Shown here: piece by piece, positions 1 to 64,000 of the stretch
Layout of the letters: each line of letters begins with the position of its first letter
How positions within the stretch are numbered: position 1 is the first letter of the stretch
From: Heterodontus francisci
Lineage: Eukaryota
Assembly: GCF_036365525.1 (NCBI RefSeq)
Contig: NC_090404.1
Coordinates: 3,162,001 to 3,226,000, forward strand
Reading direction: 5' to 3'
Length of the DNA: 64,000 nucleotides
The notes under the pieces: generated by a model
Told to the model about the DNA's origin: nothing
The model's input: the letters and a program-made list of their open reading frames with translations, nothing else
Database searches by the model: none
Made by a program: the position numbers and the translations under genes

Positions 1-3000
1 GGGCAGTAAGAGACCACTAAACTGACATAGTGTCATCAGTCGGGACACTGAGAGAACATGAAACTGACATAGTGTCACCAGGGGGGACACTGAGAGACCA
101 CTAAAATGACATAGTATCACCAGGGGGGGCACTGAGAGCCCACTAAACAGACAGAGTGTCATCAGTCGGGACACTGAGAGAACACTAAACTGACATAGTG
201 TCACCAGGGGGGACACTGAGAGAACACTAAACTGATATAGTGTCATCAGTGGGGTCACTGAGAGAACAATAAACTGATATAGTGTCACCAGGGGGGACAC
301 TGAGAGAACAATAAACTGACATAGTGTCACCAGGGGGGACACTGAGAGAACACTAAACTGACATAGTGTCATCAGTCGGGACACTGAGAGAACACTAAAC
401 TGACATAGTGTCATCAGTCGGGACACTGAGAGAACACTAAACTGATATAGTGTCATCAGTGGGGGACACTGAGAGAACAATAAACTGATATAGTGTCACC
501 AGGGGGGACACTGAGAGAACAATAAACTGACATAGTGTCACCAGGGGGGACACTGAGAGAACACTAAACTGACATAGTGTCACCAGTTGGGACACTGAGA
601 GAACAATAAAATGACATAGTGTCACCAGGGGGGACACTGAGAGAACACTAAACTGACATAATGTCACCAGGGGGGACACTGAGAACACTAAACTGACATA
701 GTGTCACCAGGTGGGACACTGAGAGAACACTAAACTGACATAGTGTCATCAGTCGGGACACTGAGAGAACACTAAACTGACATAGTGTCACCAGGGGGGA
801 CACTGAGAGAACAATAAACTGATATAGTGTCATCAGTCGGGACACTGAGAGAACACTAAACTGACATAGTGTCATCAGTCGGGACACTGAGAGAACACTA
901 AACTGACATAGTGTCATCAGTCGGGACACTGAGAGAACACTAAACTGACATAGTGTCATCAGTGGGGGACACTGAGAGAACAATAAACTGACATAGTGTC
1001 ATCAGTCGGGACACTGAGAGAACACTAAACTGACATAGTGTCATCAGTGGGGGACACTGAGAGAACAATAAACTGACATAGTGTCACCAGGGGGGACACT
1101 GAGAGACCACTAAACTGACATAGTGTCATCAGTCGGGACACTGAGAGAACAATAAACTGACATAGTGTCACCAGGGGGGACACTGAGAGAACACTAAACT
1201 GACATAGTGTCACCAGGGGGCAGTAAGAGACCACTAAACTGACATAGTGTCACCAGGGGGGACACTGAGAGAACACTAAACTGACATAGTGTCACCAGGG
1301 GGCAGTAAGAGACCACTAAACTGACATAGTGTCACCAGGGGGGGACAATGAGAGATCAATAAACTGATATAGTGTCACCAGGGGGCAGTAAGAGACCACT
1401 AAACTGACATAGTGTCACCAGGTGGGACACTGAGAGACCACTAAAATGACATAGTATCACCAGGGGGGGCACTGAGAGCCCACTAAACAGACAGAGTGTC
1501 ATCAGTCGGGACACTGAGAGAACACTAAACTGACATAGTGTCACCAGGGGGGACACTGAGAGAACACTAAACTGACATAGTGTCACCAGGGGGCAGTAAG
1601 AGACCACTAAACTGACATAGTGTCATCAGTCGGGACACTGAGAGAACATGAAACTGACATAGTGTCACCAGGGGGGACACTGAGAGACCACTAAAATGAC
1701 ATAGTATCACCAGGGGGGGCACTGAGAGCCCACTAAACAGACAGAGTGTCATCAGTCGGGACACTGAGAGAACACTAAACTGACATAGTGTCACCAGGGG
1801 GGACACTGAGAGAACACTAAACTGATATAGTGTCATCAGTGGGGGACACTGAGAGAACAATAAACTGATATAGTGTCACCAGGGGGGACACTGAGAGAAC
1901 AATAAACTGACATAGTGTCACCAGGGGGGACACTGAGAGAACACTAAACTGACATAGTGTCATCAGTCGGGACACTGAGAGAACACTAAACTGACATAGT
2001 GTCATCAGTCGGGACACTGAGAGAACACTAAACTGATATAGTGTCATCAGTGGGGGACACTGAGAGAACAATAAACTGATATAGTGTCACCAGGGGGGAC
2101 ACTGAGAGAACAATAAACTGACATAGTGTCACCAGGGGGGACACTGAGAGAACACTAAACTGACATAGTGTCACCAGTTGGGACACTGAGAGAACAATAA
2201 AATGACATAGTGTCACCAGGGGGGACACTGAGAGAACACTAAACTGACATAATGTCACCAGGGGGGACACTGAGAACACTAAACTGACATAGTGTCACCA
2301 GGTGGGACACTGAGAGAACACTAAACTGACATAGTGTCATCAGTCGGGACACTGAGAGAACACTAAACTGACATAGTGTCACCAGGGGGGACACTGAGAG
2401 AACAATAAACTGATATAGTGTCATCAGTCGGGACACTGAGAGAACACTAAACTGACATAGTGTCATCAGTCGGGACACTGAGAGAACACTAAACTGACAT
2501 AGTGTCATCAGTCGGGACACTGAGAGAACACTAAACTGACATAGTGTCATCAGTGGGGGACACTGAGAGAACAATAAACTGACATAGTGTCATCAGTCGG
2601 GACACTGAGAGAACACTAAACTGACATAGTGTCATCAGTGGGGGACACTGAGAGAACAATAAACTGACATAGTGTCACCAGGGGGGACACTGAGAGACCA
2701 CTAAACTGACATAGTGTCATCAGTCGGGACACTGAGAGAACAATAAACTGACATAGTGTCACCAGGGGGGACACTGAGAGAACACTAAACTGACATAGTG
2801 TCACCAGGGGGCAGTAAGAGACCACTAAACTGACATAGTGTCACCAGGTGGGACACTGAGAGAACACTAAACTGACATAGTGTCACCAGGGGGCAGTAAG
2901 AGACCACTAAACTGACATAGTGTCACCAGGGGGGGACAATGAGAGATCAATAAACTGACATAGTGTCACCAGGGGGCAGTAAGAGACCACTAAACTGACA

Positions 3001-5682
3001 TAGTGTCATCAGTCGGGACACTGAGAGAACATGAAACTGACATAGTGTCACCAGGGGGGACACTGAGAGACCACTAAAATGACATAGTATCACCAGGGGA
3101 GGCACTGAGAGCCCACTAAACAGACAGAGTGTCATCAGTCGGGACACTGAGAGAACACTAAACTGACATAGTGTCACCAGGGGGGACACTGAGAGAACAC
3201 TAAACTGATATAGTGTCATCAGTGGGGGACACTGAGAGAACAATAAACTGATATAGTGTCACCAGGGGGGACACTGAGAGAACAATAAACTGACATAGTG
3301 TCACCAGGGGGGACACTGAGAGAACACTAAACTGACATAGTGTCACCAGTTGGGACACTGAGAGAACAATAAACTGACATAGTGTCACCAGGGGGGGACA
3401 CTGAGAGAACACTAAACTGATATAGTGTCATCAGTGGGGGACACTGAGAGAACAATAAACTGATATAGTGTCATCAGTCGGGACACTGAGAGAACACTAA
3501 ACTGATATAGTGTCACCGGGGGGGGGACAATGAGAGATCAATAAAGTGACATAGTGTCACCAGGGGGCAGTAAGAGACCACTAAACTGACATAGTGTCAC
3601 CGGGGGCGGGGGACAATGAGAGATCAATAAACTGACATAGTGTCACCAGGGGGCAGTAAGAGACCACTAAACTGACATAGTGTCACCAGGTGGGACACTG
3701 AGAGACCACGAAACAGACAGAGTGTCATCAGTCGGGACACTGAGTGAACAATAAAATGACATAGTGTCACCAGGGGGGACACTGAGAGAACACTAAACTG
3801 ACATAGTGTCACCAGGGGGGACACTGAGAACACTAAACTGACATAGTGTCACCAGGTGGGACACTGAGAGAACACTAAACTGACATAGTGTCATCAGTCG
3901 GGACACTGAGAGAACACTAAACTGACATAGTGTCATCAGTCGGGACACTGAGAGAACAACAAACTGACATAGTGTCACCAGGGGGGACACTGAGAGAACA
4001 CTGAACTGACATAGTGTCACCAGGGGGCAGTAAGAGACCACTAAACTGACATAGTGTCATCAGTCGGGACACTGAGAGAACAATAAACTGACATAGTGTC
4101 ATCAGTCGGGACACTGAGAGAACACTAAACTGATATAGTGTCACCGGGGGGGGACAATGAGAGATCAATAAACTGACATAGTGTCACCAGGGGGCAGTAA
4201 GAGACCACTAAACTGACATAGTGTCACCGGGGGGGGACAATGAGAGATCAATAAACTGACATAGTGTCACCAGGGGGCAGTAAGAGACCACTAAACTGAC
4301 ATAGTGTCACCAGGTGGGACACTGAGAGACCACTAAACAGACAGAGTGTCATCAGACGGGACACTGAGAGAACAACAAACTGACATAGTATCACCAGGGG
4401 GGGCACTGAGAGAACACTAAACTGACATAGTGTCACCAGGTGGGACACTGAGAGACCACTAAACAGACAGAGTGTCATCAGTCGGGACACTGAGAGAACA
4501 TGAAACTGACATAGTGTCACCAGGGGGGCATTGAGAGAACACTAAACTGACATCGTGTCACCAGGGGGGGCACTGAGAGAACATGAAACTGACATAGTGT
4601 CACCAGGGGGGCATTGAGAGAACACTAAACTGACATAGTGTCACCAGGGGGGGACACTGAGAGATCAATAAACTGACATAGTGTCATCAGTCGGGACACT
4701 GAGAGAACATGAAACTGACATAGTGTCACCAGGGGGGCATTGAGAGAACACTAAACTGACATAGTGTCACCAGGTGGGACACTGAGAGACCACTAAACAG
4801 ACAGAGTTTCATCAGTCGGGACACTGAGAGAACACTAAACTGACATAGTGTCACCAGGGGGGGACACTGAGAGATCAATAAACTGACATAGTGTCATCAG
4901 TCGGGACACTGAGAGAACATGAAACTGACATAGTGTCACCAGGGGGCATTGAGAGAACACTAAACTGACATAATGTCACCAGGGGGGGCACTGAGAGACC
5001 ACTAAACAACAGAGTGTCATCAGTCGGGACACTGAGAGAACACTAAACTGACATAGTGTCACCAGGGGGGGCACTGAGAGACCACTAAACAGACAGAGTG
5101 TCATCAGTCGGGACACTGAGAGAACACTAAACTGACATAGTGTCACCAGGGGGGACACTGAGAGAACAATAAACTGACATAGTGTCACCAGGGGGGACAC
5201 TGAGAGAACACTAAACTGACATAGTGTCACCAGGGGGGACACTGAGAGAACAATAAACTGACATAGTGTCACCAGGGGGGACACTGAGAGACCACTAAAC
5301 TGAAATAGTGTCACCAGGGGGGACACTAAGAGAACAATAAACTGACATAGTGTCACCAGGGGGGACACTGAGAGACCACTAAACTGACATAGTGTCACCA
5401 GGGGGGACACTGAGAGACCACTAAACTGAAATAGTGTCACCAGGGGGGACACTGAGAGACTACTAAACTGATATATTGTCACCAGGGGGGCACTGAGAGA
5501 CCACTAAACTGATATAGTGTCACCAGGGGGGACACTGAGAGACCACTAAACTGAAATAGTGTCACCAGGGAGGACACTGAGAGAACACTAAACTGACATA
5601 GTGTCAGCAGGGGGCAGTAAGAGACCACTAAACTGACATAGTGTCACCAGGGGGGGGGGGGGGGGGACAATGAGAGATCAAT
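1..5682. repeat. 42-bp tandem satellite (AAACTGACATAGTGTCACCAGGGGGGACACTGAGAGAACACT and variants) with ~1.59 kb higher-order repeat; open at left edge
   Basis: Continuous 40-43 bp monomers. The variant order at 1-~1370 recurs at 1591-~2960 (identical ORFs 437/2028, 648/2239, 1025/2616) and partly again from ~2974. Confidence 0.97.
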
Positions 5683-6072
5683 TTTTTTTTTTTTATTTCC
5701 AAAATATACTTTATTCATAAAAATCTGTAAAAATTACATTGCCAAACAGTTTCCAAACAGCACGAAAAAATACAAACATTGCAAAAGAGATCAGTTTCTT
5801 TCAATAATGTCATGAGTTTCTTCCCAACCCTTCCGTTTCACAATTGTCATGTCAATTACAGTTTTACATTTACAGCAATTGAGAATATTAACGATACAGT
5901 TCGAGGGGCTTCCCATGGTTCCAGCCCCTCAGTCCAGCTTGGTGGGGGAACCTTACACTGTGGTCTTTCCCCATTGAGCCTTTGCTGCGGCTGCCCCAAG
6001 CTTTAGTGCGTCCCTCAGCACGTAGTCCTGGACCTTGGAATGTGCCAGTCTGCAACATTCGGTGGTGGACAA
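5683..6072 (-). mobile_element. 5'-truncated L1/Tx1-clade LINE 3' end with poly(A) and TSD
   Basis: Poly-T at 5682-5694, TTTATT signal, ORF2 end matching the copy at 12816-12935; GGACAATGAGAGATCAAT duplicated at 5665-5682 and 6067-6084. Confidence 0.85.
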
Positions 6073-6088
6073 TGAGAGATCAATAAAC

Positions 6089-6392
6089 TGACAATTGAGT
6101 GGCTTGCTCGGCTATTTCAGAGGGCATTTAAGCGTCAACCACATTACTGTGGATCTGGAGTCACATGTAGGTCAGACCGGGTAAAGACAGCAGATTTCCT
6201 TCCCTAAAGGACATTAGGTGGGTTTTTAATGACAATTGATGATAGTTAAATAGCACCAGTACTGAGACTAGCTTTCAACTCCAAATTTTTGTTCATGAAT
6301 TGAATTTAAATTCCACCAGCTGCCGTGGTGGGATTTGAACCCATGTCTTCAGGGCATTAGCCAGTGTTATTACCACTACACCACCCTCTCCA
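6089..6392 (-). mobile_element. HE1-like tRNA-derived SINE, partial
   Basis: Similar to the full copy at 26127-26524 (B-box-like GGGATTTGAACCC on +); near-identical to 13849-14150. Confidence 0.75.
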
Positions 6393-6611
6393 CAGTCTAA
6401 CTGAAGTCCCTTATCCCTGGAACCAGTCAGCCACCCAGCCTGTTCCCAGAGGTCGAGTCAAATCTCAATCGGTCACATTAAGCAGTGGTCCATGAACCAA
6501 TGAGCAATGGCCTTAAAATGCAAATTACATTTATCAGATCACAGAAGAGGCAGATATCGCAGGACACTGATGCTCTCCCTACCCAGGTAATGTCAATTGT
6601 TACAAACACTT

Positions 6612-8780
6612 ATCATCCTTGTTTCCAAATCCCTCCATGGCCCCTCCCCCTCTCTATCTCTGTCATAACCTCCAGCCCCTCTTCCTCCCTATCTCTGTCA
6701 TAACCTCCAGCCCCTACACCCCTCCCTATCTCTGTAATCTCCTCCAGTCCTTTACACCCCTCCCTATCTCTGTAATCTCCTCCAGTCCTTTACACCCCTC
6801 CCTATCTCTGTAATCTCCTCCAGCCTCTACACCCCTCCCTATCTCTGTCATAACCTCCAGTACTTTACACCCCTCCCGATCTCTGTAATCTCCTCCAGTC
6901 CTTTACACCCCTCCCTATCTCTGTAATCTCCTCCAGCCTCTACACCCCTCCCTATCTCTGTCATAACCTCCAGACCCTACACCCCTCCCTATCTCTGTAA
7001 TCTCCTCCAGTCCCTTACACCCCTCCCTATCTCTGTAATCTCCTCCAGCCCCTACACCCTTCCCTATCTCTGTAATCTCCCCCAGCCCCTACACCCCTCC
7101 CTATCTCTGTAATCTCCTCCAGCCCCGACACCCTTCCCTATCTCTGTAATCTCCCCCAGCCCCTACACCCCTCCCTATCTCTGTAATCTCCTCCAGCCCC
7201 ACCACCCTTCCCTATCTCTGCAATCTCCTCCAGCCTCTACACCCCTCCCTATCTCTGTCATAACCTCCAGCCTCTACACCCCTTCCTATCTCTGTCATAA
7301 CCTCCAGCCCCTACACCCCTCCCTATCTCTGTCATAACCTCCAGCCTCTAACCCCTCCCTATCTCTGTCATAACCTCCAGCCTCTACACCCCTCCCTATC
7401 TCTGTCATAACCTCCAGCCCCTACACCCCTCCCTATCTCTGTCATAACCTCCAGCCCCTACACCCCTCCCTATCTCTGTAATCTCCCCCAGCCTCTACAC
7501 CCCTCCCTATCTCTGTAATCTCCCCCAGCCTCTACACCCCTCCCTATCTCTGTAATCTCCCCCAGCCTCTACACCCCTCCCTATCTCTGTAATCTCCTCC
7601 AGCCTCTACACCCCTCCCTATCTCTGTAATCTCCCCCAGCCTCTACACCCCTCCCTATCTCTGTCATAACCTCCAGCCTCTACACCCCTCCCTATCTCTG
7701 TAATCTCCTCTAGCCTCTACACCCCTCCCAATCTCTGTCATAACCTCCAGCCCCTACACCCCTCCCTATCTCTGTCATAACCTCCAGCCCCTACACCCCT
7801 CCCTATCTCTGTAACCTCCCCCAGCCTCTACACCCCTCCCTATCTCTGTAATCTCCCCCAGCCTCTACATCCCTCCCGATCTCTGTAATCTCCCCCAGCC
7901 TCTACACCCCTCCCTATCTCTGTAATCTCCCCCAGCCTCTACACCCCTCCCTATCTCTGTAATCTCCCCCAGCCTCTACACCCCTCCCTATCTCTGTAAT
8001 CTCCCCCAGCCTCTACATCCCTCCCGATCTCTGTAATCTCCTCCAGCCCCTACAACCCTCCCTATCTCTGTAATCTCCTCCAGTCCCTACACACCTCCCT
8101 ATCTCTGTAATCTCCTCCAGCCCCTGCACCCCTCCCTATCTCTGTAATCTCCTCTAGCCCCTACACCCCTCCCTATCTCTGTAATCTCCTCCAGCCTCTA
8201 CACCCCTCCCTATCTCTGTAATCTCCCCCAGCCTCTACACCCCTCCCTATCTCTGTCATAACCTCCAGCCCCTACACCCCTCCCTATCTCTGTCATAACC
8301 TCCAGCCCCTACACCCCTCCCTATCTCTGTCATAACCTCCAGCCCCTACACCCCTCCCTATCTCACTAATCTCCTCCAGTCCCTACACCCCTCCCTATCT
8401 CTGTAATCTCCCCTAGCCTATACACACCTCCCTATCTCTGTAATCTCCTCCAGTCCCTACACCCCTCCCTATCTCTGTAATCTCCCCCAGCCTATGCACC
8501 CCTCCCTATCTCTGTAATCTCCTCCAGCCCCTACACCCCTCCCTATCTCTGTAATCTCCTCCAGTCCCTACACCCCTCCCTATCTCTGTAATCTCCCCCA
8601 GCCTATACACCCCTCCCTATCTCTGTAATCTCTTCCAGCCCCTCCACACCTCACTATCTCTGTAATCTCCTCCAGCCCAATGACCCTCTGAGATCTCTGC
8701 GCTCCTCCAATTCTGGCCACTCATGCGTCCCTGATTTGCATTGCTGCACCATTGGTGGCCATGCCGTCTGCTGCCTGGAG
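6612..8780 (+). mobile_element. L2-clade LINE 3' fragment hosting the minisatellite
   Basis: Left flank reads ILVSKSLHG; right flank reads PLRSLRSSNSG...TIGGHA. These are typical L2 ORF2 C-terminal motifs. Confidence 0.7.
6645..8680. repeat. 37-38 bp C/T-rich minisatellite (CCCCTCCCTATCTCTGTAATCTCCTCCAGCCCCTACA), ~55 copies
   Basis: Direct tandem repetition with strong strand asymmetry. Confidence 0.97.
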
Positions 8781-8871
8781 TTTAAACAGTGAAATTTGGG
8801 CATTTAGTAGCATATTGGTTCTGTTACCGAACTAGACATGGTCGGGGTCAGGACTAAATTATTTTTAAAAT

Positions 8872-10105
8872 TTTCTTTCCTGGGATGTGGGCATCACTGG
8901 CTAGGCCAGCATTTATTGCCCATCCCTAATTGCCCTTGAGAATGTGGTGGTGAGCTGCCTTCTTGAACCGCTGCAGTCCATGTGGGGTAGGTACACCCAC
9001 AGTGCTGTTAGGAAGGTAGTTCCAGGATTTTGAACCAGAGACAGTGAAGGAACGGTGATATAGTTCCAAGTCAGGATGGTGTGTGACTTGATGGGATCTT
9101 GCAGGTGGTGGTATTCCCTTGTCACCAGGGAGGACCCTTGTCCTTTTAGTTGGTAGAGGTCGTGGGTTTGGAAGGTGCTGTCTAAGGAGCCTTGGTGCAT
9201 TGCTGCAGTGCATCTTGTAGATGGTACACACCGCTGCCACTGTGCGTCGGTGGTGGAGGGAGTGAATGTTTGTAGATCGTGTGCCAATCAAGTGGGCTGC
9301 TTTGTCCTGGATGGTGTCGAGCTTCTTGGGTGTTGTTGGAGCTGCACCCATCCAGGCCATGGGAGAGTATTCCATCACACTCCTGATTTGTGCCTTGTAG
9401 ATGGTGGACAGGCTTTGGGAAGTCAGGAGGTGAGTTACTCGCCACAGGAATCTGAGCCTCTGACCTGCTCTTATAGCCATAGAGTTTATGTGGCTGCTCC
9501 AGGTCAATTTCTGGTCAATGGTAACCCCCAGGATGTTGATTGTGGGGTATTCAGCGATGGTAATGCCATTGAATGTCAAGGTGAGGTGGTTAGATTCTCT
9601 CTTGTTGGAGATGGTCATTGCCTGGCACTAGTGTTACTTGCCACATATCAGCCCAAGCCTGATATTGTCCAGGCCTTGCTGCATTTCTACATGGACCGCT
9701 TCAGTATATGAGGAGTTGTGAATGGTGCTGAATTTTGCAATCATCAGTGAACATCCCCACTTCTGACCTTATGACTGAAGGAAGGTCATTGATGAGGCAG
9801 CTGAAGATGGTTGGGCCTAGAACACTACCTTGAGGAACTCCTGCAGTGATGTCCTGGAGCTGAGATGATTGGACTCTAACAACCACAACCAACTTCCTTT
9901 GCGCTAGGTATGACTCCAACCAGGGGAGAGTTTTCCCCCTGATTCCCAGTGACTCCAGTTTTGTGAGGGCTCCTTGTTGCCATACCCGGTCAAATGCTGC
10001 CTTGATGTCAAGGGTAGTCGCTCTCACCTCACCTCTGGAGTTCAGCTCTTTTGTCCATGTTTGAACCAAGGCTGTAATGAGGTCAGGAGCTGAGTGGTCC
10101 TGGCA
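8872..10105 (-). mobile_element. HER1-like (CR1-group) LINE, 5'-truncated, disrupted RT
   Basis: ORFs 9701-10069 ([22 protein letters not shown]) and 8926-9618 (ILGVTIDQKLTW..H); 3' tail shared with the HE1-like SINE. Confidence 0.88.
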
Positions 10106-10124
10106 GACCTCTTACATGGGTTAC

Positions 10125-10320
10125 CCCAGATCTGTCTGCTCTTTCAATTCTGCGTTCTTGTGCATGCCCAGTTTGAATTACCACGTCATTGGTGGACATG
10201 CCTTTAGCTGCCAAGGCCCAAAGCTTTGTAATTCCTTCCTGAAATCTCCCGACTTCTCTTGCCTCTTATAAGCTGCTCCTTAAAACCTGCGTCTTTGACT
10301 GAGCTTTTGATCAACTGTCC
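10125..10320 (+). mobile_element. Degenerate L2 LINE 3' fragment
   Basis: Reads IGGHAFSCQGPKLCNSF, like the L2 tail at 8690-8780. Confidence 0.55.
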
Positions 10321-10329
10321 TCATACTTC

Positions 10330-10762
10330 CTCAACCTTGAGTTCAACAATTTCACAGCATGACTCATCTTTTATTTCTATTTTTGTTTATTATTTTATTT
10401 TTAAATCATGTGCCTGTTTCTTCATGTAGTCAGAGCTGCTCATTATTCTGCTACTAACACTCTCTCTGGACTACTGTTTTGTCTTTCACCACAAGCATTA
10501 ACACACTCTTTGCCTTTGTCCCAGGACAGCTTTGTTATTTAATCTCTCCAGTCCTCTGCTCTATCAAACATTCCGTTCTTTTCCCCACCAAATCCCCTCC
10601 TCCACCCCCTCCCTTCCCCCAAACCCCCCTGCCGACTTACTTAAAACCTAATTCTTTTCTAACCTTTGCCAGTTCTGATGAACGGTCACAGACCTGGACC
10701 GTTAACTCTGCTTCTCTCTCCGCAGATGCTGCCTGACCTGCTGAGTACTTCCAGAACTTTCT
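10330..10762 (+). mobile_element. Penelope-like element terminal fragment with decayed hammerhead motif
   Basis: AGTT-CTGATGA-ACGGTCACAGACCT-GGAC-CGTT-AACT; similar to 15300-15612. Confidence 0.55.
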
Positions 10763-11199
10763 GGGCTGAAATTTATGGTGCTGCCGCCGTAATCGGCAGT
10801 GGATGTAAAGGACGGCGGTCCGTCCGTGCTGGCCGCACGTGATATTAAACACGGTGGCTCATTTAACTGGCCGGGGCAGACTGCACGGCCGCCCCAGAGA
10901 TGTGCAGGGGGTGGTCTGTCCGTCCCGGCAGTGGTGTCAGGTACCTTTGCGCAGACGCTGACACCATTTTTAAAGAGCTTCGAGCTCTATCGTCACATTT
11001 AATTATTTAAAGGAGAATGGATTTGAAAAGAATCAATTGCTCTTGCTCCTTTCCTGCACCCTACAACAACCCATAGAGTTATTTCCTTGCCCCTCTCCTC
11101 CCCCACTCTCTAAAGCTCCTGTGAAGTATGTTGGGACATTTGATGATGCGATGGTGCAAGAGTTACCCCTGCAACTTAAACACTTCAAAACTTCATTCA

Positions 11200-11720
11200 A
11201 TACAAGAGTTCGAAGAGGCGTGTTTGTCACTGAATTGGCTGCTTTTGCACTTTTGCAAGTTGCAAGTTGTCTTCTTGTGGTCTAACTGAATTCCACCGTG
11301 TGGCAGCTGATGAGTGATATCAGTCTTTGCAACTCAGTGGAAAAAAGCAAAGCCCACATCAGATACTGCCCAGGAGGCGCATGTCTTTTCAAACTTACCA
11401 TTTCTCTGTGGTAGACAACAACAGCTGTGGCTCCACCTTCTGCCCGCCTGACCTGCTTCTGCTGTCGGAAAATGAAACACACATTGGCGTCTTGAGTTTC
11501 CATTGTGACCACACATCCCGCCCACACACCTCCTCCCACTTCCTGTCAACACACGCTTAAAATGGGTCAAAGTCACAACTCTCGCCCAAAAGCAGGCTGC
11601 AAGTTGGGTGGCCTCTTTTGAAAGAGTACAAGGTGCTCGCAAACATCACCGGAAGCAACACAGATCAATGGACTTCCGGCTGCTTGCAGTTCATCTCGAG
11701 GAAGCAGATGATCATTTATC
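11200..11720. promoter_or_regulatory. Candidate TCR-alpha 3' enhancer (E-alpha-like motif cluster)
   Basis: Unique sequence ~10 kb 3' of TRAC. RUNX TGTGGT 11276, 11407 and ACCACA 11508; ETS ACTTCCTGT 11538, ACCGGAAG 11648, ACTTCCGG 11672; E-boxes CAGCTG 11304, 11422 and CAGATG 11705; TCF/LEF TCAAAG 11567. Function is inferred only. Confidence 0.5.
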
Positions 11721-12099
11721 ATTGAAACATTTTTATCACAATATTTTGGTCAAAGTGACCTGCAGTATAATTTAACAAGAATGTTAAGAATGATATTTTG
11801 CCCAATCCCTCCATAGACTGTAGGCTGGCTTTAATTCACTCCGTTATGTCATTGAAGAACATCATGCCAATTCATAGATAGGAGTTAATGGACCCCAGAT
11901 ACACACCTATCCTGGTTTGAAAAGAAGCACAATGTTCGGACTGTTGTTTGTCATGACTGAGATTGAATACGGCGAAGGGTTGGTGGAGTTCCAGTTTGGT
12001 TTTGCTGTTGCTGAAGTGATGGATACTTGTCATATCTGTTTGATGGTGATGTTGGCGATGGTGGGGATGACGTGTTGAAGGTGATACCGATGGAGATGG

Positions 12100-12495
12100 A
12101 ATCATGGAATGACACATTCTCAGAAGGAGGCCATTTGGTCCATCGCAGCTGTGCTGTCTCTTCAAAAGACCTATCCAATTCATCACACTCTCCCCTGCTC
12201 TTTGCCCGTAGCCCTGTAAATCACTTCCAGTATTGATCCAATTCTCTTTTGCGATTTGTTATTGGATCGGAATTCCCAACCACGATGACGCACGAGGTTA
12301 AAAAATCCCCAACTTCTCGTCCTTTTGCCAATCACCTTAAATCTGCATCTTCCGTTTACCAGCCCCTCCTACCACTGGAACCACTTTCTCCTTATTTCTT
12401 CGATCAGAAACATTCCTGATTTTGAATACCTCAATCAAAGCTCCTCTCAACCCTCTCCCTCTGTAAGGAGAACAGCCTCAGCTTGTCCAGTCTTT
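12100..12495 (-). mobile_element. Old CR1 LINE 3' relic (continues at ~14151-14370 after nested SINE/L1)
   Basis: Similar to other CR1 3' relics, e.g. 31400-32005. Confidence 0.55.
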
Positions 12496-12503
12496 TGTTT
12501 AAA

Positions 12504-14150
12504 TTCTTTCATGGGATGTGGGCGTCAATGGCCAGGCCAGCATTTGCTGCGCATCACTAACTACATTTTTTTTCCTCAAAAATATACTTTATTCATAAAA
12601 AAACTATAAAAAATATATTACAAACAGTTCAAAGTTGACATTTCAGAAAGTGCAAAGGAAATCAGTTTTCTTCAATACAGGAGTGAGTTGCCTCACAACC
12701 CTTCCACTCCATTTTACATGTCATATACATTTTACAGCAAAACCATATTTTGGTGTATACAGCCCGAGGGGTTTCCCATGGATCCAGCCCCTCAGTTCAG
12801 CTTGGTGGGGGGACCTTACACTGTGGTCTTTCCCCATTGAGCCTTTGCTGCGGCTGCCCCAAGCTTTAGTGCGTCCCTCAGCACGTAGTCCTGGACCTTG
12901 GAATGTGCCAGTCTGCAACATTCGGTGGTGGACAACTCTTTGCGCTGGAAGACCAGCAAGTTTCGGGCAGACCAAAGGGCGTCTTTCACCGAATTGATAG
13001 TCCTCCAGCAGCAGTTGATGTTTGTCTCGGTGTGCGTCCCTGGGAACAGCCCGTCGAGCACAAACACCTGTGTTACAGAGCTGCTTGGGATGAACCTCGA
13101 CAAAAAACATTGCATCTCTTTCCACACCTGCTTTGCAAAGACACATTCCAGAAGGAGGTGGGCAACCGTTTCTTCCCCAACACAGCCACCGCGGGGGCAT
13201 TGCGCGGAAGGGTTGAGACTTCGGGCGTGCAGGAAGGATCTGATGGGGAGGGCTCTTCTCACCAGCCAAGCTACATCTTGGTGCTTGTTTGAACGTTCTG
13301 GTGATGAGGCATTCCGCCAAATGACTTTGACGGTCTGCTCGGGGAACCATTCGACAGGATCCCCCGTCTCCTTTTCCCGTAGGGCCCTGAGGACATTCTG
13401 TGCAGACCACTGCCTGATGGATCGGTGGTCAAAGGTGTTTTCCTGCAGAAACTGCTCCATGAAGGATAGGTGGTACGGCACGGCCCAACTGCACGGAGCG
13501 TTCCGTGGCAATGTGACCAGGCCCATCCTTCGCAACACCGGGGACAGATAGAACCTCAGCACGTAGTGACACTTGGAGTTTGCGTACTGGAGGTCTACAC
13601 ACAGCTTGATGCAGCCGCACACGAAGGTGGTCATCAGGATGAGGGCCACGTTGGGTACATTTTCCCGCCCTTATCCAGAGATTTGAACATCGTGTCCCTC
13701 CGGACCCGGTCCATTTTAGATCCCCAGATCAAGCAGAAAATGGCTCGGGTGACTGCCACGGCGCAGGAGTGGGGTATGGGCCAGACCTGCGCCACGTACA
13801 GCAACAACGTGAGCGCCTCGCACCTGATGACCATGTCGTTACCCACAATGACAATTGAGTGGCTTGCTAGGCTATTTCAGAGGGCATTTAAGCGTCAACC
13901 ACATTACTGTGGATCTGGAGTCACATGTAGGTCAGACCGGGTAAGGACAGCAGATTTCCTTCCCTAAAGGACATTAGTGAACCAGGTGGGTTTTTAATGA
14001 TAGTTAAATAGCACCAGTACTGAGACTAGCTTTCAACTCCAAATTTTTGTTCATTAATTGAATTTAAATTCCACCAGCTGCCGTGGTGGGATTTGAACCC
14101 ATGTCTCCAGGACATTAGCCAGTGTTATGACCACTACACCACCCTCTCCA
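12504..14150 (-). mobile_element. HE1-like SINE split by an L1/Tx1 insertion (12504-12566 and 13849-14150)
   Basis: The two parts join to reconstruct the SINE seen intact at 26127-26524. Confidence 0.75.
12567..13848 (-). mobile_element. L1/Tx1-clade LINE, 5'-truncated, ORF2 C-terminus with CCHC zinc knuckle
   Basis: ORF 12816-13649 contains CPRGGCVGEETVAHLLLEC; frameshifted extension 13634-13846; poly(A) signal and tail at ~12567-12594. Confidence 0.88.
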
Positions 14151-15089
14151 CAGTCTAACTGAAGTCCCTTATCCCTGGAACCATTCTAGTGAATCTATTC
14201 TACACTCTGAGGCCTTGACACCCTTTCCTAGAATTGGACACGATACTCGAGCTGAGGTCTAACCAGTTTTTTATAAAAGTTTTACACGACTCCTTTTATT
14301 TTGTACTCTATGCCTTGATTTATAAATCCAAAGATCCCTTCGGCCTTTGTAACAACCTTCGCAACTTCCCCTGCTTGGCCTGTCACATTCAATAACTTAT
14401 ACAAGCATCCCCACCTCCCATCCCCCAAAGTCTCTCTGCTCTGCCTCCCCCTTTCAAATTAGAGCATTTCTCTGATGAACTAAGGGAGTAAGACATAAAA
14501 TGGAAGAGAGGCAAGATTGCCTTTATTGTATTCTGGTGAGAGGAATAAGGAAATGAGTTGCAATACGAGACCAAAATGGACAGAGGGGCAAAGCAATCTA
14601 GAGTACATAAATCACCGAAAGTACTTGCAACACAAGTCGACAAGGCCACACAGACTGAAATCAAAGTACTGGGCTTCACATCTAGAGGAATAGCCTGTGA
14701 AGCAGCAGGGTAAATACTGAATCGATGTGCAACCTTGGTTAGATGATACTTGAAGTTGAAAGACAATGAAACCTGCTTTTCAAAGAAGTGCATCTGGAGG
14801 AATGCAGAAGATGCACGACTATGAATCTAGCAACACGGATATATTTTCCAAAAGCTGCTCATTGCAGGAGTCAAATTAAATTACACAAAAAATGTACAAA
14901 TCGACGTTTGGACAATGATTAAAATGAAAATGAACACACAAGTTACATTTGGATCTGGAAATCTGAATTTTGAATCCTTGTGCAATTCACAAAGTGTAAT
15001 AACATTCGAGTGTTTACGGTACTGGAAATAGCTGGGCAGGAGGTGGGCTTTGTCATGGAGGAGGAGTCAATGGAAAATTTCAAAACTGA

Positions 15090-15612
15090 GATTCACTCTG
15101 CAGGTGTGACCCTGAAGCTTCCGGTCACCTGCCATTTCAATTCAACCCTGACCTCTCTGTCCTTGACCTCCGCCTGCACTCATCCAATGAAAATCAACAG
15201 AAGCTTAATGAACCAGACCTCATCTTTCAGTTCGGCACTTTACAATCTTCTGGACTCAAAATCATCGACTGCAATCGAGTGCAGAACCACTGCCCTCATT
15301 TTTTCAGACGGCAGGTGCTGGAAATGGTTTTGTTGGCATTTACACCTCCTCTAGACCCATCTTTTGTTTCTTTACTTGTCCCATTGCCATCTCCTTCGGC
15401 CTTGCACCATCCTCCCTTTTGTTATTTAATCTTTCCTTCCTTCCACCCTATCACATGCATTCCCTTTTCTTCTCTCCTCCTTTCCCCCTTTCCCTGCCTC
15501 TGTATTTGTTTAAAACCAGTTGCATTTCGAACTTTTCCCAGTTCTGATGAAAGGTTGCTGACCTGAAATGTTAACTCTCTTCCTCTCTCTACAGATGCTG
15601 CCAGACCTGCTG
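15090..15612 (+). mobile_element. Penelope-like element fragment (endonuclease-end remnant and terminal region); resumes at ~16441-16498 after a CR1 insertion
   Basis: LPVTCHFNS remnant; AGTT-CTGATGA-AAGGTTGCTGACCT-GAAA-TGTT-AACT hammerhead-like motif at ~15540-15577. Confidence 0.6.
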
Positions 15613-15614
15613 AA

Positions 15615-16440
15615 GAACATTCATATAAACATGCGAATTAGGAGCAGGGGTAGGCTATTCGGCCCCTCGAGCCTGTCCCATCATTCTATAAGATCATGGC
15701 TGATCTATTTGTGGACACATCTCTACTTTCCTGCCTACCTCCGATAGCCTTTGATTCCCTTGTTTGTCAAGAATCTGTCTACTTCTGCCTTAAAAACAGT
15801 CAGTTGACCCTGCCTCCACCATTCTCTGGACAAGAGAGTTCCACACACACACCACCCTCTGAGACAACAAATTTCTCCTCATCTCTGTTTTAAATGGGAG
15901 ACCACTTATTTTAAAACAGTGCTCCCTCCTTTTAGTCTCTCCCACAAGGGGAAGCATCCTTTCAGCATCCACCCTGTCAAGTCCCTTCAGGATCTTATAT
16001 GTTCCAGAAGATCACCTCTCATTCTTCTCAACTTCAATGGATACAGACCCAACTTGTCCAACCTTTCCTCATAAGATAACCCTGTCATCCCAGGACTCAG
16101 TCAAGTGAACCTTCTCTGAACTGCTTCCAATGCAATTATATCCTTTTTTAAGTAAGGAGACCAAAGCTCTACACAGTACTCCAGATGTGGTCTCACCAAT
16201 GCTCTGTACAACTGCAGCAAAACATAGCTACTTTTATATTCCCTAGCAACAAACAAAAACATTGCATTTGCCTTCTTAATCACTTGCTGTACCTGCAGAC
16301 TGACTTTTTGTGTTTTGTGTACTAGAACACCCAGAGCCCTCTGCATCTCAGAGTTCTGCAATCCCTCCATTTAAGTCATACTTCTTCCAGTCAAAGTGGA
16401 AAAATTCACACTTTCCCACATTATACTCCATCTAACAAAT
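15615..16440 (-). mobile_element. CR1 LINE 3' fragment
   Basis: ORF 16101-16370 (LYRALVRPHLEYCVELWSPY...VQRRFT) and 15790-15972. Confidence 0.88.
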
Positions 16441-16909
16441 CTTCCAGCATTTTCTGTTCTATTTCTGATTTCTGCAGTCCACAGTGTTTTGCCTTAGTAT
16501 GGATAGATTATTTTTATTTACAGTTTGATAGTTTAAGAGTATTAAAGTGTTACAGAACCCAGGTGGGTGGATAGAGTTAAGTTACAGATCAATCATGATC
16601 TAATTGAATAGTGAAACATGCTGTAGGTGATGAAAACCCTCCTCCTGTGCCTAACTTCCTGACTAAGGGCAGCATCGTGTTGTGAACTGAGGTACAGAAA
16701 GTGGCAGGGGAGTGGGATCAGACAAGATGCTACCTAAAGGAATTAAACATGCGCCTAATATTTCAGAACTTCTCCAAGGTAATCTCGCTCCCGTGACGCT
16801 GTCCAGAATGGAAAACAATCAGACGAAGGAAAAGAGTCATTCAAACTTTCTTTAATAGTCACAAATTCTTGTCTGCAATTTATCAAGTACTTTGATTTTT
16901 CTGTAGCTA

Positions 16910-17425
16910 AATAAGAACATAAGAATAGCAGCAGACGTAGGCCATTCGGCCCTTCGAGCCTGCTCTGCTATTCAGTAAGATCGTGGTTGATCTTCTAGCT
17001 CAACATCTCCTTGCTGCACTCTACCCCTCTTCCTTAATCCCAAATATTTATCAATCTTAGCCTTGAATACGCTCCATGATTGAGCATCGACAGCTCTCTG
17101 GGGTAGAGAATTCTAAAGATTCACAACCCTCTGAGTGAAGAAAGTTCTCTTCATCACAAGCCCCAAATGGCTGACCCTTATTCTGAGTCTGTGACCCTGT
17201 GTTGTAGATTCCCCAGCCAGGGGGGGAAAAAGCCTCTCAGCATCTCACCCTGTCAAAGCCCTGAAGAATTTGATATGTTTCAATGAGGATCACCTCGCAT
17301 CCTTCTAAACTCGGGGGAATATAGGCCAATCTACTCAACCTCTCCTCCTGGGAGAATCCCCTCATCCCCGGAATCAGTTTGGTGAACTGTTGTTGCACTC
17401 TCTCTAATGCAAGTATGTCCTTATT
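16910..17425 (-). mobile_element. CR1 LINE 3' fragment
   Basis: ACATAAGAA-type tail and similarity to 15615-16440. Confidence 0.75.
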
Positions 17426-17520
17426 TAAAACACGGGGTCACAGTCAGGAAAGTGCAATGAAGGCCATGATCAGATTAGTCATGATCTTATTGAATGGCGG
17501 TGCAGGTTCGAGGGGTTGAA

Positions 17521-18139
17521 CTGGAGCAGCCACATAAATGCTGTAGCCACAAGAGCAGGTCAGAGGCGAGGAATTCTGCGGTGAGTAACTCACCTCCTGA
17601 CTCCCCAAAGCCTGTCCACCATCTACAAGGCACAGGAGTGTGATGGAATACTCTCCACTTGCCTGGATGGGTGCAGCTCCAACAACACTCAAGAAGCTCG
17701 ACACCATCCAGGATAAAGCAGCCCGCTTGATTGGCACCCCATCTACAAACATTCACTCCCTCCACCACCGACGCACAGTGGCAGCAGTGTGTACCATCTA
17801 CAAGATACACTGCAGCAATGCACCAAGACTCCTTAGACAGCACCTTCCAAACTCGTGACCTCGACCAACTAGAAGGACAAGAGCAGCAAATACATGGGAA
17901 CATCACCACCTGCAAGATCCCCTCCAAGCCACACACCATCCTGCCTTGGAACTATATCGCCGTTCCTTCACTGTCACTGGGTCAAAATCCTGGAACTCCC
18001 TTCCTAACAGCACTGTGGGTGTACCTACCCCACATGGACTGCTGCAGTTCAAGAAGGCAGCTCACCACCACCTTCTCAAGGGCAATAAATGCTGGCCTGG
18101 CCAGCGACGCCCACATCCCTGGAATGAATAATAAAAAAA
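17521..18139 (+). mobile_element. HER1-like LINE 3' fragment nested in a CR1 tail
   Basis: MEYSPLAWMGAAPTTLKKLDTIQDKAARLIG; same family as 8872-10105; interrupts GGGGTTGAA|GGCCTACTCC. Confidence 0.85.
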
Positions 18140-18959
18140 GGCCTACTCCTGCTCCTATTTCTTATGTCCTTGTTGCTCAGAAGCAAGGGAGCTAACAACT
18201 GACATAGAGTGGGTTGTAACTTTAAACAGATAGTGTGTGTTCTAAATGTGGATAAAAGTCATTTATAACGGGTCCAAAATGTTGACCCAAGTTTGGTAGA
18301 TGTTTGGAACTCTCTTCCTCAAATGACAATTGATGTTAGATTGACTGTTAAATTTAAATCTGAGATTGATAGATTTTTGCTAACCAAGGTATTAAGGAAA
18401 ATGGGACAAAAGCATGTATATGGAGTTGGTCACACATTGTTGAATGGAGAATCAGTCTCGAGGGGCTGAATGGCCTCCTTCTGTTCCTATGTTCCAAAAT
18501 TTGACAAATTATTAGCAGCAGGAAGTGAGTTCATGTGGATAGAAAGTGCCTGAAAACTCCAGGTTTTTGATATATTACAGACATACATCTTTTGTAACAG
18601 AGTACGTGTTACTGAGTGCGCATAAATGACTAGTGACCAGCGTAAAGTGTATTAAAATATATTTTATTGGCAGGCGTTATGAGAATGACTCAACAATTCT
18701 GAAAATCTCAGAAGTTCTTTCTAAAATGTAACAATACTAAGGAATGTTATATCTAAAATAGCAAGAAGCATCTCGATGCAATGTAAGTCAACAATGTAAA
18801 CCAGATATTGAATATTCTTCTGACGCGTTAGCAAATCAATACATTTCCCTTTACATGAGTTGCTTAGAATATTTACATACACGTGCATAAAGTTTTATCT
18901 TGGGACTTTGGAACAAAATCTGAAAGATGCTCGCTTTCAATATTTTTGAAGTTGACGGT

Positions 18960-19990
18960 TAAGTCCCAGTTGTGGACACCACACCTTAGGAAGGAGAGGG
19001 TGCAGAGGAGATTTACTTGAAAGGTAGTGGGGGTGAGGGGTTTTGGTTAATGTGGATAGCCTGGAGAAGCTGGGGTTGTCCTGCTTCAAACAGAGGAACA
19101 TGAGGGTAGAGTTAATAGAGGTTTTCAAAAATCATGAGGGGTTTCGACAGAGTCAATAAGGAGAAACTGAAAAGGTAAATTGGATAAATACTTGTAGAAA
19201 TAGGGGAAAGAGCGGGTGAGTGGGATATTGCAGAGCTCTGAGATGCAGAGGGATCTGGGTGTCCGAGTGCATGAATCACAAAAGGTTAGTATGCAGGTAC
19301 AGCACGTAATTAGGAAAGCTCATAGAATGTTATCATTTATTGTGAGGGGAGTTGAATACAAAAGTAGGGAGGTTATGCTTCAGCTACACAGGACATGGGT
19401 GAGACCACATCCGCAGTATTTTGCTTTTATATTGGTGAGATCACATCTGGAGTACTGTGTACAGCATTAGTCTCCCTATTTAAGGAAGGATGTAAATGCA
19501 TTGGAAGCAGTTCAGAGAAGGTTAACTAGACTAATACCTGGAACGGGCGGGCTGTCTTAAGAGGAACGGTTGGACAGGTTCGGCTTGTATCTGCTGGAGT
19601 TTCGAAGAATAAGAGGCAACTTGATTGAAACTTACAAGATCCTGAGGGGTCTTGACAGGGTAGATGTGGAAAGGATGTTTCCCTCTGTGGGAGAATCTCT
19701 TAAAAATAAGGGGTCGCCCATTTAAGCAGAGATTATGAGAATTTTTTTCTCTCAGAGGGTTGTGAGTCTTTGGACTTCTCTTCCTCAAAATGTGGTGGGA
19801 GCAGAGTCTTTGAATATTTTTTAAGGCGGAGGTAGTTAGATTCTTGATAAGCAAGGGGGTGAAAGGTTATTGGGGGTAGGCGGGAATGTGGAGCTGAGGT
19901 TACAATCAGATCAGCCATGATCTTATTGAGTGGTGGAGCAGGTTCGAGGGGCCAAGTGGCCTTCTCCTACTCCTAATTCGTATGTTTGTA
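18960..19990 (+). mobile_element. CR1 LINE fragments (older piece followed by younger 3' piece)
   Basis: ORF 19216-19470 (RDLGV..HES.KVS.Q, VRSHLEYCVQ) and CR1 tail at ~19960-19990. Confidence 0.85.
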
Positions 19991-20069
19991 TGGGATTAAT
20001 GGGATAACTCGTACAAAGGGCCTGCCCAGGCACAATGGCCTGAATAGCTGCCTCCTCTGCTGTGTAATT

Positions 20070-20529
20070 CCATGATTCGATTTTCGATTTTTATTCTTCC
20101 CAGTCAAGCACTGGATTGAGTCACTTCCACGGGATGGTACATGAATATTCCAGGAGCCTAATCACAAGACATGCAACTTAATGTACAAAGAAGATAAAAT
20201 ATACATCTTACAATAATGCGGCCTATACTTTTAATAAATGCTCAGCTATCTCCAATAGTAAGAATGAGCAAAGCTTCATCGGAAGCTGCATATATATCAG
20301 ATTATTCTATACTACTGTTCGAGAGGGAAGGACAGAAATTACACTATCTTACATTCGTGAAGATTCTTTCAAACATAACTACTACAGACAGACACATATA
20401 TGTATTTAACATGTAACAGATTGCCTTTGGGCAGATGATAGGAGATGCAAACGTCATTCTGCATCACAATCGAAACAAAAATCCGTCATGTTCACACGAT
20501 TCCTTCTGTGCTTGCGATCAATTGTCCCT
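20070..20529 (-). other. TRAC: Candidate TRAC exon 4 (3' UTR)
   Basis: Exon 3 ends in a GT donor 1 nt after the stop. Nearest unique block has acceptor CTGTTATCTCTTTCTCTAG (AG at 20530-20531) and AATAAA at 20090-20095 on the minus strand. The 3' end is estimated. Confidence 0.5.
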
Positions 20530-21029
20530 CTAGAGAAAGAGATAACAGATAGTTTTAGTATGTTACAGGGTACAGAGCTGCCCCACCTCCATGCCAAGCT
20601 ATTCGTCAAAAGGAATAACTCAGTGCTACCAGAACGGAGTTCATCTCTACAATCTATTCACAAAGTATTACACAATAAACAGGCCATTCGGTTTAGTTTA
20701 TGCTGGTGTCTTTGACCATTGTGAGACCCCCCCCCCCCCCCGCCATCCCCACCACTACTTCATCTCACCCATCAGCTAACCTTTTCCTTTCTGCTTCATC
20801 TGTTTGTCTAGATTTTCCTTAAATGCATTTATGCTCTTCAGATCAATGACTCCCCTGTTATAGTGAGTTCCACATTCTCACCACTGTCTGGGTAAAGAAA
20901 ATTCTCCTGAATTCCCTATTGGACCTATTATTATACCACCATAGGTTTGGTCTCTGCCTCCCCCCTGATACCTCTATTCGGTCAGCCTTCTGTTTTCCAG
21001 AGAAAAGTACCCCAGCAATCTTTCCTGAT

Positions 21030-21590
21030 AGTCATGTCTGACTAACTTAAATCAAATTTTTTGAAGAAGTAACAAGATGGATGAGGGTAGTGCAGTTGAT
21101 GTGGTCTACATGAATTTTAGCAAGGCTTTTGACAAGCTCCCACATGGCAGACTGGTGAGAAAATAAAATCCCATGGGATCCAAAGAAATGCAGCAAAGTG
21201 GATACAAAACTGGCTCAGTGGCAGGAAACAAAGGGTAGTTGTTTTTGCGACTGGAGGGCTGTTTCCAGTGGTGTTCCGCAGGGCTCAGTACTGCGTTCCC
21301 TGCTTTTTGTGGTTATATGTTAATGATTTGGACGTAAATGTAGGGGGCACGATCAAGAAGTTTGCAGATGACACAAAGATTGGCCGTGTGGTAGATAGCG
21401 AGGAGGATAGCTGTAGGCTGCAGGAAGATATTGATAATCTGGTCAGATGGGCAGAAAAGTGGCAAATGGAATTCAGCCTGGAGAAGTGTGAGGTGATGCA
21501 TTTGGGAAGGTCAAACAAGGCAAAGGAATACATGATTAATGGGAGAATACTGAGCGGTGTAGAGGAAGTAAGGGACCTTGGAATGAATGT
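21030..21590 (+). mobile_element. CR1 LINE RT fragment in TRAC intron 3, followed by a short antisense HER1-like piece (~21590-21678)
   Basis: FSKAFD, FADDTK, WAEKWQMEF..EKCEVMHLG motifs. Confidence 0.85.
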
Positions 21591-21838
21591 ATCATTGAAT
21601 GTCAAGGGGAGATGGTTAGATTCTCTCTTGTTGGAGATGGTCATTGCCTGGCACTTGTGTGGTGTGAATGTTACTTGATAGTTACTTTCCTTAACCTCGC
21701 CTGATTTTAAAATACATTCTGACTATTATTCCAAATTCTATACTTTCTCAATATTTGTTCTTTGCAGGAAAAGGTTTCTGCAAAGCAGACCGTCCACAGG
21801 AGAAATTTCTATCTTTAACAGGAAATCTTCTCTCTCAC

Positions 21839-21946
21839 CTTATGAGATCCAAACACGGATAGTCATCAAGGCGTTGAATACGATACTTTTAAAGAAGAGA
21901 AGTCTGAAGCCAAGGACTGTCAGTGAAAGCATATTCACGTGTGCAT
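21839..21946 (-). CDS. TRAC: TCR alpha constant exon 3 (TM and cytoplasmic): DAHVNMLSLTVLGFRLLFFKSIVFNALMTIRVWIS*
   Basis: Acceptor ttctcacag, phase 1; TM Arg/Lys/Asn spacing as in TRAC ([23 protein letters not shown]); TAA at 21840-21842, then G|GTGAG. Confidence 0.95.
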
Positions 21947-22188
21947 CTGTGAGAAGGGAAAGAAAAACACAGGAAATAAGGAGCCTATCGAAGACAATGA
22001 ACTGTTTTACAATAATAAATGTTTTTGCATGCTCTGCTATCTTAACCAATAACAGGGAACGATAAATCAGGCGAACGCTATCTGCAAAATTGCTGTTTTG
22101 AAAACGATTCCTTCAGAAACGAAGGCCTTTTTTGTGTTTACAATGTGTTTACAACAGACACAGGCATAAAAATACACATTGTACTCAC

Positions 22189-22236
22189 CGACTTCCTCCT
22201 CCTCTTCACGCTCAATACAAACTGCCTGGGAATCAC
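22189..22236 (-). CDS. TRAC: TCR alpha constant exon 2 (connecting peptide with interchain Cys): GDSQAVCIEREEEEEV
   Basis: cttcctcag acceptor, GTGAGT donor, 48 nt phase 1-1, in frame with exons 1 and 3. Confidence 0.9.
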
Positions 22237-22327
22237 CTGAGGAAGATCAATAATAATAATATTTACAACACTAGCAATAATGATTTCCACTTATAATCTC
22301 AATGAATAAAAAAATCAAAGAACATAC

Positions 22328-22609
22328 CAGAATCTGGATACGCTTTCGTTTGTTCACCCGTCGCAGTACACTGAAATTTTTCCTTCCACTCGGAGCCAGA
22401 CTTTGTCAGGAATCCGACCACACTGTAGCTGCGATCGGGGATGGACAGCGAGGTGTCGTTTTCCGTTCGGCTCGCTCTGTCATTCCCGTCTTTAACCGTC
22501 ACAGTGATGTTGTTTGGGAAAAAGTCTGTCACCAAGCACACGGGTGAAACCTCGGGCCGATCCCGCGGAGGGAGGATATAGACGGATGGTTTTGCAATAT
22601 CTTTCCGAT
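22328..22609 (-). CDS. TRAC: TCR alpha constant exon 1 (Ig C1-like domain): RKDIAKPSVYILPP...PVCLVTDFFP...YSVVGFL...FQCTAT...YPDS
   Basis: tatcaacag acceptor, GTATGT donor, 282 nt phase 1-1; PSVY, CLVTDF and second Cys; lies downstream of a J array with no D segments. Confidence 0.95.
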
Positions 22610-23024
22610 CTGTTGATAGGCAACGAGAGGAGAAAAGGAAAGTTTCCATGATTTAGCATCGAAGCCATCACAATCTAACACTCTTTAACCACTAGGCTGA
22701 CTCTATCCAATACCCCAAACCAAAGACTAATAGTGTGGAATACTTCACTTAAAGACTAGAGTCATTTGAAAGCACAGCTGCTAAATGAATACTGATCCAT
22801 GTTTCCGTTTGAGGGCTTGAATTTGTATATAAATTGTTACTGCCTTTTATAACCTGAGAAACATTTAAAGTCGCGTGGCATTCTGAATAGGTGAAAGCCC
22901 TGGAACAGACAATGATAATAATCCAAATAGGCTAGCTCTGGTTATCTTGTAGGAATCCATTCACAAACATAAAGCATATTTAATCTGGATCCTGTTCTGT
23001 TCAGTCATGGGACAATGGACAGAA

Positions 23025-23575
23025 TTGCTATAATTGTACAGGGTTTCAGTGAGGCCTCTCCTGGAATACAGTGCGCAGTTTTGGTCTCCACATTTAAGAA
23101 AGGGGGTTGTCTTATGATGAGAGGCTGAGTAAATTGGGCCTATATTCTCTGGTGTTTAGAAGAATGAGAGGTGATCTAATTGAGACATACAAGATTTTGA
23201 AAGGGTTTGATAGGGTAGAAGCTGAGAGATTGTTCCCACTGTTTGGGGAATCTAGAACACGGGGACACAGTCTCAGGATAATGGGTCAATCATTCAGGAC
23301 TGAGATGAAGAGAAATTACTTCACTCGAAAGGTTGTGAATCTTTGGAATTCTCTATCCCAGAGGATTGTGGATGCTCCATCATTGAATACATTTAAGGCT
23401 GGGATAGATAGATTTCCGATCTCGCAGGGAATTTTGGGATATGGGGAGGCGGGCAGGAAATTAGAATTGAAGCCCAAGATCAGCCATGATCATATTGACT
23501 GGCGGAGCAGGCTAGAGGGGCAGGCTAGAGGGGCCAAATGGCCCACTCCTGCTCCTAATTCATATGTTCGTATGT
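23025..23575 (+). mobile_element. CR1 LINE 3' fragment
   Basis: ORF 23107-23610 (LGLYSL..RRMRGDLIETYKILKG...VVNLWNSL). Confidence 0.88.
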
Positions 23576-24019
23576 TTGTATGTAAAGAGTGGGATAAACT
23601 GGATTGCTGATACCATCTGGTAGCCACATAATACAATTTTTGAGTTATTGATTAACCATACCAATCGATCTCTATCCATTATTGGAAAACAGACCCTGAA
23701 ATAACAGCCAGAAAAGCCCAGTGGTTGAGATCTTTGGGAACTATAACTCCAAAGTCACTTGTTCCTTTCAAGCATATTACATTCACCTCTTATCATGTCA
23801 CCAGTTAGTTATGTAGTGCATCACAAAATGTTACTTTCGTAAGGGCTTTGAGGCTGATCAATCAGAACCATGTCTGTGCATGGGAATGCTGCCCTGTAAT
23901 ATCTTTCTTGTCACTGAGCATGACCTATGAAGACCAGAATATTGGAGCATGGGAATAGGCTTTTGAACACATCAGTAATGCTTGTCACATGTAATCCAGT
24001 CTAATACCAGTCTCTGGCT

Positions 24020-24860
24020 CGTAGAAAGTTTCTCCCTATCGACCCTATCAAAACCCCTCATATAACATCTCTATTAAATCTCCCCTTAACCCATTCCTGC
24101 TCTACAGGAGGACAATCCCAGTTCCTCCAGCCTCTCCACATAACAAAAGTCCCTCAGCCCTTGTACCATTCTCGCAAATCCCTTCTGCACTCTCTCTGAG
24201 GCCTTGCCATCTTTCCTCAGTTGCTAAGCCTGGAATTGGATACAAGACTCCAGCTGTGACCTAACCAGTGTTTTATAGCCAGAGGCAATGTGATTTTTTT
24301 AAATAGAGTTCCTCAGGTTCCTTGTTTGTAAGTAATCAGGTCCTTGTGCTTTGTCTACTTTAACTTTGATTAATTTCTTTCTCTTTTGAAGAAGTGATAG
24401 CTCTGGTGGCCTGACGTATTCCATCAGCACACAAGAAATAGAAGCACAGCTTCTAGACTACACAGCCCCTCCGGTCCACTCTGCTATTTAATATGATCAT
24501 GGCTGATCTTTGTCTCAACTCCACATTCCCACTCACTTCCCATTTCCCTTGATTCCCTAAGAGACCAAAAACATATCAATTTCAGCCTTGAAACTACTCA
24601 AGTAGAGAATAACAAAGATTCACAACTCTCAGAGTGAAGAAGTTTCTCCTCATCTCCGTTCTAAATGGCGAACCCTTATCATGAAAATGTGCCCCTAGAT
24701 CCAGACTAAAAACAACCACTCATTGTTTACCCTGTAAAGCACTTTCAGAACCTTGTATGCTTCAATGAGATCACCTCTCATTCTTCTAAACTCCATAGAA
24801 TATAGGCCTGGCCTCTTCTGATAGGACAGCAATCCCATCCCAGGAATTAATCTAGTATTC
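24020..24860 (-). mobile_element. Two degenerate CR1 fragments (~24020-24280, ~24430-24860)
   Basis: ORF 24695-24904 (RRMRGDLIEAYK). Confidence 0.7.
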
Positions 24861-26126
24861 CAATATGCTTCTCCTCTATGTAACATGAGGCAAAGTATCC
24901 CCAACTCTTCACTAAAGCCTTATTTTCTTCATCTCTCACTGCTCATACCCGATGCTAACTAACTTCACACCACTAAGAGATTCTTTCCTGATTATTACCT
25001 TTTTTTTTGTTGCTATTTTTCCTGCACATTCTCTCTTAATCTTTCTGTTATTATACTTTTTAAAGTTTTACTCTATATCATTCCAGTATCTTTATATCTT
25101 TTTTTTTTTTTGCCATGACCTGCTCTCTAAGCAGCCAATTTTGTTTTGCTGCAAATTTAACCATTTATTTAATGAATGCCATTGCTAAAACACTCATTAT
25201 TTTCTATACTGGAATATAATTAATTGGTTGTCTTTCATGCTATTAATTGAATATTCTCATTGTCGATTTTCAGCTGTATTTGTCATTCGATTGTATTTAA
25301 TCTGTGTGACGGTCCTGTTGATTTCACTATATTTTTTTCCCCACATTTGCCTTTGAGTTTTCCTCTCTGTTTGCTCTCTTTCTCTTTCTTTAACAAAATG
25401 GAATGCTATTGTAGTGACTTCCCCTCCCATATCCCCTGTTTATCTACTTTTGGGGCTGCACTACACTAAACAGGTCAGTTAATGCTTGTTCCCACGTTGC
25501 AAATAACACCATTGAATGAGTAAATATTACTGAGCATCTTACAAATCCCACTCATCCACATTCCCACCACTGACATGTCTCCATCAAATTCCATTCCTGA
25601 ATCATAGAATCATAGAATCTTACAGCATGGAAGGAGGCTGTTCAGCCCCTCCTGCCTGTGCTGGCTCTTTGAAAGTGCAGTGTTGCTTAGTTCCGCACCC
25701 CCAGTTCTTGTCAATAACCCCATAAGTTTCTCGTCCTCAAGAACCAGTCTAAACCCCTTCTAAAACCACTTATACAAGTAGCTTTCACCACTTTTCAGGT
25801 AAAGTCTTCCCGATCCCAGAAACTCTCTAAGTAGATCCTCATCTCCCCCTTTAGGTCTTTTGCCAATGTTTTTAAATCCGTGACTTCTGGTTATTGACTG
25901 ACTCATCAGTGGAAAATTAAAAAATATATTTTCATGTCTATATTGTTTAGGCATTTCTGACATGATTCAATCATTTTAACACTCTTACATTGTAATTATA
26001 TAGTTACATTTACAGTTTACATTTAAACTAAATCCTCCAATCTACAAATCAAAGTAAGTACACAAGAAATCGAGATATGAACAGATTTCTCTCTCTCTAC
26101 CTTAATGCACGTATCATTTTGTTATA

Positions 26127-26524
26127 ATTCTTTTCATGGGATGTTAGTATCACAGATAAGGCCAGCATTTGTTGCCCATCCCTTATTGTCCTTGACAACT
26201 GAATGGCTCGCTAGGCCATTTAAGAGGGCAGTTAATGAGTCAACCACATTGCTGTGTGTTTGAATTCACTTGTAGGCCAGACCAGGTATGGACAGTAGAT
26301 TTCCTTCCCTAAAGGGCATTAGTGAACCAGATGGGTTTTTACGACAATCAATGATAATTTCATGGCAGCATTGCTGAGACTAGCTTTCAATTCCAGATTC
26401 TTATTAATTAATTGAATTAAAATTGCAGGAGCTGCTGTGGGATTTGAACCAGTGTCGCCAGGGAATTAGTCTGTGCTTCAGGAGTACCAGTCCAGTGACA
26501 TTACCACTACACCACCATCTGCCC
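26127..26524 (-). mobile_element. HE1-like tRNA-derived SINE, near full length
   Basis: tRNA-like head with GGTTCAAATCC B-box on minus; 3' tail matches the HER1-like LINE tail at 8872-8940. Confidence 0.8.
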
Positions 26525-27048
26525 ATCAGCATACCTGCAGCATATACATCTCCTTGCAAATCCTCATTTTCAACTGTTATGTCCTTGTAAAACTATGGCA
26601 GACCGTTATTGCAAATGTTACTCCATCCAGAGTCACTTCTGACTTATAAATACAAATGATGCCCCTGTTTGGCAATACAATTTCTATTTGTTTCCATCTT
26701 TATTCAAGCAAATATTCCTTCAAGGTTACTATTTACCCATCAACTGGTCTCCATGAAGAAACTATTGTAAGCTTGCTAGCTTATTCTTTCAAATAGAGTT
26801 GAATCTATTACAGGCATGTCATTTACAGTAAAGTTGGTGTTGTGCACCTTAACGTTTTAATGCAGCTGCTCTGTTACTACTGGACACTAACGCAGGAAGT
26901 GTATAATAAATTCTACATACTCCTTTTGGAGAATGCTTGTGTTTTGAAAGAGAAGGGCTCCTTGAGATATTTTTATGTGCTCAATATTCAGCTGAATTGT
27001 TAATCTTATTTTTGCATTTTTAAAGTTTTTTATTATTCTAATTGTCAT

Positions 27049-27205
27049 TTGGTAGTACAGAACTTGAGAATTTCTGAAAATAGAGACATGTTGTCGAAGT
27101 TTTTGGCCTTGCACTCATCAGGACAATCCGCGAGAATAACCAATGTAAGGGAAAACAACAACTCTTACCACTTCAACAACAGGTCTCTATTTTCAGCAAT
27201 TCTCA
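27049..27205. mobile_element. Short Penelope-like insert with 36-bp inverted ends and 15-bp flanking direct repeat
   Basis: IR 27065-27100 / 27170-27205; TATTCTAATTGTCAT at 27034-27048 and 27206-27220; mutated hammerhead core inside. Confidence 0.65.
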
Positions 27206-28202
27206 TATTCTAATTGTCATATTTGATGCATTTCATTTTCTTACTGAAGGTTCAAAATAACTGCACAGCAATATTCACCTTCACTGTGCCCTTAAGCTAC
27301 ATAATAACACAGCACTCAATGTGTGTTATTGGATGATTACCATGAATATAACAGTTCGCTTAGTGACACAAAATCGATTCATGTTTATTTCACTGTTAAC
27401 TACAATAATGTCACTAATTGTCTGCCCTGTTAGCATGTTTCTATTTCCAAACTCTGGCTGATAGGCATCTGATGTTCATTTCAATAAAGCCCAGTGCCAG
27501 CTGCTTGAAAACATCTGTCCTATGTGAATAAGTGTCCAATGAATTGATACTTTGTCAAATACATGGATTTGCTTCCAGAACAATGACATTGGATGACAAG
27601 TTACTAACTTGTCTCATGTGTCTGCCAAAGACTCAATAGAATTTTACAGTGTAAAGGGTAGGCATTTGGCATCAATACTGTCTCCCTGCAATAATTGTCC
27701 GTACAGTATCAACCTCTTCCCACTTCCCCAATACCAGTTTTCATTTTTAATCCATTATCCCCTTCCCTTTGGAAATACCCCTTATGGAGGTTGCTTACAG
27801 AACCACTTGCACATATATACGTCAATGACACACTAGTGCGCAAAACATAACAGTATGGAAAAATATTGGAAGATTCAACTTAATCCTGGCTTCAACTAGA
27901 ATGTTTGTTAATTGCCAAATTTGCAAAGCTCTTGTCTTCCCAGTACATAAACCCACAAACTACCCAGCATGGGATTTGCCATTAATTTCCATGAGCTATT
28001 TTTTTCCTATTTTTAATAATAGGATATTAAATCTGTGAATTGCATTTTTGTTGGACTTGATTTCCCCACACACAGTCTATTATTTTACGTTTATATTTCT
28101 ACAATATTTCTATTTGTCTATGCAGTTTTGCCCATTGTTTGCTAGTTAAGTCATGCAGGAGTAATATATCAGTTGTTTCAATGGAGAGAAAGGTTAACTT
28201 AC

Positions 28203-28259
28203 TCGGTGTTATGGTCACTCTGGTTCCTGGTCCAAATGTTTGTTTGTAGTTATTATTCA
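28203..28259 (-). other. TRAJ: J-alpha segment (most C-proximal): NNNYKQTFGPGTRVTITP
   Basis: RSS on +: CACAGCA 28260, 12 bp, ACAAAAACT 28279; GTAAGT donor. Confidence 0.93.
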
Positions 28260-29410
28260 CACAGCATAATATAGCCACACAAAAACTATGTGGCATGCCC
28301 AATTGTGAGTTACATTTTACAGGATGCATTGGTGAATGCTATTAAATATTATAATGTTGATGCTTCTGCTTTCAGAAGTACGACTGGCAAAATACATGAT
28401 CAGCTGCTAAATATTTTAAATGGTAACATTATTTGGCATTTTACAATACTTATCTGTGCTTATCTCTATCTACCTTTCAGTTAAAATTTGGGGGATATCC
28501 TATTTTATTAGCAAAGATCCATCAAAGATGCAAAAATTAATTCTGAGAAGGCGAATGATTTTAGTGAGCTGCCTAATGAGAATTTTATCACATATTTTGC
28601 ATTTAATGATAGACCAGGGGTCTGCAACCTTTTTTTTTACTTGAAGCGGCTTTTTAAAAATATTGCCCAAAATAAAAACTTTTGGGAGCCACAAGACAAA
28701 ATTTCAGCATTTCTAAACTAAATGCTTGATAAATTACTAAGTTTTTCTGGTAGGATGCCTAATTGGCAAATATAATGAGAAAAATGTATGTTTTAAATTT
28801 ATGTATCAATAGAAACAAATCAATTACAAATGGATGTAATTGAATTATTGCATTCTTTGATTTTTTTTTACTATAATTTTGTCAAGATTGTCATCTTTAA
28901 AACAAACTTGAACTTAAGATGTGTAGATTGAAGGCAATTTTTTCTCATGATAAAAAGGTAGCTTCTAATAGCACATGCAGAATAATTTATTGCCTTGGCT
29001 ATACTATGGTCGCATCCTTAAAACCTGTTCCTGAACCAAAGGCATTCTCTATAACCATCAGGTGTAGCCCGAACAGGTTTATTTAAAGCACAACAATGTT
29101 TTTCCATTAAAATAATCATTTGAAACGCAAAGTGCAGCATAATTATCCCTACAATAAAGCACTGCTCTTACCTTTCTTGACAATTTTTAAAGGATTTTTT
29201 TCATGTTAATGCAATCCAACTGGATTAGATTGGGAGCCGCAAAGAAGATGTTAAAGAGTGACATGTCCCAGGTTGCAGACCCCTGCCATTGATGATGGAA
29301 ATTATAAACCATGGCATTTTCATGTTTGTTTTAAGATCACATTTACAATTAATCAAATGTTTTATTTTTACTGAAAGATGGAAAACATGATAAAAAGCTT
29401 CAGCACTTAC

Positions 29411-29473
29411 TGGGTTCTACAATTAGCTTGGTCCCGCTTCCAAATGTTATCTTATTGTTGCCTCCATATTTCA
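29411..29473 (-). other. TRAJ: J-alpha segment: KYGGNNKITFGSGTKLIVEP
   Basis: CACAGTG 29474, 12 bp, ACAAAAAGT; GTAAGT donor. Confidence 0.95.
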
Positions 29474-29757
29474 CACAGTGCCTTATTCTCGTACAAAAAG
29501 TACCTATTGACCAATGCACAATGTCTGCCTCCTCTTCTGTGCAAACTAGTTCCCACAATGACCCCTTCAATGCAAGATTCTGTCTTCAGTCTATCCTGCT
29601 TTAACCAAGTTTTTGTCACACAACCAACCATCTAAATCCTTAGTTATAAACCCAAAGGCCATGATGATGAGTTATTGAAACATCTTGAATTCTTATTGAA
29701 CGTTCTCTTTACAGGAAGTGTGCCAGATTAAAAAAAATACTATCGAAAGAAAATTGT

Positions 29758-29885
29758 GCATTGCTGAAAATAGAGTCATGTTGTCGAAGCTTTTCATCTT
29801 GCACTCATCAGGACAATCCACAAGAATACCAATGTAAGGGAAAGTAACAACGTTACACTGTATGGGAAGAGAGTGCTGATTGGAA
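29758..29885 (-). mobile_element. Penelope-like terminal fragment
   Basis: Same family as 27065-27165; carries the hammerhead motif. Confidence 0.6.
29781..29816 (-). ncRNA. Minimal type I hammerhead ribozyme motif (PLE-type)
   Basis: Minus strand: UUGUC-CUGAUGA-GUGCAAGAU-GAAA-AGCU-UC-GACAA. Helix I 5 bp, intact core, palindromic helix III loop. Activity untested. Confidence 0.65.
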
Positions 29886-30501
29886 TTAATTTTTATAGCT
29901 TTCTGTTTAATTTTAGTCCACCTCACATTTTCTTCTGTGCTTCACCCGGTATTTATGATCCCTGTATTTTTCTACTCTCTCCCTTGCTGGCTGTCTTTTG
30001 TTGTATTTTCTCCTCCTCTCTCTCAGTTGCAGTGTAATCATAGACTGTACCATTTAATGCAACTCATTAACCAAGCAGTAAATATTGAAGTAAGCAATTA
30101 TTTATAAGTGTTGCTTATTCTATTGATGCTTGCAACATTGCTATAGAGTAGTGTGTAAAATTGCATCCAGCTGTTTTTTTAATGCAGTCATTAAATATTT
30201 GCATGTCACCAAATTTTGAAAATCTTTCTTATCTAATCTAACCTATTCTATCATCCAAGATTACTTCCATGTGTTATCTATCTCAACACTGGCCCTTTGA
30301 AAAATAATACAGTCCTAAATTTATCCTCTCCCTATAAGCTTTGCATTTATTACTGCACAGTTTATACACGGTAAAGTATATCCGCCTTGGGCTCTAACTA
30401 GACAATGCACTAAATTTGTTCAAATACATTTGAATGTTTCTAATTGATTACACAGTGGCAGGTTGGGTTAAAAGTTTCATTATGTTTTGTAAGATACTTA
30501 C

Positions 30502-30564
30502 ATGGTTGTACAGTTAATCTAGTCCCTGCTCCAAAGTTTAGTTTACTGTTCATTCCTTGATTCA
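30502..30564 (-). other. TRAJ: J-alpha segment: NQGMNSKLNFGAGTRLTVQP
   Basis: CACAGTA 30565, 12 bp, ACAATAAGC; GTAAGT donor. Confidence 0.93.
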
Positions 30565-31399
30565 CACAGTAATACACTCTCCCACAATAAGCCCCATGTT
30601 CATTTTGTGACCCTTTCATTGACCTATAATTCATCCCCATTGACATAATTTTCTTTCATTAGTTCTATCGAGTACTTCATATTAATTGGTGCTAACTGTT
30701 CTGTCACAATAAAAAGGCAATGCATTTTATTTCCATCCATGTACTTTGATTAATCTCACTGCACTAATTCTGATCAGACTAAATACACTTGTCACATTGT
30801 AAATTATTTAAGTTAGCTTTTACTGCTATGTGCTACCTTAACTAAATTTTAGATGGCGCTTTCTTCTCATCGTCCACAGAGTATCACATTTCCTACCATA
30901 AGTGTATTGATCAGTCTGAGAAACGTTAACCGGCATAATGTTAACTTGGTTTAAGTGGAAGGGTTTTGAATTGAATGGGTCAAAATCTTACCCAATATTG
31001 TCTCTGACCCACCTTTCTCATTTATTTTATAATTTTCCCCAGCGCGGTCCCACTGCATTATCCCAAATCGTAGAAATTTATTGTATGTACAAGTTAATCT
31101 AACCTCATTTTGTTTCTTGCCCTGTTGAGTTCCTGGTTGCCTCGGTGGGATTTTGCAGTCTATCTCCACTGGATTATACCTAATAGCTACTGAAACAAAT
31201 GTGTGAACAGTTCATGTACAAAGCTTGTATTTTTAGTGTGCCCAATGCCAATCTTAGTTAGCAGGAATCAATTTAATATTGGAGAGTTTATACCGTGACA
31301 TCTAATATTGATTAAACAGTTACTCTCAGGCATTGCTTTGCAAGTACTTATATTATCAGACACTTTGTGATCGTCCTCCCTTACACGCATAAATATCAT

Positions 31400-32005
31400 A
31401 TAATTCTACAACAATGAAGGATATTATTTAGCCTACCATGCTTGTACTGGGCCTTTGAAAGAACCAGCAATAAATTCCATTCCTCTGCTCTCTCACCACC
31501 TGAAAATTTCTCCTTTACAATAATATAACCAATTCCCTTTAGAAAGTTACAATTGAATCTGCTTGAACTATCCTTTCAAGCAGTGGATTCCAGATCACAC
31601 CAGCTCACTGAGTGTATATATATAAAAAATTACCCCTCTCCTTTTTTGACAATTATCTTAAATCTGTGTCCTCTGGTTACTCTGTCCTACTGGAAACAGT
31701 TTCTCCTTATTTACTCTATCAAAACTGTTCATGACTTTGAACCCTCTACCAAATTTTCTCTTTCTCTTCTCTGCTGGAAGGAGGACGATTCCAGCTTCTC
31801 CAGTCTCCATTAAGTTTTGAAGTTCCCCATCCTTGGTACCATTCTAGTAGATCTGCTCTGCACACTTTCTAAACTGTGATGCCCAGAGTTGGGCACAATA
31901 CCCTAGCTGAGGCCTAACTACTGATTTATAAAGGTTTAGTATAACTTCATTGCTTTTCTACTCTTTGCTTCTACTTGTATCACCAAGGATCCTGTTTGCT
32001 TTTTC
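31400..32005 (-). mobile_element. Old CR1 LINE relic
   Basis: Similar to 12100-12495 and 24020-24280. Confidence 0.6.
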
Positions 32006-32092
32006 AACGGAATATGGAAGCTATTAAACCCAATGTTTGAAACTAATTGTAACCTCTAACAGTGCTTTCCTGTTAGTGTATTAGATAAGGTA

Positions 32093-32172
32093 ACATAGAA
32101 CATAGAACATTACAGCGCAGTACAGGCCCTTCGGCCCTCGATGTTGCGCCGACCTGTGAAACCATCTGACCT
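32093..32172 (-). mobile_element. Very short young CR1 3' end
   Basis: (ACATAGA)n tail followed by CAGGCCCTTCGGCCC. Confidence 0.6.
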
Positions 32173-32399
32173 AAACATGAAATCTTCGATTCCACAGTAT
32201 AGCCTTGAGCATCATTTGAGCCTTACTCTCGACTGTTCTTGGTCTATTTTGTCAATGATCTACTTTGTCCAGTGTCTATCTTTATTAAGTACCACTTTAT
32301 ATGCTATTGTAACAATTGGTAATATTTGAAATAGGTCTGACATATGTGCAGTTGTTAATCAGGTTTTCCAGTGAAACTTAAGTTTATTAAATTACATAC

Positions 32400-32462
32400 T
32401 TGGCTGCACAGTTAGTTTGGTTCCCCTTCCAAAGGTCAGCACCTCAGTTCCTCTATTAGTCA
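32400..32462 (-). other. TRAJ: J-alpha segment: TNRGTEVLTFGRGTKLTVQP
   Basis: CACACTG 32463, 12 bp, ACAAAATCT; GTATGT donor. Confidence 0.9.
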
Positions 32463-33089
32463 CACACTGCTACAACCCCTGACAAAATCTGTTCCTATGA
32501 TACTGGGTTAAGTTTCATTCTAGTTCTACCTCACAGAACTATAATGAGAGACGACTGCCAGTCACAAAGGCCCATTTCCCTAATGAATGCAGGTTATTCA
32601 TAGCAATATCAATAATTTTAAGTTAAGGACAATTTGAATTCACTTCAGACTTTCGCTCCATCTCATTAGTACATTTTAAATATCTCTGTGCTGTACATTT
32701 GAGGAATCCACAACTTAGTGAATGACTCCTAGTCTTAGCAAGCAACTTTGAATGAACTTCTCCTCCATATTGACCCTAATGAGTCCAAGTGAAGTTTTCA
32801 TCATTCTCAATTAACTTTCAAAAATGCTGCTTGCTATGTTTAAAATCTGGCCAATGTATCATCCATTTTAATTTATTTTCCACTTTATTTCATGTTTAGT
32901 GATCTTTTTTATACTTCAAGTCTCACAGCAGTACAGGTAATGTCTATGATTTAAAATTTCAATGGCGAGTCAATGGAGGTGATTGGAAAAATAAGGTATT
33001 TGCAATTTCCAATGGATTGCTTTCAAGGGTCTGTTCATCACTTCTTCAAAACACAAGTGTGCTGCAAGGCAGAATTATTTACCAATGTT

Positions 33090-33855
33090 ATAACAACAAC
33101 TTGCTACTGTCTAGCACCTTTGATGTAGTAAACCATCACAAGACATTTCATGAAAAAATTTGGAACCGAGCCATGTTACGAGATATTAGGACAGGTACCC
33201 CTAAAGCTTCATCACAGCTGTAGCTTCTCAGGAAAGGGAGTTCGAAAGGCAGTGAGATTTAGGAAGGAAATTCCAGAGCTTAGGGCCTGAACCTGAAAGC
33301 AGGGCCTCCAAGGGAAGAGTGTAGGAAATGAGAGGAGAACAGAGATCTTGGAGGGAAATAGGGCTGGAAGAGGATTCAGATATGGAAGGGTGAATTCATG
33401 GAGGGATTTCGAAACAAGGACAAAACAATAACTGTCTATTCTGATCAAAAAGCTTTGGGGCAGTGAGGCGCACATTTGCCTCTGAGATTCTGTGTACAAG
33501 TTCTATTCCGCAGACTTGTGTACAACATTTAGGCTGATACCTTAGTGTAACATGCAGGAGTATTGGTTTGGATGTGGCAGTAAATGCTATTAGGTGGATG
33601 TAAAAGATTCCAAGGCACTATGCAAAGTTATCCCCAGTATCCTGGCCAATATTAATCCCTCAATGAACATAATTAAAAAAAAAAGATAGGCTGGTTGTTG
33701 CAATATGGGTATTTGTGGGAGCTTGTTGTGCAAAAAGTGGCTGCTGCCTTTCCTACACTGTAACATTGAATACACTTCAAAGACCTTCATTGGTGCTAAA
33801 CTGCCATGGGATGGCCTGAGGCTGCGAGAAAGCGCTATATAAATGCAAGTCTTTT
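33090..33855. mobile_element. Degenerate L2 3' fragment (minus, ~33090-33425) followed by an L2-tailed SINE (plus, ~33460-33855)
   Basis: ORF 33212-33499 reads FVLVSKSLH..LPYL; SINE ends GCGCTATATAAATGCAAGT. Confidence 0.5.
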
Positions 33856-34171
33856 CAGATTTATCAAAATCTGGAGTATACTTTTAAATCAGATTTCATT
33901 AATAGCTGTAACATAATTACCTTTGAAAATTGACAATCTGAGAATCACTTGATGAGAGTTTCAAATTATTTGTAGAACTCAGTTGTCATGAACTTCATGC
34001 TAGTTCAATCGACTATCGCACACCTTAAATTGCATCATTTTGACCAAAATCTTATCATAATAATTGGAGAAAAAAATTGCAATTGTCTTTTTCTTGGAAA
34101 CAGCTTTCACCTTTGGAATAGTTTCTGTTTGGTAAAAGTTTATTGGAAAATGAAAATAGTTCTGCACTTAC

Positions 34172-34228
34172 TGGGTTCTACAGTGAGAGGAGTCCCTCTT
34201 CCAAATACCAGTTTAATCCTATCACCTA
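34172..34228 (-). other. TRAJ: J-alpha segment: GDRIKLVFGRGTPLTVEP
   Basis: CACAATG 34229, 12 bp, ACAAAAACT; GTAAGT donor. Confidence 0.92.
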
Positions 34229-34369
34229 CACAATGAAAGCCCCAATAACAAAAACTCATCGTACTATCAGGTTTTTTCAATATGATCTGTTGTGCACTTT
34301 TTTATTGACCTTACGCCAAAGAGCCAACAATATTTTGAATGAAGTTTTGGAATCTTGATTTTTGCCTTT

Positions 34370-34738
34370 ATAACATATCAAATTCTTAAGGGGCTTGGCA
34401 GGGTGGATGATAAGAGGCTGTTTCCCCTTGGCAGGAGAGTCTGGAACACAGGAACACAGTCTCAGAATAATAGGTTGGCCATATTGGACTGAGATGAGGA
34501 GAAATTTCTTCTCTCAGAGGGTTGTGAATCTTTGGAATTCTCTATCCCAGAGAGCTGTGGATGCTCCGCCTTTGAGTATATTCAAGTCAATTGATTTTTG
34601 GCAATAAGGGAACCAGGGAATATGGGGATTGTGCAAGAAGGTTGAGTTAAGGATGCAGACTAGCCATGATACTAATTAATGGTGAAGCAGGGTGTAAGGG
34701 GCTGAATGGCCTACTTCTGCTCCTGTTTCTTATATTCT
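34370..34738 (+). mobile_element. CR1 LINE 3' fragment
   Basis: ORF 34395-34607 (EMRRNFFSQRVVNLWNSL). Confidence 0.85.
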
Positions 34739-35301
34739 TAACATATATAATGGGTATACAAGCAATATATTCAAAAGTTTTTTTTACGTAGAATTGAATA
34801 GCATTTCCAGCACAGAAACAGGCCATTTTCAACCCAACTAGTCTATGCTGGCATTAATTCTCCTCACGAGCCTCCATCCACCCTATTTCATCTAACCCTC
34901 TCTGCATATACTTCTATTACTTTCAGCTTCACATACATATCTCGATTTCCTTCAAATGCATCTCAACTACACCATGTGGCACCACGTTCCTCATTCTAAC
35001 TACTCTCCGGGTAAAGAGGTTTCTCCTGAATTCTTTGTTGGATTCATTAGTGACTATCTTACATAATTGGGCCCTAGTTTTAGACTCATTCACAAATGGA
35101 AAAACCCTTCTGTAATTTCAACCATAAGTTATCAATCAGCCTTCTCTTTTGTTCCAGAGAAAAATGGTCCAGACAGTTCGGTCTTTCCTGATAGATTTAA
35201 TTACTGTTAATTGTAATTAGTTGGTGATACTTAATAATGAAACAACATTCTGACTATCATGCACGGAATTTAAAAACTACACGGAATTAGAATTCGCTTA
35301 C

Positions 35302-35358
35302 TAGGTTGCACCATTAGTTTGGTCCCAGATCCAAATATTAGCTGATTGATACGACTCA
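35302..35358 (-). other. TRAJ: J-alpha family A: SRINQLIFGSGTKLMVQP
   Basis: CACAGCA 35359, 12 bp, GCAGATACC; GTAAGC donor. Confidence 0.88.
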
Positions 35359-35678
35359 CACAGCATTACATGTTACTGCAGATACCTGATGCCAAGTGTA
35401 TAAGCTATTGATGAGATGAACTGCATGCTACATTTGTGGATTATCAATATTACAAGTTCAACTATTAACAAGTGTCATGTTTCCCATGTCATTCAAATCA
35501 ATTTAGGTTCATCCTCACACAATAACACTACAATTACACAATGTAAAATTATAGTTTAGTTTTGTCTATTTCTACGTGGTATCCATTGACAATCTGTACA
35601 TTATCTTGACCAGAATTCATAATTTTCTTGTAAACTAATTGACGTGGTCATTTTGAGGAATTATAATTGAGTTCTTAC

Positions 35679-35741
35679 CAGGATTAACAATGAGTTTGGT
35701 GCCTCCTCCAAATACCATTTTATCATATCCTCCAGAAGCCA
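35679..35741 (-). other. TRAJ: J-alpha family B: ASGGYDKMVFGGGTKLIVNP
   Basis: CACAGTA 35742, 12 bp, ACAAGAACT; GTAAGA donor. Confidence 0.92.
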
Positions 35742-35949
35742 CACAGTAACTGATCCCTTCACAAGAACTCAGGAGAGTGCTGGTTCCCGATGTACCATTA
35801 CTATCATCACTGATTTATTCTCATTGTCATTTCAATGACTTGAAATAACTCAGCAATCTAATTGTTATCTTCACTAGATTATTCATTAAAATTCTTTAAT
35901 TTCTTTTAGTCAGATTCGTGACATTATTCTTTCATAGGACTACACTTAC

Positions 35950-36009
35950 TGGGTACCACGATTAGTCTGGTCCCACCTCCAAAAATAAACTTGTAGCTCC
36001 CATCCCTCA
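35950..36009 (-). other. TRAJ: J-alpha family C: RDGSYKFIFGGGTRLIVVP
   Basis: CACAGCC 36010, 12 bp, ACAACAACC; GT donor. Confidence 0.9.
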
Positions 36010-36679
36010 CACAGCCCGACACTGCCTAACAACAACCTTCTGGATTAGTTATTTGTCTGTTTTACTGCTGCAATTGAAAGTAATAGCCACACATTTTGTC
36101 TGTTTACATATATGTTTTTATCCACCTATCTATCTCTCACTCTACATCTATCAATCCATCTGTGTACAAATAGGAGTAATGACTTAATGCTTCATGTATT
36201 ACATAGACAGGCATACATACATAAATATGTAGTAGCAACAGTGCATAATCAACCAAATCCACCCCCTGGTAATTATATTTGTTTAATGTTCATGAAATAA
36301 TTTTAACATTAAAATAATGTTCTAGCATTAGGAAAAAAATACACCACAGAAACAGGCTGTTCTGTCCAACTGGTCTATTCCAGCATTTTTGCTCCACAGG
36401 AACTTCTTCCCAGGCTCTTTATTTAATCCTACCAGGATATTCTTCAATTCCTTTCCCCCTGCTGTACTTATCCAGCTTCCCCTTAAATCCATACATGTTC
36501 CTAACCGCAACTATCCATGCCGTATCAAGTTCCACACTCCAAAATGAAGCAGCATAAATGTCAGAAAATTCAGGATTAATTGAACATATGGAGAAATTAT
36601 TTGATTCATTGTTGGCCGTACAGAGAACATACACGTGTGTCAATCGACAGATAGTCTATAGTTATTAATGAATACCTAC

Positions 36680-36742
36680 TTGGCTCCACAATTAACTTTG
36701 TTCCTTTTCCAAAGATAAGCTCATTGCCAATTCCAAAATTCA
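36680..36742 (-). other. TRAJ: J-alpha family D: NFGIGNELIFGKGTKLIVEP
   Basis: CACAGCA 36743, 12 bp, GCAAAAGCT; GTAGGT donor. Confidence 0.9.
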
Positions 36743-36951
36743 CACAGCATTGCATCCTTTAGCAAAAGCTCCCTTCATATTAACTGCAGTAATTGTTTGC
36801 TCATTCCGGCACCTATATTTGAACCCTTGACATCTTCCGATGCCATAATAGTGACACAAACCATTTTTAGAACAACATTGTCATTTATTAGGCAATCCTT
36901 GAGTTTTCTGTTCTAACATAGAAAACAGATATCCTTAAACATCACACTTGC

Positions 36952-37008
36952 TGGGTATAACCTGGAGTCTGGTCCCTGATCCAAAGATCAGCTTCACAGC
37001 AAGGTTCA
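36952..37008 (-). pseudogene. TRAJ: J-alpha family F, defective: NLAVKLIFGSGTRLQVIP
   Basis: Open frame, but heptamer AACAGCC (CAC lost) and GC donor. Confidence 0.8.
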
Positions 37009-37730
37009 AACAGCCTGATAGGCTGACACGAAACCAGCCAGCCATTCCCAGACATTACTTCACCTGTTGTTTCTTAAAGAACCATCCATATTTTCAGTTA
37101 TGTTTTGGAATGTTTACCTGAGCCTTTAGATTTATGACTCAGAAACTGTTAATATTTCCAATACCAATTAGACTTTAAACAGAATTGCATCAAATTTGTA
37201 GCCCAGAAACAGGTCATTCAGCCCAATTCATCTATGTCTGTACTCATGTCACACATGAGCCTCATCTCATCCTACATCATCTCACTCTTTCTGCATATCC
37301 ATCTGTTCCTTTCTCCACCGTGCATTTATCCTGCTTCACCTTAAATGCAGTTATGTTGTTCACATCAACTATTTCCTGTGGTAGCACGTTCCACATTCTC
37401 ACCACTCTCTGGGCAAGGAAGTTTCTCCTGAATTCCACATTGGATTTATTACTGATTATCTTATATTGACGACTCTTAGTTTAAATTTCCCAACAAGTGG
37501 AAAAAAATTGCTTTGTCTCCCCTATCAAACCCCTTCTTAATGTTAAAGACCTCTAATAGCTGATCCCTCTGCTGTGTGTTTTCTAGAGAAATGGTTCCTA
37601 GCCTGCTTAGTATTTCTTGATAGTTATTATTTAACGTTAATTATAAATAACTAACAATACTTATTAACAAAACAATATTTCGGCTTACATCATCATAATA
37701 AAAAAAAATAAAGAATTAGACTTCACTTAC

Positions 37731-37787
37731 TAGGTTCCACAATTAATTTGGCCCCAGATCCAAATGTTAGCTTATTGGCATTATTCA
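37731..37787 (-). other. TRAJ: J-alpha family A: NNANKLTFGSGAKLIVEP
   Basis: CACAGCA 37788, 12 bp, GCAGAAACC; GT donor. Confidence 0.9.
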
Positions 37788-38129
37788 CACAGCATTACAT
37801 ACCAGTGCAGAAACCCATTTATCTGATACCTATTATATAGAGTATCTGTGAAATGAACTGTATATTATATTTTTGGATTGTCAATATTCCAATTTAGATT
37901 GTTAACAAGTGACGAATATTGCATATTTCCCATCTCATTCAAATCAATGCAATTTCAATCAGCCTTACACTTTAATACTAACTATTACTCAATGTAAAAC
38001 TAGAGATTAATTTGATCTACCTCTGCTTGGTGTCCATTGACTATCTGTACATTATTTTGACCAGAATTCATTATTTGTTTGTAAACTAATCTGCATGGTC
38101 ATTTTGAAGAATGATTATTGAGTTCTTAC

Positions 38130-38192
38130 CAGGCTTAACATTGAGTCTGGTGCCTCCTCCAAATACCATTTTAGCATAGCCTGCAGATTCCA
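38130..38192 (-). other. TRAJ: J-alpha family B: ESAGYAKMVFGGGTRLNVKP
   Basis: CACAGTA 38193, 12 bp, ACAAGAACT; GT donor. Confidence 0.92.
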
Positions 38193-38400
38193 CACAGTAA
38201 CTGATCCCTTGACAAGAACTCAGGATAGTAATTGTTCCCTATGTACCACTGTAGTCACTACTGAATTAATCTCATTGGCGTTTCAATGACTTGAATTCAG
38301 TAAGCAAACTAATTGTTCTATTTTCTAGATTATTCATGACAATTCTTTAATTTCTTTAAATCAGATTTGTGACATTGTTCTCCCTTAAGACAACACTTAC

Positions 38401-38460
38401 TGGGTTCCACGATTAGTCTGGTCCCACTTCCAAAAATAAGCTTGTAGCTCCCAACATTCA
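38401..38460 (-). other. TRAJ: J-alpha family C: NVGSYKLIFGSGTRLIVEP
   Basis: CACAGCC 38461, 12 bp, ACAAAAACC; GT donor. Confidence 0.93.
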
Positions 38461-39074
38461 CACAGCCCTACACTGCCTAACAAAAACCTTCTGAGGTAAT
38501 TATTATTCTACATCTATCTTAATCTTGTAATTTAAAGTAGAGAGGCACAAATTTTACCTGTTCACTTTAAATATATGTTTTCATCTATTTCTCTACCAAC
38601 ATATAGGAATAGTAAATTGATGTTTCATAGACAGGCACATAGATGCATAAATATATAGAGGCATCAGTGCATATCAACAACAGACAGCCCTTGGCAATTA
38701 TATTTGCTCAATATCCATGAACTGATTTTATTATAATAATACATTACAAAGAAACAGGCGATTCTATCCAACTGGCCTATTCCAACATTTCTGCTCCACA
38801 TCAGCTTCCTCCCACCCTCTTTATCCAATCTTATCAGGGTATTGTTCTATCCCTTTCACCTTGCTGTACTTATCCAGCTTCCACTTAAATCCATACATGC
38901 TTCTCACTTTTGGAGCTTCATGTGGTCGCAAGTTACAGACTCCAAAACAAACTCTTACAATATGCAGGAACATTGAACAGACAGCAAAATTATTTGATTA
39001 ATTGTTGGCAGTACAGAGAACATACACATGTGCGTAAGTCAATAGATAGTCTATAGTTATTAATGAATACTTAC

Positions 39075-39131
39075 TTGGCTCCACAATTAACGTTGTCCCT
39101 TTTCCAAAGATATAGCCAACTCCAGCATTCA
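39075..39131 (-). other. TRAJ: J-alpha family D with in-frame 6-nt deletion: NAGVGYIFGKGTTLIVEP
   Basis: CACAGCA 39132, 12 bp, GCAAAAACT; GT donor. Confidence 0.88.
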
Positions 39132-40388
39132 CACAGCATTGCATCCTTTAGCAAAAACTGTCTTCAGATTTACTGCAGTCGTTTTTTTTTTGCTCATTCT
39201 GACAATGCCATATTCATGACACTATCTGTACAAATCGTTTTTACATGTCTATTGACATTAATTAGGCACACCTATTTTAATTATTATGATTTTCACTGAA
39301 GCATTACTAAATTTTCCAGTACAAAGCTAAGGCTTCAATTTATATATCTGACCCTCCGAATGCTTCCCCAGTATTTCAGAAAGTGCCACACTCTCTCAGT
39401 GCTTTCCTGAATTATCATCTTGGATTGTATATTTCATATGTAGTGTGTGGGTACACTTCATAATTTCCTGACAAACAGGATGGTCTGTTGAACCCAGTTA
39501 TGATTCCTGACACTTTTCTCTCCCAATTTCAGTCAGTTCTTTCATTAATGAGACCTTAGGTTGTTCTATTGGAATTGTGTTTCTTTATTATCCTGTAGTT
39601 ATCCTTATTATGGTAATTATGTTCCAGATTATTACCAGCATCAGTCTCCTTAATATAACTGAGGTAGAATTTTGGATAACATTTGGAATGTGATAAAAGG
39701 AACATCATGCAACTAAGTAATGCTAACAATAAACTGTTATGCATTGACATACTTTTTAAACAAATAAATGAGAGTAATATCTGATCAAACCTATTCTAAA
39801 ATAAGATGGATATGCAACTCAATCTCTGATCTAGCGCAATAATGTTGAGACCATTTGATGAGGTTACTTTCTGAGGGGCTTTATAATGTCTTCCTGAATA
39901 TTATTACACTATTGTTGAAAACTTTTAAATGAAAATTACGCACATGCCATTGCGAAAAGTCTATGATCACATTTAGTTAAAATGGCTCGCTATTACTGCA
40001 CAGCACAAGACAGCAGAAGTACATATTAGTTCCAACTCAATGTTCAACTAATGCAGATTTTGCGAGGAGCACAGAAAAGCTTTTGATGGAACATTAAGAG
40101 GGATGAAAATGTTTATAATGCAATTATGTACAATTAAATACTTATCGTCCAGAATTGTGTAAAGTCTGAAAAGTTTTATCCCAGTACTAACACCCTGTAT
40201 TCTTTGGAGAGTCACAGATGGGTCCAAATTATTGTTGGATGTTTCAAGAATGTCAAGCTCAATTGTGATATATATCAGTTTATTTTGAAGTTGAATAATT
40301 ATAAGACTAAAGGAGATTTAATGTGATTTATTTGACAGATAGTCTACTATTGGGAAAAAAAGGAACAGGGAGATATAAAACAACTTAC

Positions 40389-40448
40389 TGGGGTGAACTT
40401 GGAGCTCAGTCCCAGCTCCAAATATCACCTTGAAGGAGTCAGCACTCA
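40389..40448 (-). other. TRAJ: J-alpha family E: SADSFKVIFGAGTELQVHP
   Basis: CACACCA 40449, 12 bp, ACAAAAATC; GT donor. Confidence 0.87.
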
Positions 40449-40685
40449 CACACCATTACACCCCTCAACAAAAATCCTTTCCTTAACAATGATTCATCAC
40501 CCTGACACATTCCTAATTCACATTAAGAATCCCCTCACCGTGCTTGAAGTAGGCCATTTCCAAAATTTCATATCACAGCGGGGAGGGCCAAATTATGTAA
40601 AAGTTAATTGGATCAATATTTCAAAGAATTTGATGACATGCTTTTCTGTTCTAATACATAGAACTGAAATCCTTTAATATCTCAC

Positions 40686-40742
40686 TGGGTATAAAGTGGA
40701 GCCTGGTCCCTAATCCAAAAATCAGTTTATTAGCATGGTTTA
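40686..40742 (-). pseudogene. TRAJ: J-alpha family F, defective: NHANKLIFGLGTRLHFIP
   Basis: Heptamer position reads GACTGCC. Confidence 0.78.
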
Positions 40743-41445
40743 GACTGCCTGATAGGCTAACACAAAACCCTTTCCCAGCCTGCCATTCCCAGACATTACA
40801 TCACCTGTTGTTTATTAAAGAACAATACACATTTTGCGTTGTGTTTTGGAATGTTTATCCAAGCCTTTAAATTTATGACTCAGAAACTGTTAACATCGCC
40901 CACACCAACTAAAATCGCATTGAATGTTCAGCACAGAAAGAGGCCGTTTGGCCCAACGCATCTGTGCCCGTGTTCGTATTCCACATGAGCCTCATCTCAT
41001 TCTACTTCATCTCACCCTCTCTGCACATTCATCTGTTCCATTCTCCATCTATTTATCTAGCTTCCCCTTAAGAGCATCTATGCTATTTACATCAACTACT
41101 CCATGTGACAGCAAATTCCACATTCTCACAACTCTCTGGGTAATAAAGTTTCTCTGGAATTCTACATTGGATTTATTAGTTATGATCTTATATTGATGAT
41201 CCCTAGTTTTAGTCTGCCGACAAGTGGAAAAGTCTTTCCTATTCAAACCCCTTCTTAATGTTAAAGACCTGTAATAGTTGACCCCTTAGCCATGTATTTT
41301 CTAGGGAAATGGTCCCCAGCCTGTTTAGTATTTCTTGATAGTTATTATTTAACTTTAATTGCAAACAACCGATGATACTCATTAACAAAGCAATTTTTCC
41401 ACTAATAATATCATAATAAAAAATACAGAATTAAACTTCACTTAC

Positions 41446-41502
41446 TAGGTTCCACAGTTAGTTTGGTCCCAGATCCAAATGTTAGCTTGTTGATATTATT
41501 CA
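41446..41502 (-). other. TRAJ: J-alpha family A: NNINKLTFGSGTKLTVEP
   Basis: CACAGCA 41503, 12 bp, GCAGAAACC; GT donor. Confidence 0.92.
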
Positions 41503-41827
41503 CACAGCATGACAGACCAGTGCAGAAACCCCTTTACCTGTTGCCTATTATATAGACTATCCACGAAATGAACTGTATATGATATTTATGGATCAATATT
41601 GTAATTTAGATTTTTAACAAATGCTGAATATTGCATATTCCCCATTTCATTCAAATCAATGTAATTTCAATCAGTGAATCACATTTATACTAACTATTAC
41701 ACAATGTTCAACTAGAGTTTAATTTTGTCTGGATCTGCTTGGTGTCCATTGACAATCTGCACATTATTTTGACCACCATTTGTAATTTGTTCATAAAATA
41801 ATGTGCATGGTAATTTTGAGTTCTTAC

Positions 41828-41890
41828 CAGGATTAACAATGAGTTTGGTGCCTCCTCCAAATACCATATTACCATATCCTGCAGGATCCA
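41828..41890 (-). other. TRAJ: J-alpha family B: DPAGYGNMVFGGGTKLIVNP
   Basis: CACAGTA 41891, 12 bp, ACAAGAACT; GT donor. Confidence 0.92.
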
Positions 41891-42104
41891 CACAGTAACT
41901 GATCCCTTGACAAGAACTTAGGATTCCCTATGACATGTGCTGGTTCCCTATGTACCGCTGCAATCACTACTGATATATTCTCACTGGCGTTTCATTGACT
42001 TGAAATAACTAAGCAATCTAATTGTTTTACTTTCTAGATTATTCATGACAATTCCTTAGTTTCTTTCAATCTGATTTATGACAATTTCCTTTCCTAACAC
42101 TTAC

Positions 42105-42164
42105 TGGGTTCCACGATTAGTCTGGTCCCACTTCCAAAAATAAGCTTTCTGTCTGCAGTATTCA
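42105..42164 (-). other. TRAJ: J-alpha family C: NTADRKLIFGSGTRLIVEP
   Basis: CACAGCC 42165, 12 bp, ACAAAAACC; GT donor. Confidence 0.93.
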
Positions 42165-42837
42165 CACAGCCCTACACTGCCTAACAAAAACCTTCTGATT
42201 TACTTGTTATTAATTGTCTATCATATTGTTGAAATTCAAGGTAACAGCATTATTTTGCTTGTTCACTTTATATACATTTTTCCACCTATGCATCAGCTAT
42301 CTATTTTATTGTTCTGTCTATCTCTCACTCTCTATTTACATGTAGGAATAATGAAAAGCTTTGTACTGCATGACAAGCACATCGACACATAAATATATGG
42401 AGGCAACAGTGCACATCAACAAAAGCCACCCCTTAGCAATTATATTTGTTTAGTATTATTGAATTTATTTAAACATTATAATAATATTACATGACAAAGA
42501 ATTTACACCACATTAACAGACTGCTCCGTCCAATTGGCCTATTCTAACATTTCTGCTCCATAGGAGCTTCCTCCCGCCCACTTTATTTAATCCTATCAAG
42601 ATATTCTTCAATTCCTTTCTCGCTGTAGTAATTATCCAGCTTCCCCTTAAATCCACACATGCTACTTGCCTAAAAGCTCCATTTCGTAGCAAGTTACAGA
42701 CTCCAAAATGAAATGTTACAATATTCAGAAATGTTGAAGATATAGAGAAGATATATTGGATTGATTGCTGGCAGTACAGAGAACACACACACGTATGCAA
42801 GTCTATAGATGGTCTATAGTTATTAATGAATACCTAC

Positions 42838-42900
42838 TTGGCTCCACAGTTAACTTTGTCCCTTTTCCAAAGATGAGCTTAGAGCCAGCTCCAGTGTTCA
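42838..42900 (-). other. TRAJ: J-alpha family D: NTGAGSKLIFGKGTKLTVEP
   Basis: CACAGCA 42901, 12 bp, GCAAAAACT; GT donor. Confidence 0.93.
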
Positions 42901-44164
42901 CACAGCATTGCATCCTTTAGCAAAAACTCCCTTCAGATTTACTGTACTCGTTTTTGCTCATTCTGGCAACTATATTTGAATGCTTGGCATCATCCAATGC
43001 CATAATAGTGACACTATCTGTGCAAATCATTTTCACGTGTCCATTGACATTAATTAGGCATATCTATTTTCAATCATTCTGTTCATCAATCAAGCATAAC
43101 TAACTTTCCAGAAAAAAGCTAAGGCTTCGATTTATATATCAATCCCTCTGAATGTTCCCCAGTAATTCTGAAAGCGCTACACTTTCTCAATGCTTTCCTG
43201 AATTATCATCCTGGATTATATACTTAATGCACAGTATGTGAATACATCTCAGAACTTCCTAACAAACAGAATGGGCTGTTAATAACTGAACCAGGTTACG
43301 ATTTATGACACTTTAATCTCCCAATTTCAGTCAGTTCTTTCATTAATGAAACCTTAGGTTGTTCTATTGGAATCGTATTTCTTGATTATCCTATAGTTAA
43401 CCTCAATGGCTGGTAATTATGTACCAGATTATTACCAGCATTTGTGTCATTAATATAATTGAGGTAGAGTTATAGATAACATTTGGAATTTGAAAAAAAA
43501 ACATGCACCTAAATGTCAATAAACAATTATGCATTGACACATTTGTTATCCAATAACTAAGAGTGATAACTGATTAAACCTAATCCGAAATAAGATGGAC
43601 ATGCAATTCGCTCTCTGAACTAAAGCAGTAACGCTGAGACCATTTGATGAAGTCATTTTCAGATAGATCAATCACCTTATAATGTTTTCCTGGTCATTAT
43701 AACACTAGGTAAAATATTGTTGACAACTTTTTAATGAAAACTAGGCACACACCTTTGCTAAAAGTCTAAGATCACCATTTAATTAAAATTGTTCACTATC
43801 TCTACACAGTAGAAGAAAGCAGAAGTATGTATTAATTCCAATTCCATGTACGTTTTATACAGAATTTTCAAGGGCCATAAAAGAGCATTTAATGGAAAAT
43901 TAAGAACAATGACAATGGTTGTAATGCAATTAAGCCCATCAGCAATGTATCATGCAGAAACGCGTACTGTCTGAAAGTCTTTATCTCAGTACTGACTAAC
44001 ACCCTATATTCTTTGGAGAGTCACAGATGGGTCCAAATTGGTGTTGGATGTTTCAAGAATGTCAACTCCAATGTGCTAAACATCCAATAATATGAAGTTG
44101 AATAATTGTAGGTGGTGAAGACTAAAGAAAGAAAAAAAAGAACTTGGAGATGAAAATAACTTAC

Positions 44165-44224
44165 TGGGTTGCACTTTGAGCTTAGTCCCAGCTCCAAATA
44201 TCACCTTGAAGGAGTTAGCAGTCA
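44165..44224 (-). pseudogene. TRAJ: J-alpha family E with defective RSS: TANSFKVIFGAGTKLKVQP
   Basis: Coding and donor intact; heptamer CTCATCA 44225 (CAC lost), 12 bp, ACAAAAATC. Confidence 0.8.
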
Positions 44225-44473
44225 CTCATCATTACACCCCTCAACAAAAATCCTTTCCTTAATAATGATTCATCTTCCTGACACATTCCTAATTCACATT
44301 AAGAACATCCCCTCACCGTGCTTGAAGTAGAATCATTTCCAAATTAGGTATTCAGATCAGTGTGGACCAAGTTACGTGAAACTTAATTTGATCCATATTT
44401 TAATTAATTTGATGACATGCTTTTCTTTACTGTTCTAACATACAGAACTGAAATCCCTGAACATCTCACTCAC

Positions 44474-44524
44474 TGGGTATAACCTGTAGCCTGATCCAAA
44501 AATCAGCTTATTTAGCCAGGTTCA
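44474..44524 (-). pseudogene. TRAJ: J-alpha family F pseudogene
   Basis: 7-nt deletion after FGSG; heptamer position ATCTGCC. Confidence 0.78.
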
Positions 44525-45219
44525 ATCTGCCTGATATACTAAAACCTTTCTCAGACATTACATCACCTGTTGTTTATTTTAAAAAAAAGTCTGTATTTTG
44601 AGTTATGTTTTGGGACATTTACCTAAGCCTTTAAATTCATGACTCAGAAATTGTTAATATCTCCAATACCAATTAAGTTTTACATAGAATTGCATTGAAA
44701 TTGCAGCACAGAAACAGGCCATTTGGCCCAACTCATCTATGCTTGTACTCATGTTACACATGAGCCTCCTCTCATCCTGTATCATCTCATCCTCTCTGCG
44801 TATCCATTTGTTCCTTTCTCCATCGTCTATTTACCTATCTTCCCTTTAAAGCCCCTATGCTTTTAAAATCAACTACGCCCTGTGGTAGCAAGTTCCATAT
44901 TCTCACCAGTCTCTGGGTAAAAAAAAAAGTGTCTCCGGAATTCTATTTTGGATTTATTAGTGATTATCGTACATTGATGATGCCAACAAGTGGAAAAATC
45001 TTCCCTTTGTCTCTCCTATCCAAACCCCTACTTCATGTTAAAGAGCTCTAATAGTTAACCCCTCAGCCGTTTGTTTTCTAGGGAAATGGTCCCCAGCCAG
45101 CTTAGTATTTCTTGATAGTTATTATTTAACTTCAGTTGTGAATAATTAACAATACTTATGACCAGAACAATGTTTTCACTAATAATATCATAAAAAATAC
45201 AGGATTAAGCTTCACTTAC

Positions 45220-45244
45220 TAGGTTCCACAATTAGTTTGGTCCC
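45220..45244 (-). pseudogene. TRAJ: 3' half of a family A J (GTKLIVEP plus donor, no RSS) made by a ~150-bp tandem duplication
   Basis: 45088-45244 is repeated at 45238-45392; junction at shared TGGTCCC. Confidence 0.8.
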
Positions 45245-45367
45245 CAGCTTACTTAATATTTCTTGATAGTTATTATTTAACTTTAATTGCGAATAACTAA
45301 CAATGCTTATTAATAAAACAATGTTTTCACTAATATCATAAAAAGTACGGGTTTAAACATCACTTAC

Positions 45368-45424
45368 TAGGTTCCACAATTAGTTTGGTCCCAGATCCAA
45401 ATGTTAGCTTACCGACATTATTCA
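45368..45424 (-). other. TRAJ: J-alpha family A: NNVGKLTFGSGTKLIVEP (13-bp spacer)
   Basis: CACAGCA 45425, 13 bp, GCAGAAACC; GT donor. Confidence 0.87.
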
Positions 45425-45767
45425 CACAGCATTAACAAGCCAGTGCAGAAACCCTTTTACCTGATACCTATTATATAGTTTATCCACAAAATGAACTGCA
45501 TATTCTATTTATAGGTCATCAATATTCCAATTTAGATTTTTAACATGTGCTGAATATTGCATATTTCCCGTCTCATTCAAATCAATGTAATTTCAATCAG
45601 TGACACATATTTATACTAACTATTACAGAATGTTCAACTAGAGTTTAACTTTGTCTGGATCTGCTTGATGTCCATTGACAATCTGTACATTATTTCACCC
45701 ACAATTCGTAACCTGTTTGTAAACTAAGTTGCATGGTCAATTTGAGGAACTATAATTGAGTTCTTAC

Positions 45768-45830
45768 CAGGATTAACAATGAGTTTGGTGCCTCCTCCAA
45801 ATACCATTGCACCATATCCTGTAGAATCCA
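45768..45830 (-). other. TRAJ: J-alpha family B: DSTGYGAMVFGGGTKLIVNP
   Basis: CACAGTA 45831, 12 bp, ACAAGAACT; GT donor. Confidence 0.92.
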
Positions 45831-46037
45831 CACAGTAACTAATCCCTTTACAAGAACTCAGGATAGTGCCGGTTCCCCATGTACCACTACTATTACCACT
45901 GATTTCCCCCCATTGTCATTTCAATGACCTGAATTAAGTGAGCAATCTAATTGTTCTATTTTCTGGATTATTCATGTAATTCTTTAATTTCTTTCGATCA
46001 GATTTGTGACATTATTATTTTATAATACAGCACTTAC

Positions 46038-46097
46038 TGGGTTCCACGATTAGTCTAGTCCCACTTCCAAAAATAAGCTTGTTGCTCCCAAGGTTCA
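46038..46097 (-). other. TRAJ: J-alpha family C: NLGSNKLIFGSGTRLIVEP
   Basis: CACAGTC 46098, 12 bp, ACAAAAACC; GT donor. Confidence 0.93.
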
Positions 46098-46763
46098 CAC
46101 AGTCCTACACTGCCTAACAAAAACCTTCAAAGTTAATTGTTATTCTTTGTCTATCTTACTGCTACAATTTAAAGTAACAGACACCTATTTTGTTTGTTCA
46201 CTTTACATATATATTTTCATCTATCAGCTATCTATCTTATTGTTCCCTCTATCTCTCTTTCAATCTCTATGTACATACAGGAATAATCAAAATGCTTCTT
46301 GTAATGCACAAAGAAGCACATCAATACGTAAATATATAGAGGCATCAGTGCATATCTAGAAAAGCCCCCTTGGCAATTATATTTGCTTAATATTATTGAA
46401 TTAATTTAAAGATTATAATAATATTACATTACAAAGAATTTACACCAGAGAAACAGGCTGTTTTGTCCAATTGGTCTATTCGAACGTTTCTGCTCCACAT
46501 CAGTGTCCTCCCACCCTCTGTATCTAATCCTGTCAGGATATTCGTCTATTCCTTTCTCCCTGCTGTAATTATCCAGCTTCCACTTAAATCCATACACACT
46601 ACTTGCCTCAACTATCCATCAAGGTCCATACTCCAAAATGAAAAGTTACCATATTCAGAAATGTTGAAATATAGAAAAAAATACTTGGATCATTGTAGGT
46701 GGGACAGAGAACATACACGTGTGTAGGCAGATAGATAGTCTATAGTTCTTAATGAATACCTAC

Positions 46764-46826
46764 TTGGCTCCACAGTTAACTTGGTCCCTTTTCCAAAGAT
46801 TAAATTATTGCCAAATCCAGTGTTCA
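46764..46826 (-). other. TRAJ: J-alpha family D: NTGFGNNLIFGKGTKLTVEP
   Basis: CACAGCC 46827, 12 bp, GCAAAAACT; GT donor. Confidence 0.92.
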
Positions 46827-48087
46827 CACAGCCCTACATCCTTTAGCAAAAACTCCCTGTAGTCATTTTTTTTGGTCATTCGGGCAACTTTCTTTGAATA
46901 CTTCAAAGCGTTGAGTGCCAAATTGTAATACTATTTGTAAAACCAATTTACATGTCCATTAGCATTAATTAGGCATCTATTGTTAATTATTCTGTTTATC
47001 AGTCAAACATAACTAGCTTTCCAGTAAAAAGCTAATGCTTTGATTTATATATCAGTCCCTCTGAATGCTTCCCCAGTAATTCTGAACTCTCTCGCTGCTT
47101 TCCTCAATTATCATCCTGGATTATATATTTCATAAGTCTCACAATTTCCTAACAAACAGGATGGGGTGTTAACAATTGAACCCAGTTATGTTTTCTGACA
47201 CTTTTCCTTCCCAATTTCAGTCAGTTCTTTCATTAATGAAACCTTAGGCCGTTCTATTGACATCGTATTTCTTTATTATCCTGTAGTTAACCTCAATGGG
47301 TAGTAATTATGTTCCAGCTAATATCCAGCATTGGTATCTTTAATATAACTGAAGTAGAATTATAAATATCATTTGGAATTTGATAACAACAGCAAATAAA
47401 TAAACAATTACAATTATTCATTACATGTTTGAACCAATAACTATGAGTAGTATCTGATCAAATCTAATTCGAAATAAAGTGGAAATGCAACTCACTCGCT
47501 GAACTAATGCAATATATTTAAGTCTATTTGATGAGGTCACTTTCCTTATAATCGCCTTACAATATCGTCCTTATCATTATAACACTAGGTAAAATATTGT
47601 TGGCAACTTTTTAAATGAAAATTAGACACACGTCATTGCTATAAGTCCATGATTATTAGTTAATTAAAACTGCTCAGTATCACTACACAGCACAAGACAG
47701 CAGAAATAGATACCAATTCCAACTCCATGTACATTTTATGCAGGTTTTGCGAGGGCCACACAAAGCACTTAATGGAAAATTAAGAGCAATGCAAATGGTT
47801 GTAATGCAATTAAGCTCATCAGCAGACTTATCATGCAGAACCGTGTAAAGCATTACAGTCTTTATCTCAGTAACAACGAACATCCTATATTGTTTGGAGA
47901 GTCACAGATGAGTTCAAATTCGTGTTAGATGTTTCACAAATGTCAGCATCAATTGTGATAAATATCATTTTATTTTGAAGTTGAATAATTCTAGGTGTTA
48001 AGACTAAAGAAGTGATTTAATGTGATTTATGGAGCAGATAGTCTATTGGAGAGAAAAGGAAGAACATGGAGATGTAAAATCACTTAC

Positions 48088-48147
48088 TGGGTTGAACTTT
48101 GAGCTCAGTCCCAGCTCCAAATATCACCTTGAAGGAGTCAGCACTCA
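48088..48147 (-). other. TRAJ: J-alpha family E: SADSFKVIFGAGTELKVQP
   Basis: CACACCA 48148, 12 bp, ACAAAAATC; GT donor. Confidence 0.87.
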
Positions 48148-48395
48148 CACACCATTACAGTCCTCAACAAAAATCCTTTCCTTAACAATGATTCATCTCT
48201 CTGACACATTCCTAATTCACATTAAGAACATCCCCTCACGGTGTTGGAAGTAGATCATTTCCAAATTAGGTATTCACCTCAGTGTGGACCAAGTTATGTG
48301 AAACTTAATTTGATCCATTCTTCAATTAATTTGATGACATGCTTTTCTTTACTGTTCCAACATATAGAACTGAAATCCCTAAACATCTCACTTAC

Positions 48396-48446
48396 TGGGT
48401 ATAACCTGGAGCCTGATCCAAAGATCAGCTTATTTGGCCAGGTTCA
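48396..48446 (-). pseudogene. TRAJ: J-alpha family F pseudogene
   Basis: Same 7-nt deletion and dead heptamer as 44474. Confidence 0.78.
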
Positions 48447-49162
48447 ATCTGCCTGATATACTAAAACCTTTCCCAGTCAGCCATTCCCAGGCATTTCATC
48501 ACCTGTTGTTTATTAAAGAACCGTCTGTACTTTGAGTTATGTTTCAGAATATTTACCTCTGCCTTTAAAATATGACTCACAGATGTTAATATTTCCCATA
48601 CCAATCACATTTTCCATAGAATTGCATCGAATGTGCAGTACATAAACAGGCCATTCGGGCCAACTCATCTATGCCTGTGTTCAATCTGACATGCATCTCA
48701 TCTCATTCCATTCCATCTCACCCTCTCTGTATATCTATCTGTTCTTTTCTCCATCATGTATTTATCTAGCTTCCCCTTAAATGCATCTGTGCTATTCAGA
48801 TCAACTATTCCCTGTGGCAGCAAGTTCCACATTCTCACCAGTCTCTGGGTAAAGGGGTTTCTCCTGAATTCTATACTGGATTTATTAGTGATTATCTTAT
48901 ATTGATGACCCCTAGCTTTAGTATGCCAACAAGTGGAAAAATCTTCTCTTTGCCTCTCCTATCAAACCCCTTCTTAATTTTAAAGCCCTTTAATAGATAA
49001 CTCCTGAGCCGTATGTTTTCTAAGAAAATGGTCTCCAGCCTACTTAATATTTCTTGATAGCTATTATTTATCTTAAATTGTAAGCAACTAACAATACTTA
49101 TTAACAAAACAATGCTTTACAAATAATATCATTAAAAAACGACAGCATTAAATTTCACTTAC

Positions 49163-49219
49163 TAGGTTCCACAATTAGTTTGGTCCCAGATCCAAATGTT
49201 AGCTTATTGACATTATTCA
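49163..49219 (-). other. TRAJ: J-alpha family A: NNVNKLTFGSGTKLIVEP
   Basis: CACAGTG 49220, 12 bp, GCAGAAACC; GT donor. Confidence 0.93.
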
Positions 49220-49559
49220 CACAGTGTTACAGACCACTGCAGAAACCCTTTTACCTCATGCCTATTATATAGACTATCCATGAAATGAACTATATATTAT
49301 ATTTATGGATTATCAATATTCCATTTTAGATTTTTAACAAGTGCTGAATATTGAATATTGTCCATCTCATTCAAATCAATGTAGTTTCAATCAGTGTCAC
49401 ACATCAGTACTAGTTAGGACACAGTGTTAAACTGGAGTTTAATTTGTCTACTTCTGCTTGGTGTCCATTGACAACTGCACATTATTTTGACCACAGTTCA
49501 TAATTTGTTTGTAAACTAACTTGCATGGTAATTTTGCAGACCTATAATTGAGTTCTTAC

Positions 49560-49622
49560 CAGGATTGACAATGAGTTTGGTGCCTCCTCCAAATACCACT
49601 TTAGCATTCGTTGTAGCATCCA
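49560..49622 (-). other. TRAJ: J-alpha family B: DATTNAKVVFGGGTKLIVNP
   Basis: CACAGTA 49623, 12 bp, ACAAAAACT; GT donor. Confidence 0.93.
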
Positions 49623-49828
49623 CACAGTAACGTATCCCTTTACAAAAACTCAGGATAGTGCTGGTTCTCAATGTAGCACTATGATCACCACTGATTTATT
49701 CTATGTTGTTTCAATGACTTGAATTCAGTAAGCAATCTAATTGTTCTACTTTCTAGTATATTCATGACAATTCTTTAATTTCTTTCAATCTGATTTGTGA
49801 CATTATTACTTTATAATACAACACTTAC

Positions 49829-49888
49829 TGGGTTCCACGATTAGTCTAGTCCCACTTCCAAAAATAAACCCTCTGTTTCCAGTATACA
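49829..49888 (-). other. TRAJ: J-alpha family C: YTGNRGFIFGSGTRLIVEP
   Basis: CACAGTC 49889, 12 bp, ACAAAAACC; GT donor. Confidence 0.92.
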
Positions 49889-50551
49889 CACAGTCCTACA
49901 CTGCCTAACAAAAACCTTCTAAGTTAATTGTTATTCTTTGTCTATCTTACTGCTGCTATTTAAAGTAACAGCACCTATTTTGTTTGTTCACTTCACATAT
50001 ATATTTTCATTTATCAGCTATATATCTTATTGTTCTATCTCTCTTTCACTCTCAATCTACATATAGAAATAATACAAAGGCTTCTTGTAATGCACAGAGA
50101 AGCACATCAATACGAAAATATATAGAGGCATCAGTGCAGATAAACAAAAGCCATCCCTTGGCAATTATACTTGCTTAATATTATTGAATTAATTTAAAGA
50201 TTATAATAATATTACATTACAAAGAATTTACACCAGAGAAACAGGCTGTTTTGTCCAATTGGTCTATTCGAACGTTTCTGCTCCACATCAGCGTCCTCCC
50301 ACCCTCTGTATCTAATCCTGTCAGGATATTCGTCTATTCCTTTCTCCCTGCTGTAATTATCCAGCTTCCACTTAAATCCATACACACTACTTGCCTCAAC
50401 TATCCATCAAGGTCCATACTCCAAAATGAAAAGTTACCATATTCAGAAATGTTGAAATATAGAAAAAAATACTTGGATCATTGTAGGTGGGACAGAGAAC
50501 ATACACGTGTGTAGGCAGATAGATAGTCTATAGTTCTTAATGAATACCTAC

Positions 50552-50614
50552 TTGGCTCCACAGTTAACTTGGTCCCTTTTCCAAAGATTAAATTATTGCC
50601 AAATCCAGTGTTCA
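50552..50614 (-). other. TRAJ: J-alpha family D: NTGFGNNLIFGKGTKLTVEP (identical to 46764)
   Basis: CACAGCC 50615, 12 bp, GCAAAAACT; GT donor. Confidence 0.92.
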
Positions 50615-51842
50615 CACAGCCCTACATCCTTTAGCAAAAACTCCCTGTAGTCATTTTTTTTGGTCATTCGGGCAACTTTCTTTGAATACTTCAAAGCGTT
50701 GAGTGCCAAATTGTAATACTATTTGTAAAACCAATTTACATGTCCATTAGCATTAATTAGGCATCTATTGTTAATTATTCTGTTTATCAGTCAAACATAA
50801 CTAGCTTTCCAGTAAAAAGCTAACGCTTCGATTTATATATCCGTCCCTCCGAATGCTTCTCCATTAATGCTGAAAGTGCTACACTGTCTCAGTGCTTTCC
50901 TCAATTATTATCCTGGATTCTATATTTCACATGTCCTGTGCGAATAAGTCTCACAATTTCCTAACAAACAGGATGGGTTGTTAACAATTGAACCCAGTTA
51001 TGTTTTCTGACACTTTCCCTCCCCAATTTCAGTCAGTTCTTTCATTAATACGATTGCCATCGTATTTCTTCATTATCCTGTTATTAACCTCAACGGGTAG
51101 TAATTATGTTCCAGATTATATCCAGCATTTGTGTCTTTAATATAACTGAGATAGAATTATAAATAACATTTGAAATTTGATGCAACTAATCACCAAAACA
51201 ATTATGCATGATACTTTTAAACCAATAACTGAGAGTAGTCTCTGATCAAACTCACGCTCTGAAATAAAGCAATATATTTGAGTCCATTTGATGAGGCCAC
51301 TTTCCTAATAATCTCCTTATAATGTCTTCCTTATCACTATCACACTAGGTAAAATATTATTTGCAACTTTTTAACGAAAATTAGACACACGTGATTGCTA
51401 AAGGTCTATGATTATCAGTTAATTAAAACTGCTCAGTATCACTACACAGCACAAGACAGCAGAAATAGATACCAATTCCAACTCCACGTACAATTTCTGC
51501 AGCTTTTGTGAGGGCCACAAAAAAATTGCAAAAATTAAGAGCAATTCAAATGGTTGTAATGCAATTAAGCTCATCAGCAAACTTGTCATGCAGAACCGTG
51601 TAAAGCCTTAAAGCCTTCATCACAGTAATAACGAACAGCCTATATTGTTTGGAGAGTCACAGATGAGTTCAAATTAGTGTTAGATGTTTCACAAATGTCA
51701 GCATCAATTGTGATAAATATCATTTTATTTTGAAGTTGAATAATTCTAGGTGTTAAGACTAAAGAAGTGATTTAATGTGATTTATGGAGCAGATAGTCTA
51801 TTGGAGAGAAAAGGAAGAACATGGAGATGTAAAATCACTTAC

Positions 51843-51902
51843 TGGGTTGAACTTTGAGCTCAGTCCCAGCTCCAAATATCACCTTGAAGGAGTCAGCACT
51901 CA
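51843..51902 (-). pseudogene. TRAJ: J-alpha family E with defective RSS: SADSFKVIFGAGTELKVQP
   Basis: Heptamer CTCATCA 51903, as at 44225. Confidence 0.8.
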
Positions 51903-52144
51903 CTCATCATTACACCCCTCAACAAAAATCCTTTCTTTAACAATGATTCATCTCCCTGACACATTCCTAATTCACTTTAAGAACATCCCCTCACGGTGCT
52001 TGAAATAGATCATTTCCAAATTAGGTATTCACACCAGTGTGGACCAAGTTATGTGAAACTGATTCATACTTCAATTAATTTGATGACATGCTTTTCTTTA
52101 CTGTTCCAACATATAGAACTGAAATCCCTAAACATCTCACTTAC

Positions 52145-52195
52145 TGGGTATAACCTGGAGCCTGATCCAAAAATCAGCTTATTTAGCGAGGTTCA
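52145..52195 (-). pseudogene. TRAJ: J-alpha family F pseudogene
   Basis: Same 7-nt deletion and dead heptamer. Confidence 0.78.
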
Positions 52196-52876
52196 ATCTG
52201 CCTGATATACTAAAACCTTTCCCAGACATTACATCACCTGTTGTTTATTCAAGAACCGTCTGTATTTTGAGTTATGTTTTGGAATATTTACCTCTGCCTT
52301 TAAAATATGACTCACAAACTGTTACTATCTGCCATACCAATTACATTTTACATAGAATTGCATCGAATGTGCAGCACATAAACAGGCCATTCGGGCGAAT
52401 TCCATCACACACACATCTCATCTCATTCCATTCCATCTCACCCTCTCTGTATATCCATTTGTTCTTTTCTCCATCATTTATTTATCTAGCTTCCCCTTAA
52501 ATGCATCTGGGCTATTCAGATAAACTATTCCTTGTGGCAGCAAGTTCCACATTCTCACCAGTCTCTGGGTGAAGGAGTTTCTCCTGAATTCCATATTAGA
52601 TTTATTAGTGATTATCTTATATTGATGACCCTTACTTTTAGTCTGCCAACAAGTGGAAAAATCTTCTCTTTGCCTCTCTTATCAAACCCCTTCTTAATGT
52701 TAAAGACCTCTTGACTGCTGAGCTGTGTGTTTTCTAGGGAAATGGTCCCCAGTTTGTTGAGTATTTCTTGATAGTTATTATTTAGCTTTAATTGTGAACA
52801 ACTAGCAATACTTATTAACAAAACAATGCTTTACTAATAATATCATAATAAAAATACAGAACTGAAATTCACTTAC

Positions 52877-52933
52877 TAGGTTCCACAATTAGTTTGGTCC
52901 CAGATCCAAATGTCAGCTTACCAAAGTTATTCA
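52877..52933 (-). other. TRAJ: J-alpha family A: NNFGKLTFGSGTKLIVEP
   Basis: CACAGCA 52934, 12 bp, GCAGAAACC; GT donor. Confidence 0.92.
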
Positions 52934-53267
52934 CACAGCATTACAAGCCAGTGCAGAAACCCTTTTAGCTGATGTCTATTATATAGACAGTCCAAGAAAT
53001 GAACTGTATATTATATTTATGGATTATTAATATTCCAATTTAGATTTTTAACAAATGTCGAATATTGCATATTTTCCATCTCATTCAAATCAATATAGTT
53101 TCAATCAGTGTCACACATCAGTACTAGTTAGTACACAGTGTTAAACTAGAGTTTAATTTTGTGCTTGGTGTACAATGACAACCTGTACATTATTTTGACA
53201 ACAATTCATAATTTGTTTGTAAACTAATTTGCATGGTCATTTTGAGGAGCTATAAGTGAGTTCTTAC

Positions 53268-53330
53268 CAGGAGTGACAATAAGTTTGGTGCCTCCTCCAA
53301 ATACCATTGCACCATATCCTCCAGTAGCCA
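53268..53330 (-). other. TRAJ: J-alpha family B: ATGGYGAMVFGGGTKLIVTP
   Basis: CACAGTA 53331, 12 bp, ACAAGAACT; GT donor. Confidence 0.92.
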
Positions 53331-53538
53331 CACAGTAACTGATCCCTTTACAAGAACTCAGGATAGTGCTGGTTCCCTACTTACCACTATGATCACCACT
53401 GATTTATTCTCATTGTCGTTTCAATGAGTTGAATTCAGCAACCAATCTAATTGTTCTACTTTCTAGAATATTCATGACAATTCTTTAATTTATTTAAATC
53501 TGATTTGTCATATTATTCCTTCATAGTACAACACTTAA

Positions 53539-53581
53539 TGGGTCCCACTTCCAAAAATAAGCTTTATGATCCCTGTATTCT
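53539..53581 (-). pseudogene. TRAJ: J-alpha family C pseudogene (NTGIIKLIFGSGT...)
   Basis: Heptamer absent while spacer 53582-53593 and nonamer 53594-53602 remain; 17-nt deletion in framework; donor GT>TT. Confidence 0.85.
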
Positions 53582-54153
53582 CTACACTGCCAAACAAAAA
53601 CCTTCTGAATGAATTATTATTCTTTGTCTATCTTAATTTTGCAATTTGCTTGTTCACTTTGCATGTATATTTTCACCTACCTATCAGCTATCTATTTCAC
53701 ATTCAGTACACAAATACATACATATAAAGAGGTATCAGAGCGTATCAACAAAAGGCTCCCCTTGGCAATTACATTTGTTTAACGTTGATGAATTAATTTT
53801 AGCTTTACAATAATATTGCATTAGAAAAAAATGACTTCACAGTTCTGTCCAACTGGTCTATTCCAGTGTTTCTGCTCCACAGGATCTTCCGCCTACCTTC
53901 TTTATCTGATCCTATCTGGATATTTTTCTATTCCTTTCTCCCTGCTGTAATTATCCAGCTTCCCCTTAAATCCATACATGATCCTCACCTAAAAACCTTC
54001 ATCAAGTTAATCTCCACAAAACAAAGCAGCCTACATGTTCCAAAATTCACGATTAATTGAACACCTAGAAACATTATTTGCTTCATTACAGGCCGTTCAG
54101 AGCACATACACATGTATGTAATAGATAACATACAGTTAATAATGAATACCTAC

Positions 54154-54216
54154 TTGGCGCCACAGTTAACTTTGTCCCTTTTCCAAAGATAAGCTTATTG
54201 GCAGCTCCAAGATGCA
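54154..54216 (-). other. TRAJ: J-alpha family D: HLGAANKLIFGKGTKLTVAP
   Basis: CACAGCA 54217, 12 bp, GCAAAAACT; GT donor. Confidence 0.92.
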
Positions 54217-55523
54217 CACAGCATTGTATCCTTTAGCAAAAACTCCCTTCAGATTTAGTGTCGTAATGCTTTGCTCATTCTGGCAACTATATTTGAATAC
54301 TTGGCTTCGTTCAATGCCATAATACTGACACTGTCTGTACAAACTGGTTCGATACATCCATTGACGTTTATTAGGCATATCTATTTTTAATTATTCTGAT
54401 CATCTCTCAAGCACAACTAATTTTCCATTAAAAAGCTAAGGCATCGATTTATATATCAATCTCTCTCAATACTTCTCCAGAACTTCCTAAAATGCTACAC
54501 TCTCTCAGTGCTTTCCTCAATTATTATCCTGGATGATATATTTCATATGTAGTGTGTGAACACATCTCATAATTTCCTATCAAACAGGATGATCTGTTAA
54601 CAATTGAACCCAGTTATGATTCCTAACACGTTTCTCTCACAATTTCAGTTGGTTGTTTCATTAATGAAATCTTAGGTTGTTCTATTGGAATCGTATTTCT
54701 TTATTATCCTGTAGTTAACCTCAGTTGCTGGTAATTATTTTCCAGATTTTGACTAGCAACAGTGTCTTCAATTGGATGTAGAATTATAGATAACATTTGG
54801 GATTTGATTAAAAAAACACTATGCAACTAAGTAACAATAATAATTATGTATTGACATACATTTTAAACCAATAACTAAAGTAGTCACTGATCAAACCTAA
54901 TCCGAAATAAAGTCGACATGCAACTGACTCTCTGAACTAAAGCAATAACGTTGAGACAATTTGATGAGACCATTTTCTGATGCAGCAATCACCTTATAAA
55001 GTCTTCCTGATCATTATCACACAAGGTAAAATATTCTTGACAATATTTTTAATGCAAATTAGAACACGTCATTGCTAAAAGTCTAAGATCACCATTTAAT
55101 TAAAATTGCTCACTATCTCTACACAGCATTAGAAAGCAGAGGTATGTATTAATTCCAACTCTGTGTACGTTTTATACAGAATTTGCAGGGGCAAAAAAAA
55201 AAAGAATCTAATGGAAAATTAAGAGGAATGGAACGGTTAAAATGTAATTGAGCAAACCACCATACTTATCATGCAGAAACCTGTATTGTCTTAAAGTCCT
55301 GACCTCAGTACTAACTAACACCCTATATTCTTTGGAGAGTCACAGATGGGTCCAAAATAGTGCTGGATGTATCAAGAGTGTCAACACCAATTGTACTAAA
55401 CGTCAGATATTTTGCAGTTGAATAAGTATGGATGTGAAGACTAAAGAAGGGATTTAATGTGATTTATTTAGGAGCTAGTCTATTGGAGAATAAAAAAAAA
55501 CATGGAGATGTAAAACAACTTAC

Positions 55524-55583
55524 TGGGTTGAACTTTGAGCTCAGTCCTAGCTTCAGATATCACCTTGACAGAGTTAGCACTCA
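55524..55583 (-). pseudogene. TRAJ: J-alpha family E lacking FGXG: SANSVKVISEARTELKVQP
   Basis: CACACCA 55584, 12 bp, ACAAACATC; donor intact; FGAG changed to SEAR. Confidence 0.8.
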
Positions 55584-55830
55584 CACACCATTACACCCCT
55601 CAACAAACATCCTTTCCTTAAGAATGATTAATCTCCCTGTCACATTCCTAATTCACATTAAAAACATCTCCTCATGGTGCTTGAGGTAGATCATTTCCAA
55701 ATTACATATTCACAATGATGAGGGCCAAATGATGTAAAACTAATTTGATCTATATTTTAATTAATTTGATGACATGCTTTTCTTTACTGTTCTAACACAT
55801 AAAACAGACATCCTGAAATATCTCCATTAC

Positions 55831-55859
55831 TAGATATAACATAGAGCCTCGTCCCTGAT
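55831..55859 (-). pseudogene. TRAJ: J-alpha family F remnant (5' part and RSS deleted)
   Basis: Homologous position; a deletion joins it to the CR1 relic. Confidence 0.6.
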
Positions 55860-56137
55860 TTATTAGTAATTATCTTATGTTGCTGACCCCTATTTATAGT
55901 CTCCCAACAAGTGGAAAAATCTTCTCTTTGCTTCCCCTACAAAACACTGTCTTAATGTTAAACACCTCGAATAATTGACCCCTCTGCTGTGTGTTTTCTA
56001 GATAAATGACAAACAGCCTGTTTAGTATTTTTGATAGTTATTTAACTTTAATTGCAAACAATTGACGAAATTATTAACAACCCAATGTTTTTACTAATAT
56101 TATCATCATAAAAAATACGGAATTAAACTTCACTTAC

Positions 56138-56194
56138 TAGGTTGTACAATTAGCTTGGTCCCAGATCCAAATGTTAGCTTATCAAAATTGTTCA
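56138..56194 (-). other. TRAJ: J-alpha family A: NNFDKLTFGSGTKLIVQP
   Basis: CACAGCA 56195, 12 bp, GCAGAAACT; GT donor. Confidence 0.92.
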
Positions 56195-56531
56195 CACAGC
56201 ATTACATACCAGTGCAGAAACTCATTTACCTGATGCCTATTATATAGACTATCCACGAAATGAACTCTACATTGTATTTATGGATTATCAATACTCCAAG
56301 TTAGATGTTTAACAGATGCTGAATTCTGCATATTTCCAATTTCATTCAAATCGATGTAGTTTCAAACAATCTCACACGTTAGTATTAGTTATCACACAGT
56401 TTAAAGCTAGAGTTCAGTTTTGTTTAGATCTGCTTGGTGTCTATTGACAATAGATTATGTTGACCAGAATTCACTGTTTACTTGTACACTAATTTGATGA
56501 TAATTTTGAGGAACTATAATTGAGTTCTTAC

Positions 56532-56594
56532 CAAGATTAACAATGAGTTTGGTGCCTACTCCAAATACCATTTTACCATATCCTGTAGAATCCA
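56532..56594 (-). other. TRAJ: J-alpha family B: DSTGYGKMVFGVGTKLIVNL
   Basis: CACAGTA 56595, 12 bp, ACAAGAACC; GT donor. Confidence 0.92.
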
Positions 56595-56798
56595 CACAGT
56601 AACTGATCCCTTTACAAGAACCCAGGATAGTGCTGGTTCCCATGTACCACGACTGTCACCATTATTTTTCCCATTGTCATTTCAACGACATGAATTAAGT
56701 AAGCAATCTCATTGTTCTATTTTATAGATTATTCATACAATTCTTTAATTTCTTTTTGTCAGCTTTGTGACATTATTATTTCAAAATACAACACTTAC

Positions 56799-56858
56799 TG
56801 GGTTCCACGATTAGTCTGGTACCACTTCCAAAAATAAGCTTGTCAGTTCCAACATTCA
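56799..56858 (-). other. TRAJ: J-alpha family C: NVGTDKLIFGSGTRLIVEP
   Basis: CACAGCC 56859, 12 bp, ACAAAAACC; GT donor. Confidence 0.93.
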
Positions 56859-57470
56859 CACAGCCCTACACTGCCTAACAAAAACCTTCTATCTTACTGT
56901 TGCAATTTAAAGTGAACAGGCACCCATTTTACCTGCTCATTTTACATATGTATTTTCATCTATTTATCTCTCTAGGTACATATAGGAACAATAACTTTGT
57001 GATTCATATATTGCATAGACACGTGCATAGGCACATAAATATATAGAGGCATCACTGTATATCAATAAAAGACCCCCCATGGCAATTATATTTGTTTTTG
57101 AGGTAATTATAACACTTTAATAATATTACATTACAAAGAATTTACATCTGAGAAACAGGCTATTCCGTCCAACTGGTCTATTCCAGCATTTCTGTTGGAC
57201 ACGTGATTCTGCCCACCCTTTTACTCTAATCCTATCAGGCTCTTCCTCTAATCCTTTCTCCATGCTGTACTTATCCACCTTCCCCTTCAATCCACACACA
57301 CTATTTGGCTCAAGACCTCCATATGGTAGCAAGTTCCATACTCCAAAGTGAAGTGGCATAAATGTTCCAACATTCAGGAATGTTGAACATATAGAGAAAT
57401 TATTTTATTCAGAGAACATGCATATGTAAGTAAGTGCATAAATAGTCTACAGTTATTAATGAATACTTAC

Positions 57471-57533
57471 TTGGCTCCACAGTTAACTTTGTCCCCTTTC
57501 CAAAGATAAGCTTATAGCCACCTTCAGCATTCA
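57471..57533 (-). other. TRAJ: J-alpha family D: NAEGGYKLIFGKGTKLTVEP
   Basis: CACAGCA 57534, 12 bp, GCAAAAACT; GT donor. Confidence 0.93.
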
Positions 57534-58207
57534 CACAGCATTACGTCCTTCAGCAAAAACTCCCTTAAGACACACTGTAGTAATGTTTTTCTACATCTCG
57601 CAGCTATACTTGAATACTTTGCATCATCCAATGTCACAATAGTGACAGTATCTGCACAAACCGTTTTTACATGTCCATTGACATAAGTTAGGAATATCTA
57701 GTTTTAATTATTCTGTTTTAAAGTTAAGGCTACAATTTATATATCAGTACCTCCAAATGCTTCCCCACGTACTTCTGAAAGTGCTATGCTTTCTCAGTGC
57801 TTTCCTGAATTATCATCCTGGATTATATATTTCATTTGTAGTGTGTGGATAGATCTCATAATTTCCTAACAAACAGGATGGGCTGTTAATAGCTGAACCA
57901 GTTTATGATTTATGACACTTTTCTATCCCAATTTCAGTCAGTTCATTCATTAATGAAACTTTAAGTTGTTCTATTGAAATTATATTTCTATTTATCCTGT
58001 TGTTAATCTCAATGGTTGGTAATTCTGTTCCAGATTATTACCAGCATCAGTGTCTTTAATATAATTGAGGTAGAATTATAGATAACATTTGGAATTTTAT
58101 TAAAAGCACCATGCAAACAAATAACAATAATTATTAATTTCTAGATTATTCTTTAATTTCCTTTCAGTCACATTTGTGACATTATTTTTGCCTAAGAAAA
58201 CACTTAC

Positions 58208-58267
58208 TGGGTTCCACGATTAGTCTGGTCCCACTTCCAAAAATAAGCTTGATGTTTCCATCCCTCA
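58208..58267 (-). other. TRAJ: J-alpha family C: RDGNIKLIFGSGTRLIVEP
   Basis: CACAGCC 58268, 12 bp, ACAAAAACT; GT donor. Confidence 0.93.
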
Positions 58268-58911
58268 CACAGCCCTACACTGCCTAACAAAAACTTACTG
58301 TGTTAATTATCATTCTTTGCCTATTTAACCATTGCAACTGAAGTAACAGCCACCACTTTAACTTTTCATTTCTCATATATATTTTCATCTACCTCTCTAT
58401 CTCTGTCTACTTACATCTAGGAATAATAACTTAGTGCTTCATGTATTGAATAGACAGCCAGATAGATACATAAATATATAAACGCATCAGTGCATATAAA
58501 AAAACACCTCTTGGAAATTATATTTGCTTAATGTTGATGAATTAATGTTAACATTATGATAATATTACACGACACAGTATCTACATCACAGAAACAGGCT
58601 GTTCCTTCTAACTAGTCTATTCCAGCGTTTTTGTTCCACATGAGCTTCCTCCCACCCTCTTTCTCTAATCCTATCAGAGTACTCTTCAACTCCATTCTCC
58701 CCTTCTGGACTTATCCACCTTCCCCTTAAATTTATCCATGCTACTCGCCTCAACTACTTCATGTGGTGTCAAGTTACAGACTCCAAAATGAAATGTTACA
58801 ATATTCAGAAATGCTGAAGATACAGAGAGATTATTTGATTGATTATTGGCAGCACAGAGAACATATACATGTATGTAAATGGATAGTCAATAGTTATGAA
58901 TGAATACCTAC

Positions 58912-58974
58912 TTGGCTCCACAGTTAACTTCGTCCCTTTCCCAAAGATGAGCTTATAGCCAGCTACAACATTCA
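58912..58974 (-). other. TRAJ: J-alpha family D: NVVAGYKLIFGKGTKLTVEP
   Basis: CACAGCA 58975, 12 bp, A-rich nonamer at 58994; GT donor. Confidence 0.93.
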
Positions 58975-59689
58975 CACAGCATTGCATCCTTTAGCAAAAA
59001 ACCCCTTCATATTTACTGTAGCAATTTATTTGCTCATTCTGGCACCTATATTTGAATACTTGGCATAGTCCTATGCCATAATAGTGACACTATCTGCACA
59101 AATAATTTTACATGACTATTGACATTTATTAGGCATATTTATTGTATTTTTTCTGTTTTCCATGGAAACATGACTGATTTTACTTTACAAAGCTAAGGCT
59201 ACAATTTATATATCAGTCCCTCTGAATGCTTCCCAGTACTTCTGAAAGTGCTATGCTCTCTCGGTGCTTTCCTGAATTGTAATCCTAGATTATATATTTC
59301 ATATGTAGTGTGCGGATATATCTCATAATTTCCTAACAAACAGGCTGTTAATAATTGAACCAGGTTATGATTCCCAGCACATTTCTCTGCCAATTTCAGT
59401 CGGTTCTTTCATTCATGAAACCTTAAATTGTTCTATTGAAATTGCATTTCTTTATTATCCTGTAGTTAACCTCAATGGGTGGCAATTATATTCCAGATTA
59501 TTATCAGAATCAGTGTCTTTAATATAATTGAAGTAGAATTGTAGATAACATTTGAAATTTGATATAACACCGTGCAACTAACTAACAATAAACAATCTTA
59601 TTGTTTCTTTTTCTAGATTATTCATGGTAATTCTTTCATTTCTTTTCAATCGGTTTTGTGACATTATTCTTTCACGAGGTAACACTTAC

Positions 59690-59749
59690 TAGGTTCCACA
59701 ATTAGCCTGGTCCCATTTCCAAAAATAAGCTTGTTGCTTCCATCCCTCA
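59690..59749 (-). other. TRAJ: J-alpha family C: RDGSNKLIFGNGTRLIVEP
   Basis: CACAGCC 59750, 12 bp, ACAAAAACC; GT donor. Confidence 0.93.
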
Positions 59750-60391
59750 CACAGCCTTACACTGCCTAACAAAAACCTTCCTGTTAATTATTATTCAGCG
59801 TCTATGTTCTCATTGAAATTTAAAGTAAACAGGCGCCATTTTCACTTTTTAATTTCACATATATATTTTCATCTACCTCTCCACATCTATCTACCATCAT
59901 ATAGGAATATAACTTAGTTCTTCATATAGACAGATACATAAATATATAAATATATGGAGGCATTAGTGCACATCGAAATCCACCCCTTGCCAATTATATG
60001 TGCTTCAAGTTGAGGAATTAATTTTTAACATTATAATAATATTATATTTCATAGAATCTACACCACACAAACAGGCTGTTCTATCCAACTGGTCTACTCC
60101 CGAGTTTCTGCACCATATGAACTTCCTACCACCCTCTTTATCTAACCCTATCAGGGTATTGTTCTATTTCTTTCTCTCTGCTGTACTGACCCAGCTTCCC
60201 TTAAATTTATCCATGCTACTAGCCTCAATTACTCCATGTGGTATCAATTTACAGACTCCAAAATGAAATGTTGCCATATTCAGAAATCTTGAAGATATAG
60301 AGAAATTATGTGATTCATCGTAGGCAATGCCAGAGAATATAAACATGTATGTACGTGGATAGATAGTCCGTAGTCATTAATGAATACCTAC

Positions 60392-60454
60392 TTGGTACCA
60401 CAGTTAACTTCGTCCCTTTTCCAAAGACGAGATTAGTACCAGTGCCAGCATTCA
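60392..60454 (-). other. TRAJ: J-alpha family D: NAGTGTNLVFGKGTKLTVVP
   Basis: CACAGTA 60455, 12 bp, GCAAAAACT; GT donor. Confidence 0.93.
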
Positions 60455-61158
60455 CACAGTATTGCATCCTTTAGCAAAAACTCTCTTCAGATTTACTGTA
60501 ATAATGTGTTTGCTTCTCTTTAGGAACTATATTTAAATACTTGGCATTGTCAAATGCCAGAATAATGATGGTATCTGTACAAATCGTTGTTACATGACCA
60601 TTGACATTAATGAGGCGTATCTCATTTTTAATTATTCTGCTTTCCACTCAAGAATAACACATTTTGCATTAAAAAGCTAAGGCTTCGAATCAGTCCTTCT
60701 GAATGCTTCCCCAGTACTTCTGAAATTGCTACACTCAGTGCTTTCCTGAATTATCATCCTGGATTGTATATTTTATATGTAGTGTGTGAATACACATCAC
60801 AATTTCCTAACAAACAAGATGGGCTGTTAACAATTGCACCCAGTTATCTTTCCTGACACTTTTCAATCCCACTTCCACTCTTTCCTTCATTAATGCAACC
60901 TTAGGTCGTTCTATTGGAATCGCCTTTCTTTATTATCCTGTAGTTAACCTCAATGGCTGGTAATCATGTTCCAGATTATTACCAGCATCATTGTCTTTAA
61001 TATAATTGAGGTGGAATTATAGATAACATTTGGAAGTTGATAAAAACACCATGCAACTAAATAAGAATAATTGATCCATTTTCTAAATTATTTATGACAA
61101 TTCTTTACTTTCTTTTCAATAAGATTTGTGAGATTATTCTTCATAAGACAACACTTAC

Positions 61159-61218
61159 TGGGTTCCACGATTAGTCTGGTCCCACTTCCAAAAATAAGCT
61201 TGATGCCTGCATCCTTCA
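61159..61218 (-). other. TRAJ: J-alpha family C: KDAGIKLIFGSGTRLIVEP
   Basis: CACAGCC 61219, 12 bp, ACAAAAACC; GT donor. Confidence 0.93.
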
Positions 61219-61831
61219 CACAGCCCTACACTGCCTAACAAAAACCTGCTGAGTTCATTATTATTCTTTGCTCATTTTACCATTGCAATTTGAAGCAATA
61301 GCCACCACGTTAACTTTTTCATTTCACATATATATTTTCATCTACCTCTCTGCCTACATATAGGAATAATAACATAGTGCTTCATGTATTGCATAGACAG
61401 CCACATAGATACATAAATATATAAACGCATTGGTGCATATCAAAAGCCACCCCTTGCCAATTTTATTTGCTTAATGTTAAATTAATATTAACAATATAAT
61501 AATATTACATTGCACAGTATCTCCACCACAGATACAGGCTGTTCTATCCAACTGGTCTATTCTGTTCCACATGAGCTTCCTCCCACCCTCTTTCTCTAAT
61601 CCAATCAGGGTACTCTTCGATTCCTTTCTCCCCTTCTGTACGTATCCTGCTTCCCCTTAAATTTATCCGTGCTCCTCGCCTCAACAACACCATGTGGTGT
61701 CAAGTTACAGACTCCAAAATGAAATGTTATTATCTCCAGAAATGTTGAAGATATAGAGAGATTATGTGATTGATTGTTGGCCGTACACATATATGTGAGT
61801 GTAGTGTCTATAGTTATTAATGAATACCTAC

Positions 61832-61894
61832 TTGGTTCCACAGTTAACTTTGTCCCTTTTCCAAAGATAAGTTTATTGCCAACTCCAGTGTTCA
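61832..61894 (-). other. TRAJ: J-alpha family D: NTGVGNKLIFGKGTKLTVEP
   Basis: CACAGTA 61895, 12 bp, GCAAAAACT; GT donor. Confidence 0.93.
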
Positions 61895-62615
61895 CACAGT
61901 ATTGCATCCTTTAGCAAAAACTCTCTTCAGCTATAATGTTGTTAAATGATGCTTATTTTGACAGCTATATATGAATATTCGGCATCACCTATGTCATAAT
62001 AGTGACACTATATGTACAAATCGTTTTTCCAAGACCTTTGACATTGGTTAGGTATATCTATTTTTAATTGTTCGGTTTTCCACTCAAGGCTAAAGCTTTT
62101 TCATTAAAAAGCTAAGGCTTCGATTTATATATCAGTCCGTTTGAATGCTACCCCAGTACTTCTGAAATTGTTACACTCTCTGAGTACTTCAGTGAACTAT
62201 CATCCTGGATTATAGATTTTATATGCAGTGTGTGGAGGCATCTCACAATTTTCTAACAAGCAGGATGGGCTGTTAACAATTGAACTCAGTTATGATTCCT
62301 GACATTTTTATCTCTCAATTCCAGTCAGCTCCTTCATTGATTAAACCTTAGGTTGTTCTATTGAAATTGCATTTCTTTATTATCCTGTAGTCAACATCAA
62401 TGGCTAGTAATTATGTTCCAGATTATTACCAGATTCACTGTCTTCAATATAATTGAGGTAGAATTACAGATGACATTTGGAATTTGAAAAACACACAATT
62501 CAACTAAGTAACAATAAGCTATCTAATTGTTCCATTTTCTATATTATTCATGACAATTCTTTAATTTCTTTTCATTCAGATTTGTGACATTATTCTTTCA
62601 GAAGAAAACACTTAC

Positions 62616-62675
62616 TGGGTTCCACGATTAGTCTGGTCCCACTTCCAAAAATAAACTTGAAGTTTCCATCCCTCA
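62616..62675 (-). other. TRAJ: J-alpha family C: RDGNFKFIFGSGTRLIVEP
   Basis: CACAGCG 62676, 12 bp, ACAAAAACT; GT donor. Confidence 0.92.
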
Positions 62676-62850
62676 CACAGCGCTACACTGCCTAACAAAA
62701 ACTTACTGTGTTAATTATTACTCTTTGTCTAATTTACCATTGCAATTTAAAGTAAACAGACACCACTTTAACTTATTCATTTAACACAAATATTTTCATC
62801 TACCTCTTTATCTCTATTTACCTACATATAGGAATAATAACTTAGTGCTT

Positions 62851-63830
62851 CATACGAACATACGAATTAGGAGCAGGAATAGGCTACTCGGCCCCTCAAG
62901 CCTGCTCCACCATTCAATAAGTTCATGGCTGAACTGATTACTCTACATTTCCACCTACTCCAGATAACCTTCACCCCCTTGCTTATCAAGAATCTATCTA
63001 TCGCTGCCTTAAAAATATTCAAAGACTCTGCTTCCACCGCCTTTTGAGGAAGAGAATTCCAAAGACTCAGGACACTCTGAGAGAAAAACAAATCTCCTCA
63101 TCTCTGTCTTAAGTGAGCGACCCCTTATTTTTAAACAGTGACCCCCAGTTTGAGATTCTCCCACAAGGGGAAACATCCTTTCCACATCCACCCTGTCAAG
63201 GCCCCTCAGGATCTTATATGTTTCAATCAAGTCGCCTCTTGCTCTTCTAAACTCCAGTGGATACAAGCCTAGCATGTCCAACCTTTCCTCATAAGACAGT
63301 CTGCCTATTCAGGTTTAGTCTCGTAAACCTTCTCTGAACTGCCTCCAAAGCATTTACATCCTCCAGATGTAGTCTCACCAATGCCCTGTATAACTGAAGC
63401 ATAACCTCCCTACTTTTGTATTCAATTCCCCTTGTGATAAATGATAACATTCTAATAGCTTTCCTAATTACATGCTGTACCTGCATACTAACCTTTTGCA
63501 ATTCATGCACTAGGACACCCAGATCCCTCTGCATCTCAGAGCTCTGCAATCTCTCACCATTTAGATAATATGCTTCTTTTTTATTCTTCCTGCCAAAGTG
63601 AACTATTTCCCACTTTCCCACATTATATTCCATTTGCCAAGTCTTCACCCACTCAATTATCCCGTCGGAGCCTCCTTATGTCCTCCTCACAAGATACCTT
63701 CCTACCTATCTTTGTATCATCAGCAAATTTAGCTACCATACCTTCATCTCAGTCATTTATATAAATTGTAAAAAGTTGAGGCCCCAGCACAGATCCCTGT
63801 GGCACACCACTCGTTACATCCTGCCAACCA
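62851..63830 (-). mobile_element. Relatively young CR1 LINE inserted into one C+D cassette
   Basis: ORFs 63289-63648 and 63009-63281 (WQMEYNVGK, LYRALVR, RGDLIETYKILRG); (CATACGAA)n tail; absent from sister cassettes. Confidence 0.9.
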
Positions 63831-64000
63831 GATAGGCACATAGATATATAAATATTTAGAGGCATCAGTGAATATCAAAAGATAACACTTGAGAATCATA
63901 TTTACTTAATATTGATGAATTCATTTAAACATTATTATAATATTACATTCCACAGAATTTACACCACAGAAGCAGGCTTTTCCATCCAACTGGTCTATTC

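What the first reader, a model, noticed from the sequence alone, without database searches (positions are those of the whole stretch)
11200..11720. Candidate chondrichthyan TCR-alpha enhancer (E-alpha)
Seen: a non-repetitive island among TE debris with 3 RUNX sites, 3-4 ETS sites, 3 E-boxes (two overlapping TGTGGC), a TCF/LEF core (11567), a RUNX-ETS-like composite ACCACACATCC (11508-11518) and an ISRE-like GAAAATGAAAC (11468-11478). Established: mammalian E-alpha lies 3' of C-alpha and binds CREB, TCF1/LEF1, RUNX1, ETS1 and E proteins. Inference: this is the functional equivalent. No canonical CRE was seen.
Basis: partly seen in the sequence, partly recalled or inferred. Interest (0 to 1): 0.7.

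Follow-up and report, generated by a model that had tools for sequence, protein, structure and literature searches.

The report
Shark TCR-alpha enhancer beside CTCF repeat
A low-copy stretch 8 kb past a shark's T-cell receptor alpha gene is unusually rich in RUNX and ETS binding motifs and is likely the enhancer that switches this gene on in developing T cells, and a long repeat next to it is predicted to bind the insulator protein CTCF.

Summary
The listed motifs are present. The island lies 8.4 kb 3' of the TCR-alpha constant gene (94 J segments upstream, ABHD4 downstream); the genome matches horn shark. It is low-copy, with one degenerate partial duplicate 23 kb away. RUNX (5) and ETS (4) sites are enriched: it is the top RUNX+ETS cluster in 584 kb and holds the only CAGGAAGTGG, the ETS1 T-cell-enhancer consensus, in 464 kb. 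The E-boxes and TCF core are at chance level; the 'TCF' site reads better as an ROR element. Cross-species support is thin: 36 bp in one of three other organisms, with no positive control. No activity data were available. Best reading: a T-cell enhancer that works like E-alpha (about 0.55), not a demonstrated homologue. New: 5.5 kb further downstream lies a locus-specific 17-kb minisatellite with 38 same-strand CTCF-like sites, where mice have the EACBE insulator.

The parts
11165..11760 (.). Candidate T-cell enhancer: low-copy island carrying the RUNX/ETS cluster
   Evidence: Motifs; enrichment; 2 genome matches only; CpG o/e 0.46, not a CpG island. Boundaries are approximate.
11536..11545 (-). 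CAGGAAGTGG, identical to the consensus of the ETS1-specific distal-enhancer motif 3 of Hollenhorst 2009
   Evidence: Only copy in 464 kb; motif from PMC2787013 passages
11508..11518 (-).
11559..11569 (+).
   Evidence: One of 8 such non-tandem sites in 464 kb, 0.011 expected per 521 bp. RORE is AGGTCA plus an A/T-rich flank; the G-for-A variant is accepted from a recalled consensus.
11635..11689 (.). Two head-to-head CCGGAAG ETS sites (11649+, 11673-) inside an imperfect inverted repeat; a further AGGAAG at 11699
   Evidence: hairpin z -3.0 on the minus strand and -1.7 on the plus strand, window chosen post hoc
11276..11431 (+). Four RUNX sites (11276, 11299, 11407, 11426), two of them abutting or overlapping CAGCTG E-boxes (11304, 11422)
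11245..11280 (+). 36-bp module rich in TGCAA(C/G)T words; among the best-kept blocks in the local duplicate and the only cross-species match
   Evidence: 79-84% identity to the duplicate over 11231-11350 against 71% overall; 33 of 36 identical in one contig of organism D
11428..11446 (-). Moderate CTCF-like site (13.9 bits, recalled matrix)
   Evidence: One of 10 sites of at least 13 bits outside the array in 446 kb
9..5655 (+). In-window part of a 17.2-kb, 42-bp-unit minisatellite (G000:C34:3150434-3167655, about 409 units) with CTCF-like sites on the + strand
   Evidence: TRF; 135 of 135 genome matches of a 23-mer lie in it; 38 sites of at least 15 bits against 5 in the other 446 kb; 1 of 34 arrays carries any
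21840..22609 (-). TCR-alpha constant gene coding exons: Ig-C 22609-22328, hinge 22236-22189, TM/stop about 21946-21840
   Evidence: C1-set E 1.6e-8 and a weak DUF1968 hit; TM exon matches TCR alpha/delta chains; splice sites
20090..20529 (-). TRAC 3' UTR exon ending at AATAAA (20095)
   Evidence: Sequence and polyA scan; exon start inferred from an acceptor-like site
28200..62700 (-). J-alpha array (43 J segments in the window, 94 between C-alpha and C-delta)
10766..11105 (.). Dispersed repeat bounding the island on the left
   Evidence: 40 matches scored from 2535 candidates

Best explanation
The island is a low-copy, RUNX- and ETS-rich element 8.4 kb 3' of the shark TCR-alpha constant gene and is likely a T-cell enhancer that works like mammalian E-alpha. 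Inferred mechanism: ETS1/FLI1, RUNX-CBFbeta and E proteins would pre-occupy it in early thymocytes. RORgamma-t and other pre-TCR-induced factors would then switch it on. It would loop to J-alpha and V promoters, drive germline transcription, and so open the 94 J-alpha segments to RAG. The CTCF-like minisatellite downstream would bound its reach toward ABHD4. Shown: position, low copy number, motif enrichment, and the array with its motifs. Inferred: binding, activity, target and insulation.
For: Locus order V - J-delta(19) - C-delta - J-alpha(94) - C-alpha - element - ABHD4 - SLC7A7/8-like; ABHD4 is a known TRA/D flanking gene (PMC12698447 passages).

RUNX+ETS sum reached by 0 of 5000 shuffles. 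Top window in 6 of 6 settings over 464 kb and over 584 kb (5.95 against 4.13 for the next). Block shuffles reach the score in 1 of 60 locus-wide and 0 of 60 within the 20 kb 3' of TRAC; letter-permuted motifs reach it in 0 of 60 there.

The only CAGGAAGTGG in 464 kb matches the ETS1 T-cell-enhancer consensus (PMC2787013). A RORE-like site is present, and RORgamma-t binds mouse E-alpha (PMC13639285 section 16).

Not a dispersed repeat (controls 22, 86), not a CpG island, and not the ABHD4 promoter, whose ATG exon and CpG island lie 60 kb away.
Against: No CRE, no full TCF/LEF site and no exact [ACG]AGGATGTGGY composite; these are the hallmarks of the mammalian core. E-boxes are not enriched.

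The motif set was chosen knowing the element; permuted motif pairs reach the same score somewhere in 464 kb in 7 of 60 trials. Two of the four ETS sites form one inverted repeat. Counted as one, the score falls to 4.98, close to the mean shuffled maximum of 4.54. Those two sites are of the CCGGAAG type, which is typical of housekeeping promoters rather than enhancers.

The ETS/RUNX core had no cover at 80% likeness in 6 runs from 3 other organisms; no positive control was run and the tool says a hole proves nothing. The duplicate has lost 4 of the 5 RUNX sites. The same scan found no comparable cluster between J-delta and C-delta, where E-delta would be expected, so it did not recover a second expected enhancer.
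Confidence: 0.55

Rival explanations
1. The island is neutral, old unique DNA, and the motif cluster is a chance peak noticed after the fact; the real enhancer lies elsewhere or is diffuse.
For: Permuted motifs match the score somewhere in 7 of 60 trials; the score is 4.98 if the inverted ETS pair counts once; no cross-species cover of the core; E-box and TCF counts at chance level.
Against: The peak sits in the expected place (0 of 60 in both nulls within 20 kb 3' of TRAC). Two further rare motifs (CAGGAAGTGG, RORE) fall in it. The 36-bp module is kept in a duplicate and apparently in another organism.
Confidence: 0.24
2. It is a regulatory element of another kind: a broader haematopoietic or innate enhancer (ETS/RUNX/IRF/CEBP-like words) or an enhancer for ABHD4, not a TCR-alpha-specific switch.
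For: CCGGAAG sites, an ISRE-like word and six TGCAA(C/G)T words. RUNX/ETS grammar is shared by many blood lineages (established knowledge). IgH genes are reported near the elasmobranch TCR alpha/delta locus (PMC12227049 abstract in the listing).
Against: The nearest gene is TRAC (8.4 kb, against 60 kb for ABHD4). The CTCF-like array lies between the island and ABHD4.
Confidence: 0.13
3. It is the promoter and first exon of an unannotated non-coding RNA, possibly with a small hairpin, on the TRAC strand.
For: Head-to-head CCGGAAG pair; hairpin at 11635-11689 with z -3.0; a GGTAAGT donor-like word at 11393(-).
Against: No Rfam hit inside 11200-11720; whole-island fold z -0.79; no TATA box or CpG island; the hairpin window was chosen post hoc.
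Confidence: 0.05
4. It is the decayed remnant of a very old transposon or of a local duplication, with no function.
For: Repeats on both sides; a 71%-identical partial copy 23 kb away.
Against: Only 2 genome matches, where neighbouring old repeats give 31-40. Repeats next to it were covered deeply by other organisms' contigs while the island was not.
Confidence: 0.03

Closest known systems
Mouse/human Tcra enhancer E-alpha (T-alpha1 to T-alpha4)
   Same: Directly 3' of C-alpha; RUNX, ETS, E-box (three), GATA-like and ROR-like sites in a few hundred bp (factor list: PMC10358851 introduction, PMC7696796 passage, PMC13639285 section 16)
   Different: No CRE, no full TCF/LEF site, no exact GAGGATGTGGC composite; carries a CCGGAAG pair and repeated TGCAA(C/G)T words; DAD1 is not downstream here; function untested
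EACBE / E-alpha CBEs (mouse)
   Same: CTCF-like motifs lie between the enhancer and the downstream genes (mouse: two motifs about 500 bp 3' of the core, insulating Dad1/Abhd4; PMC7515734 and bioRxiv 2026.04.27.721065 passages)
   Different: Here 38 predicted sites in a 17-kb minisatellite 5.5-23 kb away, plus one moderate site inside the island; binding untested; the mouse orientation was not resolved from the passages read
CTCF-binding macrosatellite DXZ4
   Same: Tandem repeat carrying many CTCF sites (PMC3491370, abstract in the listing only)
   Different: 42-bp unit at an antigen-receptor locus, not X-linked; binding only predicted
ETS1-specific distal enhancers of T cells (Hollenhorst 2009 motifs 3 and 4)
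   Same: Exact motif-3 consensus CAGGAAGTGG
   Different: The final base gives GTGGG, not RUNX YGYGGY, so it is not a full composite

Membership tests
Mammalian E-alpha | Lies a few kb 3' of C-alpha | tested here: met
   8.4 kb past the TRAC polyA and 10.1 kb past the stop, with much of the gap made of repeats
Mammalian E-alpha | Downstream neighbours DAD1 and ABHD4 | tested here: inconclusive
   ABHD4 present; DAD1 found only on contig C5 and not in 464 kb
Mammalian E-alpha | Clustered RUNX and ETS sites | tested here: met
Mammalian E-alpha | ETS/RUNX composite [ACG]AGGATGTGGY | tested here: not met
   Absent from the island; nearest are CAGGAAGTGG(G) and GGATGTGTGGT
Mammalian E-alpha | CRE (CREB/ATF) site | tested here: not met
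   0 TGACG in 11200-11720
Mammalian E-alpha | TCF1/LEF1 site | tested here: not met
   No WWCAAAG; one TCAAAG at chance level
Mammalian E-alpha | Three E-boxes | tested here: inconclusive
   3 present, 4.73 expected by shuffling
Mammalian E-alpha | CTCF sites just downstream (EACBE) | tested here: inconclusive
   One 13.9-bit site inside and a 38-site array 5.5 kb on, scored with a recalled matrix
Mammalian E-alpha | Sequence conservation across related species | tested here: inconclusive
   36 bp in 1 of 3 organisms, core not covered, no positive control
Mammalian E-alpha | Sequence homology to the mammalian enhancer | not testable with these tools
   No vertebrate genome other than G000 is searchable
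Mammalian E-alpha | Required in cis for J-alpha germline transcription and V-J rearrangement in DP thymocytes | not testable with these tools
   Needs chromatin data, reporters or deletion
ETS/GABPA housekeeping promoter | CCGGAAGT inside a CpG island next to a first exon | tested here: not met
   CCGGAAGT present, but CpG o/e 0.46 against a regional median of 0.43; ABHD4 has its own island 60 kb away
Transposable element | Dispersed copies in the genome | tested here: not met
   2 matches, both local; controls gave 31-40
Known structured ncRNA | Rfam match | tested here: not met
   No hit inside 11200-11720; 3 weak hits far below gathering score in the left flank

The most novel reading that the evidence does not exclude
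Sharks already use the mammalian layout of an enhancer plus CTCF insulator at the 3' end of the TCR alpha/delta locus. They build the enhancer without the CREB/LEF enhanceosome (ETS, RUNX, E, ROR and an unidentified TGCAA(C/G)T binder instead). In this species the insulator has been amplified into a locus-specific 17-kb minisatellite with about 38 co-oriented CTCF sites facing the receptor locus, acting as a loop-extrusion super-anchor for V-J recombination.
Probability: 0.17. Interest if true: 0.72.

Novelty: new member of a known kind. Interest (0 to 1): 0.45.

Why it matters
No shark TCR-alpha enhancer turned up in ten searches of the open library; subscription journals are not covered. If real, it would give a concrete, clonable element for asking which part of the E-alpha code (ETS/RUNX/E/ROR versus CREB/LEF) dates to the origin of adaptive immunity. 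It would also be a handle on what targets the somatic hypermutation reported for shark TCR-alpha (PMC5931798, listing abstract). The CTCF-like minisatellite, if bound, would be a tandem repeat serving as the 3' anchor of an antigen-receptor locus. An enhancer 3' of C-alpha is expected, which caps the surprise.

Tried and rejected
Cross-species laying: 6 DNA-type runs of organisms C, D and E gave no cover of 11290-12085 at 80% likeness; only 48-88% of each run was read, a filter drops records, and no exon control was laid, so this is not evidence of absence. ABHD4 protein identity to other sharks and rays is only 67-84%, so an 80% DNA threshold is probably too strict here.

One RNA-type run of the own organism (X5, tissue unknown) gave no cover; uninformative.

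TGCAA(C/G)T: 6 copies against 0.24 expected and the top window in 584 kb, but 36 of 400 random real windows have an equally extreme best 5-mer, so it is not counted as evidence.

A TRAC homolog search returned 0 hits among 42 candidates. An attempt to use TCR-beta/gamma loci as positive controls failed: the C1-set hits inspected (9 of 150) looked like Ig or MHC domains by eye and none was identified as TRB or TRG; the C23 stretch fetched was not analysed further.

Contig C1869 is a 99.997% duplicate of window 16800-49366 and does not reach the island. The ABHD4-promoter, transposon and Rfam readings were rejected. Earlier-findings look-ups returned nothing. Term searches for 'enhancer' gave 0 occurrences in PMC12227049, PMC5278385, PMC12698447 and PMC5931798; PMC11952427 held no RORE consensus.

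Full report
Coordinates are window coordinates; negative values and values above 64000 extend along G000:C34 (contig position = 3162000 + value).

LOCUS. The window is G000:C34:3162001-3226000 of a 6.0-Gb genome. The nearest named protein record for a neighbouring gene is 99% identical, sits on a contig of the same length, and is labelled Heterodontus francisci. A constant gene lies on the minus strand: Ig-C exon 22609-22328 (C1-set), hinge 22236-22189, a TM exon whose best matches are TCR alpha and delta chains, and AATAAA at 20095. Upstream are 94 J segments, a second TM exon at 139.8 kb, 19 more J segments and V genes. This makes the first gene C-alpha and the second C-delta. Downstream are ABHD4 (ATG exon at -48,893 with its own CpG island) and an SLC7A7/8-like exon recognised by eye at about -181 kb. 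DAD1 was found only on contig C5. The island is therefore 8.4 kb 3' of TRAC, where E-alpha lies in mammals (PMC10358851).

OBSERVATION. Against 5000 dinucleotide shuffles, ETS (4 vs 0.38-0.46) and RUNX (5 vs 1.40) are enriched and their sum (9 vs 1.79) was never reached; E-boxes (3 vs 4.73) and the TCF core (1 vs 1.37) are not enriched. With tandem repeats left in, 2-3% of windows over 264 kb equal or exceed the raw loose-RUNX sums, the top ones inside tandem arrays. With windows more than 20% tandem dropped, the island ranks first in 6 of 6 settings over 464 kb (about 35,400-35,800 windows) and first over 584 kb (5.95 against 4.13; 47,018 windows). Block shuffles reached the score in 1 of 60 locus-wide and 0 of 60 in the 20 kb 3' of TRAC. 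Letter-permuted motif pairs reached it in 7 of 60 locus-wide and 0 of 60 in that 20 kb. The motif set was chosen knowing the island. Two ETS sites form one inverted repeat; counting them once gives 4.98. The signal is real but not overwhelming, and much of its force comes from position.

COPY NUMBER. The island has two genome matches, itself and a copy of its left half at about -11,814 to -11,570, 185 of 259 aligned bases identical. The copy keeps RUNX 11276 and one E-box as CACCTG and loses the other RUNX sites. The same search gave 40 and 31 matches for neighbouring repeats, so old repeats are detectable. The right flank 11700-12120 gave one weak extra match.

REFINED ANATOMY. A better site is CAGGAAGTGG at 11536-11545(-): it is that paper's consensus for ETS1-specific T-cell enhancers and the only copy in 464 kb; 11 looser matches exist. 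The 'TCF core' lies within an A/T-rich run followed by GGGTCA, one of 8 non-tandem ROR-element-like sites in 464 kb (definition, G variant recalled), and RORgamma-t binds mouse E-alpha. Two TGATAA sites lie at 11716 and 11733. CRE and full TCF/LEF sites are absent. The two CCGGAAG sites are of the type enriched at housekeeping promoters, but the island is not a CpG island (o/e 0.46, regional median 0.43).

CONSERVATION. A search of sequencing runs with 10766-20750 listed 24 runs. I laid 7 of them: 6 DNA-type runs from organisms C, D and E, and one RNA-type run of the own organism. Only organism D (2 runs, one sample) covered the island: one 214-nt contig matched 11245-11280 with 3 differences, and the 30 letters before that match are a second, 24-of-30 copy of the same module. 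The contig is not anchored to TRAC, so orthology is unproven. The ETS/RUNX core had no cover. No positive control was laid and the tool warns that holes prove nothing, so the test is inconclusive.

THE MINISATELLITE. From 5655 down to -11,566 runs a 42-bp array of about 409 units that begins exactly where the duplicate ends. All 135 genome matches of a 23-mer from it lie in this array, so it is locus-specific. By the usual convention (recalled) they face the receptor locus. It is the only 1 of 34 tandem arrays in 584 kb with such sites; 25 of 2000 column-permuted matrices found any site in it and 1 of 2000 found 38 or more. Against this: only about 1 unit in 10 carries the strong variant, the commonest variant breaks the core, the region is rich in minisatellites generally, and binding is untested. 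In mice two CTCF motifs about 500 bp 3' of E-alpha form a domain boundary that limits E-alpha action on Dad1 and Abhd4.

MECHANISM AND VERDICT. Most likely (0.55) this is a T-cell enhancer acting on the TCR alpha/delta locus through ETS, RUNX, E proteins and ROR, bounded downstream by CTCF sites. Position, low copy number, enrichment and the array are shown; binding, activity and target are inferred. Three defining sequence features of the mammalian core (CRE, TCF/LEF, exact composite) were tested and not met, so I do not file it as a member of that family, only as working like it. Rivals: chance cluster 0.24, other regulatory element 0.13, non-coding RNA promoter or exon 0.05, remnant 0.03.

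PAPERS SEEN. Passages only: PMC7696796, PMC7515734, PMC2787013, PMC12698447, PMC12310595, PMC10334362, bioRxiv 10.64898/2026.04.27.721065. PMC10358851: abstract, introduction and start of methods. PMC13639285: passages and section 16. Term search with no occurrences, plus listing abstract: PMC12227049, PMC5278385, PMC5931798, PMC11952427. Listing only: PMC3491370. No supplements were read; those of the EACBE papers may give CTCF orientations, and shark locus papers in subscription journals may already mention an enhancer.

Noticed in passing
G000:C34:3443700-3462000 (window-relative 281.7-300 kb, + strand): A second, inverted J-delta/C-delta cassette (11 J matches; TM exon nearly identical to the first C-delta; 77-94% DNA identity), with V genes of both orientations between the two cassettes. 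It resembles the two-C-delta layout recalled for Xenopus.
   Followed up: partly
window 9-5655 and on to G000:C34:3150434: Locus-specific 42-bp minisatellite of 17 kb with 38 co-oriented CTCF-like sites and signs of a higher-order repeat of about 1.6 kb.
   Followed up: yes
G000:C5:114501424-114502450: DAD1 was found only on another chromosome-scale contig and not beside TRAC, while ABHD4 stays: a break in the usual TRA/D flanking synteny.
   Followed up: partly
L006:6930-6965 (window-relative about -33,060): CAGGATGTGG next to an ROR-element-like site at the edge of a repeat, 53 kb 3' of TRAC; a weaker second enhancer candidate.
   Followed up: partly
G000:C1869 (32,567 bp): 99.997% duplicate of window 16800-49366 including TRAC; probably a redundant assembly contig rather than a second gene.
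   Followed up: yes
window-relative 110,905 and 114,052 (minus strand): Two one-mismatch CTCF-like consensus sites at the 5' end of the J-alpha array, where a TEA-like promoter would be expected; they score below 13 bits with the matrix.
   Followed up: no
window 11170-11604: Six TGCAA(C/G)T words, the densest such window in 584 kb, binder unknown; not significant after allowing for word choice.
   Followed up: partly
window 12600-13900 and G000:C34:2969700-2976300: A LINE-like 3' fragment in the window and a long element with extended open frames further downstream, recognised by eye.
   Followed up: no
L061:4541-4798 (G000:C29:10570541): A lone Ig C1-set exon on the contig that carries MHC-like exons; identity not determined.
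   Followed up: no

What the first reader, a model, noticed from the sequence alone, without database searches (positions are those of the whole stretch)
34790..64000. J-alpha repertoire built by two nested tandem cassettes
Seen: a six-J unit (A-F; periods 2429, 3715, 3922, 3795, 3714, 3261 bp) that carries two CR1 relics along. A deletion junction near 58130 then creates a C+D unit repeated every ~1.46 kb. 46 of the 51 Js come from six founders and the intergenic DNA still aligns. Human and mouse TRAJ arrays do not retain such visible cassette homology, so this is a readable record of how a long J-alpha array forms. Copy-number variation between individuals is predicted.
Basis: partly seen in the sequence, partly recalled or inferred. 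Interest (0 to 1): 0.7.

Follow-up and report, generated by a model that had tools for sequence, protein, structure and literature searches.

The report
Cassette-built shark T-cell joining array
Most T-cell receptor alpha joining segments in this window, probably a shark's, sit in tandem copies of one multi-gene block, and the codons that would touch antigen changed about twice as fast as the DNA between the genes, likely because selection favoured new variants; block copying itself is a known way for such loci to grow.

Summary
Observation confirmed: 51 J hits, 46 from six families, periods exactly as listed, shared C+D junction near 58,120-58,135. The locus is TRA/TRD (Calpha in the window, Cdelta about 78 kb beyond it). 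The array runs on past the window: 117 Jalpha hits, 87 cassette-derived, in three tiers (8-J ancestor, 6-J unit, 2-J C+D unit x8), not two. LINE relic 2 sits where J families G and H were lost. Copies are old (74-82% identical, star-like tree); only units 4 and 5 show recent exchange (531-bp exact tract), so the predicted copy-number variation is weakly based and could not be tested. New here: with intergenic DNA as clock, amino-acid changes in CDR3-encoding J codons run 2.0-2.5x faster than intergenic DNA, synonymous ones about 1x, framework 0.2x; 73 intact copies give 72 different peptides. Published bamboo-shark J coordinates are periodic too; mouse and elephant ones are not. The mechanism (homology-unit duplication) is known for V genes; I found no paper describing it for a shark Jalpha array. 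The scan noted the same pattern before in another genome (e1-9138091).

The parts
21843..21947 (-). TRAC transmembrane exon (coding part)
   Evidence: Translation; all 22 PDB matches are TCR alpha/delta constant chains, best alignment to an alpha-type tail
22326..22610 (-). TRAC Ig C1 exon
   Evidence: Pfam C1-set 1e-8, DUF1968 below cut-off; splice joint 22234/22326 in 3 of 4 RNA-guess runs
28203..34228 (-). Five singleton J-alpha segments (not cassette-derived)
   Evidence: no intergenic self-homology
34782..37180 (-). Unit U1: relic 1, J A B C D F (E deleted, junction 36897/36904; F broken). Proximal array edge is the 3' tail of relic 1
37181..40895 (-). Unit U2: A B C D E F
40896..44684 (-). 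Unit U3: A B C D E F (E heptamer altered, F broken)
40910..41330 (-). LINE relic 1 (ORF2 C-terminus plus 3' end), example copy; present in all 7 proximal units and 4 distal units
   Evidence: blastn; tblastn with a LINE ORF2 C-terminal frame from L011, E 5e-4 to 3e-15
42491..42710 (-). LINE relic 2 (about 220 bp 3' end), example copy; 15 copies, only in six-J and C+D units; sits where about 1.7 kb holding J families G and H was lost
44685..48616 (-). Unit U4: A B C D E F, with a 151-bp local duplication leaving the A fragment at 45213-45244
46505..47035 (.). 531-bp tract identical to 50293-50823 (U4/U5 exchange; makes the only identical J pair)
48617..52340 (-). Unit U5: A B C D E F
52341..55856 (-). 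Unit U6: A B C(broken) D E(broken) F(remnant); deletion junction 55849/55857
55857..58130 (-). Unit U7: A B C D; J-A 56138-56194 lies in an RNA-guess contig flanked by non-germline letters on both sides
58115..58136 (.). First C+D junction; same breakpoint in all 8 copies, in a TAA(A/G)CAAT microhomology
58131..64000 (-). C+D repeats (3.5 copies in the window, 8 in all, about 1.46 kb each)
62847..63833 (-). Younger 5'-truncated LINE insertion inside the fourth C+D copy

Best explanation
This is the J-alpha array of a T-cell receptor alpha/delta locus, and most of it consists of tandem copies of a multi-J block whose CDR3-encoding codons then diverged faster than the surrounding DNA, likely under diversifying selection. 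Shown: order, families, junctions, relic distribution, rates. Inferred history: (1) an eight-J block (A B C G H D E F) that already held LINE relic 1 was duplicated several times (distal copies, 66-73% blast identity); (2) in one copy a LINE 3' fragment (relic 2) replaced about 1.7 kb with G and H, giving the six-J unit, which amplified to seven copies; (3) one microhomology-joined rearrangement created a C+D unit, which amplified to eight copies at nearly the same depth in time; (4) later deletions, pseudogenisation of E and F, a young LINE insertion and patchy exchange between U4 and U5. Inferred function: shark Valpha-Jalpha joints keep most germline J codons, so each new copy adds repertoire only once its 5' codons differ; selection would then favour amino-acid changes there while holding RSS, TG start, phase, FGXG framework and donor.
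For: Locus order D-like segment, 24 J hits, Cdelta, 117 J hits, Calpha. Family string ABCDF ABCDEF ABCDEF (A) ABCDEF ABCDEF ABCDE ABCD (CD)x8 ABCGDEF ABCGHD CGDEF ABCDEF ABCG(H)DEF. C+D copies form one clade, 98/98, with end branches about 0.11 and short inner branches. Same junction in 8 of 8 C+D copies. Relic 2 edges coincide with the loss of homology to distal units. Rates on trees built from intergenic DNA, 39 Js (A 7 of 7, B 7 of 7, C 14 of 14, D 11 of 15): CDR3 codon positions 1+2 2.58x [2.02-3.03], position 3 1.24x [0.90-1.72], FR4 positions 1+2 0.18x; 0 of 5000 intergenic window draws and 0 of 3000 base-matched draws reach the CDR3 rate; 17 disjoint pairs give 64 of 180 differences against 37.8 expected at positions 1+2 (p=9e-6) and 19 of 90 against 18.9 at position 3. 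Codon model: nonsynonymous 2.35x, synonymous 1.08x, dN/dS about 2.2, p=0.0007. 5 CpGs in 39 CDR3 parts; 1 of 2139 inter-family pairs shares an 11-mer there. 73 of 73 intact cassette Js are in phase 2, 71 start with TG, 72 peptides are distinct, matching the pattern in PMC10322711; its bamboo-shark row gives 4.0 nt mean J trimming and 46% joints without insertions.
Against: Only 21 CDR3 codon columns carry the test, family C carries most of it (B alone not significant, p=0.075). The CDR3/pre-Phe split was drawn after seeing the peptides; for the whole 5' part the rate is 1.58x. Treating six suspect mosaic or U5 copies as missing lowers it to 1.95x, dN/dS 1.8, p=0.017, and the whole-5' dN/dS test to p=0.055. 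Synonymous sites in FR4 run at only 0.45x, so if the J core is homogenised or constrained the synonymous baseline is uncertain. Family E shows no acceleration (0.51x), which fits its decay but also shows the effect is not general. Microhomology explains only 28% of bamboo-shark joints, and a nurse-shark study reports N/P nucleotides in most joints (PMC5931798), which weakens the proposed reason for selection. No absolute date; no orthologous sequence from another species; the taxon (shark) is inferred, no call named it.
Confidence: 0.7

Rival explanations
1. Neutral birth-and-death: cassettes amplified by drift and the CDR3 codons are merely unconstrained; the excess comes from multi-nucleotide events, hidden paired indels or short conversion tracts.
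For: Some copies look mosaic (C at 67777 and D at 46757/50545 have spacer or 3' flank like another family); dropping suspects weakens the signal; FR4 synonymous rate 0.45x suggests exchange in J cores.
Against: Release from constraint predicts 1x, not 2-2.6x. Third positions stay neutral, the pairwise test (which conversion cannot inflate) holds, all 19 intact C copies keep one length, and inter-family shared words are 1 of 2139 pairs.
Confidence: 0.2
2. A local mutator (germline RAG open-and-shut joints or germline AID activity) raises the change rate at J 5' ends without selection.
For: Sharks hypermutate TCR alpha somatically (PMC5931798); germline RAG activity at shark Ig loci is recalled, not checked.
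Against: The bases next to the heptamer (TG) are almost invariant and lengths are kept; the peak is at codons -8 to -4 from Phe, not at the coding end; synonymous positions are not raised; the junctions examined are not at RSSs; family E is slow.
Confidence: 0.05
3. The array is a young, unstable repeat driven by crossing-over between the LINE relics, so copy number varies between individuals.
For: The proximal edge is the relic-1 tail and two deletions end inside relic 1 (55857, 70691); U4/U5 share 531-, 227- and 121-bp exact tracts; a two-J tandem copy-number variant is reported for catfish TRBJ13-14 (PMC8656973).
Against: Copies are 74-82% identical with long end branches; the distal edge has no relic-1 copy; junctions join unrelated sequence or short microhomology, not relic to relic; same-sample DNA contigs list no long-sided joint that skips a unit (list was cut, contigs drop variants).
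Confidence: 0.15
4. Assembly artefact (expanded or chimeric repeats).
For: A second contig (G000:C1869) duplicates window 16800-49366 with one mismatch; the 531-bp exact tract could be a collapsed consensus.
Against: Copies differ by about 20%; same-sample contigs of 416-1030 bp match with 0 other letters across units including the 58130 junction (possibly the source sample, so not independent); summed depth at 50292 is 14.3 against about 7-8 for single contigs, fitting two real copies.
Confidence: 0.02

Closest known systems
Homology units of TRAV/TRDV genes (cattle, PMC4289303; catfish, PMC8656973; passages read)
   Same: Multi-gene DNA blocks copied in tandem with their intergenic DNA, variable gene content, pseudogenes carried along collaterally (E, F here).
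   Different: Those units hold V genes and are 4-157 kb; here they hold J genes, 1.5-4 kb, in three nested tiers. The cattle paper reports mammalian TRAJ order as conserved one-to-one; the catfish paper reports TRAJ subgroups and singles scattered, with homology units in the V region.
TRAJ arrays of cartilaginous and ray-finned fishes (Giorgetti et al. 2023, PMC10322711; text parts 1-2 of 9, passages, supplement files 14, 15 (3 of 12 parts), 17 rows)
   Same: 12-RSS, phase 2, TG start, FGXG; size in range (63-156 Js listed for five sharks); bamboo-shark coordinates show repeated spacing doublets (73 against 19.9 expected).
   Different: In what I read the paper does not describe cassettes or test selection on J codons ('duplicat' occurs 3 times, none about J cassettes).
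J-level duplications in teleosts (catfish TRBJ13-14 tandem variant; 'many TRAJ duplicated' in Atlantic salmon, PMC8559430; passages)
   Same: J genes multiply by duplication, sometimes polymorphic.
   Different: Small or undescribed units; no reconstructed multi-J cassette history.
Selection on human TRAJ (balancing selection near TRAJ37, PMC13396459; passages)
   Same: Germline J-alpha variation shapes CDR3-alpha and is under selection.
   Different: Allelic, one gene, within a species; here the signal is between paralogues after duplication.

Membership tests
TRAJ segments of a TRA/TRD locus | 5' RSS with 12-bp spacer, FGXG frame, GT donor | tested here: met
   41 of 51 window hits and 97 of 117 in the array pass all checks
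TRAJ segments of a TRA/TRD locus | Position between Cdelta and Calpha | tested here: met
   C1-set exons with TCR alpha/delta-type TM exons on both sides; distal TM ranks delta first; the window TM matches alpha and delta about equally, so alpha rests on position
TRAJ segments of a TRA/TRD locus | No D segment serving this J set; D upstream of the Jdelta set | tested here: met
   One D-like 12/23 element in 224 kb, beyond the second J cluster (strict pattern, could miss degenerate ones)
TRAJ segments of a TRA/TRD locus | Fish-type phase and TG microhomology start | tested here: met
   94 of 97 intact Jalpha in phase 2, 92 of 97 start TG; 0 of 15 intact Js of the second cluster start TG
TRAJ segments of a TRA/TRD locus | Rearranged to V and spliced to Calpha | tested here: inconclusive
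   Calpha exons spliced in 3 of 4 RNA-guess runs; one 475-nt contig covers exactly J-A 56139-56196 with 28 and 389 unlike letters on either side; those letters were not shown
Antigen-receptor homology units | Recurrent multi-gene order with intergenic identity | tested here: met
Antigen-receptor homology units | Variable content and collateral pseudogenes | tested here: met
   Loss of E, F, G, H in some units; 5 of 5 window F copies broken
Antigen-receptor homology units | Breakpoints at paired LINE copies (a proposed cause, not obligatory) | tested here: not met
   No relic-to-relic junction; distal edge lacks relic 1
CR1 LINE relic | Homology to the C-terminus of an RT-encoding LINE ORF2 | tested here: met
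   Relic 1 by tblastn to a frame adjacent to an RVT_1 hit; relic 2 only by 66-75% blastn to relic 1
CR1 LINE relic | Placement in the CR1 clade rather than a related LINE clade | not testable with these tools
   No repeat library; the CR1 label is recalled

The most novel reading that the evidence does not exclude
Shark J-alpha repertoires are built by repeated multi-J cassette amplification followed by positive selection on germline CDR3 codons, a germline route to CDR3-alpha diversity that mammals replaced with junctional diversity; the aligned intergenic DNA gives a built-in neutral clock that makes selection on J segments directly measurable.
Probability: 0.55. Interest if true: 0.65.

Novelty: new variant of a known kind. 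Interest (0 to 1): 0.5.

Why it matters
How 60-150 J-alpha segments arose and why they differ is hard to read in mammals, where J order is old and conserved. Here the duplication steps can be reconstructed, and the intergenic DNA allows a rate test that J segments alone are too short for. If the signal holds across sharks, it ties the germline-guided V-J joining of fishes to selection on inherited CDR3 residues. It also matters practically: near-identical J frameworks complicate repertoire mapping in sharks.

Tried and rejected
No run on record as RNA was listed; four RNA-guess runs are contigs from one sample, so no J usage ranking. First donor-offset annotation was wrong and was redone. The free synonymous rate did not move from its start and was redone on a grid. 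First rate estimate with 200-bp flanks over all tiers used poorly aligned flanks and was replaced. Deletion versus duplication at 58130: U7 plus C+D clade not rejected (AU p=0.34), nor two control groupings (0.32, 0.07). LINE-to-LINE crossing-over as the trigger: rejected for the junctions seen. Dating: not attempted beyond noting a low shark mutation rate (PMC10587355, abstract only). Three shark TCR papers were not held (PMC7909615, PMC7039070, PMC3222143) and Glusman 2001 was not read; they or their supplements may describe shark J organisation. Searches that found no description of shark J-alpha cassettes; of selection on paralogous J codons. Scan look-ups by place and by sequence were empty. 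Zebrafish spacing was borderline (48 against 37.5; 217 of 5000).
Full report
Observation. A self-blastn shows multi-kb off-diagonals from 34,782 onward at 72-88% identity. A profile search finds 51 J-like hits on the minus strand, and clustering on 150-bp flanks puts 46 of them in six families of the reported order. The six periods match to the base. 36 of the 46 are intact; all five F copies and three of five E copies have a damaged RSS, motif or donor. With J cores masked, 78% of the cassette zone is self-homologous against 0% and 2.7% of the singleton zones, and shuffling removes all off-diagonals. An intergenic probe hits only this locus and a redundant contig, which equals window 16800-49366 with one mismatch.

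Locus. The window is G000:C34:3162001-3226000; I fetched 160 kb beyond it ('ext' counts on from the window). A C1-set exon and a TCR alpha/delta-type transmembrane exon lie at 21.8-22.6 kb, spliced in three of four RNA-guess runs. A second constant gene with a delta-ranked tail lies at ext 139.8-141.9 kb, then 24 more J hits, one D-like segment and V exons. So the 117 J hits between the two constant genes are J-alpha by position. 94 of 97 intact ones are in phase 2 and 92 start with TG, the fish pattern of PMC10322711. That the animal is a shark is inferred; no call named it.

Architecture. From Calpha outward: 5 singletons, ABCDF, ABCDEF, ABCDEF, an A fragment, ABCDEF, ABCDEF, ABCDE, ABCD, eight CD, ABCGDEF, ABCGHD, CGDEF, ABCDEF, ABCG(H)DEF, 25 singletons. 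87 of 117 hits are cassette-derived. The distal units are more divergent (66-73% blast identity) and hold two further families, so the ancestor likely had eight Js. Relic 1 is in proximal and distal units; relic 2 is in 15 proximal copies and no distal one, and homology to distal units stops at one edge of relic 2 and resumes at the other, skipping about 1.7 kb with G and H. An insertion-associated deletion is the simplest reading (inference). All eight C+D junctions share one breakpoint in a TAA(A/G)CAAT microhomology, so one event was amplified; deletion and head-to-tail duplication give the same junction and the tree does not separate them.

Age and exchange. The intergenic C-D block of 15 copies is 74-82% identical apart from two pairs (95% and 87%); the tree has a supported C+D clade, end branches near 0.11 and short inner branches, i.e. 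old bursts. U4 and U5 range from 84% to 100% along their length, with exact tracts of 531, 227 and 121 bp, which points to later exchange. Same-sample DNA contigs match the assembly across units (not independent). The low shark mutation rate (PMC10587355, abstract) may explain why intergenic homology is still visible (inference). Copy-number variation was not testable and is plausible mainly at U4/U5.

Selection. 73 intact cassette Js encode 72 different peptides. Using trees and substitution models from intergenic DNA for 39 proximal Js (D lost three copies of other length and one identical copy), CDR3-encoding codons change at 2.02x the intergenic rate, positions 1+2 at 2.58x and position 3 at 1.24x; heptamer 0.18x, nonamer 0.43x, spacer 0.65x, FR4 positions 1+2 0.18x. 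No draw from intergenic windows (0 of 5000) or base-matched sites (0 of 3000) reaches this; 17 disjoint pairs agree, 13 of 17 individually. A codon model gives nonsynonymous 2.35x, synonymous 1.08x, p=0.0007 against equal rates. Against: 21 codon columns, a post hoc boundary (whole 5' part 1.58x), family B not significant alone, weaker values without six suspect copies (dN/dS 1.8, p=0.017; whole 5' part p=0.055), and an unexplained 0.45x synonymous rate in FR4. I reached this result before seeing that the scan had noted the like in another genome; that note is not support.

Comparison. Repeated spacing doublets number 125 against 41.8 expected here, 73 against 19.9 in bamboo shark (0 of 5000 shuffles each), 0 against 1.5 in mouse, 1 against 1.3 in elephant, 48 against 37.5 in zebrafish (coordinates from PMC10322711 supplement file 15; lists partly incomplete). 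Homology-unit duplication is established for V genes (PMC4289303; PMC8656973), J duplications are noted in salmon and catfish, and selection on a human TRAJ is reported (PMC13396459). PMC12227049, PMC2275272, PMC12698447 and PMC5931798 were read as passages and did not describe J cassettes there. Seven searches found no account of shark J-alpha cassettes, but three shark TCR papers were not held.

Verdict. Real, well supported, a new variant of a known mechanism, probably general in sharks. The duplication history is near certain; diversifying selection on the CDR3 codons is likely; the copy-number prediction is weak. Interest 0.5.

Noticed in passing
L009-L012 (G000:C34 about 3,309,300-3,343,400; ext 147.3-181.4 kb): The J cluster upstream of Cdelta has 24 hits (15 intact), far more than the 1-6 J-delta listed for mammals and teleosts in the papers read; 16 fall in two families and 70% of ext 154-176.5 kb is self-homologous, so it is also cassette-built.
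   Followed up: partly
L012 about 7,700-7,750 (ext 181,745): D-like segment of 16 nt between a 12-RSS and a 23-RSS.
   Followed up: partly
L015-L016 (ext 207-215 kb): Three V exons on the minus strand, two similar and one of a different type; could be NAR-TCR-type cassette parts (recalled, untested).
   Followed up: no
window J cores, families A-D: Synonymous sites in FR4 evolve at 0.45x and the family C RSS spacer at 0.31x the intergenic rate; unexplained (conversion or splicing/RAG constraint).
   Followed up: partly
L001 3,777-3,876 (ext 67,777) and window 46757/50545: Possible inter-family mosaics: a C copy with D-like spacer and A-like 3' flank, D copies with a C-like heptamer side (by eye).
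   Followed up: partly
window 56237-56574: An RNA-guess contig (depth 3.9) enters J-B 20 nt inside its 5' end after 47 unlike letters and shows three clustered changes at 56532-56535; could be a rearranged, hypermutated pre-mRNA or error.
   Followed up: no
window 23002-26612: Run X5 contigs show about 17 substitutions and several indels in the J-C intron but very few in the cassette zone, while same-sample DNA contigs list none outside LINE relics in 42.8-62.8 kb; heterozygosity may be uneven.
   Followed up: no
window 9-5655 and 6640-8678: Minisatellites of 42 bp (135 copies) and 37 bp (55 copies) downstream of Calpha.
   Followed up: no
G000:C1869 (L017-L020): A 32,567-bp contig identical but for one base to window 16800-49366, probably a redundant haplotig.
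   Followed up: yes

What the first reader, a model, noticed from the sequence alone, without database searches (positions are those of the whole stretch)
35302..62703. Germline hypervariability confined to the CDR3-encoding codons of duplicated Js
Seen: all ten intact family-C copies differ in their first five codons (RDGSY, NVGSY, NTADR, NLGSN, YTGNR, NVGTD, RDGNI, RDGSN, KDAGI, RDGNF). The adjacent 12-bp spacer CTACACTGCCTA is identical in eight of them and the framework is nearly invariant. Families A, B and D show the same pattern. Sub-motifs (RDG, NVG, GSY, GSN) recur in patchwork fashion. Inference: strong diversifying selection, micro-gene-conversion, or a mutational process focused next to the RSS (RAG nicking or AID; many copies have an AGCT hotspot at the K-L codons, and TCR-alpha somatic hypermutation is reported in nurse shark).
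Basis: partly seen in the sequence, partly recalled or inferred. Interest (0 to 1): 0.8.

Follow-up and report, generated by a model that had tools for sequence, protein, structure and literature searches.

The report
Shark TCR-alpha J array, variable tips
This is a working shark T-cell-receptor alpha J-segment array built from old tandem duplications, in which the recombination signals and framework are held constant while the few antigen-contact codons drift freely, and in one family change about twice as fast as neutral DNA; this is an expected pattern, not a new mutational mechanism.

Summary
All ten intact family-C J segments carry the listed five-codon motifs. The 12-bp spacer is identical in eight, and RSS and framework are nearly invariant.

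The cassettes are not recent copies. They are only 75-88% identical, and intergenic diversity (pi) is about 0.25. Most of the contrast is therefore purifying selection on RSS (pi 0.05-0.13) and FR4 (0.06-0.09) against an old neutral background.

CDR3-codon diversity by family:
- C: exceeds the background, 0.44-0.46 (about 1.8-fold; nonsynonymous rate 2.8 times intergenic).
- A: exceeds it less securely, over 9 nt only.
- B and D: equal to the background.
- F: below it.
- Pseudo-J family E: no peak.

Variation sits at codon positions 1-2. The two coding bases next to the heptamer never vary, J length is fixed, and there is no AID-type spectrum. A RAG- or AID-focused germline mutation process is therefore not supported.

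Relaxed constraint plus modest diversifying selection is the best reading. Short-tract gene conversion may contribute: one sister pair differs at 11 of 19 nt, and a 653-bp identical tract lies nearby.

RNA contigs show a J spliced to TRAC and a productive V-J join.

Verdict: an ordinary new example of a known kind.

The parts
35950..36037 (-). Family C J + 12-RSS, CDR3 codons RDGSY
   Evidence: FGGG, GTAAGT donor
38401..38488 (-). Family C J + RSS, NVGSY
42105..42192 (-). Family C J + RSS, NTADR
46038..46125 (-). Family C J + RSS, NLGSN. Its CDR3 (46077-46095) differs at 11 of 19 nt from the sister copy at 49868-49886 and at only 3 of 21 nt from the copy at 38438-38458.
49829..49916 (-). Family C J + RSS, YTGNR(GF); the most divergent CDR3, with no close donor in the window
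53522..53609 (-). Family C pseudo-J: heptamer region deleted and a 17-nt FR4 deletion
56799..56886 (-). Family C J + RSS, NVGTD
58208..58295 (-). Family C J + RSS, RDGNI
59690..59777 (-). Family C J + RSS, RDGSN (FGNG)
61159..61246 (-). Family C J + RSS, KDAGI
62616..62703 (-). Family C J + RSS, RDGNF
36680..36770 (-). Family D J + RSS, NFGIGN
39075..39159 (-). Family D J + RSS with an in-frame 6-nt deletion (NAGVGY-IFGKG)
42838..42928 (-). Family D J + RSS, NTGAGS
46764..46854 (-). Family D J + RSS, NTGFGN; lies inside the 653-bp tract identical to the next cassette
50552..50642 (-). Family D J + RSS, NTGFGN (identical to 46764-46854)
54154..54244 (-). Family D J + RSS, HLGAAN
57471..57561 (-). 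Family D J + RSS, NAEGGY
58912..59002 (-). Family D J + RSS, NVVAGY
60392..60482 (-). Family D J + RSS, NAGTGT
61832..61922 (-). Family D J + RSS, NTGVGN
35302..35386 (-). Family A J + RSS, SRIN
37731..37815 (-). Family A J + RSS, NNAN
41446..41530 (-). Family A J + RSS, NNIN
45368..45452 (-). Family A J + RSS, NNVG
49163..49247 (-). Family A J + RSS, NNVN; seen spliced from its last base (49163) to TRAC exon 1 in RNA-like contigs
52877..52961 (-). Family A J + RSS, NNFG
56138..56222 (-). Family A J + RSS, NNFD
35679..35769 (-). Family B J + RSS, ASGGYD
38130..38220 (-). Family B J + RSS, ESAGYA
41828..41918 (-). Family B J + RSS, DPAGYG
45768..45858 (-). Family B J + RSS, DSTGYG
49560..49650 (-). 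Family B J + RSS, DATTNA; seen joined in frame at 49616 to a V end (..YYCAATA) in RNA-like contigs
53268..53358 (-). Family B J + RSS, ATGGYG
56532..56622 (-). Family B J + RSS, DSTGYG (FGVG; final P changed to L)
36952..37039 (-). Family E J-like segment with a degenerate heptamer
40686..40773 (-). Family E J-like segment with a degenerate heptamer
44467..44554 (-). Family E pseudo-J (stop codon, FR4 deletion)
48389..48476 (-). Family E pseudo-J (stop codon, FR4 deletion)
52138..52225 (-). Family E pseudo-J (stop codon, FR4 deletion)
40389..40476 (-). Family F J + RSS, SADSF (conserved CDR3)
44165..44252 (-). Family F J + RSS, TANSF; heptamer ends GAGTG
48088..48175 (-). Family F J + RSS, SADSF
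51843..51930 (-). Family F J + RSS, SADSF; heptamer ends GAGTG
46383..47035 (-). 653-nt tract with 1 mismatch to 50171-50823, in cassettes otherwise 9-11% diverged; recent gene conversion or exchange
50171..50823 (-). Partner of the 653-nt identical tract
22328..22609 (-). TCR-alpha constant region exon 1 (C1-set domain), the splice target of the J segments

Best explanation
Window 28-64 kb (minus strand) is the J-C part of a shark TCR-alpha locus. At least 49 J segments lie upstream of TRAC exon 1. Forty-four of them belong to six families arranged as a tandem cassette, D-C-B-A-E-F, about 3.7 kb long and present in 7 copies, followed upstream by at least 5 shorter D-C units of about 1.45 kb. 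The duplications are old: copies are 75-88% identical. Since then, purifying selection has held the parts that must work the same way in every copy. These are the nonamer, spacer and heptamer of the 12-RSS, the TG microhomology at the coding end, K-L-I-FGXG-FR4 and the splice donor. The boundaries of this conservation are sharp at the edges of the functional elements. The 4-6 codons in between encode the J-derived half of CDR3-alpha. They are constrained only to stay in frame and at a fixed length. They therefore diverge at about the neutral rate in families B and D, and about twice that rate through amino-acid-changing substitutions in family C. This is consistent with selection favouring J duplicates that add new CDR3 loops. 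Family F shows the opposite, a CDR3 kept constant. Shown here: the anatomy, the rates, and use of the J segments in rearranged and spliced mRNA. Inferred: that the family-C excess is due to selection for diversity (faster replacement, or protection of differences from homogenisation) rather than chance.
For: Anatomy. Cassette identity of 75-88%. Diversity: intergenic 0.23-0.25; RSS 0.05-0.13; FR4 0.06-0.09; CDR3 C 0.44-0.46, A 0.41, D 0.27-0.29, B 0.25; F 0.067 and pseudo-J E 0.167 against 0.168 intergenic. ML relative rates on the intergenic tree (intergenic 0.73-0.79 under the same model): C 1.87-2.15 (CI 1.3-3.1), A 1.99, D about 1.0-1.1, B 0.92, RSS 0.14-0.42, FR4 0.18-0.28. Family C: pN 0.454, pS 0.271; codon positions 0.33/0.58/0.33. 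Codon model tied to the intergenic rate: s=1.36, omega=2.06; with s=1, omega=2.81, LRT 18.95. TG and the heptamer end are invariant and length is fixed. Function: an X5 contig ends at the last base of J-A (49163) and continues with the exact first 24 nt of the C1-set exon after its cag acceptor. Another contig joins J-B at 49616 in frame to a V end reading ..YYCAATA. Context: the TG microhomology at J 5' ends is conserved in cartilaginous fish, and germline J shapes CDR3-alpha (PMC10322711; PMC13396459).
Against: With the synonymous rate left free, omega>1 in C is not significant (LRT 2.2), because only 5 codons are available. The window-based tail probability is only about 0.02 and reaches 0.07 on jackknife. 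Dropping the three NT-type copies lowers the ratio to 1.34. The family-A excess is synonymous (s=3.2, omega=0.62). Absence of stop codons is not significant (P=0.08). Synonymous sites of FR4 in C, A and B evolve at only about 0.35 of the intergenic rate. Protein-level purifying selection alone does not explain that. Use of family-C J segments in mRNA was not shown directly.
Confidence: 0.6

Rival explanations
1. Short-tract (under 43 nt) germline gene conversion between paralogous J segments is the main source of the CDR3 mosaic. It moves blocks of CDR3 codons between copies while the identical RSS and FR4 on either side hide the tract ends.
For: Sister cassettes at 46 and 50 kb differ by 9-11% in their flanks. 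Their family-C CDR3s differ at 11 of 19 nt, with 0 differences in the 33 nt before and the 46 nt after (binomial P=3e-7). Pair-specific markers at -29 and +14 bound the event to under 43 nt. Five of the derived states in C46071 match the GS(N/Y) motif of C38434, from which it differs at 3 of 21 nt although the flanks are 21% apart. C35983 differs at 3 of 21 nt from C59723 and C62649 although its flanks are 30% apart. A true exchange tract of 653 bp exists in the same cassette pair.
Against: No donor for the C49862 CDR3 exists in the window. The label-permutation parsimony test shows CDR3 tree signal (z=1.6) within the range of intergenic controls (mean 2.5, minimum -0.8). Apart from the 653-bp tract, the runs test gives only borderline short tracts. 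Shared motifs can also be retained ancestry or convergence. Conversion alone would homogenise rather than diversify unless selection is added.
Confidence: 0.15
2. Pure relaxation. The CDR3 codons are simply unconstrained and drift neutrally. The family-C and family-A excess is local rate heterogeneity or chance, and no positive selection acts.
For: Families B and D sit on the intergenic background. About 1-2% of intergenic 15-nt windows are as diverse as the family-C CDR3, rising to 7% on jackknife. Omega>1 is not significant with s free. Absence of stop codons is not significant.
Against: The nonsynonymous rate in C is 2.8 times intergenic (LRT 18.95), and D is also above 1 (1.63; LRT 4.3). 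Codon position 3 is at or below the background while positions 1-2 exceed it in C, D and B. Length and frame are kept in 36 of 37 intact J segments. Family F shows that these codons can be under selection.
Confidence: 0.2
3. A germline mutational process focused beside the RSS, either RAG nicking with open-and-shut repair or AID deamination at hotspots, raises the mutation rate of the first J codons.
For: The variable patch is close to the RSS. AGCT is present at the K-L codons in 8 of 11 C copies. Its C is a T in three unrelated copies. In family A the excess is at synonymous sites. Somatic hypermutation of TCR-alpha exists in nurse shark thymocytes (PMC5931798).
Against: The bases touching the heptamer (TG) and the heptamer end are invariant in all 37 intact J segments, and variation starts at coding base 3 or later. 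There is no length heterogeneity or indel as RAG repair would leave. The transition fraction is 0.45 against 0.48 intergenic, and WRC/GYW G/C sites are no more variable than other G/C sites. The synonymous rate in C is about intergenic. Families B, D and F carry RSSs and show no excess. Pseudo-J family E shows no peak. The reported SHM is somatic and is not inherited.
Confidence: 0.03

Closest known systems
TRAJ arrays of jawed vertebrates (61 in human, 60 in mouse, 128 in Atlantic salmon with many duplicates; PMC8559430)
   Same: Dozens of short J exons, each with a 12-RSS, FGXG, a conserved FR4 and a splice donor, lie upstream of a single TRAC. The N-terminal (CDR3) part is the diverse part. 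Expansion is by duplication.
   Different: Here the array is visibly built from a six-J cassette repeated 7 times plus a two-J sub-cassette repeated at least 5 times. Paralogous intergenic DNA is therefore available as an internal neutral yardstick.
Diversifying selection on CDR codons of germline V gene families (Tanaka and Nei 1989 and Su and Nei 2001, from my own knowledge; TRAV/TRBV CDR1/2 in PMC13396459)
   Same: Among paralogues, antigen-contact codons change faster than framework codons and mainly by amino-acid replacement.
   Different: Here it concerns the J-encoded half of CDR3. It is only detectable in one of six families, and is significant only relative to the intergenic rate.
Microhomology-directed TRA assembly in fishes (Giorgetti et al. 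2023, PMC10322711)
   Same: The TG at the first two coding bases of J and a fixed RSS position relative to the frame, reported as conserved in a shark, are invariant in all intact J segments here. This implies that germline J codons pass largely unchanged into CDR3-alpha.
   Different: That work did not address rates of divergence among duplicated J segments. Junction statistics were not measured here; only one V-J join was seen.
Germline micro-gene-conversion in multigene immune families (MHC class I/II patchwork; chicken Ig pseudo-V conversion is its somatic analogue; from my own knowledge)
   Same: Short blocks of differences lie between otherwise similar paralogues and motifs recur in patchwork. 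A definite 653-bp exchange tract is present in the array.
   Different: No donor-recipient pair was demonstrated for a CDR3 block, and the array-wide tests are not significant.
Somatic hypermutation of shark TCR-alpha (Ott et al. 2018, PMC5931798)
   Same: Same locus and clade.
   Different: It is somatic, thymic and AID-linked. The germline differences here show no AID spectrum and spare the AGCT-containing K-L codons.

Membership tests
TRAJ gene segment | 12-bp-spacer RSS (nonamer GGTTTTTGT-like, heptamer ending CTGTG) directly 5' of the coding end | tested here: met
   met in families A, B, C and D and in two F copies. The other two F heptamers end GAGTG. Degenerate in E and deleted in C53555.
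TRAJ gene segment | FGXG motif and a conserved FR4 ending in a phase-1 GT splice donor | tested here: met
   FG(S/K/G/A/N)G and GTAAGT, GTAGGT or GTAAGA in all intact copies.
TRAJ gene segment | Splicing of J to the TCR-alpha constant exon | tested here: met
   an X5 contig leaves J-A at 49163 and continues with 22609-22586, immediately after a cag acceptor. Shown for one J only.
TRAJ gene segment | Somatic V-J rearrangement at the RSS/coding border | tested here: met
   an X5 contig joins J-B at 49616 (6 nt trimmed) in frame to a sequence reading ..YYCAATA. Shown for one J only, and X5 is labelled RNA only by guess.
TRAC (TCR-alpha constant) | C1-set Ig domain with TCR-alpha-specific signature | tested here: inconclusive
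   C1-set 1.9e-8 (met); DUF1968 (the TCR-alpha C family) at E 0.0084, below the cut-off. PDB hits are generic Ig constant domains. The assignment as alpha rests on the array of about 50 J segments and on locus context.
Diversifying (positive) selection | Nonsynonymous rate above the neutral (intergenic) rate | tested here: met
   C omega|s=1 = 2.81 (LRT 18.95); D 1.63 (LRT 4.3); B 1.56 (not significant); pN 0.454 against intergenic pi 0.247.
Diversifying (positive) selection | omega (dN/dS within the same codons) significantly above 1 | tested here: inconclusive
   C omega 2.06, LRT 2.2; B 2.57, LRT 1.8; D 1.49, LRT 1.3; A 0.62. There are too few codons.
Germline gene conversion | Pairwise identical fragment longer than permutation expectation (Sawyer/GENECONV logic) | tested here: met
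   653 nt with 1 mismatch between 46383-47035 and 50171-50823, p<=0.0005. This covers family D, not a CDR3 patch.
Germline gene conversion | CDR3 blocks with an identifiable donor and tree incongruence | tested here: inconclusive
   partial donor match for C46071, none for C49862; incongruence not significant.
AID-type hypermutation footprint | Excess change at WRC/GYW G/C sites and a transition bias | tested here: not met
   hotspot against other G/C sites 0.22 vs 0.20 in C; transition fraction 0.45 vs 0.48 intergenic.
RAG open-and-shut scar | Indels or base changes at the heptamer/coding junction and variable coding-end length | tested here: not met
   TG and the heptamer end are invariant. 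The heptamer-to-FGXG distance is fixed within each family, apart from one in-frame 6-nt deletion far from the junction.

The most novel reading that the evidence does not exclude
Selection for CDR3-alpha diversity in a species with largely template-directed V-J joining keeps islands of divergence at the five J tip codons, inside cassettes that are otherwise being exchanged or homogenised. Tracts range from 653 bp down to under 43 nt. Germline short-tract conversion would then shuffle CDR3 modules between J paralogues, an inherited counterpart of somatic Ig gene conversion.
Probability: 0.15. Interest if true: 0.55.

Novelty: new member of a known kind. Interest (0 to 1): 0.3.

Why it matters
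The finding shows, with an internal neutral yardstick, how a TCR-alpha J array evolves. Signals and framework are frozen. Loop-tip codons are free, and in one family they are pushed to diversify. That fits the idea that in fishes, where V-J joining adds little, inherited J diversity supplies CDR3-alpha diversity.

There is also a practical point. J paralogues with identical FR4 but different first five codons can be mistaken for one J with junctional N/P additions or somatic hypermutation when shark TCR-alpha cDNAs are analysed without the germline array.

It does not reveal a new mutational mechanism.

Tried and rejected
- **Targeted RAG or AID mutation.** Rejected on the invariant junction bases, fixed J length, the mutation spectrum, and control families F and E.
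- **'Recent duplicates' premise.** Rejected: self-BLAST gives 75-88% identity between cassettes.
- **Stop-codon avoidance as proof of selection.** Not significant (P=0.08).
- **Tree-incongruence (label permutation) as proof of patchwork conversion.** Not significant against intergenic controls.
- **Search for a donor of the C49862 CDR3 in the window.** None within 3 mismatches.
- **Homogenising conversion as the cause of RSS and FR4 conservation.** Judged less likely. Conservation starts and stops within a few bases of the nonamer and the splice donor. Low FR4 synonymous rates in C, A and B remain unexplained.
- **Protein Atlas look-up of the TRAC exon.** Failed.
- **PDB sequence search.** Gave only generic Ig constant domains.
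- **First paper search.** Polluted by 'trajectory' matches; one search had a syntax error.
- **Large protein search.** Not used, because the family scan and the splice evidence settled the constant exon.

Full report
**What is there**

Scanning all six frames for FGXG-type motifs finds 7 chance hits on the plus strand and 62 on the minus strand. Those between 28.2 and 62.7 kb are J segments. Each has:
- a nonamer, a 12-bp spacer and a heptamer ending CTGTG;
- a coding end starting with TG;
- 4-6 variable codons;
- K-L-I-FGXG-T-x-L-x-V-x-P;
- a GT donor one base into the next codon.

Forty-four J segments fall into six families. In the direction of transcription (minus strand) the order is D-C-B-A-E-F. 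This cassette is about 3.7 kb long and is repeated seven times between 35.3 and 57.6 kb. The two lowest-coordinate cassettes and the highest one lack E and/or F.

Upstream lie shorter D-C units of about 1.45 kb, from 57.5 kb to beyond the LINE fragment at 62.86-63.83 kb. Homologous C-upstream spacer sequence resumes at 63.83-64.0 kb, so the array continues past the window.

Five unique J segments lie between 28.2 and 34.2 kb. The ORF at 22299-22649 contains a C1-set domain (E 1.9e-8), with a weak hit to the TCR-alpha constant family DUF1968.

**It is a working TCR-alpha J-C region**

I laid contigs of four runs from the assembly's own sample on 45200-51199, which is 6,000 letters.

- **Splicing.** Run X5 is labelled RNA only by guess. 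It contains a contig that stops exactly at the last coding base of J-A49196 (49163). It continues with 24 letters that match 22609-22586 exactly, directly after a cag acceptor. That is J spliced to constant exon 1.
- **Rearrangement.** Another X5 contig leaves J-B49593 at 49616, six bases inside the coding end. It continues with a sequence whose reverse complement reads ..A-M-Y-Y-C-A-A-T-A, in frame with the J. That is a productive V-J join in which four of the six variable J codons survive into CDR3.

Use of family-C J segments was not displayed.

Other notes of this scan call the genome a shark and place TCR alpha/delta V segments beyond the window's high end. I did not test that. It agrees with the orientation found here. 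I built no joined J+C model and searched none.

**Checking the observation**

The ten motifs, the spacer count (8 exact, 3 with one mismatch, 0.3 expected by chance) and the near-invariant framework are all correct.

Self-BLAST shows the cassettes are only 75-88% identical. I aligned two blocks:
- the D-to-C block, 10 copies;
- the D-to-A block, 7 copies.

Pairwise diversity (pi) and ML relative rates on the intergenic tree:

| Region | pi | ML relative rate |
|---|---|---|
| Intergenic | 0.23-0.25 | 0.73-0.79 |
| RSS | 0.05-0.13 | 0.14-0.42 |
| K-L-I plus FR4 | 0.06-0.09 | 0.18-0.28 |
| CDR3, family C (15 nt) | 0.44-0.46 | 1.87-2.15 (CI 1.3-3.1) |
| CDR3, family A (9 nt) | 0.41 | 1.99 (CI 1.2-3.3) |
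| CDR3, family D | 0.27-0.29 | 0.98-1.10 |
| CDR3, family B | 0.25 | 0.92 |

(pi; rates.)

The family-C CDR3 falls in the top 0.5-2% of intergenic 15-nt windows. The family-A value falls in the top 1%.

In the E-F block:
- family F has CDR3 pi 0.067 against 0.168 intergenic, equal to its own FR4;
- pseudo-J family E has 0.167 in the CDR3-equivalent and 0.163 in FR4, both equal to the background.

Most of the striking contrast therefore comes from conservation of RSS and FR4 against an old, diverged background. Hypervariability is the smaller part.

The empirical tail then ranges from 0.002 to 0.07. Removing the three NT-type copies lowers the ratio to 1.34.

**Selection or mutation?**

- **Nei-Gojobori counts for family C.** pN is 0.454 and pS is 0.271, about intergenic.
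- **Diversity by codon position**:

| Family | Position 1 | Position 2 | Position 3 |
|---|---|---|---|
| C | 0.33 | 0.58 | 0.33 |
| D | 0.36 | 0.37 | 0.17 |
| B | 0.31 | 0.32 | 0.13 |

- **Codon model with the synonymous rate expressed relative to the intergenic tree**:
  - C: s=1.36, omega=2.06. With s fixed at 1, omega=2.81 (LRT 18.95). With s free, omega>1 is not significant (LRT 2.2), because there are only five codons.
  - D: 1.63 (LRT 4.3).
  - B: 1.56 (not significant).
  - A: the excess is synonymous (s=3.2, omega=0.62).
- **Against a process focused at the RSS:**
  - The last five heptamer bases and the first two coding bases (TG) are invariant in all 37 intact J segments.
  - The heptamer-to-FGXG distance is fixed within each family, apart from one in-frame 6-nt deletion.
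  - The transition fraction is 0.45 against 0.48 intergenic.
  - WRC/GYW G/C sites are no more variable than other G/C sites.
  - Families B, D and F have RSSs and no excess.
  - The AGCT-bearing K-L codons are among the conserved ones.
- **Stop codons.** Their absence is not significant (P=0.08).

**Conversion**

A runs test in the manner of GENECONV finds one clear event. Positions 46383-47035 and 50171-50823 are identical at 652 of 653 nt, in cassettes that are otherwise 9-11% apart. This explains why D46797 and D50585 are identical.

In the same cassette pair the family-C CDR3s differ at 11 of 19 nt. There are no differences in the 33 nt before or the 46 nt after (P=3e-7). Pair-specific markers at -29 and +14 bound the event to under 43 nt.

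Polarising with the nearest copies gives two results:
- C46071 carries several changes that recreate the GS(N/Y) motif of C38434. The two differ at 3 of 21 nt although their flanks are 21% apart.
- C49862 carries four private changes and has no donor in the window.

C35983 (RDGSY) differs at only 3 of 21 nt from the distal RDG copies although the flanks are 30% apart.

This is suggestive of short-tract exchange or of retention and convergence. A label-permutation parsimony test does not separate the CDR3 (z=1.6, p=0.10) from intergenic controls (mean z 2.5, range -0.8 to 4.5).

**Why RSS and FR4 are so flat**

Conservation begins within a few bases of the nonamer and ends right after the splice donor. 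That argues for function-bounded purifying selection rather than conversion tracts.

One point remains unexplained. Synonymous sites of FR4 evolve at only 0.34-0.38 of the intergenic rate in C, A and B (LRT 4.8-8.5), but at 1.03 in D. RNA-level constraint on a 60-nt exon, or some homogenisation, are both possible.

**Comparison with what is known**

- Large duplicated TRAJ arrays are known, for example 128 in salmon with many duplicates (PMC8559430).
- The TG at J position 1-2 and fixed RSS phasing are reported as conserved in a shark and linked to template-directed joining with little junctional addition (PMC10322711).
- Diversifying selection on CDR codons of germline V families is classical.
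- I found no paper testing J tip codons against paralogous intergenic DNA in the searches I ran. That does not show none exists.
- Nurse-shark TCR-alpha hypermutation is somatic (PMC5931798). That study inferred J ends without a germline array. J families like C would complicate such inference.

**Verdict**

This is an ordinary birth-and-death TRAJ array. The loop-tip codons are free to vary, and in family C they are modestly accelerated. Short-tract exchange may contribute. No targeted germline mutator is indicated.

Noticed in passing
46383-47035 and 50171-50823: A 653-nt tract is identical but for 1 base between neighbouring cassettes that are otherwise 9-11% diverged. It marks a recent gene conversion or exchange event covering a family-D J.
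   Followed up: yes
FR4 codons of families C, A and B (e.g. 38401-38442): Synonymous sites evolve at only about 0.35 of the intergenic rate, whereas family D FR4 has s of about 1. The cause may be nucleotide- or RNA-level constraint or partial homogenisation; it is unexplained.
   Followed up: partly
53522-53609: The family-C pseudo-J lacks about 7-8 nt including the heptamer and has a 17-nt deletion in FR4. I only confirmed the deletions in the alignment.
   Followed up: partly
62860-63830 (minus strand): A reverse-transcriptase-like LINE fragment is inserted in the spacer upstream of C62649. Normal cassette spacer resumes at 63830-64000, so the J array continues beyond the window.
   Followed up: no
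48600-49000: This stretch has very high summed contig depth in all four runs (over 10,000 in the DNA run, against about 10-45 elsewhere). It is a high-copy interspersed repeat between families E and A.
   Followed up: no
38317-38376 and equivalent positions downstream of each family-C J: A stretch of about 60 nt in the intron after the family-C splice donor is about twice as conserved as the background (pi about 0.12 against 0.25). A second such patch lies mid-way between D and C.
   Followed up: no
28236, 29444, 30535, 32433, 34205 (F-codon positions, minus strand): Five single-copy J segments with FGXG lie between the cassette array and TRAC. They do not belong to families A-F.
   Followed up: no
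437-5482: A long minisatellite-like tandem array gives repetitive minus-strand ORFs (LSVSPLVTLCQFSV...), downstream of TRAC.
   Followed up: no
46129 to 49921 (run X5 joint): One RNA-like contig jumps exactly one cassette period (3791 nt) with 34 shared letters. This is most likely a k-mer assembly jump between paralogous cassettes, not a deletion allele or a splice.
   Followed up: no
50585 (run X5 loose end): A contig shares FGKG-FR4 with D50585 but carries different upstream codons (reads ..NAARDKLI). It is probably another family-D paralogue outside this stretch, or a V-J junction.
   Followed up: no
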